In this document: positions 1-64,000 of the stretch, one piece after another
Layout: each line of letters opens with the position of its first letter
Numbering within the stretch: the stretch's first letter is position 1
Assembly: GCA_030324005.1 (NCBI GenBank)
Contig: JARDVH010000121.1
Location: 9,991,059 to 10,055,058 of the forward strand
Origin: Negaprion brevirostris
Taxonomy: Eukaryota
Length of the DNA stretch: 64,000 bases
Direction of reading: 5' to 3'
The notes under the pieces: model-generated
Databases searched by the model: none
What the model was told of the DNA's origin: nothing
What the model saw: only the letters and a program-made list of their open reading frames with translations
Position numbers and translations under genes: made by a program

Positions 1-1138
1 GTTTGTTCTTAGGCATTTCCTTGAACATTTTCTAAGGTTTTGGTAATGAGGAGCATAAAGCCATTTTTGTTTCAATTTAATGTCTCAACTTTGCTAAGTC
101 ATGACTGAACATTTGCTTAAACTAGGCTTTAATCTGTTAATTTATCTTGAGTAAAAAAAAAACAACAGTAAAATAAGGAAATAAAGACAATTCAATCTCC
201 CGAGCCTACCACCAAATTTTGATCTTACCCACATGGTTACTCATCGCTGCAATTTTCATTTTTTAAAAAATATATATTTGAGCTGCTAACACTCGCGTGA
301 GTGTAAAGCTTATCATTGAATGCATCAATGTTTTGAAGCTCGTAAGAAGCAGAAGCAAACTGTTCTTAACATGATGAGCTTTCCAATGCTCCGCATTCAA
401 TTGGACACATTTTGTAGTGAAAAGTACATGTAATTGGCGTTTCATTAACGACTTGCTCAATTACAATGCTGATCTATTTTCCACCAATGGTAGCCCTCAC
501 TTAAGTTCTGCCGGTGATTCCTTCACTTGCAAGTAGTCTATTCACTGTAATTGCCCAGTGCAATATATTACTTCAGAATTTGTCTTGTTTATGATCTGAC
601 ACTTTTTTTTCCTGAAGACTATAGTTCCAAATTTAATTACCCCATTTCTGCATTGATATTTTTTTAAAGAAAAAAAAAATATCAATATATGAGGAGGAAT
701 GTACAATTTACTTTTCCTTGAATAATTACCCTGGTCGAAGCTGTTCGAAAGACTTTAAATACATCATCACGTCAATACACCTCAAGTTGTTTTGAATTTA
801 ATTGCTCAAAACTCGCCGTCCATCATTCTAGAGAATACCACATGCAAGAAAGCTTTGGAAGATTTAGATGAGACAATATACTCGCTTATTGAACAAAACC
901 ATTCTGTATGTACTTAACGCGGTAGAGAATGTAAGCGATGTCGAATTAATCAAACCTTGACAACTTAACATTTGTTTCGTTCACTTTCACTTCATGAAAT
1001 ATCATGAGAGTGATGTCCATGAAATACTCGTAGATTTCGAAATATTTCCACGCTCATATGAGAAAACCCAAAAATCTCTGCATTTTCGTATGTCTTGAAC
1101 ACTGATTAGTTTCGACTTCAATTGTGTTCGTTTTGCAG

Positions 1139-1165
1139 AATGCAAGCTGAATGACAAGCAAAAAG
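1139..1165 (+). CDS. 27-nt phase 1-1 micro-exon of putative coiled-coil gene, (E)CKLNDKQK
   Basis: Acceptor ttcgttttgcag, donor aag|gtattc. Open frame. xxKLxxKxK pattern shared with the exon at 43071. Confidence 0.65.
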
Positions 1166-2544
1166 GTATTCCGATTTCTAATTGATAAATAGTTAACTTA
1201 CTAACATAAGTACTAGCTCAAAAATTGTCCGCAGGAAGATACCAATTCTAACATGAATGTTGTTTCGCCCTTGTTTGTAACTGTAATAAGAATCAGTTAA
1301 AACTGGTGAGCAAAGAAATCTGCAACATATTTTTTTTTCCGAATGTATTCGTCTTTATGTGAAGATCGGCAAATCGATGCCAACAGTTGTGACAATGGAG
1401 ATGGCGGTCAACAATAAAACTGAGCCGTTAACGAGTAAATATTTCGCTTCCAACGACTTGCAAAGAGGACAGATAATTTACTGTTTTTCTTTACATCGAC
1501 TTTATATGCAATTGATGTAGCGAGGCAAAATATATATTGCCTCTGGCGTCACATGCACGAGGATGGCCGAATCCTTGTGTTTGTTTTTATTTTGCTGTTT
1601 TTAGTGGTCATGGAGAATCATGGACTCTATTCATTCGATGATAATCACATGCGTTTTGGCTCAATTATTCTTCAGACACTGAATGGGCGCACTGAAGGAA
1701 AATGGCTGTTCTAAGACTTTTTTTTAATTACATGTTTTGTTTAGTACAATTTAATGTCAAATATTGTTCTGCGGTTCCTCATTAAACAACAATACAGTTG
1801 GTTCGTTGTACAGGAAGTGCCAATTCAATAAATTACAGTCTCCTGATTGGGGGCATTTATAGTAACACACAAAGTACCTTCCAGAACTCAACGACACCAA
1901 GTAAACCATTGAAGAGGAAGTCCAGATAAGCGCAGGCACTGCGGTGTGGGAAATTGTTACTTCATATACAGAAAATTTTAGAATGTAATACTGGCAGAGG
2001 AAAATGGGCTCATGAGGCACAACACTGGACCAGTTTTCTGACAGATTCGTGTGCTGTCAATAGCGAAATTTAAATAAAATTGTCCAAAAATATCTTGGAT
2101 AATGACATTTTGAGTTGGAACACATTTTGATTAATCCAAACCAGTTACATGACTGGAGTTAAATTGAACTGCCTAAATTATCGAATCGATTTGGCAAGTA
2201 ATATATGGGAAAATAAAATGTTGGTCTTAACGTATATGAGGAAAGTTAGCGTGGCCAAGAGTTGGGCAGTGAATGGNNNNNNNNNNNNNNNNNNNNNNNN
2301 NNNNNNNNNNNNNNNNNNNNNNNNNNNNNNNNNNNNNNNNNNNNNNNNNNNNNNNNNNNNNNNNNNNNNNNNNNNNNNNNNNNNNNNNNNNNNNNNNNNN
2401 NNNNNNNGTCACACTTTATGAAGAAAGGGCAGATCGCGCATGAATATAATTCTAGAAGTGCATAACGCCCTTCTTAAAGTCGTCCCAACGACTTTTTCGG
2501 CTGCAGCCAGCTTCCGTCGAGAGAATGAATGTGGCAGAATTTAT

Positions 2545-2608
2545 GAACATAAGAACGTAAGAAATAGGAGCAGGAGTAGGCCATCGAGCCCTTCGAGCCT
2601 GCCCCGCC
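2545..2608 (-). mobile_element. CR1 LINE 3' terminal fragment
   Basis: aacataagaacgtaagaaataggagcaggagtaggccatcgagcccttcgagcctgc is the reverse complement of a CR1 tail. Confidence 0.8.
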
Positions 2609-2779
2609 GGTGTCTTTTTTTTAGTTTCACACACCAAGTAAAATGGTTAACGTGTTACTCACAATTAAATATTTAATTCGTCCAAACACGACGTGGTCGC
2701 ACATTCGCATGCGATACTCAATAAAATGCAATGATAACCTTAAAATAAATACACCACCGTTCTAAGAAACTCATAAGTA

Positions 2780-3200
2780 AAAAAGAAATTAAAAACATGA
2801 AGCAGGTGTGGGTCATTCGACATTTCCAGCCTCTCCGCCATTCATTGGAATCCCAGCTGAACATAAAATTGGATATTTTGACTCACACTTCCCTTTGTCC
2901 TTTTAGCCGCAAGAGTGCTACCTAATATTTTGGCGACACCAACTTTCTGTGGCAGTGAACTCCCCACATTCACCACGATCTGTTGAAGAAACTTCCCCTC
3001 GCCTCAGCTCAAATAGTTTTACTCTTATCCTCTGAATATGACACCGACTTCTGGCCTCCCCAGCATCGCGATCAATCCTCTCTGAATTCACGCCATCTAA
3101 CCCGGTTTGACTTCAGTAAATTTCGATGAAAGCCCCTCCCACTCTTGTAAAAGTAAATGAACACCATCATAACTTGGTTAGCCTCTGCTAATGTATAGAA
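2780..3200 (-). mobile_element. Degenerate CR1 LINE 3' portion
   Basis: tctgtggcagtgaactccccacattcaccac...gaagaaacttcccctc matches the antisense of the CR1 ORF2 C-terminus and 3' UTR. Confidence 0.7.
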
Positions 3201-3474
3201 ACATATAAACTTGAAAAAAAAATCCATTTAAAATTGCCGTCAATCTGCACGATGTGCAGGTATTGTCAATGCGAGAAAATAGCGTATAGATTCGGCACCC
3301 GGAATCTGAAGTTTGCCTGAAATAGTAAACGAACTGCAGATTACCTTGCTTTGTCACTGTCTCGCGTTCAAATTGGAGCAGGGTCAATAAAAATCTGAAT
3401 TTTGAATTCGCGGTACACTATTCCATTTTTTAGCAGATTTTTGTTCAAGTCTATGTGCTTCCATATGTTGTAAA

Positions 3475-3711
3475 AAGTCTGACAACACCAGGTTTTAGTC
3501 CAACCGATTTATTTGATAGTAAACTCACAAGCTTTCGAGGTTTCCCNNNNNNNNNNNNNNNNNNNNNNNNNNNNNNNNNNNNNNNNNNNNNNNNNNNNNN
3601 NNNNNNNNNNNNNNNNNNNNNNNNNNNNNNNNNNNNNNNNNNNNNNNNNNNNNCGATTTATTTGATAGTAAACTCACAAGCTTTCGAGGTTTCCCTCTTC
3701 GTCAGGTGAAT
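3475..3711 (-). mobile_element. Penelope-like pseudo-LTR end, interrupted by an N gap
   Basis: aagtctgacaacaccaggttttagtccaaccgatttatttg...agctttcgagg...cttcgtcaggtga, a typical elasmobranch Penelope terminus. Confidence 0.75.
3672..3711 (-). ncRNA. Minimal type I hammerhead ribozyme motif
   Basis: Minus strand reads AUUCAC CUGACGA A GAGG GAAA CCUC GAA AGCU U GUGAGU: stem I, catalytic core, 4-bp stem II and palindromic AGCU stem III. Confidence 0.65.
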
Positions 3712-5145
3712 GGAGAGTTCTGGCCTCAGAATATGTTAGCATATGTTAGCAGAGCTTAAGCAAGTTAATATGTTGTTGATGTGTTTTTACAAGAGCGGCA
3801 GGGGCTCTCATCTAAACTTACAAAATTCTAACCGGTTGAGACAGGATGAATTCGGAAAAGATGAAGGCGATGCTGCGAGACCACGTCATGTCGACTTCTT
3901 TTGTGAGGGTAGAATTGCTGTCATGCCAATCTGGGCATCGAATTGGAAGGGGAATGTCCAATGTTCTCTGCCCAGATGATGACAGCATATTTCCCATTAT
4001 TCATTTCTACATTATTGACTCAAATTGTGCACAATACACACATGATACTTTTGTTTACCTTGTCCATAATGCAGGTGCCATCAGCGAAACATCTTGTTCC
4101 ATTTAAAAATTCGATAACCTCGAGTATGCATCACGAACAGTACTATGACAACAGGAAGTTGTTTTTTCGAGTAGTAACGTTCAAGATATCTGACAGAATA
4201 AGGAAACGCAATACACGGTTAATGGATAATATCTAGAATGACAAAAGGTAGCATTAACATCTGTTTTTTTTAAAAAGGTCTCAGTTTGGCTGTGAGATTT
4301 AACATACCCTATTTGTAGTCCAATTTACCCTTACAGATCAAGCAAGTAATATAAGAATCTGTCGAATTACGTTTGAACTTGCGCCAAAGACTTAAGTCGA
4401 GGGCAATAACCTTATCGCAGAAATTATTCCTTTTTTCCCTAGGTTCAACATGAAAAATACAGGCTGAATCGCTGCTACTACTTTGGCGAAAAAGAGGGAC
4501 AATTTTCATCTGGCCGAGCCATGCTGTCTCTCTCTCCTGATTCTTCTCTGTCTAATTGACACTTCATCCGATCTCCGAATTTATTCCAATACTAAAGAAA
4601 GTAATATTCTGTATGGAAAATGAGTAGTCATATCTCCAGGGGCATAATTTCATTTCAATAATCTTGAATCGCTGTGCAACAAGTCATTAAATTAAACTGT
4701 TGCGGATAATTGAAAATCGAAATTTACCAATCTGTGTTGAGAAAAGAGAAGTTTGGTGGCAAGGACGCAGGATAGTGAAATAATCTTTTTTTTTCAAAAA
4801 ATGTCAAACACAGGAACACAACACTCTGAGTAGACAGAAAAACATACGAAAGCATGAATGCTATGCATGTTGTGTACATAATTTATTTGAAAATAACGTG
4901 GAACCTGCATGCTAATCGGGTATATTGCACGTAAGATATGATTGAAATGCACTGAAAAAGCTGCAACGACGAATGAGGATGAAGATTTTGGACTTGTGAT
5001 ATGTTAAACTTCACTGAGCTGGGTGTGCTTTGTACATTTACTTCTGACGGAGTGCAGGAAACACGAACGATTACTACGAGGAAATTCAGTTTAGAGCAAA
5101 TTGGCCTGCCTGTGTAATGTATATATAACCATCTTTCCATTGTAG

Positions 5146-5172
5146 AAAAACAACTGGAATCAAAAGAAGATG
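5146..5172 (+). CDS. 27-nt micro-exon (E)KQLESKED
   Basis: Acceptor atctttccattgtag, donor atg|gtaatt. Leu at residue 4, as in the other 27-nt exons. Confidence 0.75.
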
Positions 5173-6229
5173 GTAATTTTTAAAATAAATTTCGATTTAT
5201 CTTACTCTATCCATCCCTCAAACGCAATGACAAATGCGGCAGGTGGTGGGAATTTGAAAGTAAAAAACACAGTTCTGAATTTCTTCGGCAGGCGGACAAT
5301 ATTCGTTCAGTTTTAAAACGGTATATTTTCAGTTCAGCAGACTTCAATCGTATTGGAATGTGTTTGAAATTTGTTAGTTAGTCTTTCGTAACACACAGAA
5401 ACAGAAAATAGTTACTTTGGACACTTCGTTTGTAATATTTTGTTCTGTGAAGTTCGGGCTTGGATTTCGTGTCACACTTCAGTGTGGGGGTGGGGGGGCA
5501 GTGGGAAGAATAATGTGGTACTTACGTTAGTTCGCGCGGCGCAGCTAGTCTCTCTCCGCCCATAATTAACATATGCTGTGGGTACGCCCTGCATAAGGAC
5601 ATCAGAACTTAGGTGAATTGAAGCCCTGAATTTCCCGTATTAAAAGGTAATTGTGGCTCTTAATTCGCCTTTACTGTCATAGGAAGCAGCTGAATGGTTG
5701 AGTTCAAAGGCACTTCTTCAAAGGATGCGAAGGGCAGTTTCAGACATGAAGTTCTGAGATTGCACTTTGTGTTTTGTTAGAACGATCCAAACTCCAGTAT
5801 TACAATAATAAAACAAATGATCAGGTCGATTTTAGAACTCTTACACCCACAACCCACCCCTTTTCAACAAATCCTGTGCCACGTCTCTGCCCTAAAAGCT
5901 TATCAGTCCCGCGTCGCGAATATGAACTTCCTGGATCCACCTGGCTGACTCAGTGGAGACATCGGATGAATTATGCGGTTACCATGACTTCTGCAGTGTC
6001 AGGCAGTTCACCTGTGCATGGCTTATTACCAACAGAGGGGCTTTCCATCGTGCTTCCCAGGGGTTTATTGTTGCAGGCAGACTTTGTAAACATTGTTTTC
6101 TTCCTTCTACAATCAGCGTGATTTCCTTCCCAAGTCACCTGGAAATTCACCCGCGTCTGCAGAGACCTGGACGAAGCGACTGGGAAGTTTTCAAAATGAC
6201 CATTTTTCTTGCGATTTCAAACAGAGCCT

Positions 6230-6780
6230 CACATTATTAGCAAGAGTGGCCCATTCGATGCCTCATTTTGTCTTCCCCATTGAATATCAAAACATTTTAT
6301 CTGAGTGCAACTTCAAAAGGACTCCTCACGTAAACTTTCACCGTAGTGTTAATTGAATTCGTCTCGCTGGAACTTTTTCCATTATTCTGAAGTTTTTTTG
6401 TTCACCTTGTCCCGGTTTCTCCAAGTGGAAGAAACATGTTCTCCAGACACAAATTGTCCAAGTTCTTAGGAAACTTAAACGTTTCAATCAAGACAAGCCT
6501 TACTCGTCTAATCTCTGAATACTCCCAAAACCTTTCCAACACTTTTTCGTAAGAAGTTCTCGTACTCATGTATTAATCTTGTAAAAATTCTGCCGATGAA
6601 TTCTAAGGCACTTGGATCATTCCTTTCATAAGGAAATCACAGTAATCCACATGCCTGAACACTAATTGCCTATGCAAGTCAATAACGAGAGACTTACATT
6701 TGTACCAAATTGTCCTCACAGTAAACGAGAACATTCAATCACCTACCCTACCTACCTTCAGTACCGGTCAGCTCGTCTAT
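6230..6780 (-). mobile_element. Highly degenerate CR1 fragment
   Basis: Antisense CR1 ORF2 3' remnants (ttaatcttgtaaaaattctg...ggatcattcctttcataaggaaatcacag). Confidence 0.5.
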
Positions 6781-6894
6781 CATACTTGCATTCAGATTAA
6801 CTATATACAAATATTAACAGAAGTAAACGTACGATAAATATGTCAACACTTCTTGATACCTGAAATTGGTGCGTATATATCTTATTCAAAACAG

Positions 6895-6930
6895 AACTCA
6901 ACGAGTGCAAGAAAGATTTAGAAGCTTCAG
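6895..6930 (+). CDS. 36-nt micro-exon (E)LNECKKDLEAS
   Basis: Acceptor tcttattcaaaacag, strong donor cag|gtaggt. Leu at residues 2 and 9 continues the heptad. Confidence 0.75.
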
Positions 6931-8312
6931 GTAGGTAAATAGGGTTGTCATTTCCAGATAATTGGAACGATAAGAGTTTGAATAGCTGAATTAGCCTGTA
7001 ACACAAAATTGATTACATCCTCGGGCTTTCTGCTCGGGTTCTTTTTTTATTTAATTATTATTTTCATAATCAATGATAGTTAGTTCCATCTCCATTATCA
7101 AACTCAAAGATCCCATCAAGTAAATGATTTTGATATAGGCAACTCACTTCCTAAATGGACTTTTTTTTCCCCATATTCCTCCTCGGGAATGATGGTGATT
7201 TTTTTTTTCATTGACGCTGCAGTTGATTTATTCGCCAATTTATCTCAGCAAACTTGAAAATAATGACAAATCTGGCCGTTTAACGTGGTATGGTTAATTT
7301 TCTCGCAAATATAAAGGTACTTGAATAAATCACCAACTACCAGTTACAGTTTGGCAAGATATAAGACAGAAGCTAAGACATAGCTGGTTTGCAAACTCAT
7401 GTTTTCCGTGAATTATTGCGAAATATTCGATTCGAATCTTGCAACTGGAGATGATTTTCTGTTCGGGGTTTAAACGAAGAAACGTATTTTTAAACAACTG
7501 AAGGCACATTTACTGGCCACGTTTTATTTATTTTCTTGCTTTGCAATGTTATACGAAAATGAGGAGGGATCTGGCATACTTGGCAAGCAGAATAGCATTC
7601 TTCAATAGATGTTCCCAAGATCAAACTCAGTGAAAATGGACTATTGACGAGTGACAAGTGTGTAAAACGAGTGCAGAAATCCCTTGGGGAATCAATTGAC
7701 AATAACTGTACTTGTGCGAACAAACATAAAAACATGCCATCATCTAATTTAAGTTATTGGCATTGCCCTAATTATTTTTTGGGAAAAAAGCCAAGAGTGA
7801 AATGACACAAAATTTTGCGAGTAGTTGTTGCACCTGCCAACCTTGGGTTTGAAAGAATATAAGAGCTGCAGATAAAGAAGTGACAGAACAATTTAAAGGC
7901 AGACAACGAAATGAGAAATTGTAGTAGCAATCCCTGATAGTTAATCACGAGAAGAATTGGGATTAAAAAAAAACATGAAGGTGGTTGGACGGAAGTCACA
8001 ATTTATGCCTTGCTGATACAATTTTATTTCCCCAAACGAAAAAAAAAATGTTAACATGTATAGAAATTTCAATTCATCAAGTTATTACACGTTTTATGGT
8101 TTGTGCCGGTACATGCACCATTAAGATTTTGGCTTGTATGGAAATACTAAAGCAAACATATGTTTTGTGAAACTAATTAATTATTTGCGGTTTGAGGAAA
8201 AGACGTTCAAATGCATTATGCACGACTTCATTGCTTGTTCAGTTCGTATGGAATATTACAGTTAATTCTGCATCCGAGCCTCGTTCACCATTCAGATCCA
8301 TGTTGCCTGATC

Positions 8313-8631
8313 ACATAATCATAGAATCCGTGCAGGGCAGAAGGAGGCCTTTCAGCCCATTGAGTCGACACTGATCACAATCCCACCCAGACCCTATCTC
8401 CATAAATCCATGCATTTATCCTGGCTCGTTTCCCTGACACGAATGGATTACTTTAGTATGGCCACCATCGTAACTCGCACATCTTTGACTATGGGAGGAA
8501 AGTAGACTGCCCGAGGAAACCCACGGCAACACATAAAGAACGAGCAATCTCCACACAGTCGTGGCCACAATCGAATCCGAACTCTTGGCGACGTGAGACA
8601 GTAGTGATAAACACAAAGCCACCGCGTCACT
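8313..8631 (-). mobile_element. HE1-like V-SINE, near full length, with CR1-type tail
   Basis: Tail catagaatcc...aaggaggcc, V-domain tgggaggaaag...ccgaggaaacccac, tRNA-derived head gtgagacagtagtgataaacac. Confidence 0.85.
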
Positions 8632-9129
8632 CATCAGCAAATCTTAATTTCATTTCCTAAATAAATAACATTACCTTTGCAGTCTTTGCCTGAAAAAAAA
8701 GTCTGCGGCGTGCAAATGAATTATTCCCGAGCCTAATCGACGATGTGTTTCAAAAGTCTCCGCATTCGGCCAATGTAAGTGCTAATGAGCAGGCGGACCC
8801 TTTATCCTGCTCTTCCCATCGGAGACCTGGTTACTTTCTATAAATGGATTTGCACTAATTATACATTTGCAACTTACCGATGAAATTTTGATTGAATAAA
8901 CTCTAATCAGCAGGATAAAATATACCAGACGGTGCATTCGATCATAGCGTAAGCCGGTTTAGACTGAAATCAGTTGGACAATGATTTACACGATTCAATG
9001 TGCACGAAGGTTGTGCAGAAAAGATTTCAACCAGGGCCAAAAATGTGAAATGACATATCGGCCGTTTTGAATGTTCATCGAAATTGATTAAATGATTTCC
9101 AATATTTTCATGTTTTTTTTTCTATGCAG

Positions 9130-9156
9130 AAGACAGTCTGAAATTGAAAGAGAATG
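9130..9156 (+). CDS. 27-nt micro-exon (E)DSLKLKEN
   Basis: Acceptor tttttttttctatgcag, donor atg|gtattt. Resembles the exon at 17864. Confidence 0.75.
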
Positions 9157-10954
9157 GTATTTTGTTCTCCCTGTTATTTTAGATGCCACAGACTGCAATA
9201 AACTGGCAATGAAAAACTGATTTGCGTTTCAAGGTTCAAGGGAGGTGGGCCAACGACGTCAACGTGGGGACTTGGTTGTGGGTGATGTTTGTTGTGTTTC
9301 TATCGAATGTCATGTGTCGGCACCGTCGTTAATCATACGTTGGAAAGGTTTAAACTGTCTCTCAGCCAAGAAAACAGCAAAACATCAGGAATGGACATCA
9401 GTCTTCTGCTAAATTCAGCGAATAGAATCCTTCCCAGGGCAGAGTAATTTTCTAATTGAAGTTTACACTTCCCATGCAATAAATGTGGATTCTGTTCGTG
9501 GTTACGTCTCAATGCCTCCCTTTCGCATATCGCGCATTCGTCGCCCATAAATGAAAAATTACGAAATAACGTTTGTCTCTGGATATTAGCTACATTTATT
9601 TCATTATTTCTCTACTTTTGTTCTCATTCTTACATTGCAATGCATGTTAACCGTTCTATATGTGGGGTGCTGCACACCTTGATAGCATATTAATTTGCAG
9701 TGCATCACATTGCAATTCATTCCTCCATGCATGACTCCATGATTTTCAGTATGTCTGCTCTGCTGACGGCAATGCAATTCAAAGACCAGCTGCACGCTTT
9801 TTTTGCGCTGTTCTATTCAGCGTTGATTCTACGGCAGAACACTGAATTCAGGCTTAGAAATGTGTAGGTTACATTTACAAGATGAGCTGGTCAAAGCTCA
9901 AAGAGATTGGGCCAACTCTTCCAATCACTTTAATACATGAATTAATAAATTATTTGCAAACATTTAAGAATCGCGTTCCACGCAGTTTAATGCAATTCTG
10001 ATGAGGATACTGCAGTTCGTTATGCGGGAATGCCAACCTATTGGCCAGCGATTTGAATGTCCCAATGGCATTCTGGGGAAGCGCTCCTCAATGTCAACAA
10101 ATACGTTTATTCTCTGCTGAACTTCCCAACGCTTCACCCATTTTTAGCTCTGCAGTTACACTAATTACTGCTACGATCATATAAGGAATCCTTCCTTCTG
10201 CATTCATGTAATGTTACAAGTACGTAATTGAGCACACTGCAGTATTTTCGTCCTTACCTTCAGATATCGGCAAGAAAATCCTGAAACCACCTAACATATG
10301 AGCTGACTTCTTTAATCGTTTTTGATTATCATTTGAACGCATTACTCCAAGTGAGCACTCAACCAATCAGTCCGTATGTGGCTCGCTGACAACATGCCAT
10401 CGGCTGGTACCAGTAACTCGCCATGAGAGTTCATAACATAATCAAAGATTTACTGTTTGGGAAAAAAAGAAGTGCAATCATAAATGTAGAAGACACGGTC
10501 ACCACGGATCAGAATCAATGCGCTTTTAGTCTGGCAGAATGTAGTTTTGGCTGCCGAAACATATTGAGAGAAGTGGATTTGCATATTTGTATGCAGCATA
10601 ATTAATATTCCACCCTTGAGAAGTTTTTTTTTAGAGGGGTGGGGTGGGGGGGACCGAAATCGCAATGCAAAACACTGCATGTTGCACTGGGCAGGTCAAG
10701 AGCGATAAAATACAATTGGCAACTGATCACTGAACACAAACTTGAAGAACAGGAAGGCACAGATTTGCTAACACGTGTTTTCTGGTTGATAAAGTTGCTA
10801 TGCATTAGCGCCAAGGAAAAGCCGCACCCAAAATCAACTAAATAATTTACAAGATTTAGCCATTAAATTTTGCTTGCAGAGAATGCATTTCAGCAAGAGT
10901 CAAGCACGTTTGTGCAAATCAGAAAAAAAAAACGACATGGAACCGAACACTAAA

Positions 10955-11625
10955 AGCGGCAACACAGTTGGACAAGGTAGACACAGAGGCATACGGGAAG
11001 CTTGCCCTCATCTGTCCGGCACTGAATATGAAATTTCGCAAGTCATGCCGCAGCCGTACAGAATCTTATTTCGGCCTAGTTTACAATATTGCGTGTAATT
11101 CTGGGCGTCATACTACCAGGACGTCGTTGATGTTTTGCGGGGGGTACAACAGAGGGTTTCCAAGATATTGTCTGCTGTGGAGGTAATTAGTTGTCAGTAG
11201 AACTTGGATAAGTTCCGTTTGTTCTTAATGGGACAGCGGGGGCGGAGCGGTGACTTGATCGAGATTTAAAATATTATGAGCAACATGAACAGCGTGGCCC
11301 GTTAGAATTATCTTTCCAATGGTAGAAACGTCCAATACTCAGGGTCATATGTTTAAAGGGCGTGTGACAAAGTTTAGAGCAGATGTGCGAGGCAAGTTGT
11401 TTTTTTTTTACACGGAGGGTGATGAATATTTGGAACGCGCTTCTCGGGGACTTGCTGGGACGAGGTACGATAGCAGCATTTAAGGGGTAAATTGACAAAT
11501 GCACGCATACGATGAGAATGGAAGGAAACAGACTCCATACGTGCATGCAGGTTTTTTAAGCAGGTATCATGATGGGCGCAGGCTTGACGGGCCGAAGGTT
11601 GGTTCCTTTTCCTTGTGCTTTTCTT
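10955..11625 (+). mobile_element. CR1 LINE 3' fragment (ORF2 C-terminus and 3' UTR)
   Basis: ggtgacttgatcgag..., ttttacacggagggtgatgaatatttggaacgcgct, terminal gggccgaagg. Confidence 0.85.
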
Positions 11626-13018
11626 GGTTAATTGTTTGTAAATGATCAGCACCTCAAGTAAATATTGCTATGGTTATTTGAATATACATACTTAATCTAT
11701 GTCCCTAAAGATCAACAGTCTGCCGAATGGAATAATTTGTGAACAGCTTTTCGCTAAACTGAGAGACATGTTTGTTTCCATGTTGCAAATATGAGCAGAA
11801 TCACGAATAAGAGAAATATGTTGTACTGTCCTGTTGCTGCAGTCGATATTATTGCTGAGAATGATGGCGAAGTTGAGGTTGACACGAATAATGAATATGA
11901 TTATTTTGATATAACTATTTCTAATAATGGATTTGTTGTGTTTACATTAGTGGCATTTACGTTTTTTGCTTACGTTAGCAATTATGATGCTAATTGTTGA
12001 GTATTTCAATTAAAAGCCTATTGAGAGAAAACAAGTTATCCTCAATTATTTAAGTGTAAGACGGGGTGAACGTGATACCACGCCATGCGTGTAGTGAGAC
12101 GGCTGTGTAACCAAATGCTATGTAGTGCAATGAGCGCCGTATTCAAAGCAGTCACAATGAATAAATGTGGGAGAGAAATATACTTAATGTAATGTAATCT
12201 TAAGAGAACACTTCAAAATTAGAGATAACTACTCAGACGATAGAAACAGGTTCATGTTATACCTGTTGAGAAATGAATCTCACATGACAATATCTTGAAG
12301 ACCAACCTGGCATAATCCAACGTTTTCATGCCAATTGTTCCCCATCAAATATGATTGAAATGGTCATTAACATATTGTTGGATATGGGCACTGTATGAAA
12401 AATAAAGTTTTCTGTTGCGCAACGATGGGAAATGGGTTTTGCTGGGAAACCCTGTGGAGAAAATAATTACCTATAACCTCCGAGCTGCCATAAAGTTACA
12501 AAGTTATATGTGCAATTGTGATGCAGCTCGAGCCATATAAAAAGATATGAACAGCGAGCTTCAGAGTTTACATCATGAGGGACAGGGTAATGTTTTAAGA
12601 ATTAAAACAAATGTTTTTTTTTTATCTTTTTCACAATAGCTTTGACGCATCCCGAAATTCCTGAAGCTACAGTCCTCCTCCAGGCCCACGGGACCTGTGA
12701 AATTCCTTCAGGTCACTCCTTACTAAAAGATCGTACATTCAAAATTGCATGGTTCGTTGCAGCTGATTCCGGAAATGCGGCCTTGACAGACTTATGAGTA
12801 ATGAGGAGGCCTTGACGTTATTGGTGCTCTGCGAATGGCTTTTCAACATTATGAGGCCGTGTTTCGCGCATTATAAGTGCATTTTCTGCCTGTAACAGCT
12901 CATATTTTAACCGGATTCAGAGAGTTACGTTTTTTTTCACTTATTGCAATGTAAATTCTGTTCAATGGTTATCTTTGACAGTAACGGTCACTGTAATTTA
13001 TATCATTCTATCTCACAG

Positions 13019-13054
13019 ACCTGACTTCATGCACACGATCTATAAAGGGATTAG
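13019..13054 (+). CDS. 36-nt micro-exon (D)LTSCTRSIKGL
   Basis: Acceptor cattctatctcacag, donor tag|gtaaga. Cys at residue 5 as in 6895. Ends gattag|gtaag as 20962 does. Confidence 0.75.
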
Positions 13055-13491
13055 GTAAGAATGGGAGATCTATTGTGAAAACAAATACTTTTTTTCTTGT
13101 GGCAATATTCATAAGTATGTTAACAATACGAACAGCAATATCAAGAAAACAGGGTCAGAAAAGTGCCTGAGTTGTCAATGCTTGCCAGAAATCAACGGCT
13201 AAATACCATGATTTGTAACAAAAACATATACTGCTGAGATAATTAGAGAAAATGATATAAATCGTGCAGCGGTGGTAGATGCTTTTGCGGTTTCATTTCC
13301 TGCCCTGCAATGGATTGTTTGAAATGGCGGTTTCACGCTGCATTATGATGTTTTACTCGTCATATATAACAACATTGCAACCTAACGCCAAAAACAGCAC
13401 CATAAATGGTACTTAAGATGAATGAAATTTAAAATCAGACCATTGAGTTTTCGCTCTGCAGAATATCATTCTATTGACCTGTAATCATGTT

Positions 13492-13543
13492 GTTATTATT
13501 ATTACGATTATTATTATTATTATCATTATTATTATTATTATTA
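13492..13543. repeat. Imperfect (ATT)n microsatellite
   Basis: Directly visible. Confidence 0.9.
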
Positions 13544-16500
13544 ATACGAGTAATAATTGATTTGCTGTAGGTATCACTAATCCGAATTTGTCATTTTAGT
13601 GATATTAATACAACATATTCAAAGTCAGTTTCTGTGTTCAGAATTATTTGCATACCACCTATTGTTTGAACGTAGTATACTTCCGCTTGTGGGCTGTTTG
13701 GGTACCTTTAATGACTGGCCAGATTCAAATACATCAACGAACATGAAATAATGATGCAACTTGCATTTTGAAAAAAAAACATGCATTTAAAGAGATAGCA
13801 ACTAAATATTTTCAAAGCGAAGGGGAAGCCTCAAAAGTAATGAAATTTGTATGGGTTTCAATCGCACCACGTTCCAGCAAACCCCCGTTATAGAGTGCAT
13901 GGACAGGCACATGAAATTGGTCGCTCGATCTCCAAATTGATATGATAATTCATGGCTCAAAAATGGTTGTCATCAAACATGATTTTCAATAATTCAACTG
14001 TTCAACGGCATTTTTTTTCTGATACATTTTACTTGATTCAGTAGATCGAGCTCATCGATTTGCTCACAATTGCACAATATAATTTCTGTCGTTAAAAAGC
14101 AGGAACAGTTTGTCAAATTTAACCTTACATAGTCTGATGCATTTTAAGCGCTAGCTTGTCCGATTGCAGTGATGTCGCTCCTAAACAACATCAGAGTTTG
14201 TTCCTAACTGGTCATTCTCATTAGTTCAGCCTTTGCACTTCACTTCTGTTAAGTGTAACATGCCAAAGATAATCAATAATCAAAATGCACAAATTGCATG
14301 CACTTTGGATTCTGCACCTCAGATAAATTCCCTCAACTACAGTCCAGGCAGCTGGCACTGTCTTCCTCCTGATGGTACTGGAACTTACTAACTGTGACCT
14401 GCGCTTCAAAATTAAGCAAAACCCACTCCATTGTCGAAACACATCTCTGCACTCCTTTTTGTGGGACTGCTCAGGGGAATTCGATCCGCTATATGCCCTG
14501 TGTTTTCAAGAAAGGCATTGAACTGGCGCAGTTTACATTCGCCAAGGCCCCGCATCCAGTATAACCGTCACCGCTTCAAACGAATTGCTGTAGTCGGCAG
14601 AATGGAAACTTTACATCACGCGCTCAAGTGGCCAAATGTGCATGATAATCAAATTATGACAGTAACATCATTTGAATGCCTGCAAAGTAGGAATATGAAA
14701 AGCAGATGTGATACTCTCGATTCGACATGAAGGAAAGACACGTAGATGATGTGAGGTCGCTATTGGATGAAAACAAATACATATGTTGGCCTGGCCAGCC
14801 ACCTACGCGCTCAAGGGAGGTTTTTAAAAATTGAGATTATCCTGAGAAAGACAAAACTGAATAGGTCAGGCAGCATGGCTGAAGTTTGAAATAAGATAAA
14901 CATCGAATAGAATAGAACTTAAGCGGAAATATAATGCGCGCATGTAGCCACATTAGTTTCTGATTCCGAAAACGCACAATATGCCATTGTTATCATATAT
15001 TTTAAAATAATCTGGTATTTATTTGGTAATTGTTTGTTTGGCATTTCATCTGTGAGAGACGTCGTTTTGGGGTGAGCGTGGGACAGAGTGTGCGTTATGT
15101 ATCTCACTCTATCTGTATCTGTAGGTCCATAATACTGCAAAAGTAACCAGTTATCACCCGAGGAGTAGCGTTTGAAGGAGTAGCGTTTGAAGGACGCAAG
15201 AAGCGCTAGTGTTGAGAACAAAATATATGAAATGAGATTTGATCGCACAAGGGTTCTTAATGAAAACGCTTGTGAAACAAGTCATATGAATAACGCCACC
15301 GAAGAAATGATACATGGAAGCCATCCGCTTCGTAAGATGTCTATTTATACATACTAAATACGTGAAGGAAATTCTCGTTGGCATATGATTTATTTACTAT
15401 AGAAACTTAAAGATAAGCCAGAACTTTATATTAAAAAGTACTCTGAAAAAGAAAACAGTTCAAATTGATAGTTCTCACTTGAACTTGCATATTACGAAAT
15501 TATCACACCTCGGCATTTTTCTCCCTCTTAACTGCGATCTCCTCCTTCTCTTTGGCCTGCAGTCTCCGAAAACCTCAGTTTGGAACCTGCTGCACATCTT
15601 GGTCAATGTACGCCTTTGTAATTGGCAATTTCCCAAGCCACAGCTCAAAGCTCTGATCACTGACGTTATAACACTCGGGTTGGTGCAAATTAATCGACTG
15701 TTTGTTTTTAATATAAAATTGCTTATGGGCTGCGTGATGAAACTGGGACTGCATCAAAGTGGTGATGGCCTTCGACTGATTCCATCTCCCACTACCGACC
15801 AACTTGTATCCTGAAATGCGATGGATGTAGTAAACAACGTTTCCTCTTAACACTGTGGTCGGCTCCGTCACTGCTACTTGAGAAGATAACTATGATCTTT
15901 CATATGCCCTTCTTACCATGCTGAAGAAAGGCGTGGTAACATGCCATTCCCTCAATGATACCTCGAGATTATTGCATCAGTACCCATTCAATTGGTATCA
16001 GTCCCTCATTAAAATAAAACCAGATTGTTCATATTTATAGACAATTTTGCAATGCGAATTGTACTTTCTTCTCTCTGGAGCCCTTGATTTCGACAGAGTT
16101 GCATTATTTGTTTAAAAAAAAATAGAGTGTTAAATTAGCTGAAAAAAAACATAACAAATGTGAAGGTCACATGCAGAAGATTACAAATTACTTGAACAAA
16201 ATATTCGAAATAATGTTGCCCCTAAATGTTAAACAAAGAGTTTTTTTTGAGAAAGAAAGTAATAAAAAGTAAAACGTGTACAAAATTTAACGTAGTGGAG
16301 TGAGCTTGTATATTCAGTTAAAGCAATATTCACTGACAAACATCTCAAAGATTTATGAAGTTGTACATTCAGTGACATATTGCTTCAAATGTTCACTCCA
16401 ATGCAAATGTCACACAGATTCAACTGAAATTGTTTCGTTTGCTCCAAAAAAAATAAAATTAGCGCAATGCAGACCGTATTTTTTACTTACCCTTCGTTTT

Positions 16501-16959
16501 CAATCGGTATATATATATATATTTCCTGTGTTGATATGACGTTTGTTGGATCAATATTTTACTACTTGAGGAAATCGAAGCTCAGATCTTAATGTCAACG
16601 TCGAGAGATGCACTTTTTTTTTCATAATGTGGCTCTGTCTTAATCAAAATCGGAAAACAAGTTGCTCTCCAGAAAGTATTGTTTTCCTCCGCAATGAACT
16701 CACTTGCACGTTACCTCCGTGCAAGCAAGGTAATTAGGATCACATGATATTACATGTTGAACTGATGAACGGATACGTGTGTATTGAACCTAAGGTCTTG
16801 TGTATCGTTGTGGTGCATGGATTCGAATTTAGTCAGTGCAACTGGTGTTATTCAAGTTACCTTACGCGCCGTTAAAGCTCGGCTAAATAATAATGCTAAA
16901 TAAACTGCCGGTCTTAAATGCAAACTTGATCCACGATAATACTTTTGCAAATGAATTTT

Positions 16960-17465
16960 GCCCTTCTTACACATGTGACTTTGACATTTGGCTCAAGGCC
17001 TTCCTCAGAATTGGTGACACAATTACTTCAGAGCATCTTGAATGATCTCTACATCCTCGTCATAGATCGGCCCTCCGATTCAACTTGGTATCAAATGCAA
17101 ACTTTGAGAGGTTACATTGTGTTCCCTCATCCAAATCATTCATATATATTGTGAATTGCTGAGCTCCCAACACCATCCCTATGGCACCCCACCAGTCACT
17201 GCCTGCCAATTTGAAAAACACTCGTTAATTCCCACTCTTTGTTTACTTTCTCCCAACCAGTTGTTTTTTTTTCTCTACATTTCAATGCACTTCCCCCAAT
17301 CCAATGCGTTTTAATGTTCCACAATGATATCTTATGCCGTATTTGGTCAAGCGCTTTGTGGAAGTCCAAATATACTACATCTATCTGCTCCTCCTTGTCA
17401 ACTCTACTAGTTACATTTTCAAAGAATTCCGAGACAGTGGCAAGCATGATTTCCCTTTCATAAAT
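16960..17465 (-). mobile_element. CR1 reverse transcriptase fragment
   Basis: ORF 17196-17447 gives EFFENVTSRVDKEEQIDVVYLDFHKALD, followed by an NDLDEG...KF remnant. Confidence 0.9.
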
Positions 17466-17863
17466 CTGACAAGACTGTGCTGGAAAAGTTTTGATGTTCA
17501 GTGAAAAGTTTATGCGCTACTTGGAAATTCGCTGATGCGAGTGATGACTGTATAAGTACGTTAAGTGATCTGGTAACCAAAAAAAAACAGACTTTGCACT
17601 GGGTCGGGCGAGAGGTGGACGATGGTGGTTGCGGATAATGAGATGTCCAATTCCAGGTTCTCTGTGATAGAATGCATAAATAAACGACATTGTAATAGAG
17701 TGGTTGAAATTTCAGAACGTGATTGATGAATGCATTTGGTGAAGTTGTTTCTGTTTGTTGCGCTGCGATAAACATAAGACAAAATATAGCAACAGTTGTT
17801 TTTTTTTTGAAGTACTGATGTTATTGATCTTTTCGAAACCAAGTGCTCCGTCCTTTGTTTTAG

Positions 17864-17890
17864 GGGAGAAGTTGAAAATTAAAGAGGATG
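17864..17890 (+). CDS. 27-nt micro-exon (G)EKLKIKED
   Basis: Acceptor tcctttgttttag, donor atg|gtaaca. Open frame. Confidence 0.75.
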
Positions 17891-18599
17891 GTAACAACTT
17901 TTAAAATATTTATCATAATTACTTCGGAGCTTCCCCAAACCAATCCCTTCTCTGCTTCACCAACTAACCCTTACACACACTCAATCACAGATTGCATAGC
18001 TAAAAATAACTGACACACGGCTTACGTTCTAACTTAACAACTGACAGCATTGGTTATATATCAATTCATGGGCATGTTGCTTTCTGTTCCGGTTTTTGAT
18101 TCTTCTCCAAACAGAACAGGGGCCTCGGCTGACAATTTAGTTGTTTGTGTAAAAGGGATGCGTGGAATTATTTGTGCAATCGTTAGGGCGAGGCATTAAT
18201 GGGAACCAGTGGTTTACCGATTATTTCTTTTGGGTAGATCCAATAAAACGTGGCTAAGAAGAACGACAAGGTTCTCGGACATTCGGAATGCAACATAATT
18301 TGTCGCAAATTGCAAAATAAAACCGCTACTATTTTGTACACAAGCTCATCCCTGGCTGCGACTAGACTACAGCAGACCCAATCTTGATGTATGCTTAAAA
18401 CTCCCTCAGATATGTAATTCCTGTTGGGCAGGTAATGCTAGTTTCAAGGGATAGTCATAGGCAACGAGTCCCGCGGAAAGATCAACCAATGATTTCCGTG
18501 TACCTCGCCAGGGTTTTCACACAATTATTATGTCAATGATCCTGTCATAATCACATCGGGAAAGTAATGTGCATCGAAGTTCCTACAACGCATTCCTAA

Positions 18600-18800
18600 C
18601 TGCAATTTCGGCCACTGTCAGTGCGAAGTGTGCACGGTCTCCCCCTGTCTGCGTGCATTTTCGCCAAGTGTAGCTGTTTCCTTCCACAGTCAAAAAGGCG
18701 CGCATATTCGGTGCATTGATCATGCTCAATGTTTCCCGAATGTCCTTGAACAGGCGGCGGTGTGTGGTGACGAGTTGTTGGCTTTAACCGCATTGCAAAT
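18600..18800 (+). mobile_element. V-SINE fragment of the non-CR1-tail subfamily
   Basis: tgcacggtctccccctgtctgcgtg...ttccttccacagtc...gaacaggcggcggtgtgtggtgac. Confidence 0.75.
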
Positions 18801-19174
18801 TTTAAAGCAAACCTACTCCTGAAACTAATAAATTAACTTTATTTTGTAAATTTAAATGTTACAGAATGGCTGATCGCCCGAATATGTGAAATTTCATTCA
18901 TTGTGCCATTGCAATTGAGTTTGTTTGGTTCAAATATTCAGCATATATAAAAGTCGACTATTGCTTAATAACAGCTGCAGCAGGTTACATTCATAAAGCT
19001 AGGCATTGTGTTCTACATTACAGAGCTCATTGCGTGCAAGGCGTCCGTGAAAGTTTTAGGTAAATGGAAAGAATGGCTCTATCTTTAAGAAGGATAGATT
19101 GGATGACATGTTTCTCCCGTGAACTGACATGTTCGACCAACCATTTCGAAGTGGTATAATTGATTACTCTGGAA

Positions 19175-19580
19175 CATTAGGATTGATTTAGGATTACTTT
19201 TACTGGGAAGACGGAGGCTGGTGGGAGATCTGATAGTAGAGAACGAAATTACAAAAGGCATGGGAGAGTGGATAGTCAGAGACTTTTTCCCCCCAGGGTA
19301 GAAATGCCAATTAAAAGGGGACACAGATTCGGTCGGAAAGGGGTAAGATTTAAGGGTGATGCACAGGATACAGAGGGCATTTTTTTTTCACGAAAACGGT
19401 GTTTGGTGTCTGGAACGCGCAGCCAGAGGGACGGACGGTAGCATGCGTCCGAGCAATATTTAAGAGGCATCTGGATGGGCACACAAATAGAAAAGGAATA
19501 GAACGATACGGACAAAGTACGGGAAGAAGCATAATCGGCACAGATTTGGAGGACCGAAGGGCCTGACCGTGTGCCTTTTT
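19175..19580 (+). mobile_element. CR1 LINE 3' fragment
   Basis: ggaggctggtgggagatctgatag...tggaacgcgcagccagag...ggaccgaagggcctg. Confidence 0.85.
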
Positions 19581-20961
19581 TTTTCCTTTTTTTAAAATAG
19601 CGAACTTTAAAACTCGCATCGTTCTATCATGGGCTGCGTCTTTTTTTAAGGAATAATGTTTTATTACAAATGGCAGAGATCGCAATTAGTTATCAGCAAC
19701 TGGCCTCATGTGAAGGAGGCATTTCTGATAATTGAAACAGGCGTGCATAACCGTACATCAAATAAATGTTTTTTTTCAGGCAAACATTCCGGTATTTTTT
19801 TGCGATAGAATCACATGGTCTTTAATAGAGGAAAAGTGGGAAGCAAAGGATGAAGGTGATTGTACTTTACATTTTGTGACATACACCTTCGACATTCAGA
19901 TTCCCATATACAAACGAATCCGAATCAAAGTTTTGGAAAGTCCGACAGATGCAGTTTACTTAAATTCCCGCCTTTGCCACAAGTTTGGTAAACGAGAAAC
20001 ATTAACAGATAATGCGCACAGAAAGGTAGTGAAGCTGGAATTTCTAATGACGGAGTGTCTCATAAATGAAAAGGTCGACTTAATTTATCGCTAATGTCAT
20101 GTAAACCAAAGTAATCATAATCAATCTCTCATTTAAACAAAAAAAATGCATCACTATTTGTAATGTTGTCCATTGGTTCGTTCTGGAAACAACATTATCT
20201 TTGGAATTCCTGGTTATTTTCGTATCAGGGAAATTTCTTGCATTTTTTTTGGCATTTTATGTAATCTGGTACAACATGTTGCCATAAAAAACGTCAATAG
20301 GCCATGACAGCATGCTGATTTTATTATGGGATCAGGTGTAATGGATTGCAATTTATCACGTAATCGATCGTCAACAGCCACTTACACCCTTAATGATTTG
20401 CATTTAATAATCAAATTATTTCTCCTAAACATATAAACGCAACTTCTACTCTTTAAAGACTTCTTCATTTTATTTTCAACTTTGGAAGAAACTTCACGGG
20501 AATTTGTAATCCCATATGTGCACGTCAGATTGTGTAATCTTTCTCCACAATTAATTCTATGGCTATCTCTTCGAAATCTCATTCGAAATTGTTAATCACG
20601 AACTCCTCCGACGAAAACTCACCTTTCCCCCAAATTAGCCCCATGGTTATATTTAGCAGCAGATTAATGTTCAATTTCAATCGCATCAATTTCAATGTGA
20701 TCAAGGTTTTGGCGCGTTGTGTCAGAACTCGTAAATGATCGCAAACAATCCATTGTGATTAAATCAATTAGCGAGGATTGTGGATGCACAGCAACGTTTT
20801 GCGTAATGTCATTCCTGAACATGATGTATTTCAAATTGAAATTAGCGGCAGTTTCTAATAACCCGGTAGACTGCACAAGCCTTAATGTGAATAAATCTTG
20901 GGAATTCCTGTTCAAAAGGAGTAAGACAATGACCTCTATTTCCTTGTTTACCAAACTGCAG

Positions 20962-20997
20962 AACGCAAAATGTCCGACGATGTAGAAAGAAGATTAG
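20962..20997 (+). CDS. 36-nt micro-exon (E)RKMSDDVERRL
   Basis: Acceptor ccttgtttaccaaactgcag, donor tag|gtaagg. Intronic flank resembles that of 59333. Confidence 0.7.
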
Positions 20998-22466
20998 GTA
21001 AGGAAAAGGCTTCATGCACACTTGAATCCGTTACCCTTTAAAAGTGCATGGGTAAGTGTAGATACTGTGATTTCATCACTCAAAGTGCATTATTTTTGTT
21101 CCTTTGCTGGATCCCATTTTCATAAACCTGTACTGCATTTTTTAAAATTATTATTTCACACGTTGAAGAAAGACATTCCCTTTCATTTTGTGATCTCGCG
21201 TCTCAGAGAGAATTGAAAACATCAGGTACATTATACCAATAGAGTGTCGACTGAATCGGGCCGTTATGAAAGAAAAATAAAATGCAATAAAAAAAATGCC
21301 ACGGAAATGCTGCAGGGAAGCTCTGATATTTCAGCGGACAAAATCGAAATGTAAGCGAAAAAGTAAGCAGTTGTTCAATTCATGTCCTGCACTTCATAGG
21401 CACGCCGTATATTCCAAATTTCGCTAGATTATAAGTAAAATCACGTTTTAATTTTAGGCAGTAAATGTTACCAACGTTACCAAGGCAATTCTGTGTGTTT
21501 AACTGAAAAAAAAAACGCGAAGGTAGTGATATTGGAAAAAGGATATCAACCATTTGATGTCCGAATTGTTTTTTTTGTGCCAGGAATGCCCCAAGCCGAT
21601 ATTGATAGAAACAGAAGATTGGTGCGGGGTACTTCTTTTGTGTACGACACGCAGCCAGCTTTCTTGAGTAAAATAAAACTTGAGTGACACAGTAAGTGCT
21701 ACAATCTCATCTCAATAGTTTAAGCGTAGGAAGAAGTCTCAGTTGTATCGAAAATATCTGGCGAAAGGGATTGCGAAATAATGATCGGGTTTGAAATTTG
21801 CACTGAAATCCAATGTTGCACACAACCACACTTGTCCTGATTTAATGAATTTGGGAGAGAAAATTCAACAGATTTGTTTTTATCTACTGTACAGGAGCCA
21901 TGTCGTAGAGTGGAAATTTAGTACAGATTGCGCTGAAAGTAAAATGATGGATAATATTTCCCACGGCAGGTATATGGAAGCAGGAGATGAGACTTGCCAT
22001 GTTATGATGGTGGAATTAGGCGACCAGTTGTAGGAAAAGTTAAACCAAAATGTCAATGTATTGAAACAACATGCCAAGGTTTCCCAGAATGCACATTCGC
22101 CCTGAGGGCAAGTAAACGTCCATTAGATCTAAATAAAACATTCTTTTCAAATCTAAAATGAACAACTATCCTCCTCTACCGGTATCCATCGATCTACTGT
22201 GACGTCCATTCTGATCAATCAAGATACTTTGTAGTATTTTTAATGACTTATCTGGTAATACCGCGCTTCTGCTTCCGCCTTTACAAACAGTGTTGTAATC
22301 TATGTACAGGGTAGCAATTTGAGTTTGTAGCTTCATTGACTTCGCTTTCCACTGTTAATTGATGTGAATCATGTGGTTTCGGTATAATTGCAACAGTTGA
22401 GCATCAAACGCTCGAAATCACGTAAATGATATTTTTCTAACTCACGTTTTCAATATGCTTCAGGAA

Positions 22467-22888
22467 ATAGAACAAAGAACAATACAGCGCGGGAAACAGG
22501 CCATTCGGCCCAACAAGCCCGCGCCACCATTTTAACATTATGAGTCCCTCTCCACCCATGACCCTTGTCTACGCTTATAACATTCCACATTGAGGGAAAA
22601 CTAATTTAGAGACAATTTTTTACATCAATCAGCCTAAGAGCACGTTTTTGGGGCGTGGGAGGAAACCGGAGCACCTGGAGAAAACCCACAGGGTGCACTT
22701 TCGGGTGCACTGAGGGACAAATTACCATGACCATCTCTTTCGACTGGGGGTGGAACCGGAGGAAAAACACGAAGTCACAGGGAAGACATGCAAACTCCAC
22801 ATAGACAGTGAACTATGCGGGGAATCAACGCTGGGTCTCAAGCGCTGTGAGGTAGCAGTGCTAACCATTGTCCCACCACGCTGCCCCA
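22467..22888 (-). mobile_element. V-SINE with CR1-type tail and an internally duplicated V-domain segment
   Basis: Head gctgtgaggtagcagtgctaaccattg...gctgcccc. Two V-domain motifs (ggaggaaaccggagcacc and ggtggaaccggagg). Tail atagaacaaagaacaatacagc. Confidence 0.85.
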
Positions 22889-23100
22889 ATGTGTTATGTT
22901 AACTGGACCTTACCGTAATTATCTTTACTCCTTAATTTCTTCACATCCTCTTCACCTTTGACCTTGTTTCCAGACACGGGCAACAGTCCGAATACGCTTC
23001 CTGAACCATTTCAGTTGCTTGGATTATTCTCGTTGTTCCACCGAAATAGACATTACGTGTAGCTGCAAAGAAGCTATATCATCAGTTGTTCCATTATCGC

Positions 23101-23176
23101 ACAGAATCATAAAAATCCTACATGCAGAAAGAGGCCATTTGGCCCAACGAGTCAGCACCGACCACAATCCTACCCG
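23101..23176 (-). mobile_element. HE1-like SINE 3' tail fragment
   Basis: Matches the tail of the SINE at 8313-8390 (aggccatttggccca...accacaatcc). Confidence 0.75.
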
Positions 23177-24489
23177 ATAAAATTTATTTCTCTTTCTTTA
23201 GACCGCTTCATCACATTTCACCGGATTCTGCAATCTTACCTGAAATAACGGATCACTTTTTAATTCAGCATTAAGTCCATTTATTCCCTCCTTTTCTACG
23301 AATGTTCCTTCCAAACAACATGTGTCCTCATTCCCCCAGCATTAAATTTGGATTGTTCCTGTATCCCAAAAGATCATAACTGTGTTACGTGCTCCTTCTT
23401 GTACACATGAGCAAACATTGCCAGAACAACTAAAATCTTGAAATGTATCAGAAACTTGCTCCACACCAGCTTCTCCAAAAGGTTGTGTGTTGTTTTTTTT
23501 TCCACTTCAGCGACAGCCATGATTTCCTTTGCCACTTTGACAAATTGCAGTGGCTCATCCGGCTTTTTTGTATTCGCTGTCTCATTATCGTTCTTAAGTC
23601 AACAACACTGCGTCTATGCACACTCAATTGCATTAACACGGAAACACACAACCTTTCTTCTCACTAACTGACTTTCATATGTTTCTTAGTTAGATTTCGG
23701 CAAACTGTCCTTACTCTCAACAACGAGGCACTATGTCTTTGGCCACGTGAAGATTGTTATTTCTTCCGTTTAAAATTCATGTCGAAGAAACAATTCCGAT
23801 TTATTCAGAAATTAAAATGAGTTGCTATTTTTGCTGAGAATCTCGCAACATTAACTGATCGGTCTTTCACATGGGTCCTTGTGACTTCGGGAATTGATTT
23901 TTGAAATTCTTACAAAGTAACTACTCTCGTGTGAAAGACATACGTTTGGGCTAATTTGAATGATTTTACCCACGTATCAAAAAAAAAGTCGAATCATTCC
24001 AATTTTCTCGAGGCTGGCATTTTTCTCTTTTGGGATTTATAAACGTCGTTCTGTGGGCTTCTGGCGCGGGTTCACGTACATTGAAGATTACCTTTCTTAT
24101 GTCCACATAACTCGTAGATAACTCCTCTGGAAATGAAACAAAAATTTTGCGTTAAATTATCCAGCAACTTGATTTAAATAAACATTTCGCACTTGGCCTG
24201 TGCTCGTTTTCATTGTGCAGTTACTTTCTCAATTGGAATAAAACAAATTTCAGAGTCAATTTCTTCAAAATTTGCCAACACTTGAACAATCTGCCCATTA
24301 GGCATTTGACAAGTTTTTTTTTTAATTATCTTTCCAATCCGTCTCTCTCTCTCTTATCGTCTCTCTCCATCTCTCCTAAAGCAATTCTGCCTGAGTTTTT
24401 CTTCCGTCATGGGCACCCTTTCTCATTCATTTGCCCCTCTCGTGGATGAGGGGAGAGTTGGAGAGAGGCGGAGATGAACAAATGTGGAA

Positions 24490-25241
24490 GTCATGCAACG
24501 CTACTTGCCCCAACACATCAATAATCACATAAACCCATGGTCTGCAATCCCCCCAGCCACATGTCCCCGATAACCAGAGCCCCCACATACCTCCCACCCC
24601 CTCAGCACATGTTCTTCAGAATCACAGCTCCTGGGAACGTTGAGAGGCTGCAACATTGCTATCTGCATGGGCTTTGTGCACATCCTTCAGCGTGAAGTGG
24701 GCTGAGCGTGTTAGGACCCAGCAGCATTGCAAGACACCAGTCACTGCTCAGATCCGGGCCGTGATGCAAGACAAACATCGCAGACCTGCAGAGCAATAGC
24801 GCCCCCACTTCCACACACACACAGACACACACACACACTCGCAACAATTATGGCCGCAACAACAGGACACCCGTGAGTAGCAGAGAGCCGTCGGACGCGT
24901 TGCACTTACCTCCTCGCTAACTCTCACTGATGTAGCCCCCGAATCAGAGTTTCAATGACCATTTCCATGTCGTCCCGATTCCGGATTCGCAGAGGCGTTG
25001 CTAAATGGGAAATGCTCATAAAGTTGAGCGGCAGTTCATTAATTCAACCGAAATGCTTTTGCGTGTATGGGAATCGCCTTTGCGCCCTTGTCGGGAGCCA
25101 ATCGGATCGCGGCCGTTGCAGGGCCCCGGGAAAGTCTCCATATGCGCAGACGGGGTGCTGGTCCCGGTAATTGCTCCCGCCCGAAATACCAGGTTTACGC
25201 GCCCGAAAACGAGCGCGACGCAATGATAAAATCGGGCCCAT
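24490..25241. mobile_element. GC-rich non-autonomous DNA transposon remnant, Harbinger-like, ending in a TIR
   Basis: Abrupt GC/CpG-rich block ending atgataaaatcgggcccat, which matches 30096-30114 in inverted orientation at 18/19. Superfamily assignment is from recollection. Confidence 0.55.
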
Positions 25242-28200
25242 CGTTTGCAATACCTGACTGAAAACACTGATTAGCCAAAGTCACTGGTTTCAACTTTAGT
25301 AATCCCAAGTCAAACAACGAATCATACTTCTTAATACCGTTACTGCGCAATTGGTTTTAGTCTCATGAAACAGAACTAGAAGTTATGTTACGAAAACTCA
25401 ACAGCACAGCCAGATTTTTTCCAGTTTTGAATAATTGTGCTGGTAGGTTATTCTGTGCAAGGAAAAAGCCCACCAGTAGTTAGTGACTGTTTTAAGTAAA
25501 ACAATCAATATTTAACAAACCAGTTTAAATGCAACCCTAAAAAAGCAGGGTGTCTCCTAACCATTGAACAACAATTAAAACAGGAAAACAAAAACGACAA
25601 TTTACCTTCTAACGTATTACGACATATTCAATTCCAAACAATCAACTTGTATCTTACAAATTAAAATGCTTATCAGAACCCATAAAAAAAAACTCAATAT
25701 GATAAGTGAAAACAGTCCTGAATCATTCAAAGGGAGACAAAACATTTCGTCAGTTTGCACAAAACCACATTCTCTAAGCCGCTTTCAGGCACAACTGTAA
25801 ATCTGCTTTTCTGCTACAGATTTAGCTCCTCTCAGAAGCCACATCATCATTTTGTCTTGTGTGCATTAATCCAGTGCTTACCCAACCCCGTCTTCCATTT
25901 AATTATTCGAAACACTGGTTTAAGCCTCCATCTCAGCAGAAATGAACGAACTCTACGCTATGACCGCGCTACATGATCAGAATGAAAACAAAAATCGTAC
26001 TCTCCCAGCATCTCAGTTAATTGTATCCAGGCGAACCAGCTCCCTGTGCAATGGACCAAAAGATAATAGGTGCACATATTTACAGTTAATCTGTCATCGA
26101 GTTCTCCATCTCCGTATAATGCAAGTATTGTGGGTTTTGGTTGGCCTAGCATTGCACTTTGCTGCAATCATCTTGCCATGAGTTTCAGAAAGGTGAAAAA
26201 ACAATCACGTACTGTTAAGTGCAGGTCTTTGTTATTTGCATGAAAAAAAAATCCCTTTGTTGACAATTTGAGTTATCCGTAATTAAAATTAAAATTCTGA
26301 ACAAGTTGTTTTTGGGATAAGTCCTTCAGATTTGGAAAACAAAATACGTTTATTCCACCGGATATTGCAATGTGTTTGACTTGTTCGCCTTCATTGTTAC
26401 GTCAGAAAAAATGGCATGCTAGTTTCACATTAATATTGCCTCCCGATAAAAATGCGATTAATCACGTTCTGACAAATCAGACCTCTCGAACCCTCCTTCG
26501 ATATTTTCTCACATGAGAAATGCACATTTTTCTTGAATACATGAAAATAAATTCCCACTTTGCATGCATATTAAAATTGATACATTATCGATTGATATGT
26601 GATTGAAGCAAACTTTATTCTTCCTCTTGTAAATCCTTTCCATCAGATATTAAAATAAATTATTAATTATTGCTTTTGCTCACGCAACCTACAAACCACA
26701 ATTGTCCCCTCAAACCAGCAGTACGTTGCAGACCTATTTCTGTTTCTTTCTAATCTGTAACGAGCAGTTACATAGTCGATAAGTGTACATCTATTTCTGT
26801 TTATGTTAAAACAATTTTCCCGTTAATATTAGTAAATTATATCGCAATATTAATGCAGCTAGTGTACCGATCTTGCTCACCGCAGTTCTGTCCTTACATG
26901 TTTAGGTTGCAATCCGTTCCCTTTATTCCTCCTACTCATTAATTGATCGTATGCAGTTCTTATCTTCCGATTCCCTTCCTAGTATTATCGAACCGCCTCA
27001 TATTATGCATCTCATTCTTCCGTTTTCTTTATTTTTTAATTACAGCTTCTCATCCGCCTTCCAAGTTACTTCATATCAAGTGCACCACATTCAAGTTCAA
27101 CATACCATATTATATTAAGTTGCTATACACCCCTTTCCCACGGTAGTGCCACCAGTTACGTGCTGCCAGGATGTGAATCTCTCCTACTTGCATCATGCCT
27201 TAAACTTTCTGCGCATGTAATAGTAATGGATATGATTGCTGTTTTCCTTATTATTTTAGTGGAATTGTTCTGGTAGAAATGTTAGTTCTATTCTTCGAAT
27301 GAACTAAACGATCATGATTTCAGCAATTGTTACTATCAAGTCCCACTTTGGAGTTTCATTCTGAGCTTCCCAAAATATATCTTCGAAACTCAATACATGT
27401 TCACTCGGTCCAAAGAGAGAACGAGGATTTTTGGATCACGGACTTCTGAATGCAGGATGTTCTTCACGTCCCCAATAGTTTTTTTTTGTGTTGGCGGCAG
27501 GAAGGCAGGATGTACGATAATATATAACAAAGGTAACAAAAAAAAACTCTGTCCCTTCGAATATGGGATCTTTCAGAACTACTGTATCGCTAATTTTAGA
27601 AGTTGCATCCCGTGATGCACTTCGTGCTTTCTTAAGACAAAACTAATGATTTAGGCATAGTATGTGTTAATAGAAGAAATATTTCAGTCCATTTTTCTTA
27701 ACCGAATTGAATCTTCGAACATGCTATCCAAGTTCGCTGTTTTGGAAACTGAAGACTGTTCCGTCGACGATGAGATTTACAAATTATAGCAATATGCGCT
27801 TAACTGACTTTGTGATTCTGCTCAATCGTTCAGCAAGATCACCCCGATCCAATTGTAACTTCAACATTGCATTCCCGCCTACCACCGCTGACCGTTCACA
27901 CCCTTGTAAATCGCACATCCAAATAAAATCTGCAAAATAAATTTAAATTCTCCTCACATTATATTTGCAGAAAGAGCGCCCCCGAACACACTTGCATTGA
28001 AGAGCGATGAAAAATAGTATTTCAGAAATGTGCATCATCGTCTTAAACAAGGGAAACTACCTAATCACGTAAACTGGCAATATCTCTCAGAATTTTGAAG
28101 TTTTTGAAAAACACAGTTACGAATTAGCAAATTGTCTTTCACTAAAAAGAGATGAAATGACATGTTTGACTAAAATCCTTAAAGATGTTAGTTATCCACC

Positions 28201-28387
28201 CTTAGTGATAACTTTTACATTTATTTTCATTTATTTTCATGTACGGATCTATTCCTGGACTATCTCTCTGTCCAACATAGGCCTCCACATTTTGATCAGG
28301 AAAGCCAATGGAAATAGTTTTGATGCGAATTAGATGTTCCAGAAGTCACGTTCTCAAATGGATTATTATTTAATCGAATAATTGAAG

Positions 28388-28411
28388 ATGAGATGAATAA
28401 AAAGAATGAAG
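28388..28411 (+). pseudogene. 24-nt degenerate exon copy (D)EMNKKNE with polypyrimidine tract apparently deleted
   Basis: cgaataattgaag|atgaga here versus cgaataattcattttcttttag|atgaga at 43071. Donor aag|gtaatc is intact. Confidence 0.45.
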
Positions 28412-29301
28412 GTAATCAATCAATGAGATTTCGGGACAATGTTTCCTCATTTCATCTTCGAGTTAAACAGAAAAATAAACTCTAAAATTATGTGGCGCTC
28501 GGGAGTGAATGCAAATCGTGTCATTATTTTGCCAATTGTCTCACTGCAGTTCCCAGCTAGCGAAATATGTTTTCTTGCACACAAATTGTAGTTTCCTGCA
28601 GTTCAGTCAGTTAATCCAAAACGATATCTCTCCAATTTTTCTCTTGGGCAATGGCGTTAACCATAGTTTCTGAATGCTGTTAAGAACTGCATTTCGGCAT
28701 TTTGTGTCATCAGTGTATGTCTTTGCGGTGGGTACGGCTCTTTAGGTTACATAGAGAATGAAATTTGAAGTGTGTTTTGTACTATAAACAAAGCCACTAC
28801 AACATAATACTTTTCCTGCAGGATATGTTTGCTGCCTGGCTTGGTAGGATTGGGGCCAATGACTGTTGCACACTCTGTCCAACAACTTCCCGCATCTTCC
28901 CTCATTCACCCATTCACCACGTGACCACCTCAATTTTCAAAACTGCAATTATTGGAAGGACAAATTTTATCAGATTTAAAAATGTGAATTAATGTTTCGA
29001 AGCGTCCGTCATGAAATCAGCAGCGCGTATTGGTTTTAATTATTCAAGGATTTGAGGACTTTGTTTATGATACATGTAAAGTGTGGCATCTTCTCCCGAA
29101 AAAAAATATAAACTGTTGCATCTTGTACATAAAGATGCCATGTTTGCAGATGAAATTTTTAGGGCCAAAGTTTCTTCGCCATACTTATGTTGCAGCTTGG
29201 CTTTAGATTTCCATGCCAAAGTGGATTAAAGTGACTGCTTTCCTATCCATGGATAATGAATCATTTCAAAAGCTGTTGTCAATATTTTTTCTTCATTTCA
29301 G

Positions 29302-29337
29302 ATATTACTGATGCCAACAAAACGTTGAAAGAAGCAG
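29302..29337 (+). CDS. 36-nt micro-exon (D)ITDANKTLKEA
   Basis: Acceptor ttttttcttcatttcag, donor cag|gtctgaaaatg. Paralogous to 49227 and 56367. Confidence 0.7.
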
Positions 29338-30095
29338 GTCTGAAAATGCATCTTGATATTCGAGATTTGAACACCATCAATTCACAACATTTACATTGTC
29401 ATATACTTGCCGAGCCCTCAGTGTTCCCGAAAGTTCAATATGGGTGTTTACAGTGTCAGCAAACCGATTTGACGAGCAGCAAACGTATTATTGTCAGTTC
29501 TGTTGAAAAGTTATAACACATCCAACAGAATTGTGCTGATCCAAGGAATATATGATTTCTCTCGGGATGTTTTAATGTTGTTTATTATGATGTCATATCC
29601 AAATGTATACGCCATAGATACATGTTTGAAGGAAAAGATCATCTTTGTTTGATCAAACATGAAAAAGGAAGCGCTAAATCTATAAATGCGATTGTCGGGG
29701 AGGAAGCAGAATGCAAAAGAAACGATTCAGCAATACCAGTAACCAACATGCCACACCTATCATTTTCTGCCATGCAATCAGTTGACGGCTGAAATCACTT
29801 TGCATTCAACTTCACTGGACTGATTTCCGCTATGTTTCCTTTTCGGTTCCCGTTCCTGTCTAAAATATATCGAGCTCTTTCTTAAACAAAAAACAATTCC
29901 CCCGCCTGATCGTTTCGTTGGGGAATATAACTGCAAAAGCGCACTGTGCCCTGTGAGAAACATCACTACCGCCTGCATGTATATTTCGGAAATTCCCGAT
30001 TTCCAAAGTGCTCTGGTTTCTTCAACTTATGGACTGTTTTTTGCATTCTCCTCATTGCCGAGATATTCCAGCTAACTAAATGTTTCAATGACATA

Positions 30096-30340
30096 ATGGG
30101 CCCGATTTTACCATATTGATTCTAAGTGCTGAACCTGGGCGTGATTCAGATCCGAATTGTAAACCTGTTCTCATTCACCCCCATTATCCCTCAGCCTGAA
30201 AAGAAGTCGTGAGTCTGAACTGCGCTGAGGGTGGGACTTACACCGGCCAAAACTCTGCTGCTCTGCTGCGGCTGCCACCCCACCCTCCCCCACCCCAACC
30301 CAATATGTTCCACATGCCCTGCTGCAATCTCCTCAGTAAT
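30096..30340. mobile_element. Second Harbinger-like remnant beginning with a related TIR
   Basis: atgggcccgattttaccat followed by a GC-rich body. Confidence 0.55.
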
Positions 30341-30687
30341 AGTTTCCCGTATTTTACCCATGCAACATAACAATGCTACTGGGCCTCAATGCTTGTTTCC
30401 TCTCTTGTTCATTTTCTGACCACACAAGTTAAGTTTCTTGTTTGCCAAGCTTTTTGCATGGTTACGCGGTCATCGTTGCTATTTGAATCTAACTCATCTA
30501 ATATCTAATCAGGTAGTTGAATCAATGAACCATAATGGAATCTATTCTGACATGGCACTTTTTGAGCTCTTCCTTCCTATATCCATGAAAGCAATTTCTC
30601 TTCTTATGGTAATTCACTGGTGTTTCGTTTAACATTAATATATTACTTCTTAATATGTCTCTGGATTGTGTTTTGTGTTTTTTTCAG

Positions 30688-30714
30688 ACCGTCGGATAAG
30701 TACGAAAAACCTAG
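30688..30714 (+). pseudogene. Possible 27-nt pseudo-exon (D)RRISTKNL with no GT donor
   Basis: Strong acceptor ttgtgtttttttcag and 27 open nt ending ctag, followed by gataca. No clear paralogue. Confidence 0.25.
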
Positions 30715-31437
30715 GATACATAGTCATTCAGTTGTTCAATCTTTATTGCTGTTATTACTTTTACTGACACACGCACAAATATTTCAGAAAAAAACATGAA
30801 ATCACATGCTCGGTTGATTTCTAGTTTTCATGTTTATTTTGTCTAGAAACTGTGGTTGTCAGGTCCTTTGATTCTAATTCTAGCAGCTTTCCTGCCTTGT
30901 TCGAAATTATCTCTCCTTCTCCCAAGCAAAATATATACAACAATGCAAGGAACGTTTCTCACTCCGATGCATTTTCTTTTTTTGATGTAATGTTATGGTA
31001 TATAGCTACCACTGATTCTACATTCAATTCTTGCATGAATGAATTAAGCAATTGCATTTGAGCAAGCACCATTATCACACTATTAAACTGGTATTCATTT
31101 AAGTGTATAACGAAAACCTAAGGAGTATAAATGCCTCCCTCAAACTGCGAACCAGAGTTAATAATTTGATGACAAATTGTAGTAATCGCTGACTTTACTG
31201 CGGGGGTCATTCATACAGCCTGTCACATAGAGGATATACACGACTGAAACATGATGTTCGCCGACGACTCTATATCCTGCAAAATCGAAGACATTGTCTG
31301 GAATACAATGTGGTCTCCACTTCTAAGTCAATTTTGCCAATATGCTTGATCGGAACTTTGATAGCTGTTCATTGCACGGAAATACGTCACTCGATGTTTC
31401 ATGTTCATCACGACCATCATACCTCGATTGTAATAAT

Positions 31438-32545
31438 AAGACCATAAGACATAGAGTAGAATTAGGCCACTCGACCTATCGAGTCTGCTCCGCCATCTAA
31501 TCATGGCTGTCTTATTTTGCCATGCCCATTCTCCTGCCTTTACAACATAACACCTGATCCCCTTCTCAACCAAGAACCAATCGATCTCTTTATTAAATAC
31601 ACTCAATGACCTGACCTCCACAGACTTCATGAGACAAAGGGTTCCACAGATTCACAAGTCTCTCGCTGAAAAAAAAAAATCCTCCTCATTTCTGTTTTAA
31701 AGGATCATTCCTTTTGCCTGAGGTTGTGTACTCTGGTTATAGTTTTTCCTACTAGTGGAAACATCTTCTTCATGTCAACTCTATCCAGGTCTCGCAGTAC
31801 CCTGTAGCTTTCAATAAGATCCCCCAAAACCGCACTCACCCCCGTCCACCTCCGTCCTTATCCTTCCAAACTCCAACGAGTCCACTCCCTGAATTCTCAA
31901 CCGTTCCTCATACGACAAGCTGTTCATTCCAGAGATCATTCTTGTAAACAACTTCTGGACCCTTTTCAAGGCCAGCAGATCCTTCCTGAGATATGGGATC
32001 CAAACTGCTCGCAATATTCCAAATCGTGTCTGACCAGAGCCTTATAGAGCTTCAAAAATATTTCAGCAAAAAAGAAACATGCTCGAGAGAGAGAGAGAGA
32101 TCAAAGTGAAACATATTTGTTTGATCCGATAACTATTGCAGGTAATTAGACAAAGTGTGAAAAAAAATGTTTTGCATGAAAATTCAAAGTTGAGCAGCAA
32201 ATTGGAAGGTCAACAAGCTTGGCAATGATGGAGGTTTAGGTGTAACCTCAGAAGTACATCCCTGCTCTTGAATTTCTGTCCTCTCGATATGACTGCTAAC
32301 ATTGCATTTGCTTTTCCAACTGTCGGTTCAACCTTCGTGTTAGCTTTAAGAGAATCTTGAACAATGACTCCCAAGTCCCTTTACGTTTCTGATTTCCTGA
32401 GCATTTTCCCATTTAGGAATTAGTCTACTCCTCCATTCCCCCATCCAAAGTGCATAACGTCACGCTTTTCCACATTGTGTTCCACCTGCCACTTATTTGC
32501 CCACTCTCCGAACTTGTCCAACTCATCCTGCAGCCCCATTTCCTG
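31438..32545 (-). mobile_element. CR1 LINE 3' fragment interrupted by a ~190-bp insertion at about 32056-32244
   Basis: Tail accataagacatag. ORF 31811-32014 gives WIPYLRKDLLALKRVQKLFTRMISGM..LSYEERL. CR1 resumes at cctcagaagtacatccctgctcttg. Confidence 0.9.
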
Positions 32546-33149
32546 AATTTTATAAAACCTTTTCCTTACGCTGCACACGATTGATCCTTTATTTCATATT
32601 CAAAATGTGTCTTAATTGATGGAAGTGCTGTTGCATCTATCAACTTTATGTGTAGTGAGTTTCTGATGTGGGCATCCTTCTTAGTGAAAGATACTTTCCA
32701 GGAATGCTCCCCAAATAATACATCTCTTCCTTAATTCGTCCACAACCACCCCGTCTCCCCCCAGCCAATCGGCTCATCTCGTTAATGACAACACTGTGAG
32801 GAAAAACTAATTCCTGATGTCCACTCTGATCAACATATTTTGCAGCACAGATTCCTTTTCAGATTTCGCAGACAGAAGGAAAGAAAACAAATCAGTCTCA
32901 ATTTATTTAACACTCTGCAGCTCATGCAACATCCGGGAAATGCCTTCGGAAGCCTCTCTCGGAAACTCAGCTTGTTCCTCTAAAGTCATGACGACAACTG
33001 TACATACCATTCGTGTTGTGGCCGTTTAATTGTTGTATACGTTTTCTCATATTCTGCATATTCTTGGAAATTATGTCTTAGCTAATAAAGATATATATCA
33101 TATCTGCATTCTGAGTCACGTTATATCCCATTCCTTCTACCTTCACTGA

Positions 33150-33410
33150 TCTTTGGATGTATATCCTAAAGTTCCTCTGAGTGCCTGCACATTAGTCCAG
33201 TGCATACTGTTCACCAAAACAATTTCAGAGTATACTTCAATTTACGATTTCTCTTCCGTTCTTACTTGCCTAACTATATCAACTTGTCATTTGAAGATTT
33301 CCACCTCGCTGGTTAGCACCAGCTGGTTAGCTGGTTAGCCTTGTCTTCTGTGAACTTACTGATGATTGCTCCCACATTCACCTTCACATCATTTTTTGAC
33401 CACATCATAT
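33150..33410 (-). mobile_element. Old CR1 RT fragment
   Basis: gtcttctgtgaacttactgatgattgctcccacattcacc is the antisense of VNVGAIISKFTED. Confidence 0.6.
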
Positions 33411-34094
33411 TCTCCTTTAAAATTAAAATATGCCTACATAACTCATAAACCTAAACCTCAATCATTGCCAAGCTTCTCGACCTTCCAATTTGCAGCTCAG
33501 CTTTGAATATTCAGGCCAAGCATTTTTGCTTTCACTCTTCGTCTAATTATCTGCAATGGTTATCGGATCAAACAAATGTGTTTCACTTTGATCTCTCCCT
33601 CTCTTTCTCGACCAACGTAAGTATGTTGATCTGATTGCTTGTCATAGTGATATGCCAATATGGTTGTTGTATTATCATTTGCAATATGAAGCCTTATCTT
33701 TTTTCACGTATATCTGGCTTTAGACTCTGTCCTGTTACGTCATGTTACGATTGCAATTGAACTTCTTAATGCTACTTAAAATGGTCTTCTCTGTTCTGCC
33801 TTAAATTTTTCACTTTTTTCCATCATTTGACATTTTACCGCCAACACTTACTTTGATGTGCGCTGTAATGCTCCCATTATGCAATTTACCACAGCATCTA
33901 AGCACATTTCACGTAAAAACGTCTTCAAATCGTGTTCCATTACTGCCCATGATCAAAGAATGGCAAATGATTTATCCCACAGCCTTATTGATGCGAACCC
34001 AATTCTTTTATGTTGCATCAGTTTGGCTGGAAGCGAGTATTCTGATCAATTTCACCGGGAGGTTCATAAATTATTTTGCATTGATTCTTACTGG

Positions 34095-34615
34095 ACATAG
34101 ACCATAGAACAACACAACACAGCGCAGGTCCTTCGGCTCTTGATGTTGTGCCGAGCTTTGTCCGAAACCTATCCCACTATCCCACTCCCTATCATTCTGG
34201 TGTGCCTGTCCAATAATTGCTTGAAAGTTCCGATTCCACTATTGCAGCAGGCAGTCCATTCCACAGCCCAACCACTCTCTTAAAAAAAAACTACCTCGGA
34301 CATCCCTCCTATATCTCCCACCATGAACCTTATAAGAATGCCGCCTCGTAACAGCTATATTACGCGTGGAAATATTTTCTGAACGTCCACTCTATCTATC
34401 CTCATCATCTTATAATGGTCTATTTCGTTGCCTCTCATCCTCCTCCGCTGTAAAGAGAAACGCCCTAGTTCGCTCAATGTTGCCTCTTAAGACCTACCCC
34501 ACAAACCAGGAAGTATCCTGATAAGTTTCTTCTGCACTCACTCGAATTCTTCCAACCCTTCTGAAGTGAAATGACCAGAACTGCATACAATGTTCCAAAC
34601 GTGTATCTCACTAAA
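34095..34615 (-). mobile_element. CR1 LINE 3' fragment
   Basis: Tail catagaccatagaacaacacaacacagcgcaggtccttcggc, followed by antisense ORF2. Confidence 0.85.
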
Positions 34616-34899
34616 TGCACTCAATCAAAATGTCACTATTTATCGACCATCTCTTCTCTTGAATGCTTATGTTCAACGGAAACAAGATACATTTATCATC
34701 TGCTCAACAACCCTCCTTGTAACTTACTAATTCCACGAACTACTTGGGCAATTGCAAATGCTGCTTCGCCTCCTTTTCTATTTTTGCCCGCGGCTTATCG
34801 GTTTGCTGTTAGCTTCCTTTGGCCAACGATAGATTTAGCAAAGCAAATTTGATGAGGAGTTTTTGTACTTCAATTGAAATTCATGCGCAGCACGCCATG

Positions 34900-35810
34900 G
34901 AAACAAAGAGCTGAAAAAAAAAACACTGCGAAATCTCAGCAGGTCTGATAGCATCTGTGGAGAGAGCGTAGAGTCAACGTTTCGAGGCCAGGTGCCCCTT
35001 CGTCAGCGCTGAGAGGAATGAAATTCAGCAGAGATGTGTGTTGATGCCGTGTTTGTTAAGCGATCCGAATTCGTGAATTGTAAAACGAAAGTGCAGTTTG
35101 GTAAAGGACAGCCAGTGGAATGAGGCTATTTGTCTGAAAACCGTGAAGGAGAGATGGGGGAGGGGTGGATTTGGGGGTAGACTGAGTGGAGTGGATGGAA
35201 GGGCGGGAAAATGAGAGCGATAAAATGCAGAACGAGATGAAATGAAATGAAACAAAACAAATGGAAATCGGGTGGAAGGAGGAGTTCATGTGCTGAAATG
35301 GTTGAACTCAACGTTCAGTTTGGAAGGCTGTACAATGCCTAAGAGCAAGATAAGGTGCTGTCTCTCCAGTTTGTGTTGCGGATCGATAAAACATTGCAAA
35401 ATGTCAAGGACAAACATTTAGGCCGAAGTATAAGGCGGTGTGTTGAAGTGTTCCGACTCCTACCCCCTTCTTCAGCCAACTGCCACGATACTCAGACCGT
35501 CCTTTCCACATCTGTACTTTTGTTTTGCAACTCACGCATTCTGATCACTTAATGTACATTTCCAAGACTTTTTTTTCCCGCCTTCTCCATGCTCATTTAC
35601 AATCCCTTTGTACAGTTCACACAACCCTCCCGACCCTCGTAATATAAATCTCTGCTGACTCTTTTTCCTTCCATCTCTGACGAAGAGTCATATGGTCTCG
35701 AAACGCTGTCTCTACTCGCTCCCCACAGATGCTGTCAGGCCTGCTGAGATTTTCCAAAAAATTTCGGTTTTTGATTACGATTCCTGCATTCACAGTACTT
35801 CGTTTTATTT
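34900..35810. mobile_element. Penelope-like element: minus-strand 3' end plus an inverted plus-strand pseudo-LTR
   Basis: Minus strand 35295-35380 encodes QHKLERQHLILLLGIVQPSKLNVEFNHF (Penelope GIY-YIG C-terminus). 34925-35006 is an inverted copy of 35677-35765. Confidence 0.85.
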
Positions 35811-36111
35811 TATGGAAATAGAGGAAACTAGTTATCCCTAAAATGGGCAGCCACATGCCAACGCAACACACAGCTGTTATTTTCATCGTGGATTTCCAGG
35901 AAGTTTCGTGGAATTAATTACTACGCGCCATTGTCTTGTAAAGCGATATATTTTAGAACTCATATCTTCAGCATTATATTTTCTTAATCCTGAAAAGCAA
36001 ACCACATTTAGCAAATGATTTTGAATCTTTGTAAGGATTTTTATTTCCCTTTTTGGGGAATTAATACATGTACAGCTTGCGGGACTAAAAATGTTGCTTT
36101 CTTTTGAACAG

Positions 36112-36138
36112 AAGGAAAGCTAAAATCAACAGAAGAAG
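36112..36138 (+). CDS. 27-nt micro-exon (E)GKLKSTEE with GC at the donor
   Basis: Acceptor gctttcttttgaacag, boundary aag|gcatac. Paralogue at 52724 has the same cttttgaRcag acceptor and GC. Confidence 0.5.
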
Positions 36139-37299
36139 GCATACGAGTTTTCATTGTTTTTTTTTTAACAGTAATACGCACGAATCCGTTGTGGTGAATG
36201 CACAGAAGCGATTTCCGCTTGACAACCTGACTTCAAAAGAGACGTCAGGAGGCGAATTAGCCCAACAACCTTAGTGAATTTCCTTATGCATTGTTTAATT
36301 TTCGAGCTGTCGAATATTGGTAATTCTTTCATGTGTATTCTCACGTATTCTGCCACAAAAGGGCATCGTGTCGTCTGGTGCAACTTCTGAGTTCTCGGAG
36401 TTCCTCCTAAATTGACGAATTACTAGCCATTGGAACCGATGACTAATTACATTGATGTCATCTAAAGATATTTGGGCATCAGTTCCATCGCCCATTCCGA
36501 AACCAGAGACAAACTGATCAGAAATTGATTATTGTGCTGCTTCAAGGCAGGCATCGCGTATTTGTTTTTGATTGCAGTCGAATTTAGAGAGTTGTACTCG
36601 AAAAAAAATCAATGATGAGGATAAATTTTAAAAGGCCGCGGTTACCCTGCGCGTTTATGTGTTTTTTTTTTAAGAGCAGCAACATTTTGCACCTTGAGCG
36701 TTGGTCTGGTCACAATGTAATGAAAAAGGCACAGGCACATGACCGAGGCTGTAGTGAGGTGCTTGTGGAGAATTTGACACGCCTGCGGATATCGATATCA
36801 CGCCACGAATTATAAGGTAGATTTGAAGGCAGCGACTGAAATGCATTTATATGTACGAGAATGTCATGTCCGTTATCAGAAAACAAATATTCACCGTAAG
36901 GATTTTTTTTTTAATGATGCAACATTTTGCGAATGAGAGTGTTGCTTCTCTTATTTATTTAATTATTTAATATGGGACGCAATACCGCTTGCATCCCGGA
37001 AATTGATAAATTAGAATGCTTGCATAACAAATGCTGATTCTAAGGTAACAAATGTTACCTTAGAATCTTGAAATCCCGACTGTGCAAAGGAACGTTACTC
37101 TCACCACAGAGTTTGCACCAGCTGGCAGATGAAATGTCTTAACCAGGTGTTTCCGTAGCGTATCCATGTCTCCGTCTTTAAAGGGAATGTAACCTGGGCA
37201 ACACAGCTCCACATATTGGACTGAGAGAAGAACTCAAACATAAACGAAGGTTACGGTGCATATTCCCCCCAGCCACAAACCGAGACCGGAATCAATTGT

Positions 37300-38545
37300 G
37301 TATCCTTGGGCCTGTGAGACAGCAGCCTTCAGAACCATTATTCCTACGAAAGTCATCTGGATTGGGCCTCGGCAAACTCCGTGGCCTGTGCCTGGGCACC
37401 TACCCCAGCGACTGGATCCTGAACTTCTTAACTCACAGACCATAATCAGTAAGGATAGGCAACATCACATTCTTTGCGATAATCCTCAACACNNNNNNNN
37501 NNAAGCAGTGTTCACCTATGACTGTGTGGCCAAATTCCCCTTCAATTCGATTTTCAAGTTTGCTGAGGACACCATTGTAGTGGGTCTGATCTCAAGCAAT
37601 GAGGAGACAGAGTACGGAAATGAAAAACAGAGAATCTGGTGAACTGATGTGGCCACAGGATTTCTCCTTCAATGTCAACAAAACTAAGGAGATTGTCATC
37701 GACTTCAGGAAGCGAAAAGGAGAACATGCACCTACCTACATCAGAAAGGGTCAAGTGCTTCAAATCTTTCGGTGTTCAGATTAACAAGAAATTGTCTTGG
37801 TCCTCCAATGCCGAAAGCCCACCGACGGCTCGACTTTCTCAGAAGACTAAATAAATTTGGCATGCCAGTTATGACTCTCGTCAAAGTTAACAGATGCGCT
37901 ATATAAAAAAAAAATCTGTTCGTATCACAGCTTTCTATAGTTCCTGCTCTGCCCAAGGCCGCAAGAAACTGCAACAGTTCGTGAAGGTAGCCCAATCCAT
38001 CACGTACAACATCCTCCCATCCATTGACTCTGTCGACACTTGCCGCTGCCCCTGCAAACAAAAAGCCAGCATAATAAGGATCCGACGCACCCGGATATTT
38101 TCTCTTCCAGCTTCTTCATTCGGGGAAAAAAAGTACAAAAGTCTGGGGTCGGGTATCAACCGACTCAAGAACAGTTTATTCCCTGNNNNNNNNNNNNNNN
38201 NNNNNNNNNNNNNNNNNNNNNNNNNNNNNNNNNNNNNNNNNNNNNNNNNNNNNNNNNNNNNNNNNNNNNNNNNNNNNNNNNNNNNTACAAAAGTCTGGGG
38301 TCGGGTATCAACCGACTCAAGAACAGTTTATTCCCTGCTGCTGTCAGACTTTTGAATGGACTTACCTTGCATTAAATTGATCTTTCTCTTCGTCCTAGCT
38401 ATGACTCTAACACTTCATTTTGCTGTCTCTCGTTTCCTTTTCTACGAACGTCATGTTTTGACCGTGTAGCGTGCACGAAACCACAATTTTCGTTGTATGT
38501 TAATACGTGTGACAATAATAAATCAAATCAGATCTAATCAAAAAT
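37300..38545 (+). mobile_element. Rex1/Babar LINE fragment with 3' end
   Basis: AFRTIIPTK..., DWILNFLTHRP, FTYDCVAKFPFNSIFKFAEDTIVVGLIS, NVNKTKEIVIDFRK, NRLKNSLFPAAVRLLNG. Tail tgtgacaataataaatcaaatc. Confidence 0.9.
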
Positions 38546-39719
38546 AATCATTGTGCCACCGAGCTGCCGTAAGAAGCAGTGCCTTCGCTACGAGACGGAA
38601 AATGCGGAACTTCTTGCTTTACAGGAAATAAATGAAGTAACCGCACCTGATGGCCTGGAAAATAGCACTGACAACGTTATGTAAGACATTTTATTTACCA
38701 ACGGGTTAAGCTAGTTCGCAACAGATTTTCTGAAGATTCGGGAATTACTGATTGCGAACGTTTCAAGACATAGCATTTTTTGATGCACAGAGAGCAACAT
38801 CGTTCCTGTAAATGTTACGAATCAGAAGTAACTTTAGACACCCAATGCTGACAGATGGAATAAAATGTAATAAAATCGGATTGGACAGTGGAGCGTTATG
38901 GTTTGCCACTGAAAAACAGGCGACATAGAATTGGTGCATAACGGGATACAGCTGAAAAACAAATCTGAGGAGCGTGGCATGAAGATCAAAGCTGACACGT
39001 TTCTGGAATACTCTGCCTGCTGAACAAACACACATCCCAGGTTAATTAGGTAATGGAAAGTGACTTCAAGCTCCACAGGACCGTTGAAATGATTAAAATT
39101 GGTACTGTGTTCCTGGAAACCTCGGATCTCGGAAGGAAACACTCGCTGTAATTCGTAAAACAAAATGTGCTCAGTAGACTGCCGAGCAGTGCCATGAGGT
39201 CTATATCATTATTTCACCAGCAATCAAATACACAATCTATGCTTTAAACTTGCGCAATTCTCTGAGATTCACTGCTTTCTTCATGGTGGTATTAACACGT
39301 AGTTTAAAAGGAAACGAGGTTGTAATCTGGTGTTCCTTCCAATGGCTTTCTTTTTGGTGGTATTATTTGATTTCGCTGTATTCACGCAGCTGGAGAGTGG
39401 CGTGACAGAAAACCTTTCCACAAATGCTAAATCCAAAGGCGCGGTTCAACATAAAGCACTTGCATTGACTTGACTTAGCAATGTCGCATAGACTTGTATC
39501 CAGTGAAAGATGAACATTTTGTGCGTTATTCAGACAGAACATGCTGTTCGTAGAGCACGTCGGGAAGTAGGAAAGGAAAGAGTTGAGGATATATTGTTAC
39601 AGACATAGCAAGGTTGTAAAGAAGATCAAATTCATATTAGGCGACCATTACAATGACCGATGGTAGCAGGTACGAGGCTGTTGAGTGGGTTGGTCTCTGA
39701 TCTCCGACTTTTTTTTCGA

Positions 39720-39905
39720 CAGAAGAAAGTGGGGTGCACGGGCCATTGAATGAGCCGGCTGCTATTCCGAGGCAGAGGGAAATGCAGAAACATTCCATGA
39801 GTGGGAGGCTAGTATGCGTGATAGCCTAGGCTGCGTTCACAATAAGCTGTAGTTGCATACGTTCTTGGACAGAGCGGGAGCCATACCAAACTGCGATGCG
39901 TCATC
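39720..39905 (-). mobile_element. Rex1/Babar LINE fragment
   Basis: Minus strand gives IAVWYGSRSVQERMQLQLIVNAA, homologous to 37925-38000. Confidence 0.8.
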
Positions 39906-41527
39906 CACACGTCTGCCTAATTCATTCATTTCATGGCTCTGAAGGTTTCGATGAGCTCAACTCGGATGCTTGGAAACATTTCAGAGTATAGAAATGTCTC
40001 CAATTATTTCCATGATGCGGCACGAAATTGCCAGGGGCGATATTCCCAATTTTAGCAACTTCATATCACCATTATTTGTGCATTTTATACAAGTTTCTGA
40101 TTGAAATAGGAAAGCCATTTCCTTTCATGGCAACCCTCACTGCTTCTCCGCAGTCGTTTCCATCTTGATCTACGCAACTAAAAGTTTTTTTTTGCCCCTA
40201 GTGTGCTTAATATATTGTAATTATACTCGAAGGAAAATTCCATTACACTGTGCTCGCAACCAGCTTAATAAGGAGTACCGCATCATTAGCCTTCCTCACT
40301 GTTCGATACAACCGTTGTCTGGTGTTTCCTAGTGAACAGCGTACACTGAAAACGTTACCTTCTAACTTCTTGCTTTAATACTCCAATGAAATTCATTGGC
40401 TATTCACCCTCCCCAAGCCGCAGCGTGATTTTTTTTTCAATTATGTCCTTCTGTTTGGAGCATACGAAAATACGGCAGAGTTTAGTTAATTTATGGCATG
40501 TCTTATCAATCTGCGATTGGCTGAAAATGGTGAAGTTCATCGACTAATGTTACATCCCAGTTTCTCCACTCTTTTCTTTAAAATAGGGATCATTAGTATA
40601 ACATTTTTTTCTCATTAAAAGTAGGATTTGTTTCTCTAACGACACCTTCCAAATACGAAAATCAACGTGTCTTTGTTGCCAAAATGTTCAAACACGGAAG
40701 GAATCCTGTTAAGCCTTCAAAAATGATAATGTGATATATTTATAAGATGCATTTATAATGATTTAAATTGTTGATCTCGTTACTGCGCTTGCTTAGTGTG
40801 AATTTCGAATTCAGTGCAATGATATGACACATCTGACATATCTACAGCCAATCTGTTCATTGATTTCTTTGTTCGATCTTTGTTCCTTGGAAGAAGTGAC
40901 TTTAATTTTAAAAGTAGTGAGTCAGCGGTCGAAACTATTAGAACTTAAAGGAAAGGATGATCAATTGCAAAGTACCACAAGGCACATATCAAAAATAATA
41001 TAAATTAGGCAATACTATGTTGCCGTATGCATCTAAAAGTGAAGTGCAAAGCAGTAAACAGTGTTTAGAACGTGAGGTCGTAACCTCTACTTGCACATTC
41101 AATTAATAAAAAAAGATTAAAGTGATGGAATTCAAAACGCACTAGAAAGACAGAAAAGCCGCAACATGCTGCTGCAAATATTAATTCCATAACTCAAGAA
41201 TGCACGTAGTGCAATGCATCTTTATAGTTTCGAAAAGACGGCACATTTAATGCATCTTCCTGATGTTTTTATTCTTTCCACCTTTTATCAAACAATAAGC
41301 CATTTCAATCTTTTGTTTGCTGAAAACAAAATGATGGACGGTACGGTTGTATCGTGTGAAGAGTTTTAAGCTTGCCCAAACAAGAGTTATGTTCCTAATT
41401 TACCCAATAGTGTGCCAACTCTGCAACAGAAGCTCAGAAGCTTCATATGTTTTGGAATTTTGGCGTCCTTCATTATTTACAGCTGAAACAGAATAATTTA
41501 CAATTAGGTCTGTTTGCTCGAGTAAAG

Positions 41528-41564
41528 CTAATGATTAACGCCCAAAATTCGAAAGAGGAATTAG
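41528..41564 (+). pseudogene. Degenerate 36-nt-class exon copy (37 nt, ...NAQNSKEEL)
   Basis: Donor tag|gtaacg. Acceptor ctgtttgctcgagtaaag resembles ctgtttctcgaaatgcag of 59333. Length off by one unless the AG at 41521-41522 is used (42 nt, in frame). Confidence 0.4.
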
Positions 41565-41629
41565 GTAACGCTGGTCCAGCTGTCCCGTCTTATAATGTGG
41601 TTCATTCATTTGAACAATATCCGATCAAC

Positions 41630-41777
41630 TGACAGCATTGAAATTCAGTTAAATCTGCAAGCTAGAGTTGGTAATGGTGGCATTGATTCAGTCATTGGTT
41701 GGCGTGCATGTTATCCTGGTTCATTAGCGCACTTCAACAAAGGAAATCTGCACTTTAACAAAGGAAATCTGCACTTT
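41630..41777 (+). mobile_element. Degenerate Deu-SINE core with a 21-bp tandem duplication
   Basis: gaaattcagttaaatctg...ctggttcattagc...aaggaaatctgc. cacttYaacaaaggaaatctg occurs twice. Confidence 0.55.
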
Positions 41778-43070
41778 TGTCCAACACTATTCCAAAATAC
41801 TAACTCACATGTGCCCACTGAAAAGTCTCAAAATGCCACGCCGTTAAAGGCAATTATGTATCGATGTCATTTACCTCTCACCAAAATAAGGAAAGTTGCA
41901 AAATAAAAATGACTAAACGGGTTGTTTTCAGGAGAAGTAAGATGAAGAGCTTTCCCCTGAGATCCGTTGTAAAAACTAATTTAAATTCTGAAAGCAATGT
42001 AGGAAATGAGCAACCATTGCAGTTGGATCGAGAATGCATTTTACGTGAACATGTAGCAAAGAATAAAACAGTATCAAGTGTGGAACTGCAACAAGATATT
42101 GGACCCAAGGAGGATATAAGCAAAATGGGAGTGGTATCATTTCGCTGCAACATGTTTGTTTTGTATTTCGTTAACAAAGAGGTAGAGTTGACAGATTCAT
42201 ATTGAATGCAACCTACATATATAAGCTTTGATTGCAACCCTCAGAAGGGAAAGTCGGAACAAGATATGAGGGGTGATTATTTGAGAAAGTTGACCGACAT
42301 GAAGGATAAATCAATAGCTGCAAAGCAACACCGCTGCTGGGATGTTTTCGGATATCGAAAGACATTTGACCAAAAATTTGGTTAATTAAGCAAACGTATT
42401 GCAGATTAGTGTTTTTTTTTAAGAAACTACATGTTTAACCAACTCACTTCTGAGACACATAATAGTGGATGTGTGAAAACATTGGCGTTCAGCATTTGGA
42501 CTTGTAAACCCATTTTGTAGAGCACCACATAATAAGGAGGTTACCAAAGTTGAAGACCATTGAGTGAAATTCTTATAGGAACATGGAAGACGGACAGGTT
42601 AAGCAACATGAAATAGAACATTCGTGCCGGCATGTTTAACAGCACACAGCACCATCGCTATTGAGGTTCTGCACTCTTTCATTGTAAGGGTGTACCAGGC
42701 CCCGTTCAAGATTTTCAGTTGAAACAATGCTTTGAAATTCGCCGAATGCTGTAATGAATGTAGAGCCGACTTTAATTTGGCAAAAAACAAACGACGAGGC
42801 ATTGAGGCTAGGTCAGCGGAGTCGGAGTAGAGGAGGGGATTGGGGGCATGCACAACCACAGAATTTTGTCGAGTTGGTGCAATTTGCTACTGACGATTGA
42901 ATGCAGTCCTGCAAAGTTAGGAATACATTGGATTAACTGAATATTGTGAGCTATTTCTAGTTGGCGCAGCGCTGTGAAACTTCGATCAGAAACTGAAGCT
43001 GAACAACAGCTCTTGCATCAAATGTGCGTGTTTTAGATTTTACTTACGCGAATAATTCATTTTCTTTTAG

Positions 43071-43097
43071 ATGAGAAATTGAAAGGGAAAGTGAAAG
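43071..43097 (+). CDS. 27-nt micro-exon (D)EKLKGKVK
   Basis: Acceptor ttcattttcttttag, donor aag|gtgata. Confidence 0.7.
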
Positions 43098-46067
43098 GTG
43101 ATAGTGTTAAAATTGTTTTTGGACAGTTCCTTTAAATTTCAACAATTATATCGCCACCCAGACCTCCGCCCCCTCATCCGCAATAGACACGCATTTGCGC
43201 ACGGAGGCACAAACGGACGGTGGAGTGTACATGTGAAATGTATTGATACAACTGACTAATGTGCACAGGCAGAACCAGCCAATTTTTCAAGGCATTTCTC
43301 AAAAAACATTTACTTGTGAACCAGCGTGAAGAAATCAATATTTCCACTCTTATTACATGCCATCCAAGATTCAGGACATTTGTTTTAAACTGTCCAACGC
43401 CATGAAAAACAATTCCCTGCCGTTGTGTCGGTTAAATATTTTAAGATTCGGTATCCCTGTGTCTCGATGTTTTGTCTCGATGTCTCAAAACGATAAGGAA
43501 CCGAAATGGATTCCTCTTTGGGTGGTTATCTGTATGGAAAGTGCACATTCTGCCCATATATGCATTGTTTTAATTTGTGTCTTCTGGTTTCTTGGTGCAT
43601 CAGACAATCCTGTTCATGTTATTACTATAAATAATATTGCGTAGTTGTTTTTATATTTATTATTGGTAGCAGAATTTTTAGTAGATCTACAACAAAAAAA
43701 CAAAATTGTGAATAGCAGCGGCAGGAATTCAACTATTTTTATCTCCTTGATTCCATGCTTTAAATTCCCCGGTGTTGCTCAAAACGATTTCTGAAACTCA
43801 ATACATTTTTCCTCTTGTGATAGCACAGCAGGTTTCGGGACTTTCATTCCAAAACAAGAAGGCCTATACTTTTGCAAGCTTTATTTTCCAAAATATAATC
43901 AGCAAGGATGAAAAGCACGTTACCGATTCAAAATAATAGTTAAAGCTATCAATCTGTCTCCCTTTGACAGTGGAATATTTCAGAATTATTGCATTATCAA
44001 TTATGGAATTGATATTTGTGCAGTTTGTCCACCTTATTTTAAAAAAAACACGCCTACATTTGGAATGTGCTGCTGCATAACCAAACAAGTGACTAACAAC
44101 GTATACAGGAATAGTGCTTCGCACACTGGATAACTTTTCACAATTCATTATGTTTATGTCTGCAATGAACATGTTTTTTTTTAACGCAACTTTTCTGTCA
44201 CTTCATATCACCACAATCTCCGTTGTATACAAAATACACATTGAAACATTTGGACGAATTTCAAAGAATAACATAGCCGCGCTTTGAAGTCAGGCAAGTG
44301 CATTTGCTGCCTGGCACTCTGCGTTACTTAGCTTTCTTACGATTCCACCAGGTTGTAACTTCAGCCTCATCATTGATGTATACCTCACCCTTTGTTCCAA
44401 ACTGATTATCCTTAATTCCATTTCCCGCATAACATTTGGCCCCATTATTTCACTCGGAAAACGATATCGCATTTCGGTGTCTTTTATCATCCAATTAAAC
44501 CGTGTACCATTCGTCGACAGTTCAGTGAACAAGGGACAAATTTTGAGCGCGTGTTTCCTGATGCCTACAACTGTAGGCCCTGTAATAAGTCTTCGGAGGC
44601 AGAAATTCCTTCACAAAATCACTGTTTACAAACTCTTAACAACAGTACATCGAATGCTAGCAGTTAACTTTCAATCTCTGAGGGAGTTAGAGGAAATGAC
44701 ACCCGTGATTTAGTACAAGGCAAAGTCTCTCTGATTGGCCTATTAAATAGATCCTTAATGAGAGAGTTCATTCTCGAATAGGACAACAACAATTGCACGA
44801 TTGAAATAATTACAGTGTCAAAATTATGCACTTGAATATATCCGGAGGAAAGTTAAATGGAAGGTTCCGCTCAAAATGATGATACATCAGAGGTGTGCAC
44901 AGCCGTTCGGGTGTAGTTTAAATAATACGATTTGCTGCTTGATTTTTTTTTTTGCATTCGTACTCAATCTCCCTTGCAATACTCGCCGGTATTCTATTTG
45001 GTTTATCGGTTGAAAAATGCGAACTGACACAAAAAAGCTCACTCTGCGCATTTCCATTTCTATGGTGTTTTCAGGAAAGTCGAATGTTCAAAAAAAAAAA
45101 GCCAACATGCAATTATTGGGCATTTTGTCATCAGGATCCTGTTCAAATATGCAACAAGATAACGCCTGATCTTGTGTTAAGTTAAACATCACATTGCTGT
45201 TTACGGTTGGTGACTTTTCAGGATGTTATCAATCGAAGGCACATGTACCACTCCCTTAATGCTCCTTCCAATATATTTTCGGAAAAAATGTTCCATGCAT
45301 TAACGAGTTTGAGAGAAAATAGAAAACGGTCTTTTCAGAAAGAAGCAATATCATGTCCGACCATTCAGGGCGGCATGATTTTCCCATTCCGTTGCAGTAT
45401 ATTTAGATTTGACATGTCTCCGAATTCTGTATTTTCGCTGCAACTAGATCATGGAGTAAATTGCATTAGAATCGCACCCCTCTTTAAACTGTTTGAAACC
45501 CCATTTACAAATCTATCCTGTTTATGACTTTTGGGTTCATGATGTCTCCAAAAACAATTAATACAAAGCAAATGACATTTTACTTACAAAAAAAACATGT
45601 ATTACACTTTTAAAACATATTGCTTGAGTCCTCTGTTTTCGATTTTGACTGTTGTTGCTATTTTTTTCTCTACCGGTTGCAGTTCCACCTGCGTCTCCTT
45701 CAAAAGATCCATACTATTTGTGGCAATGCCAATTATAGTTCAATGTACTGCTTACTTCTAATTTCTGGCAAGCAAGTTCATCGTTACCGGCAAATTGATT
45801 TGTTTTCCTGATCAGTTGAAGAGGAGTCGAACAAGAACAGTAAAGGTAATTTCCTATTCAATCCTACAACTTGGAAGAATGAGTTTTAGGTTCATACTAT
45901 TTCCTTCGTGGGTGGGCACTGGCAACAACAGCTAAAATCAATATGAGAAATATGGTGAATTTGAGTATTTAAAAAAGAGAACTGTTACACGGCGGAAACT
46001 CACATTAATTTCGTTCTTAAAATTGGCTGTATTTTGATCACGTATTTCGTTTTAAACCTTAAAAGGT

Positions 46068-46710
46068 GGGAGGTGATGGTCAAAAGGTATCAACTCTTGA
46101 TCATTGATCTATGAACTGAACTAATGTGCTGGGGACCCGGGTTCGAACCCCATCAATGCAATTGGTGCAACTTGAATTCAAGAAAGTAGCTGAAATTAAT
46201 ATTCCATTCATGCTATGAAACAATTATGAANNNNNNNNNNNNNNNNNNNNNNNNNNNNNNNNNNNNNNNNNNNNNNNNNNNNNNNNNNNNNNNNNNNNNN
46301 NNNNNNNNNNNNNNNNNNNNNNNNNNNNNNNNNNNNNNNNNNNNNNNNNNNNNNNNNNNNNNNNNNNNNNNNNNNNNNNNNNNNNNNNNNNNNNNNNNNN
46401 NNNNNNNNNNNNNNNNNNNNNNNNNNNNNNNNNNNNNNNNNNNNNNNNNNNNNNNNNNNNNNNNNNNNNNNNNNNNNNNNNNNNNNNNNNNNNNNNNNNN
46501 NNNNNNNNNNNNNNNNNNNNNNNNNNNNNNNNNNNNNNNNNNNNNNNNNNNNNNNNNNNNNNNNNNNNNNNNNNNNNNNNNNNNNNNNNNNNNNNNNNNN
46601 NNNNNNNNNNNNNNNNNNNNNNNNNNNNNNNNNNNNNNNNNNNNNNNNNNNNNNNNNNNNNNNNNNNNNNNNAGAAAGCCATTCGGTTTCACGTAAACCT
46701 CTTTGTGAGC
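46068..46710 (+). mobile_element. SacSINE1-like Deu-SINE split by an N gap
   Basis: gggaggtgatgg...ctaatgtgctggggacccgggttcgaacccc...ttgaattcaa. Resumes after the gap with aaagccattcggtttcac. Confidence 0.7.
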
Positions 46711-47289
46711 AACATATGCTGGCATGGCAACGACGCTCATTTCATTCGAATGATTGGAAGCATTAGGTAGAACAAATCGATTCTGTTCAGCGTTGTCTGG
46801 CTTATGCGTTGCCTCAACTGACATTTCTTCCACTGTAAACCAACGTACAGACAACATACGTCCTCATTTATTTCATCAGTCAGATAACACACCTCGTTTT
46901 TGTTCTCAGTTCGTGAAATTAAAGCATACCTTCTATACTCTGCGATATTTTACAACTCACAAAATTGTATTGGACTTCCAAGGGTTGAGTTCCCTATTTG
47001 TAGTCACTTTCAGCAAAACTAACCCTTTCGATTTTTCCAGGGATTCCTCTATATCATATATGATGACCTCCTCTGCATTCATCGTGTGTTGCAATTTGTG
47101 ATTAGATCAGTCGACATACATGGAGATCGACATTTGATTGGCCCTTTTTCAACTTTTTTTAATTGAGCAATGCATTCAGATTTCAATGATCGATTTTTTT
47201 TTGCGAACACCAGTGAACCCAACGCATATTTCTTTACATTATCTTGCAATATATTGTCAATACAGTGTCCCAATATTTAGCAAATAAGC

Positions 47290-47545
47290 CTCAAAGCGCA
47301 AGTGACTTGGGTTTGATATTCAACTTGGGTCACTGCATATGCAGAATTTGCACGCTCTCCCCGTGTATCCAAGTGTGTCTCAGGTTTCCTCCTACACAGT
47401 CCGAACGAAATGTTGCTTCGGCGCATTGGTCATGTTAAATTATCCCTCAGTGTACCCGAATAGACGCCCAAGTGAGGCGACTAGTTGACTTTCAAAGCAA
47501 CTTAATTGCAGTGTTAATGTTAGCCTCCTTGAGACATTAATAACA
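47290..47545 (+). mobile_element. V-SINE of the non-CR1-tail subfamily
   Basis: gaatttgcacgctctccccgtgt...ggtttcctcc...gtgtacccgaa...ttgcagtgttaatgttagcctccttgagacattaataa. Confidence 0.8.
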
Positions 47546-49226
47546 TAATAGATTTTATTAATTTAAAAAAGATGGAATCTGCATTTTAATACATTTATAA
47601 CGTCAGTTGAGACGTGACGAGGTAGCTCCTCACAGAAATGTAGCAAACTACCTGATGCAGTTTAAAATATTTCACCATAAGGACGAAACTTTCTTTGCTT
47701 TACCGACACACAGTGAAAGAATACCAACGTCATTGCAAGTCAATGCAATGCTTTCTTTACGGGTAAAACGGGAAAAAAAAATCCCATTTAATTGTTCGCG
47801 TTATGCTTGTAAGTATTTGAGCTGAGAAGTTTGGAAACTTCTGGCAATAAAACAAACTGGCAAATTACACGTCAATTTGGAAGATCTTCCTTTATAGATG
47901 TCTTCCACGCTGGGGCCTGCTGCTGCCATTTGAAGAATACATACAAGAGAAGATTGTTTCAAAGCAATCCTGGTACTTTGATGCATCTGTTGGGCAGTTT
48001 GATGGGATCAGCTGCAGAGTTTCCAAATTCAGAAATGTTAATGCACGCGCTCTTGTCGTGGCTTCAGTGTAAGTGTTCAGTTCCACTTTTTTGCTAAAAG
48101 TTAGCTCCATTTTGTTGAAGTATAGTCTCAAAGATTGGGATGCCAGTGAAAGTCAAGAAAACATAGTGTCACTGAATTGTTATAATACAGACGGAATCCA
48201 TTTAAAATTGCAGCAAAGCATGCCAGATCAGCGAAATGTACGTTTTTGTACCTCAAGACTGTTTGGGCTGTTATTGTACATTTTGTACACTCCACTTTAT
48301 TATCAATTTGGTTTTGAAGGTCACCATATAAAAAGTTATCTCCAACTACATAGAGAACAATTTAGGAATCTAACATACTAACTTGAAATGCCTTTTTGGT
48401 CATGTCGTTATTCATTTTCTTGTTTGCTGGTAATCTTAAATTAATGCCCTGTGTTATCCACCCCTCAAGCCATGGAAGAGTTTGTCAAAATCGCTGCTGC
48501 CCAGACGGCTCATGATTCTGAAAATAACTCCAAATTTCTCTTTAAATGTATTTTGCGTAAGTAGAGCAACCATATCATCTCAAAGCTATCATCCAAAATC
48601 AATCTCCCGTTCGTTTCATCTGTAAATGGTCAGTTAATGTGCACTATACTTGAGGCTGCAGACAACGATACAATTGATGTTGGACCATTTGTCTAAAAAG
48701 AAAAACTTGCACTGCAGAATTTATTGGAGAACATATTTCCTTGTTCGAGTTGCGTGGCTTGTATAGGCATAGGCCAACGACAAAGGTACATTCAGCCCAT
48801 CATACCCACACCCTCTCAACCCAAGCCACACGTCACCACATCTTTGAATAGAATGTGGTCGATTTACTGACTTCATCGCATGGCAGTCAAATTTGTAAGT
48901 GTAGTTGACAGCACGCTATCATTAGAACCAAACGGTTTTATATTTAATACTTGTGTTCAATACCAATCTACAGTCTGAATACTTCTCAATGAGAAACCAA
49001 TTTTGTGTAATGGACAAAATATGGCATGTTCGCAAATTAATGCACGTCATTCCCATTAGTGTAGCCTTCAAAGACAATAACTTCACCGCACATGTTTGTC
49101 TTTCATTCGGATCCACGTGCCCCACTCCCCCCCCCACCCCACCCCCAAGGGCTGAAGGATTTTCCCCACCTGCAGATGATGCCGAGTATTAAGGAACCAT
49201 TTGCAGTTATTTATTTTTAATTTCAG

Positions 49227-49262
49227 ATCGTATTGACACGAAAGAAAAGTTGGAAGAAGCAG
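49227..49262 (+). CDS. 36-nt micro-exon (D)RIDTKEKLEEA
   Basis: Acceptor ttatttttaatttcag, donor cag|gtcagaaaatg, nearly identical to the flank of 29302. Confidence 0.7.
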
Positions 49263-49479
49263 GTCAGAAAATGTACCGTGCTACGAGGAATTGTAATAGT
49301 CTGAATTCAACGCATTTCCATTCATGTATACCTCGCTTTTATTGGAGTTCGCTAAAAAAAATCAATATAAATGCTCACGATGTGGATTGCATGTTCTGAG
49401 ACACAGATTGTGAAGAAGAAACATTTAAATGTTTTAATATTTAAAATATACATACAATGCTCTATGACCAAGGAAATTT

Positions 49480-49670
49480 CACCAGTGAAGTTTAATATTG
49501 ATGAGCATGAAAGAAATAACATTCAATGGATACACCACAAAGCAAAGACTGACCAGCAGCGTCTGTTTCCTCCTCAGAAGGCATTACGAAGACGGCCGCA
49601 CTGATTATTTGATTTTTTTTTTGAAACGTATGTATTGGCAATATGAATGAGCTGTTGAAGTCATCTATAT
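49480..49670 (+). mobile_element. Degenerate Rex1-like fragment
   Basis: cagcagcgtctgtttcctcctcagaagg resembles the AQQRL..LRRL motif of Rex1. Confidence 0.45.
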
Positions 49671-49849
49671 ATATTTTTTTCTCTGCCATTTACGAAGACG
49701 CTTGTTGATTTGACATTCGTCTCAACTTCGCTGAACCTACACCCTATCTCGACTTTGAATGCCGTTTGTAGTCAAAACAATATATCGACCTTGTCTCAGA
49801 AATAATCATTGACCCAAGTTGCACCCCTACTTCGGGGAATGTTTCCATA

Positions 49850-49975
49850 GGCTCTGACGAAGTATCATCGAAACTCCAAACGTTGCCTCTACTCTCTCTC
49901 CACAGACCCGCAGAAGCTTTCCAGCAATTTACTGTTATTTTTTCTAGATTCCAGAAACTACAGTAGTTTGCACTG
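49850..49975 (+). mobile_element. Degenerate Penelope pseudo-LTR end
   Basis: ctctgacgaag...aaacgttgcctctactctctctccacaga, homologous to 35675-35730. Confidence 0.7.
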
Positions 49976-50071
49976 TTATTTTAAACTCTGTCTTTTATAG
50001 TGTGAAGAATCAAATTTGGTCATGGCTAACCAAATTTGATTTTTCGGAAATCGATGTCCAATGTACACAGG

Positions 50072-50144
50072 ACATAGAACATAGAACATAGAACATAGAA
50101 CATTACAGCGCAGAACAGGCCCTTCGGCCCACGATGTTGCGCCG
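50072..50144 (-). mobile_element. Young CR1 or SINE 3' end with (CATAGAA)4 tail, running into a gap
   Basis: acatagaacatagaacatagaacatagaacattacagcgcagaacaggcccttcggcccac. Confidence 0.85.
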
Positions 50145-50993
50145 NNNNNNNNNNNNNNNNNNNNNNNNNNNNNNNNNNNNNNNNNNNNNNNNNNNNNNNN
50201 NNNNNNNNNNNNNNNNNNNNNNNNNNNNNNNNNNNNNNNNNNNNNNNNNNNNNNNNNNNNNNNNNNNNNNNNNNNNNNNNNNNNNNNNNNNNNNNNNNNN
50301 NNNNNNNNNNNNNNNNNNNNNNNNNNNNNNNNNNNNNNNNNNNNNNNNNNNNNNNNNNNNNNNNNNNNNNNNNNNNNNNNNNNNNNNNNNNNNNNNNNNN
50401 NNCTACATATCAAGATGTTGAACATTCGTGGCTTTACATTTTACTTATACAAAGAAGTCTAATAAAGTATGCAAAAACGACTTGCTCTGCAAGACGCACT
50501 ATCAATGAGTATTCGCACTGGCGTGTTCCAAATACGTTGCTCTAACGTCTTCAGCAACAGTCCCCCACACTTAGAGATGACTAGTGACAATGATACTGCA
50601 TTATAATGCCTGTTTTTCTTTCCTGTCCCTCTACCGAAAAACAAACGTTGCATTCCTTATTTGCTAATTCTGCATTTCACCATCAACGGTAACATTGCTA
50701 ATTAACTTCCATGGATCTAGTACCTCAGCAAACTTAAACCATTACAATTAAGATGTCGGTCGTGGCATGGATACTTGTCAGCTCTTACATCTAATTACAT
50801 TTCGAAATCTATGTCGCCCCTCCTGTTAGTTGATTTAAGTTCTTCTCTTCATTTAATGTACTGTTTTGAGTATATCCCTGGCTTCGCGTTTGAATTCCCT
50901 AAAATTGAGGAAGACAAACATAAAACGCTTGATCAATTCAAACCCCCTCGCATATTTGTAATCTGATGTGGAGATACTTCTTACTGGTAAACA

Positions 50994-51064
50994 CAGCAAG
51001 AAGTCTCACAACGCCAGGTTAAAATTGGTTTTACTTTAACCTGGTGTTATGAGACTTCTTACTG
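50994..51064. repeat. Hairpin formed by two inverted Penelope termini
   Basis: cagcaagaagtctcacaacgccaggttaaa / tttaacctggtgttatgagacttcttactg. About 30-bp arms, same terminus as 3475-3500. Confidence 0.8.
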
Positions 51065-52004
51065 ATTTTAATTTTGCGGGCCTACGCTTTGAACAGTCTT
51101 GCGTGATTTTTTTTTGTCCTTTTTTTTGCAGAATATCACACTAACTTTTTTTTTACTTAAAGCGATTATCACCCTTAACTGACTCGGAGCCTCGTTCAAA
51201 ATATTCATTTTGAAGTGCCAATTATCGCCTTGAGATTGTCTCAAAATAATTCATGAACATTCCGTTTCAGGTGAAGACCATGTCACTCATACATCTCATA
51301 ATTCCACCGATCATCATCAGTGGAAATTATTTCCTCCCACACCAGTATTGAAACGATCCAACGCATTTACCCGACAGCTATTATTCGGATATTTAGATAT
51401 TGATCCACATGTTGTTAAATTGAGGTTCATTTTCTTCTAATTCAGCTTTCAATGGGATAGGCAGCCAAGTACGCCAAATTTCCTTAACATCGACATTTAT
51501 CTTATACATAGATCGACCACGGGGAATGCATTTTTCTGCATTCATGTAAATCTTGTTCTCTGCCTGAGAACAAAATCCGCATTAATATCACGGGCAAGGT
51601 CACAATAGCTCCATGTTATCGATTACGTACNNNNNNNNNNNNNNNNNNNNNNNNNNNNNNNNNNNNNNNNNNNNNNNNNNNNNNNNNNNNNNNNNTTTTT
51701 TTAATAAATGGTGGCGTGGACACTCGATCAACTGCTCAGAAAACCTTCCTATAAGCTCGTGAGGTCTCAAACCTGTTGGACAATTTAAACGTTGTGTCAT
51801 CTTCCTTTCGATGTTTGGTTTGCTTCACGTCACACCTTTCTCCACTTAACCATATGCTATACAAAAAATCGATTTTGGAACATGTCACTTTAATTCATGA
51901 TTTGCGTACTGCACCAGAGATTATAAGAGTAGTCAGGATCCTCTGAGAAGTGCAGCCAATGCATCAACCTCAGGAATATTTTTTTTTTTAAAGACAGCAT
52001 CGTC

Positions 52005-52500
52005 GAAAGTAGGGGCAGAAGTAGGCCATTCAGCTCTTGGAGCCTTTAACAACATTCAGTAAGATCTTGGCTGGTAATTCACTATATCTTCACACCCCTT
52101 GATCCCTTCAACGACAAAGGCCACGTCCATCTCCCTCTTCAACACATCTAAAGAATAGGCCCCGACAGCGTTCTGCGGTAGAAAATTCGACATGGTTGCA
52201 ACTCTCTAAGTAATGATTTTCTTCCTCTTGCCAGTGCTGAATGGCCTACCTTTATTCACAGACTTTTCTCCCCGCAAATCCCCAACATCGGTACCATTCT
52301 TCCCGCATCTAGCCTGCCCAGTCGCATCAGAATTTTGTACATGTCTATGATTCCAGTGAGTACTAGCTCAGTCGATGCAATCTCTCTTCATAAGATAGTT
52401 ATCCCATTCCATGAATCTGTCTACTGAACATTCGCAGAACTCCTGCAACCTGAAAGAAAGTGCTCCCTTATACCAGGAAAGCAAAACTGCACGGTATCCC
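52005..52500 (-). mobile_element. CR1 LINE 3' fragment
   Basis: taggggcagaagtaggccattcagc...ttctgcggtagaaaattc...aaaactgcac. Confidence 0.8.
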
Positions 52501-52723
52501 ATGTAGCCTCTGGGAATTACATACTATCGTCTCCATATTATTGACGTTATTGCACTGCACACTTTAGGACATATGCATGCCCTTTATCAAAAGAAGAACT
52601 TGTGCAACAGAAATTACATTTGGTAATTCGCTTTAACATGCAGCGCGGATTTCTATTCTTAATTTCTAACATGCAACAATTGGAGCGTTTGTTGAAATGC
52701 AGTTGTCTCCGTCTTTTGAGCAG

Positions 52724-52750
52724 AAAGAAAACTCAAAGCTACAGCAGAAG
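52724..52750 (+). CDS. 27-nt micro-exon (E)RKLKATAE with GC at the donor
   Basis: Acceptor ctccgtcttttgagcag, boundary aag|gcagct. Paralogue of 36112. Confidence 0.5.
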
Positions 52751-53446
52751 GCAGCTAATATTTCCTGAAACAAATAACATGTGGTCATTGCATATAATCT
52801 TTCTCACTTTGGAAAATGTAAATTCACAACGCCTCAAAGCATTCAGAAAAAAACAACCCATGCGACATTCGAAGTGATCTGCTGTGGATGTTGTTTTCCT
52901 TCTGAGGTGCGGAGTTTTGGCTGAAGCTTAAATGGGTAGTTGGTAAGAATGAACAAAATAAGACATGGCACAACTTCTAGTATCTAAACCACTGACTGAA
53001 CAATTGCCAGTCATCTTAACGGCAAGAATAAGTTAATGTCATTAGAGTTTTTGGTGAACAGTAATGTCGTATATTTAGAATCAAGAAATTTAGCGCACAA
53101 TAGGCTAATTGCGAAATTGATTCGAGGCAGGCATCTACTTGCAGACGGAGTTAGAGAGTGGTGGGCGGGAAAGATCAAAATTCAAAATGGTTAGCAACGC
53201 TATCCATGTATCTAATTTTGGCCTGACCAGGTTTCGCGTATTGTACGCAGGGTTGGTCATCCTTATGGATAATGACACGAAGCGTTGGGGAGGCAGTAAA
53301 CATGCTGAGGTGGATAATAGGAGATATCCACGAATTTATATTTAAGACAACAATAGGCCAATTGGAACTGACAAACGGTGACTTGATAAATGTGCTAAAA
53401 TCAGCGAAACAATGCGTGCCATTTCACGGAGGAATATAGACAGAAA

Positions 53447-53472
53447 TATATATATATATATATATATATATA
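53447..53472. repeat. (AT)n microsatellite
   Basis: Directly visible. Confidence 0.9.
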
Positions 53473-54349
53473 AGTAACAATGGTTGCCGATGTTGAAGGC
53501 ATTTTAATATCATTTTTGAACATAACTTTCAATAGACTGCATATCTTGAAAATCGGCCAGTAGTTATATTTGCATCATAGTCATCTGGTGAGTTGTTGGA
53601 ATTGACGACACGGCAGCATTGCTATCGTTCAGGAACTAAGTTTTTGGTATAAAACCAAAAGTGAAGTTACAACATTGTAACAGCTGGAGAAGAATATTGA
53701 CAGAAGTTCTGCAAGGATACGGTTACCGTTGACTCAATTCGTGACACTGTTCTTTAGATTCAGGAACTATTTGTTCCTTGTATAATTTCTGAGTCTCGCA
53801 TTTAAACCCCAGAAGGAACAGATTTGGGATCCAGAAAATTGATGTAACAATAAAAAGATATACCGAACATTCAGTTAATTAAATTTGTTCCCTACGTTGC
53901 GACAATCAAAATAGCCTAGAAAAAAATGGAATTTAAGTGAAACATATGCCCACACTTTATTCTGTATTGATGCGTTGTTGAGCCGCCAAGTCTTAATACT
54001 ACCTCAGTGAAAACAACTTTTTAAATTTGCTTTGCACATCACCCGATATTGTGCGTTGCCATTGCGTTCATCTGCTGCTTAAATGTGAACGATTCAAATG
54101 TTGAGTACTATGTAGCCCTCCGGGACAAAACATGCGCTTCAGAAAATTTAAACAACAAAGTACATTTAGATGTTATTCGATGAAAGATGGAATAAATGAA
54201 ATCAAATTGGGCTGCGCGACGAGGAGTTAAAGAGAACAACTGCTCAGTTGTGGTGAAGGTTTGGATGAAGCTGGGGAAAACATCTGAGAAGCTTGACTCG
54301 AGGTCAGAAGCTGACAAATATGGGCAGTTTTTCGTGCTTAAAATTGCAC

Positions 54350-54665
54350 TGAGGCACAATGTTTACTACTGCTGCCTCACCGCTCCACCTATCCGAGTTA
54401 AATTCCGGCCCTGGTTTACTGTCGGTGTGGAGTTTGCAAGCTGTCTCCATTTCTCCGGGTGGTAACGCAGGGTTCTCAAGTATGTGCAGAAAAATTGGAT
54501 TTGCCATGGTAAGCTGCCCCTAATGTGTAGCCTATGTGGATTAGGGGTGATGCATGCCCTTGATCGTGGGATGGGGCAGAGACATGGACAGATGCAATTC
54601 GAAGGGTCGGTGTAATTTCGATGGGCCGGTTGGCCCTTTCCTGCCCTGCAGGGATTCTTACTTAT
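54350..54665 (+). mobile_element. HE1-like V-SINE with CR1-type tail
   Basis: actgctgcctcac...gtgtggagtttgca...gatgggccggttggccc...gggattct. Confidence 0.8.
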
Positions 54666-54914
54666 GAAAGTAGAAAGCAATTTTCAGATCCAATTTTGTG
54701 GTCAATAATTAGAGCCAAAATTGTTTCCTGGATTCTCAAGGAATTTGGAGTTTGGAACATAATTGGTTTGATGATATATCATATTATATATGATGTGACA
54801 TTGTGCTATATATATGTAATAAACGTGTATTTATTAGTCACAAGTAAAACTTACATTAACACTTGACGAAGTCATTGTGGGATTCCCATTGATATAGGCA
54901 CAGATATGGATGTA

Positions 54915-55250
54915 TGCACCGGTTGAATGTTCGATTTGGGTCACAACCCGTGCGAATTCTGCACATTCTCCCCATGTCTGCGTGTGTTTCCTCTGTGTGT
55001 TCCTGTTTCCTCAGNNNNNNNNNNNNNNNNNNNNNNNNNNNNNNNNNNNNNNNNNNNNNNNNNNNNNNNNNNNNNNNNNNNNNNNNNNNNNNNNNNNNNN
55101 NNNNNNNNNNNNNNATCTATTAGTTAGGTGAGTTTTTCATGCTAAATTATTGCTCAGTGTATAAGAACAGGCGACGGAGAGTGGGGAATGGGTGATTTTT
55201 ACAGTAACTTCATTGCAGTGTTGATGTAACCCTATTCTGACACAAATAAA
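54915..55250 (+). mobile_element. V-SINE of the non-CR1-tail subfamily, gapped
   Basis: tgcacattctccccatgtctgcgtg...gaacaggcgacggag...acagtaacttcattgcagtgttgatgtaa...tgacacaaataaa. Confidence 0.8.
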
Positions 55251-56366
55251 TATGTTTGAAACAGACTAAAAAACATGGGCTCCAAGGGTTTCTCTATGGG
55301 TGGTATTTTCTTAGTCGCATTCATACGCACGTCAGCAGGAGATTAGCAATGATGCAAAAAACAAATGCATTTCACGTCTGGAGTGTTTACCTTAACGATA
55401 CGACTAATTTAACCAGGAACTACGTGTCCCTCTTGGAAACAAATTTACGAAAAGGGACACATTGATCGATGTATATGTATTTCGAAATGACCAATAGTGG
55501 TCATTTGCAATTATGCATATTTGTCTGGATTAGNNNNNNNNNNAGTTTGGTGAGACGCATACATCAAAATGGATAGCACAGGCAGTCTTTTTGTAAACAG
55601 TGAAGAAAAACTATTTTTTTAAAGTTAAAGAAAATAACAATGTACATGAAATCGAAGCGCATGATGCCCGATGAAAATTAAGTGTACGAATTTCGAAAAT
55701 ACCAGCGAAAATAGCAGCGTTTCCCGGAGATTATCCCTCGTTTCCATATTATATGGATGTTCTCAGAACACAATGAGGCACACCTTTCCGAAATAACGTG
55801 TCTTTGTAATAATATAAGCCAAATCCATCACACACTTTCCAAAAAAATGCAGTTCGAATGAGCTGTCTGGGATGTCATCGTTGTCGGCTTTCTGATGCTA
55901 CCACACCATGTTTTATTGAGGAGAATATCTGCTGTATGAATTGACTCTGAATCTTAGAACAATGTGGCTCTCGTTGGATGTTGGCTTGTCTGGCGGTTCG
56001 ATAGAAAGTAGCATCTTGGCCTGTCATGTGTACAGTGACTACTCCCTCCGTTTCGTTTCACTAATATTTCAAATTGTATTTCGTTGTCTGCATCTCTCAA
56101 AAATCGTCACTAGAGAAGTTAGTGCATTGTTCTTTCATTCCTCTGTGTATCTGATTTAGTTTCGATGTCTATTACTTTTTGCTGCTGGGAAAATCACATT
56201 ATTATGTTTTTTTTTTCAATGCTGGTTACTATGGCGGCTAGCAGGAATTCAACCAGTTTCTGCACAATTTGGGGTCCATGGTTATTGTTCTTTTTTAAAG
56301 CATTTTTCAGCATTTTCCACGACAATATACTAATTAAACCTTTTTTTTTTCAATTTACTTATCCAG

Positions 56367-56402
56367 CATTAGACAACTACAACGCTACATTGAAAGAGTC
56401 TG
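56367..56402 (+). pseudogene. 36-nt pseudo-exon (A)LDNYNATLKES with donor GT>TT
   Basis: Acceptor caatttacttatccag. Followed by ttcggaaaatg, versus gtctgaaaatg and gtcagaaaatg in its paralogues. Confidence 0.6.
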
Positions 56403-58188
56403 TTCGGAAAATGTGTTTCTTGATATACTTTGTTCTGAAGCATTCATATTATTTGCTAACGACTGCAAAAGTATTATCAGACTTTTTTTTGCAGTATGAT
56501 ATCTTTATTGTACTGCGTGTGGTTCTAATTATTCCTATCAGATTACAAATTATGGATCCCCAACTCATGCGACATGATACTTGTTCACTTCATAATGTAA
56601 CACCTCTCAGGAAAATAAATTATTTTTTTCTCAAAGGCATTTTAATGTTAGCGGGATAGTTTTGACCTTCTATATTTCAATATTTCTATTGAAATTCAGT
56701 TAAATTTGCAAGTGAAAATTAAACAACCATTGAATTCAGTAAACACGTCCCTGTTGCACTGCATTACTTTAGCTATGGAAAGTTGCCATATTTTCCCAAG
56801 CGGCCTCTATGTATTGAATCAGAACTGACGACTGAGATGACCCAGACAACAACTTAGTTAATGGTATAATGGCGGAACAACAAGTGATGCTTAGCTATCA
56901 TTAAAAAAAAATCATTAAATAATTAAATGGTTCCGGGGCGAAAGAACTGCGATGGATATTGCTACCGTTAGGTAGCCTGAAGAACATGAAGCTAATTTAA
57001 AAAAAAACACACATAAAAGTGAGGTAACAAAGGACAATCTTAATTCGATCAGTAATGTATTTTACTTGCACGTAAAGTAAATAAGGCATGCAGAATGTAG
57101 GACTGCAACAAATGAGTGGCCTGAGTTGAGATATATCCGGAAGTCATATGGCGGGGAAACGGGGAATCTGGCATTATTGAGTTTTTAAATGTTTGTTCTG
57201 CTTTTCCTCTACAACGAAAAAGAGTTATCCGGTACACAAAGAATAGAAAGTTTGAAGTTTCATTGACTGACTTGGGAATGGCAAGAACATATGGTTAGGC
57301 TGGATGCTCTTAACAATTAGAAGATTCCCCGCACAAGTTAAAAAAGTGAAACCACTTACAACAAACTTTAACAGAGAAAGGAGGAGGCAGTGCACCAGTG
57401 ATGAAGATTTGAAAATGTTGCACCATTTTAAGGATGCAAAACATCTGCAGGACAATCTGAATACCCTCCTCGTTGGGGTTGTTTTCAAAAATAATATCCA
57501 TGTATGATTATAGATAGCCATGTCGACAACTATATCTCCCCATTTGAAGGCGGTTTGTGTAGGACGAAATTAACTTTTTTTTTATCGAATCACGCTTACA
57601 AGGTAGAAAAGTATCTGGTTGTCCACAAAGATAGTCATTTAAATAAAATGACAAAATCCATTTGGTCGAGTTCAACATAACAAACTAATCAGAAATATTG
57701 AAGCCAATGCGACAAAACAGTTCGGGAAGCATTGATGAAGAGCACGTTGTTCTACAGGGGAAAAAAAACAGGTAACTGTTTACCGTTTAAAATCGCATAC
57801 AAATGTTTTCCATTGACAGCTGCTATGGGTGTTAAAAAAAGAACAGTTTTCAATGCTCTGTTGAAACGATGTTTTGGGCTATTTCGAATTTTGTTAATGA
57901 CAGCGATGAATGCTGAACGGATTTAAATGTAGGAAACCAGAATCGGAATTTAGAATAAGGAAACATCAACTAGTTAAAGACATCAACTTTCAAACTTTGT
58001 TATTCGATGAACTAATGCATTCCTTGAAAAGTAAGAACATGATCTGTAATCTGCATATCTTGAAGCTGTTTCAGTCTGTTACACCGCCGTAAATGTAAGA
58101 CAATATTCTAAAACAGCGCAGTAGCAGCTGTGTGCAATCTGAATGTTATTCCAAATGGCGTTTTAAAGAGAAAAATGTTTTTTTTTAG

Positions 58189-58215
58189 AGGAAATGTTGA
58201 GGATTAAAGATGACG
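58189..58215 (+). pseudogene. 27-nt pseudo-exon (E)EMLRIKDD with donor lost
   Basis: Acceptor tgtttttttttag. Followed by acaattatt, versus gtaacaactttt after paralogue 17864. Confidence 0.55.
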
Positions 58216-59332
58216 ACAATTATTTCAACATTATTTTTGAGCAATTAATTTGAGATACCCCCAGTAATCCCCCAGTTGAACTTAAATAATATGCTTTTAT
58301 CACAGGTCGGGGTTGTCTTTTAACTGAACGTTTTGACTACTGATCAGGGACAAAAAAAAGNNNNNNNNNNNNNNNNNNNNNNNNNNNNNNNNNNNNNNNN
58401 NNNNNNNNNNNNNNNNNNNNNNNNNNNNNNNNNNNNNNNNNNNNNNNNNNNNNNNNNNNNAGTACTCGATTTTCAGCTGCTGGCACTTTACGAGTATTTT
58501 ATGGAGGCTGAATTCCTGAGACAGATTATTGTTATTGCCCTCTGGATTTACAGATGGTGAAGGTGAGACCCATATGTTCTTTGCAACACAATTAATGGTC
58601 GATAATTGTCCAAATACTTACGATTAAATTCTTGACATAAGCATGTTCAACAACATCGTATCAATCGTGTTCAGTATGAAAAGATCCTTCCGCCAGTATC
58701 AATATTTCGGGTAACAAGCAAACAAGTATAATTATTTAAAACAAAATCGCATCTTCGAGCCTCAGCAGCATTTACAGAATCATTCCAAGTCTGCTGGTCA
58801 TTTTGCGTTGTTTAATTTAATTATGTCTCTTAATTACATGATATGTTTCCATGTTTTCCCACTTCATATTTTGAAATATTGATTGAATTGCACACATCGT
58901 TATACATTCCAACTTGTACATTACGCCTTTAATAATCTTCCCCTCAATTAGCTCCGGGATTATCTTTAGCATCAGGTTACTAACACATTCAATCCCCTCA
59001 ACGTCAAATAACAAATATCAAGTTGTAGTTTTCAAAACTTTTATCCATATTTAGTCTAACCAACGACGAGAAAAGCTCACGCATTAGTAACATTTCAATA
59101 GATTTTAAAATCTGTGTTAGTCATTCAACATGCTAAAACTTTGTGGTCGGGCTAATTGCCGCAGCCATGTTTTTTTTTGACTATGCTCAATATGGCCTTT
59201 TCCCTACAGAAAGTAAAATCACATTTAACTGATCCTGAAGACTGCAAGCGATCAGATGTTCATATGTATCAGGCATTGCTGTAGAAATCAGTTAATCGTC
59301 TTTTTTCCCCCTCGCTGTTTCTCGAAATGCAG

Positions 59333-59368
59333 AACAAAAGAATTCCGATGAATCATCAAAAGAAATAG
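59333..59368 (+). CDS. 36-nt micro-exon (E)QKNSDESSKEI
   Basis: Acceptor ctcgctgtttctcgaaatgcag. Donor tag|gtagggacaagccttcatggcac, versus gtaaggaaaaggcttcatgcac after 20997. Confidence 0.7.
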   Translation, partial: NKRIPMNHQKK

Positions 59369-60552
59369 GTAGGGACAAGCCTTCATGGCACATCAAAATT
59401 TTAGCACCCTTGAAATTCATTATTTGTAGAAAATTAATTGTCCCCTGAGTAGATGGCACTCCGCAAATTAAGTGAAAAGAAAACAGAACGATTGTTCAGT
59501 TTCACATTAGTCTCTGATGTGCGTTTGTGTCCACGCCTGCGCGCATCTGTGTGCGTGTGTTCGTGTGTGTCTATGTACCTGTTTGTGCTCAGTGATTTAC
59601 TTGTTCAAAGTTCTTGAAATGCGACCCATTATTCCGCATGTTTTTTTTTCAAACATGTATGGCAAATATATCCTTGTCAGAAACATTGTTGAAGGAATGT
59701 CAGCATTGTTTATATACTTGCGCTCGCCTCTGAGACAAAATTACACAGTAAAACATTTGAATACATCAGTAACGGCGTGCAGTTCGATGTTCAAACGAAA
59801 TATGGAGCAGGACGTTAATGGTACAAACCAGTAAATATAACTCAATGCTAGCAGTGAATGATTCGATGCAACCCTGAACATGTCGCAGGGCGAAAAGCAT
59901 CATTTGCGTAAGAAAGTGCAACGTTTCTCGAGTCACATTATTTGCTTCATAACTATTCGTATGCAATGAATTTTCGAAAGGACTTCTGCTAGAAATGCGA
60001 GCTGTTCGAAATGTAGGGAGAACAAGGCCACATCGTCATATTTTCTCAGCACTTACTATTGTCGCCAACGTCACTCCCAGTACATTAGCAGATACTGCCC
60101 CAAAGGTAGATACCGTGGAAACGGAGGTCAGTGTTTTGATTACCATGATACTTTCCCTATCAATATTGTCTTCAGAAGAAACAGACAGAAGCATTAGGAC
60201 GCTTTTGAATGCGATATTTTATTGTATTTGCACACGAACTTGCGATCATCTCTCTATCTTGGACCGCATACAATTGCGGAAAAACATAAATTAAAATAAT
60301 TAATTTGATCTCATTCGACTGTAAATTGACACACGTATTGTAAAAAATTAGCACAATGAATTGTGAAGCAATGACCAAATATGCANNNNNNNNNNNNNNN
60401 NNNNNNNNNNNNNNNNNNNNNNNNNNNNNNNNNNNNNNNNNNNNNNNNNNNNNNNNNNNNNNNNNNNNNNNNNNNNNNNNNNNNNNNNNNNNNNNNNNNN
60501 NNNNNNNNNNNNNNNNNNNNNNNNNNNNNNNNNNNNNNNNNNNNNNNNNNNN

Positions 60553-60789
60553 GCGGGGGGTGCGGTGGGAGAACAACTTTGGAGATGGGCGGAAAGACAG
60601 GTGAGTGATTTGATGTGTTTTAATGCAGTTTAAATATGTTTTCACTGTCATTACCGGGAACTTGTCGGTGCGGATTGAATTTTCCAGCACGCTAGGAGCA
60701 CTTAAGCCCGGCCAGATTTAGAGGTGCTCCACACGTTCGGGGAACTAGTGGAAGGCCCCACCGTAATGAAGCGGGGCAATCGGGGTCCA
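60553..60789. mobile_element. GC-rich DNA transposon remnant (Harbinger-like end)
   Basis: GC-rich block after a gap, ending aatcggggtcca, similar to aatcgggccca at 25230. Confidence 0.4.
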
Positions 60790-62110
60790 AAAAGAGATCA
60801 TTTCGGGAAAGTTTTGTCAATGTTATCTTCGAAAAAAAAATCAGCAACAGCCGTTTTAATATTTAGCATGATGAATTGAATGCGAAGTGTATATTTGTTT
60901 TTGCTAAGCTCTTCAGTGCAGTTTCCGTGGCTAGCAAACTCTTCGTTATTCAAATTGACGTTTTCTTTCCTGCAAACTTGAACAGTTCTCTTTTGCAGTG
61001 TGTTACACTTAGTCATGCTGTTGTTCACTTGGAAATGAGCTGAGCTCGTGTCCATGAGAATAGACACAAGGAGCCATTTCATGGCGAACAGCAATGGGCG
61101 AACAATTGTCTTGCCACTGTTAGTGCTGCATCAAACTATACCATCCTTGTACATTTTCACATTCTTCAATCTCCAGTTTATTTTTAACAATATATTTGCC
61201 GCTTTCTCTTTCTCAACTCGAAATTCAACATGGTACAGTCATACAGTAGTGGGTTATCGTTAACATTTGCTTACAAATTCAGTCATATGCTAAGGCAATG
61301 TTTCCCACAATAGAGGATTTTATATGTGCACTGAGAATCAATTCTGGAGCATTCGGAACAGTCTCCAGTCCTCCAAAATTCCAGTAAGATCCATGATGTT
61401 GAACAGCAAAGTCGCCGAGAGTCATGCCAGCCATAGACAAGCCCTCCCAGTTTCCACCCTTGCTATAAATCTGAACTTGTTCAAGATTTATGATTGTCGC
61501 TATTTTTGTTCTCCTGCATCGGATCTAACTGTAGTATTGCATGCTAAGACTTGGAGCCCATTGTGGATGGTAAACCCCAGATGAAGTCCGAGATGCAAGT
61601 TATTCGGGGGTGCCGTACCATTTTACACTGTTTACCATGTCTTACATCCAAAAGCTAATTTAAGGCAGATATTCCGTTTGCAGCTTCCACAAATTTTGGA
61701 TTTGTTCCTAAACAGAAAACAGGCCATATCACTTAATCCAGTTTTAACAAATGCAGCTTTCCGTTTGCTCTCTGTTCAGTCGCTCTGTCAACCTGCCATC
61801 GGTGTTGTGGATGGCTCTATAGACTGCAACATGTCTTTGAAGCTGTTTCTGTGGCAATCTGGAAAAGTATATTTCACACAATAAAAGTGTGCTCCCTATG
61901 AATAACAAACAGTCCCGTTATCTTATGGGAGACAATCAAAATGAAAATACGTTGCCTACACATACTTCAGCCTCAAAAAATCTCTGTTGTCACTCCTCTA
62001 ATAATCAAAATGTGGGCATGTAGCACAATATTTTGTTCGTGAATTCACATTGAGAAATGTATTCCACCAGCAAGGTTTTACTGACAGTGTTAGTAACGTT
62101 CATATTTCAG

Positions 62111-62134
62111 AAAATTTGCATGGAAAGATCATGA
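62111..62134 (+). pseudogene. 24-nt degenerate exon copy (E)NLHGKIM
   Basis: Acceptor ttcatatttcag, weak donor tga|gtagat. ENLHGKI resembles EKLKGKV (43071). Lies at the expected position after 59333. Confidence 0.35.
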
Positions 62135-63659
62135 GTAGATGAGTTGCAAATGTCTGCTGCTTCAATACCTTAGGATTTCAAAGGAGGGTTGCAAAATTAT
62201 GCGAAGTTATTCGACAAGAACATATTTTATTTTCGTCTGTAAGATTGAAAATGTCGAATGATGTGTTTTCGAATGGTTATGTTTCAGTAGAGATAGCGAA
62301 TTGATTCCGTTCATTGATGTTTCGATCGTGCATTGTCTCAGCTGAGTTTGTCAATATTCTCAAATACCCGGTCCTATGAGATGAATTCTCATCCGTTTCG
62401 TCGCTCATTTATCACACACCCGAACATTTTCAGTTTTATAAACGGCGTCTTCACAGCGGCATTTCACGTTTTCTGCGGTATTTTAGAACTTGCATCCATA
62501 CGGAAGGCTGTAGAATGCATTTTTTTCACTGTGACCAAGAAACCTGCTTAACCTTTCCTTTGTTTCGTGTATTTTGTCTAGTTCTCAATTCACTGAAACA
62601 CCAACCATTCTTCTCATTATGAGTTTTTTTATATATTCAAATAATTTTCGAGATATTTCAGCATAAAAAAACAGCATTTGATTGGCCCTTGTTCCACCAA
62701 AGTGAAATTGCACTTCCCTTCCCCTGAACTATGCGTTTAAAGGGCAATGACGTTTGCGGTTACAATTACTCTTGGGAATCATTAAACCCATGGCATGTTG
62801 TTTTAGTTCATCTTCTGTTACATCTAAAAACGTGAACTAATTTACCTTTTTATACACTCCTAATGTAAGCTCAGAATATGAGGATGAGGTGCGTCCCTGA
62901 ATCGCAGCCAATCCTGTGGCGCAGTTTGAAACATCTCACGGTCAAATCGAATGATTATGCGCTTAGCTGAGCCATAGTGAAGGAATATGAAATGTGTTTT
63001 CAAGTTGGGGAAATCTAGATGTTGGTGTTTCCACGTAATAATTTCTTTTGTCTGTCTATGTAGATGAAGTGATAGTTCTGGCACCTACCACAGGAGAACG
63101 GAAGAGGTGCAACAGTACAAGTTGCATTGGTCGAAGGTAGTGAATATGGTGACTGTACTGAGTGATGCATCATGTACCACTTCAGGACTATCTTTCTCCT
63201 TTAACACATCGACGACTCTGTCTCTTGTGGTTGAATGTGAGATTGTCTGGGCACAATGCTGCTCAGCATCTTATGGATGTTGGAAAGGTTCATGTTGGTC
63301 AGCTGCTGAGTTTCACAGCTGAAACATCCTAAAACATAAAATGTTCTTGTCGATACAGTGTTGATTTAACTGCTCCGGTTCACTTCATTTTCAAGCATTA
63401 GCTGAATAGTTTTCATGATGTTGGTCAGAATAATCGTGATGCGAATCAACGTCAAACGAAAACGTCAACATATGAGCTTAGTCTCGTAGGTCGCCGTTTA
63501 ACAATAGAAAATAAATCATAAATATGCATTGTTGCATATCTGTTATATGAAGGATTTGTGCAAGTAGCTCAAAGTTGTTCTGCCGTGGTATTATACAAAT
63601 CTCAGTCCAGAGTATTAATCGATTTTATTCTAAAGGTGACCATAGGAATTAGTAGAAAC

Positions 63660-63994
63660 ACAGAGTCATAGGAACCATACAGTGCATAGTAGGCTACCTG
63701 GCCCATCCAGTCTGTAATGACAACAGTACGAACACAGGTCTTATTCCCAGAACGCCAGATATCCTTTGGACCTGCACATCCCAGGGCACTGAGGGGCAAT
63801 ATAACGTGACCAATCAACTTTTCCGACACATCTTTGGACTCTGGGAGGAGACCACATCCTCTGGAGGAAACGCACGCAGGCGTGTGGAGAACTTGAAAAC
63901 TCCATGCAAAAGGTGATTGAATCTGGGAATCGAATCCTAGTCTGAATCTATGAGGCTGCAGTGTCACTGACCACTGTCCCATCATGCTGCCCCC
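63660..63994 (-). mobile_element. HE1-like V-SINE, near full length
   Basis: Tail catagg...tacagtgca, V-domain ctgggaggagacc...ggaggaaacgcacgcag, head tgaggctgcagtgtcactgaccactg...gctgcccc. Confidence 0.85.
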
Positions 63995-64000
63995 AATTAT

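Follow-up and report, generated by a model that had tools for sequence, protein, structure and literature searches.

Enterophilins are mammalian proteins that combine long leucine-zipper heptads with a B30.2 domain and lack Ig and RING domains, and the stalk of CD23 is built on a 21-residue repeat. Heptads are also encoded by very short exons in the BG genes of chicken. BG genes contain many split-codon heptad micro-exons with hydrophobic codons 4 and 7, cysteines in the coil, and a variable exon number; they have an IgV domain, a transmembrane exon, and ~27 to 37 exons that are mostly 21 nt long, lack B30.2, and lie near the MHC (PMC5938342, PMC4046983). The conserved cysteines of BG tails lie on the cytoplasmic side (PMC5938342). 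Butyrophilins are described as having heptad micro-exons followed by a B30.2 exon (PMC6790196, PMC4046983), and members such as BTN3A1 carry an IgV domain, an IgC domain, a transmembrane segment, and few heptads (PMC6790196, PMC12841164). Linkage of butyrophilin and BG genes to the MHC is presented as common but not universal (PMC12841164).

Here we describe a locus in Negaprion brevirostris, starting from a stretch of 64,000 nt (the window; contig JARDVH010000121.1, hereafter C121, positions 9,991,059 to 10,055,058). The contig carries six related genes, which we label G1 to G6; the window belongs to G5. Like chicken BG, G5 has split-codon (phase-1) heptad micro-exons, hydrophobic codons 4 and 7, and cysteines in the coil. 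In contrast to BG, it uses a 27- plus 36-nt unit, has 160 or more likely exons over 0.9 Mb, includes a B30.2 exon, and yielded no Ig domain in our upstream scans. Short heptad exons ahead of a terminal B30.2 exon are shared with butyrophilins, and this ending strengthens the comparison with BG and butyrophilin tails made in an earlier note on the window. However, the B30.2 of the G5 family differs from that of butyrophilins: it forms a separate long branch, misses the Pfam PRY family, and has Thr or Ser at the His of the BTN3A1 His-Tyr pair (His351, a number we infer from PMC10533412). Unlike TRIM proteins, the family had no RING or B-box ahead of the coil, either in the upstream open reading frames (ORFs) scanned or in 10 database members. 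Enterophilins, to which G5 can be likened in architecture, are much shorter. The CD23 stalk, also invoked in the note, has the 21-residue period in common with G5, but the arrays, that of G5 included, terminate in B30.2 exons, and no C-type lectin was found. We regard G5 as an undescribed form of the heptad-exon/B30.2 design that reaches megabase scale and likely lacks Ig domains. Literature listings and abstracts, as distinct from genome-paper supplements that could list such genes, returned nothing on this coil/B30.2 family of cartilaginous fishes.

Micro-exons in the window

The earlier note proposed a hidden gene of about 18 phase-1 segments, mostly 27 or 36 nt long. Five of these (at 5146, 6895, 9130, 13019, and 17864) had been joined into a peptide. 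Their coordinates were correct, and each combines a pyrimidine-rich tract and AG, a GT donor, and an open phase-1 frame. Recomputed by script, the joined peptide has Leu or Ile at positions 4, 11, 18, 25, 32, 39, and 46, and its cysteines are at 14 and 35. We ran the null comparison suggested there as a splice-plus-open-frame count of 27/36-nt segments, which gave 13 on the plus strand and 5 on the minus strand; 100 Markov resamples of the window averaged 1.2 (maximum 4). A model trained on the wider array, with leave-one-out scoring for GT-donor training members, returned 16 candidates on the plus strand and none on the minus strand. The array is real, while its content had to be revised to 16 intact exons (seven of 36 nt, eight of 27 nt including two with GC donors, and one of 30 nt) plus five copies with a broken donor or acceptor. 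A 24-nt segment at 62111-62134, which closed the original range, found no support (acceptor −1.2, donor −4.2).

All window features lie on the plus strand; micro-exons were called with the array-trained splice/peptide model and broken modules with a nucleotide profile. At the upstream end, a 36-nt module at 832..867 has AT for GT at its donor and a frame that is still open (profile score 39.4). Its letters are identical in a contig of DNA run X1 covering 500-2276, although X1 may be the assembly's own source. A 27-nt exon follows at 1139..1165, and then a dead 36-nt module with an in-frame stop and a broken donor at 1885..1920. From there, the intact exons alternate strictly in size up to 20997: 27-nt exons at 5146..5172, 9130..9156, 17864..17890, and 19829..19855, and 36-nt exons at 6895..6930, 13019..13054, 19024..19059 (these three with Cys at heptad d), and 20962..20997. 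The last is divergent, with a low peptide score (1.6) and a nucleotide profile score of 19.0. Over these eight exons, the a position is Leu, Ile, or Val in 9 of 12 heptads. Elsewhere in the window the alternation is not strict, and the heptad register breaks in the second half. There, a 27-nt module with TG replacing the AG acceptor and an open frame (28385..28411) precedes a 36-nt exon at 29302..29337, a 27-nt exon with a GC donor, either minor or decaying (36112..36138), a 27-nt exon at 43071..43097, and a 30-nt exon that would shift the register (45816..45845). The remaining features are a 36-nt exon at 49227..49262, a second 27-nt GC-donor exon at 52724..52750, a 36-nt module with a broken donor and a near-threshold score of 15.8 (56367..56402), a 27-nt module with a broken donor (58189..58215), and a divergent 36-nt exon at 59333..59368. 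Tandem repeats overlie none of the window exons.

Extent, register, and selection of G5

The limits first drawn for the gene, 1139 to 62134, proved far too narrow, because the array extends hundreds of kilobases beyond them in both directions. The entire window (1..64000) is likely a middle slice, ~7%, of one gene of about 905 kb. On the plus strand, the array starts ~535 kb upstream of the window and reaches a phase-compatible B30.2/SPRY exon ~306 kb past its end. Between 9.400 and 10.361 Mb, we called 156 array exons on the plus strand and 8 on the minus strand. Neighboring pairs alternated between 27 and 36 nt in 103 of 136 cases (10,000 shuffles: mean 68, maximum 93), and in 61 of the 71 pairs without an intervening N gap. 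A tally of lengths across 1.56 Mb, made without a coding filter, singled out only 27 nt (73 plus versus 24 minus) and 36 nt (86 versus 16); each of the remaining 47 lengths between 12 and 60 nt gave 5 to 27 on the plus strand. Exons in this set, chosen by splice score only, were open in phase 1 in 66/73 (27 nt) and 75/86 (36 nt) cases, compared with 40 and 38, and 22 and 51, respectively, in the other phases. Across 2.69 Gb, a tight 27-nt exon pattern had 10 matches, and C121 carries 8 of these at 6.46-10.15 Mb; the control matched 0 times.

Near the 5′ end, G5 has two exons in common with its paralogue G2 (C121 9,456,014-9,459,486) and a block of at least seven single-heptad 21-nt exons (C121 9,509,382-9,539,576), a feature also present near the 5′ end of G1. 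The terminal phase-1 B30.2/SPRY exon (C121 10,360,663-10,361,196) contains a 10-N gap that run X1 did not bridge, its contigs ending on both sides; both halves of the exon are in open frame. We found no further B30.2 match in the sequence searched between 9.39 and 10.36 Mb. Within the G5 span, 122 kb are N, 49 N runs could each conceal a boundary between genes or a whole B30.2 exon, and called exons are up to 33 kb apart, so that a single gene is likely rather than certain, two genes being the alternative. The array also contains an inverted duplicate of two exons near 10.33 Mb and, near 10.31 Mb, a tandem duplicate that is identical. To judge from the sequence, the G5 transcript likely joins 160 or more symmetric micro-exons in phase 1, which bears out the hidden gene first suspected in the window.

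Each 27+36 pair amounts to three heptads (21 residues), as the note had proposed, and the register is that of the chicken BG exons. The 21-residue unit is hydrophobic at positions 4, 11, and 18 and has Lys, Cys or Leu, and Leu at 7, 14, and 21. In the splice-score-only set, core positions were hydrophobic in 47 of 73 27-nt exons and in 62, 57, 52, and 37 of 86 36-nt exons, versus ~15% elsewhere. Cysteine occupies unit position 14 in 24 of 64 36-nt exons. Skipping one 27- or 36-nt module shifts the heptad register. The predicted product is a coiled-coil rod of 1,600 or more residues ending in a divergent B30.2/SPRY domain, and it likely lacks Ig and RING domains.

Splice sites are broken in 32 of 183 27/36-type modules of G5 (~1 in 6), compared with 1 of 44 in the examined part of G6. 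Stops occurred in none of 144 AG/GT-intact copies; of the copies with a GC donor or a broken site, 4 of 41 had one (Fisher P = 0.002). Neutral decay at the splice-site rate would predict ~9 of 137 copies with stops. The profiles had been trained on calls free of stops, which weakens the test. In 41 pairs of similar exons, identity was 0.80 in the exons and 0.54 in the flanking introns (random, 0.49), with mismatches of 0.17, 0.14, and 0.30 at the three codon positions. There is selection against stops in intact G5 exons, and the pattern is that of a gene under selection in which exons are born and die. Broken copies were not in excess next to each other (7 versus 5.4 expected; P = 0.28). Likewise, there was no support for the idea that broken modules die in pairs or fill breaks in the alternation, which was no better restored than with shuffled labels (P = 0.53).

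Relatives on the contig and in other species

Five paralogues of G5 lie within the same 4.7 Mb. Four of the six genes are arranged head-to-head, and two follow another member's B30.2 within ~55 to 60 kb. The extents of G1 to G4 rest on samples, because several samples, three of 10 kb within the G2 span among them, gave no exon call. The window-based note had noticed neither the scale of ~0.9 Mb and six genes nor how many modules have broken splice sites. In the large scaffolds, MHC class I matches fell on C84 and C59 and MHC class II-alpha matches on C84, with none on C121, which puts the cluster off the MHC scaffold; the class II beta search matched nowhere in the genome.

The flanks, which the note had singled out for inspection, provided the B30.2 exon but neither Ig nor C-type lectin exons. 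For the six genes together, scans of upstream ORFs in the sequence between N gaps (137 + 52 + 125 = 314; minimum length 75 or 88 aa, low-complexity ORFs dropped, the set of 125 restricted to ORFs with Cys) revealed no Ig family, so that an Ig-type receptor ectodomain found no support. Of 927 candidates from a V-set search, 150 were scored, and none of these fell at 6-11 Mb of C121. The splice-site weights and Ig/RING motifs in our scripts are approximate. Scanning the 5′ regions for membrane segments revealed no clear internal transmembrane exon, only short hydrophobic ATG candidates.

In a tree of 14 family rows and 63 TRIM/butyrophilin domains, the six cluster B30.2 domains and eight database proteins formed one branch (100/100) with a length of ~1.2 changes per column under midpoint rooting. 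All 10 Ig-bearing proteins, shark butyrophilin-like ones among them, fall outside this branch. The six named database proteins in the tree are all from cartilaginous fishes, and the lineage restriction suspected in the note holds to the extent that we found this B30.2 subfamily only there. Ten database members have SPRY as their sole domain and no Ig. The relatives, all computed gene models, are Callorhinchus milii XP_042192744.1 ("nuclear-pore anchor-like") and XP_007898089.1, Scyliorhinus canicula XP_038668997.1 and XP_038672308.1 ("TRIM39-like"), Narcine bancroftii XP_069775385.1, Leucoraja erinacea XP_055510696.1 (placed via its cluster representative), and Cetorhinus maximus XP_078422387.1. 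Like G5, they combine a coil and a SPRY of the same subfamily without Ig or RING, in 9- and 12-residue units; unlike G5, they are mostly short (175 to 460 aa) and bear names that mismatch their domains. The G5 B30.2 is <45% identical to each of the eight proteins compared. The B30.2 of G6, the gene next to G5, had BTN3A1 as its best solved-structure match (E = 7e-25). A protein atlas offered generic SPRY clusters and no match for one flanking ORF, and a word-indexed search with G6 and G5 B30.2 pieces, a weak search type covering longer proteins only, returned none.

The elephant-shark model XP_042192744.1 (1,697 aa) contains a rod plus B30.2. Compared with an older model of the same gene, it has 13 indels, 8 of exactly 9 or 12 residues, and isoform pairs in three species differ by 9, 7, or 6 residues. 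Its rod matched only the older model in a protein search, its N-terminal 127 residues matched nothing in this genome (best E = 2.6) and made no 5′ exon stand out, and its grouping with G5 in the tree is weak (98/51). Exon order was not collinear with G5 (Spearman 0.04, 44 exons), and exon-by-exon orthology was not found. The last 27-nt exon of G4 matches a catshark model at 7 of 8 residues just before the B30.2, which is 74% identical.

Competing explanations and significance

We think it probable that G5 is a ~905-kb gene whose 160 or more micro-exons would encode a rod of at least 1,600 residues plus B30.2, acting as an intracellular spacer or scaffold. The rod may have grown by tandem duplication of 36+27 pairs, with single modules switched off by splice-site mutation and the frame kept. 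The chains would pair as a parallel coiled coil, ~240 to 300 nm long if continuous, that could hold the B30.2 heads far from the N terminus and present them for protein binding. By analogy, G5 may work as butyrophilins and BG proteins do in their cytoplasmic half, only with many more heptads. Alternatively, the same gene could start with a signal peptide or short membrane anchor, its product being secreted or tethered and its periodic cysteines cross-linking chains. This is possible, but we hold it to be doubtful. A 145-nt candidate exon of G5 (C121:9,417,265; acceptor 7.1, donor 7.5) has an ATG, a hydrophobic stretch, and a phase-1 end, and G2 has a similar short hydrophobic frame (donor 7.8) 6 kb before its first called exon. 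Both elephant-shark models begin with a hydrophobic stretch followed by basic residues, and bowfin and gar models consist of a hydrophobic segment, coil, and B30.2. Yet T-rich intron sequence yields such peptides, and several scan matches were run-ins to known micro-exons. The G2 and G5 candidates did not align, that of G2 had no acceptor within 260 nt, and three other named models lack a hydrophobic start. Periodic cysteines also fit the cytoplasm, where BG tails carry theirs (PMC5938342).

It is unlikely that G5 is decaying, or comprises two shorter genes, and makes no full rod. The excess of broken modules over G6, the duplicates near 10.31 and 10.33 Mb, the register breaks in the second half of the window, and the 49 large N runs would fit such decay, but the intact exons are free of stops, both halves of the B30.2 exon are open, and no other B30.2 match falls within the searched span. 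We regard as improbable a true butyrophilin or BG-like receptor with its Ig and transmembrane exons hidden in assembly gaps. The exon layout and BG-like register agree with it (PMC6790196, PMC4046983, PMC5938342), and in both G2 and G5 the 10 kb preceding the shared 5′ exons contain N gaps of 2 to 4 kb. Against it are the upstream ORFs, Ig-free in the scan even with genes head-to-head or ~55 to 60 kb behind another member's B30.2, the SPRY-only architecture of 10/10 database members, the tree, and the placement of MHC class I and II-alpha matches off C121. Finally, there is a vanishingly small probability that the segments resemble spliced exons by chance, in a repeat or in purine-rich introns. 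Short segments do arise by chance, as the loose minus-strand count in the window illustrates, but this origin is refuted by the distribution of lengths, the bias toward one strand, the alternation, the clustering within the genome, and the matches in other species, and no tandem repeat covers the exons.

A six-gene cluster of the proposed kind would be hard for annotation to detect, and its relatives in databases are named after proteins whose domains they lack. The locus would give the heptad-exon design of butyrophilins and BG genes a two-exon unit of three heptads and take it to a much greater length. It may also give a direct view of exon birth and death, because symmetric exons allow modules to be added or silenced without a frameshift. 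These observations raise two questions: can cells splice 160 or more micro-exons spread over 0.9 Mb, and what is the ligand of the B30.2 head? More tentatively, a family of megabase genes peculiar to cartilaginous fishes may date from before the chimaera-shark split and have persisted since, with hundreds of 9- and 12-residue exons, a rod of about a quarter micrometer, and a distinct B30.2 head. The length and register of the rod might be altered in evolution by switching off single exons at splice sites, and perhaps through alternative splicing or TG acceptors, which would make it a length-tunable recognition or structural system without counterpart in bony vertebrates.

The micro-exon array

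The five segments that the earlier note had joined (window positions 5146, 6895, 9130, 13019 and 17864) were all found, each bounded by AG and GT and open in phase 1 (split codon). Their joined peptide carries L/I at positions 4, 11, 18, 25, 32, 39 and 46 and Cys at 14 and 35, as claimed. As a null test, a loose count of 27- and 36-nt segments with splice sites and an open frame gave 13 on the + strand of the window, 5 on the − strand, and a mean of 1.2 over 100 resamples. Compared with the proposed total of about 18 segments, 16 intact exons were supported in the window; the last segment of the earlier note (62111-62134) has poor splice sites. Left out of this count were a segment of 18 nt (25425-25442), which has a good donor and resembles the start of a 36-nt exon, and a marginal candidate of 36 nt whose acceptor is poor (56983-57018).

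Exons of the same kind run on the + strand through the whole 864 kb first examined, and further on. In 1.56 Mb scanned with no coding filter, 27 and 36 nt were the sole lengths clearly overrepresented on the + strand (73 versus 24 on the − strand for 27 nt; 86 versus 16 for 36 nt), and phase 1 was the main open frame of these segments. Across the 2.69-Gb genome, a stringent pattern describing the 27-nt exons had 10 matches, 8 of them on contig JARDVH010000121.1 (C121) at 6.46-10.15 Mb, and its reversed control had none. The 27-nt exon pattern also matches C1167 and C9051 of the assembly, which may hold unplaced pieces of the genes described below.

The window (C121:9,991,059-10,055,058) lies within G5, a putative gene of about 905 kb with 156 micro-exon calls on the + strand versus 8 on the − strand (75 of 27 nt, 68 of 36 nt, and 13 of other sizes). 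A nucleotide profile added 14 micro-exons bounded by AG and GT/GC. From 9,456,014 onward, 155 calls together encode 1,590 residues, and 122 kb of the span is unread sequence. The two sizes alternate in 103 of 136 neighbor pairs (shuffles: mean, 68; maximum, 93); among the 71 pairs uninterrupted by a gap, 61 alternate. Together, a 27-nt and a 36-nt exon encode a 21-residue unit in which positions 4, 11, and 18 are hydrophobic in 77 to 84% of exons, with K at position 7 in 41/73, C or L at 14 in 44/64, and L at 21 in 31/64. This register is the one reported for chicken BG exons, in which a and d fall at codons 4 and 7 (PMC5938342). Near its 5′ end, G5 also has a block of 21-nt exons (C121:9,509,382-9,539,576, + strand), and so does G1, a paralog.

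Two local duplications were observed. At about 10.331-10.333 Mb of C121 (L049:7200-8850), a 36-nt plus 27-nt exon duplicate is inverted onto the − strand beside sense copies; it may be genuine or an assembly artifact. At 10,307,615 and 10,308,936 (L047), one 27-nt exon occurs in two identical copies with flanks 89% alike, reflecting either a recent tandem duplication or an assembly duplication.

Terminal B30.2 exons and relatives

The window's array ends before a phase-1 B30.2/SPRY exon at C121:10,360,663 (+ strand), which is open in two halves around a 10-N gap. A second array, downstream of G5, is closed by the intact B30.2 exon of G6 at 10.952 Mb. Further exons of the same subfamily lie at 6.228 Mb (−), 8.311 Mb (+), 8.805 Mb (+), and 8.850 Mb (−), and every one of them is preceded on the same strand by 27/36-nt exons. 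We labeled the six genes G1 to G6, the extents of G1 to G4 being based on sampled sequence; G1/G2 and G4/G5 are head-to-head pairs. The B30.2 exons of G5 (L052:5960) and G2 (L143:9299) each contain a 10-N gap with a few letters repeated on both sides, as at a contig join, which would be miscalled as a frameshift. Downstream of the cluster, at 11.03 Mb, an open frame (L135:7549-8220, − strand) encodes a hydrophobic leader and Pro/Ser/Asp-rich repeats.

Against 1.84 billion representatives, the G6 domain had 8 close single-domain relatives, all of them gene models; the 6 with names are all from cartilaginous fishes. A family scan matched SPRY only in 10 of 10 family proteins; in the other 68 proteins scanned, PRY was also matched, and many had RING, B-box, or Ig. 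In a tree of 77 domains, which had no outgroup root and left out most matches with multiple B30.2 stretches and some others among 150, the 6 members from this locus fell with the 8 from the database on one side of a 100/100 branch. The Callorhinchus milii (elephant shark) model XP_042192744.1 (1,697 residues) has the full rod-plus-B30.2 layout. Its parsing into 9- and 12-residue pieces scored −35 versus a mean of −179 and a maximum of −150 in 60 shuffles, a test that is not specific, as a nonfamily bowfin coil also beats its own shuffles. Between two models of the elephant shark gene there are 13 indels, of which 8 are exactly 9 or 12 residues long. In G4, the peptide of the final 27-nt exon agrees with a catshark model in 7 of 8 residues. 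Bowfin and gar models (P0107 and P0064) have a hydrophobic segment, a coiled neck, and a canonical B30.2 domain, without Ig or RING; they are a separate lineage, lectin receptor-like in layout but with a B30.2 head.

Module turnover

Within G5, similar exon pairs are 0.80 identical, a figure biased by their selection at ≥0.75, versus 0.54 in their flanks, and third codon positions differ most. The 5′ exons at 9,456,014 and 9,459,460 match two G2 exons, and the introns around them mostly do not align. A scan of G5 without the AG/GT requirement found 32 more modules in which the donor or the acceptor is broken, five of them inside the window, versus 3 on the − strand. Stops occur in 0 of 144 intact AG/GT copies versus 4 of 41 broken or GC copies (1/147 versus 4/50 at a lower threshold); neutral decay would give about 9 in 137. 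G5 thus looks maintained even as individual modules are being silenced. Broken copies showed no significant excess of pairing, and the protein would therefore be expected to shift register in places. Among 16 broken acceptors at C121:9.55-10.36 Mb, including that at window position 28385, TG is commonest (8/16) and GG is absent. Several such modules have a second AG 2 to 6 nt downstream, and those with TG may be used noncanonical acceptors rather than dead exons.

Affinities and a possible protein

The earlier note had compared the array with BG/butyrophilin tails and the CD23 stalk. The first comparison holds for the heptad exons, the BG register, and the B30.2 end: the product would work like the heptad-plus-B30.2 half of butyrophilin, or like a BG tail. 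However, Ig, tree, and MHC evidence all went against membership, and we therefore do not file the G5 family with butyrophilin/BG. The flanks, which the earlier note had proposed to inspect for Ig, TM, C-type lectin, or B30.2 exons, contain B30.2 exons. A scan of 314 open reading frames upstream of G1 to G6 gave no match to an Ig, RING, B-box, or lectin family; the upstream sequence has gaps, including 2- to 4-kb runs just upstream of exons common to G2 and G5. Four V-set Ig exons lie at 2.2-3.7 Mb of C121, at least 2.5 Mb from the cluster. MHC I and II-alpha matches are not on C121; they are on C84, beside a large cluster of other B30.2 exons (85-101 Mb). The CD23-like reading was abandoned, since the array ends in a B30.2 exon and those 314 frames held no lectin family. 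A TRIM identity was likewise rejected, as they held no RING or B-box family. The portions of the literature searched contained no description of this heptad-exon/B30.2 family.

Alongside the observed exon array, register, terminal domain, paralogs, and selection, we propose that a rod was built by tandem duplication of 36+27 pairs; because the exons are symmetric, the loss of any one module would preserve the reading frame. The chains would pair in parallel as a coiled coil with B30.2 heads at one end. At 0.1485 nm per residue, its predicted length is about 240 nm for the called residues and could reach about 300 nm if unread exons are included. The main rival to an intracellular product is a secreted or anchored form; short hydrophobic ATG candidates lie upstream in G5 and G2, but T-rich introns yield such peptides by chance. 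Phosphoantigen sensing by these B30.2 domains is unlikely because they have another residue in place of the His that forms part of the His-Tyr pair in BTN3A1. We favor an intracellular product that would serve as a scaffold or spacer and carry a putative protein-binding B30.2 head.

Follow-up and report, generated by a model that had tools for sequence, protein, structure and literature searches.

The window, i.e., the whole 64,000-nucleotide stretch of the Negaprion brevirostris genome analyzed here, carries plus-strand micro-exons that recur within a higher-order tandem repeat (Table 1). Repeat-masked alignments delineate five collinear units, U1 to U5, arranged head to tail; they span 17.3 to 131.5 kb in window numbering, thus running past the window end, and are 25.2, 15.3, 17.6, 27.8 and 28.3 kb long, respectively. 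The order of exon slots per unit is a (27 nt), b (36), c (27), d (36), e (24), f (36), g (27), h (36) and i. The initial annotation had described a module of 18-20 kb, grown from a six-exon block of 63 amino acids. The measured range of 15.3-28.3 kb does not bear out that length, which approximates the average of U1 and U2, and the block instead comprises about nine slots coding for at least 83 amino acids (83 for slots a-h, about 96 with slot i).

Table 1. Repeat units and micro-exons in window numbering. Class letters (A1 to A3, B, C) are those of the initial annotation; "new" marks exons absent from its list.
Feature	Position	Strand	Remarks
Micro-exons of the same gene that precede the super-repeat	832..13054	+	832 (dead), 1139, 1885 (stop and dead donor), 5146, 6895, 9130, 13019
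U1	17300..42500	+	25.2 kb, boundaries approximate; collinear chains with U2-U5
Slot a, U1	17864..17890	+	27 nt, AG..GT; A3
Slot b, U1	19024..19059	+	36 nt, AG..GT; new
Slot c, U1	19829..19855	+	27 nt, AG..GT; new
Slot d, U1	20962..20997	+	36 nt, AG..GT; B
Slot e, U1	28388..28411	+	24 nt; A1
Slot f, U1	29302..29337	+	36 nt, AG..GT; C
Slot g, U1	36112..36138	+	27 nt, GC donor; A2
Slot i, U1	41528..41564	+	Doubtful exon; 37 nt, frame-shifting, if AAG acceptor used; not B
U2	42500..57800	+	15.3 kb; no exon found for slots b, c, d and i
Slot a, U2	43071..43097	+	27 nt, AG..GT; groups with A3, not A1
Slot e, U2	45822..45845	+	24 nt, AG..GT; new
Slot f, U2	49227..49262	+	36 nt, AG..GT
Slot g, U2	52724..52750	+	27 nt, GC donor
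Slot h, U2	56367..56402	+	36 nt, donor dead (TT); not C but in the slot that is sister to f
U3 start	57800..64000	+	Continues to ~75,400, beyond the window
Slot a, U3	58189..58215	+	27 nt, donor dead (AC, as in organism C; organism B has GC)
Slot d, U3	59333..59368	+	36 nt, AG..GT
Paralogous stretch x, between slots e and f, U3; contains 62111	61901..62340	+	At most a weak 24-nt exon; not A1
U4	~75,400-103,200		In DNA adjoining the window
U5	~103,200-131,500		In DNA adjoining the window

Off-diagonal similarity is far above background. Collinear chains were found in all 10 unit pairs, with 5-11 repeat-masked alignments each (322-1001 bits, 58-64% identity), while the reversed controls gave 0-1 match of at most 35 bits. 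The 11 pairs in which a flanking block, U0 or U6, takes part likewise gave 0-1 match each, and U0 forms no chain with U1-U5. The chains take in intron stretches far from the exons and keep their order over 15-28 kb after repeat masking; that is, introns and exons of adjacent units share collinear similarity above background, as in a multi-exon tandem duplication. A genome-wide search with the flank of slot f returned three places, all inside the array, but it missed the copy at 49227 and so does not prove that the block is unique in the genome. Younger block duplications, at 65-77% identity, are seen elsewhere in the same gene.

All 13 exon positions listed in the initial annotation follow an AG, and the flank motifs it quoted are present as written. 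Its view that exon classes recur in order is upheld in part: clustering of the intron flanks alone, with exons and splice sites removed, recovered most classes with one false join, but four labels were wrong. The exon at 43071, labeled A1, belongs with those at 17864 and 58189. That at 41528, labeled B, occupies its own slot with a partner at 74439, and 56367, labeled C, lies in the sister slot of f, with partners at 70095, 98347, 102130 and 130664. The fourth, 62111, resembles neither of the A1 copies; no more than a weak GT follows after 24 nt, and the acceptor is missing from the counterpart of 62111 in U4. With the original labels, 5 of the 11 within-class pairs exceeded the null maximum when exons were compared together with 100 nt of flank, and the other 6 did not. 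With corrected labels, the nearest neighbor of each exon lies in the same slot in 32 of 32 cases, and every slot except e (8 of 9) forms a clade, although this grouping is partly circular because the slots were defined in part from the same alignments. The exons all go back to two related types; in the exon tree f and h are sister slots, and an acceptor shifted by 3 nt is common to all four slot e copies. The exon search matrix was trained on intact exons; slot h in U1, a mere trace (score 42 versus 31 for the null), was left out of the counts.

The copies have decayed unequally. Among the 30 copies of slots a-h, 22 keep AG...GT, 3 have a GC donor and 5 are dead, and no copy was found at 14 of the 45 slot-unit positions. 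Splice-competent exons number 4 in U2 and 2 in U3, so the length of rod gained per copy is far shorter than a full block. Both splice dinucleotides and the frame are kept in 25 of 44 exon pairs, versus 7% of 31,718 matched intron windows. Across 21 pairs with GT donors, pN is 0.26 and pS 0.58, and dN/dS between copies is about 0.3; since the ratio is nearly the same for pairs that include a dead copy (0.35) as for live pairs (0.29), it reflects past rather than present constraint. The dead slot a exon at 58189 differs at 4 of 27 sites from organism B and at 2 of 27 from organism C, no fewer than its flanks (~7%), and GT is absent in all three. Five sequencing runs (X1-X4, X6) cover the introns evenly, in a DNA-like manner, and thus have no bearing on expression.

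Transposon insertions differ between units, as the initial annotation stated: of 44 repeat-to-repeat matches, 31 are off-chain and 13 sit between shared anchors, in no case at a matching distance from both. Dating the repeats by identity was abandoned, the values (58-99%; first 13 of 51 repeat intervals excluded as self-matches) overlapping the identity of the flanks. Together with the chains, the flank clustering and the exon tree, the transposon comparison supports growth by ancient duplication of a multi-exon block, most repeats having been inserted later.

The super-repeat lies in the middle of a run of approximately 150 micro-exons on one strand, which extends over ~950 kb and ends in a single B30.2/SPRY exon. 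Between -590 kb and this exon, exon-like matches number 159 on the plus strand versus 17 on the minus strand and total 4,881 nt; 139 of the 159 are 27 or 36 nt long, 7 are 21 nt and 3 are 24 nt. The 27/36 alternation holds in 62 of 79 steps, whereas shuffling gave a mean of 40 and none of 5,000 shuffles reached the observed value. In the exon translations, heptad a and d positions are hydrophobic, slots d and e fitting poorly. Strand, continuity and the occurrence of only one B30.2 exon in 1.214 Mb lead us to infer that the super-repeat exons are joined to the same mRNA as the B30.2 exon. The whole run is likely one giant gene, whose sequence predicts a coiled-coil rod of great length with a B30.2 domain at its tip. 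The 14% of the gene span that consists of N may hide a gene boundary, and gaps may likewise conceal exons such as slot c of U4 and slot e of U3. Scans for first exons with a hydrophobic start yielded several candidates, none of which stood out, with putative ones at -573.7 kb (plus strand) and, for the neighboring gene, at -587.6 kb (minus strand), among many chance matches. Downstream of the B30.2 exon, 108 plus-strand frames matched nothing in Pfam beyond weak reverse-transcriptase and spurious entries.

Both halves of the B30.2 exon are open around a 10-base gap, and both match relatives. The Pfam SPRY match, made on half the domain, has an E-value of 4e-4, which falls below Pfam's cut-off; against solved structures, the B30.2 profile matches BTN3A1 best (E 1e-30), followed by TRIM21 (1e-26). 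The contig carries six related B30.2 exons. In a quick tree the domain belongs to a B30.2 clade with an SH-aLRT of 99, all named members of which are from cartilaginous fish; the long coiled-coil and B30.2 proteins known from a cichlid and a turtle are placed elsewhere. In the Callorhinchus relative XP_042192744 (1,697 aa), the N-terminus is hydrophobic, a long coiled coil is predicted, and the B30.2 falls in that clade; the 36-nt exon motif matches this protein 10 times, versus a mean of 1.1 and a maximum of 4 after shuffling. A hydrophobic N-terminus (signal or anchor) is present in P0016, P0151 and P0034, and annotated relatives have isoforms that differ in 9- or 10-residue steps. No ortholog with a B30.2 identity above 42% was found. 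Word-index searches for long orthologs returned none, only Callorhinchus, or mostly TRIMs and butyrophilins, and are weak negatives. Long SPRY-bearing clusters of chordates came up in an Atlas search at 0.90-0.92 and are no more than a lead.

Our favored reading, which we hold to be probable, is that a block of about nine micro-exon slots was copied in tandem into five units, likely through recurrent unequal crossing-over within a single giant shark gene whose predicted product is a long coiled-coil rod with B30.2/SPRY at its end; the window takes in U1, U2 and the beginning of U3. All exons are predicted to be in phase 1 at either end, with lengths divisible by 3, so any block could presumably be duplicated, skipped or lost without a frame shift. 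A 36+27 pair would supply 21 residues, i.e., three heptads, and the 21-residue repeats carry a conserved cysteine; such pairs may have been copied first into a block, which would then have been copied at least four times, long ago. Selection would have kept many copies intact while others died, and the length of the rod thus likely changes by exon birth and death. In the predicted protein, a coiled coil of ~1,600 residues would act as a spacer that keeps the B30.2 binding head well away from a signal or membrane anchor at the N-terminus. Against this reading, losing one exon of 9 or 12 residues would put the heptads out of register.

Duplication could be real and the super-repeat nonetheless now consist largely of pseudo-exons left out of the mature mRNA, or the gene as a whole could be decaying. 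The dead copies, GC donors and missing positions, the two usable exons of U3 and the dead exon at 58189, no more conserved than its flanks in organisms B and C, all fit such decay. We regard it as unlikely, given that AG..GT and an open frame are preserved in 22 of the 30 copies even though paralogous synonymous sites differ at 58%, that splice dinucleotides and frame persist far above the level of intron windows, and that the B30.2 exon is open on both sides of its gap. If each unit were instead a separate gene or fragment, the 950-kb run would be several genes. Whole-gene duplication did occur, as shown by the related B30.2 exons on the contig, and assembly gaps interrupt the span, but no unit has a terminal exon, only one B30.2 exon lies in the 1.214 Mb, and the summed exon length of ~1,600 codons fits one protein like the Callorhinchus relative; this explanation is thus improbable. 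Hardly credible is an origin of the similarity in independent duplications of single exons or pairs, in transposons or in shared base composition: the two related exon types, the sister slots f and h and the false join in flank clustering would agree with it, but the masked chains keep order, include far introns, and vanish in the reversed and neighboring controls.

It is possible, though doubtful, that the exons serve as alternative cassettes, different tissues splicing in different units or exons so that one gene yields rods of different length. Symmetry and frame neutrality hold for every exon, several of the donors are weak, and the isoforms of annotated relatives differ by the short steps noted above. 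It is compatible with our favored reading and would add to it. A broader and rather unlikely proposal is that a gene cluster peculiar to cartilaginous fishes, made up of giant genes that have hardly been annotated, encodes rods of ~200 nm with a B30.2 tip, either secreted or anchored in the membrane. Nested duplication of blocks, together with combinatorial splicing of cassettes of 9 and 12 residues, would set the length of these rods like a ruler, and the five units would form a standing cassette library under ongoing birth and death.

The locus shows the building and pruning of a very long rod protein by nested, frame-neutral duplications of micro-exons, whose dead copies still lie where they arose and can be read as a record. 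In number of exons the host gene probably ranks near the top of its genome, and its family is known only by automatic names; such micro-exon genes are easily missed by annotation. The slot map provides exact junctions, and the number of units can be compared across sharks and rays.

Butyrophilins have heptad repeats followed by B30.2 (PMC12841164, PMC4046983), and this layout is present at the shark locus. Unlike butyrophilins, the 1.214 Mb (14% N) contain no IgV or IgC exon by motif or tblastn match, the best IgC2 matches of the shark genome lying on contig C84 and elsewhere, outside the locus, and the shark B30.2 clade is separate in the tree. TRIM proteins (RBCC-B30.2) differ in their RING and B-box exons, which were not found at the locus: in 1.214 Mb there was no RING motif and no tblastn match better than E 0.39, and Pfam gave neither RING nor B-box for six relatives. 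The term "CC-B30.2" is absent from the main text of the fish TRIM paper PMC3137616. Chicken BG genes, as described in PMC4046983, encode a long coiled-coil tail in many small exons of 21 (or 24) nt, 13-36 per gene, which lie behind an IgV domain and a transmembrane exon; their number varies, their sequences form groups with recurring patterns, unequal crossing-over has been proposed for them, and the layout described there includes no B30.2. The shark gene shares the grouped heptad exons, but its ~150 exons of 27/36 nt lie outside the BG tail size, it has a B30.2, and no Ig exon was found. A likeness is also seen to coiled-coil and B30.2 models with automatic names only, namely Callorhinchus XP_042192744 ("nuclear-pore anchor-like"), Leucoraja XP_055510696, Scyliorhinus XP_038668997, Narcine XP_069775385 and Hemiscyllium XP_060706632; as in the shark gene, a B30.2 of the same clade is preceded by coiled-coil-like sequence. 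The mechanism of duplication is familiar from nebulin, which limits the surprise: according to PMC7863720, on nebulin super-repeats and the NEB triplicate region, this giant rod-like protein was lengthened by duplication of a multi-exon block via unequal recombination. There is no homology between the two, and whereas nebulin needs intact super-repeats, the shark copies are old (~60% identical), and each has lost different exons.

A self-comparison of the window revealed off-diagonal matches, ~15-25 and 38-40 kb apart, that cover exons as well as introns. The window spans 9,991,059-10,055,058 of contig C121 in this 2.69-Gb genome. The sequence analysed reached from 750 kb upstream of the window to 400 kb downstream of it; the window's numbering is continued here, with negative positions upstream. 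With local repeats masked, five tandem units of approximate boundaries, U1 to U5, were detected. Collinear chains link 10 of the 10 unit pairs (5-11 alignments, 322-1001 bits, 1.3-3.5 kb aligned, 58-64% identity); the reversed controls gave 0-1 match each, as did 11 pairs involving the flanking blocks U0 and U6. The off-diagonal similarity expected in the initial annotation is therefore present. Its module of ~18-20 kb and six exons (63 aa) does not hold, however: successive copies of slot a are spaced 25.2, 15.1, 17.8 and 27.7 kb apart, and there are about nine exon slots, a to i, of which a-h alone amount to 249 nt (83 aa). The super-repeat is real and bigger than first described, with five units, about nine slots and unequal decay.

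Super-repeat units and other block duplications in the host gene (extended window numbering)
Feature	Position	Aligned length	Identity	Basis
U1	17.3-42.5 kb			collinear chains
U2	42.5-57.8 kb			collinear chains
U3	57.8-75.4 kb			collinear chains
U4	75.4-103.2 kb			collinear chains
U5	103.2-131.5 kb			collinear chains
Block duplication	-213/-181 kb	5.4 kb	67%	
Block duplications, several	between -69 and -37 kb		65-77%	
Block duplication	-32/-7 kb		58-62%	
Block duplication	97.8/101.6 kb		71%	

The slot order, with exon lengths in nt, is a27 b36 c27 d36 e24 f36 g27 h36 i. Using intron flanks only, 44 of the 8,128 pairs among 128 exon-like sites exceeded the null maximum plus 3. This scoring recovered slots a, b, c, e, f, g, h and i, wholly or partly, narrowly missed slot d (68 vs 73), and made one false join. 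Under the corrected labels, in a partly circular test, the nearest neighbour lies in the same slot for 32/32 copies and 8/9 slots form clades, e not being resolved. AG directly precedes all 13 positions initially annotated as exons, and the flank motifs quoted for them are present. The original classes (A1, A2, A3, B, C) survived in part: with exon plus 100 nt, 5 of 11 within-class pairs scored above the null maximum of 41 and the remaining 6 did not. 43071, labeled A1, belongs to slot a (the former A3); 41528, labeled B, has its partner at 74439; 56367 resembles class C because its slot, h, is the sister of slot f; and 62111, also A1, falls within paralogous sequence separating slots e and f and would be no more than a weak 24-nt exon. 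Exons at 19024, 19829 and 45822 had been overlooked.

Slots a-h are represented by 30 copies. An open frame with AG..GT is present in 22 of these and a GC donor in 3, and 5 are dead; the two copies of slot i both look doubtful. Usable exons number 7, 4, 2, 7 and 5 in U1 to U5. No copy was detected at 14 of the 45 slot-unit positions, some of which may fall in assembly gaps. The dead donor at 58216 was confirmed by the DNA sequencing run X1; of two other species whose contigs match the window, organism C likewise has AC there and organism B has GC. Exon pairs retain both splice dinucleotides as well as the frame in 25/44 cases, vs 7% of 31,718 matched intron windows. Over 21 GT-GT pairs pN is 0.26, pS 0.58 and dN/dS 0.29, and dN/dS is 0.35 for pairs with a dead copy; in these constraint figures the pairs are non-independent and intact exons are more readily detected.

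Of the contigs listed, those from organisms B and C align with 17-37 kb at an identity of roughly 91-96%. Because the units are only ~60-65% alike, with 58% of synonymous sites differing between copies, we infer that their duplications are some 6-15 times older than the splits from these species. Repeats in different units gave 44 repeat-to-repeat matches, 31 of which lie off chain and 13 between the same anchors; the distance agrees from both anchors in none of the 13, and from one in two. Most transposon insertions therefore appear unit-specific, as initially proposed, and a few old ones common to units may exist. The other block duplications in the host gene are partly younger than the units; the multi-exon ones at -69 to -37 kb and -214 to -176 kb are younger (65-77%, up to 5.4 kb aligned). 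Exons 832, 1139 and 1885 are part of another old block duplication (window 324-1901 vs -28,070 to -26,091, 58-62%), in which copies 832 and 1885 are dead. An inverted 36+27 exon pair lies beside its source (340,219 and 340,822 (-) vs 341,194 and 341,814 (+)), and an isolated minus-strand 36-nt unit at -141,204 (-). The window also holds inverted interspersed repeat pairs (32080-33614, 34931-35752, 3052-3883, 37921-39900) and very high-copy elements (22.3-23.7 kb and 31-36 kb). A 178-codon intronic frame (locus L010, 7305-7838 (+)) resembles, by eye, a C-terminal portion of an envelope gene of retroviral type. Exact 42- and 52-nt duplicates flanking 100-base N gaps (window 3505-3695, 38134-38337) are unmerged assembly overlaps, not true repeats.

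The host is probably a single giant predicted gene. From -590 kb to +369.6 kb, a splice-site and codon model gave 159 plus-strand against 17 minus-strand exon-like matches (4,881 nt in total); lengths of 27 or 36 nt account for 139 of the 159. Left of -589 kb the strand reverses, with 20 minus-strand and 2 plus-strand matches, suggesting a neighbour gene oriented head-to-head; a gene ending at 8.85 Mb (-) appears head-to-head with the host gene near 9.40 Mb. In the core array, 62 of 79 steps alternate between 27 and 36 nt, vs a shuffle mean of 40. A 36+27 pair encodes 21 residues, i.e., three heptads, hydrophobic at 1, 4, 8, 11 and 15 and often with cysteine at 4. Seven 21-nt exon-like units of BG/butyrophilin size, unlike the 27/36 pattern elsewhere, form a run within the 5′ part (-485 kb to -451 kb). 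The run terminates at +369.6 kb in a B30.2/SPRY exon, the sole one in 1.214 Mb (14% N), in which no Ig or RING/B-box exons were found.

Five related B30.2 exons lie elsewhere on the contig; the resulting cluster of six divergent exons is at 6.23, 8.31, 8.805, 8.85, 10.36 and 10.95 Mb, several with similar micro-exons ahead of them. In a quick tree, the contig's exons form a clade (SH-aLRT 99) with eight named proteins, all from cartilaginous fish, and one unnamed, and TRIM and butyrophilin B30.2 domains fall outside it. In a 1,697-aa Callorhinchus model, a hydrophobic N-terminus is followed by a long coiled-coil-like middle and a B30.2 of this clade, and the 36-nt exon motif matches this protein 10 times (shuffle maximum, 4). 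A cichlid protein (P0208, 1,535 aa) and a turtle protein (P0175, 836 aa) also combine a long coiled-coil with a B30.2 domain, here outside the shark clade, hinting that the design arose repeatedly. On contig C84, a cluster of IgC2 and ordinary B30.2 exons at 87-101 Mb is probably the true butyrophilin/TRIM region.

What is directly observed is that the exons are symmetric and 3n in length, that they are arranged in units, and that some have been lost. Unequal crossing-over would first add exon pairs and later whole blocks, and single copies could die at small cost, since every exon is frame-neutral. Losing one 9- or 12-residue exon would put the heptads out of register, and the heptad hydrophobic pattern is poorly matched in slots d and e; this part of the predicted rod is therefore probably less regular than the remainder. 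With a coiled-coil rise of 0.15 nm per residue, ~1,600 coiled-coil residues would span roughly 240 nm. Most likely, the predicted rod would act as a spacer presenting a B30.2 binding head, and its regular cysteines could cross-link chains if the protein is secreted.

The available passages of PMC3137616 do not describe a shark coiled-coil and B30.2 family, and the literature searched, with subscription journals and supplements outside it, yielded no paper on this family or its block. According to the passages available, chicken BG genes place an IgV domain ahead of 13-36 heptad exons, each 21 or 24 nt long, which fall into recurring groups (PMC4046983); butyrophilins have IgV, IgC and few heptads, then B30.2 (PMC12841164); and nebulin lengthens by super-repeats, with unequal recombination varying its triplicate region (PMC7863720). 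The duplication mechanism is thus of a known kind; what is of interest is its scale and the unstudied gene family in which it is found.
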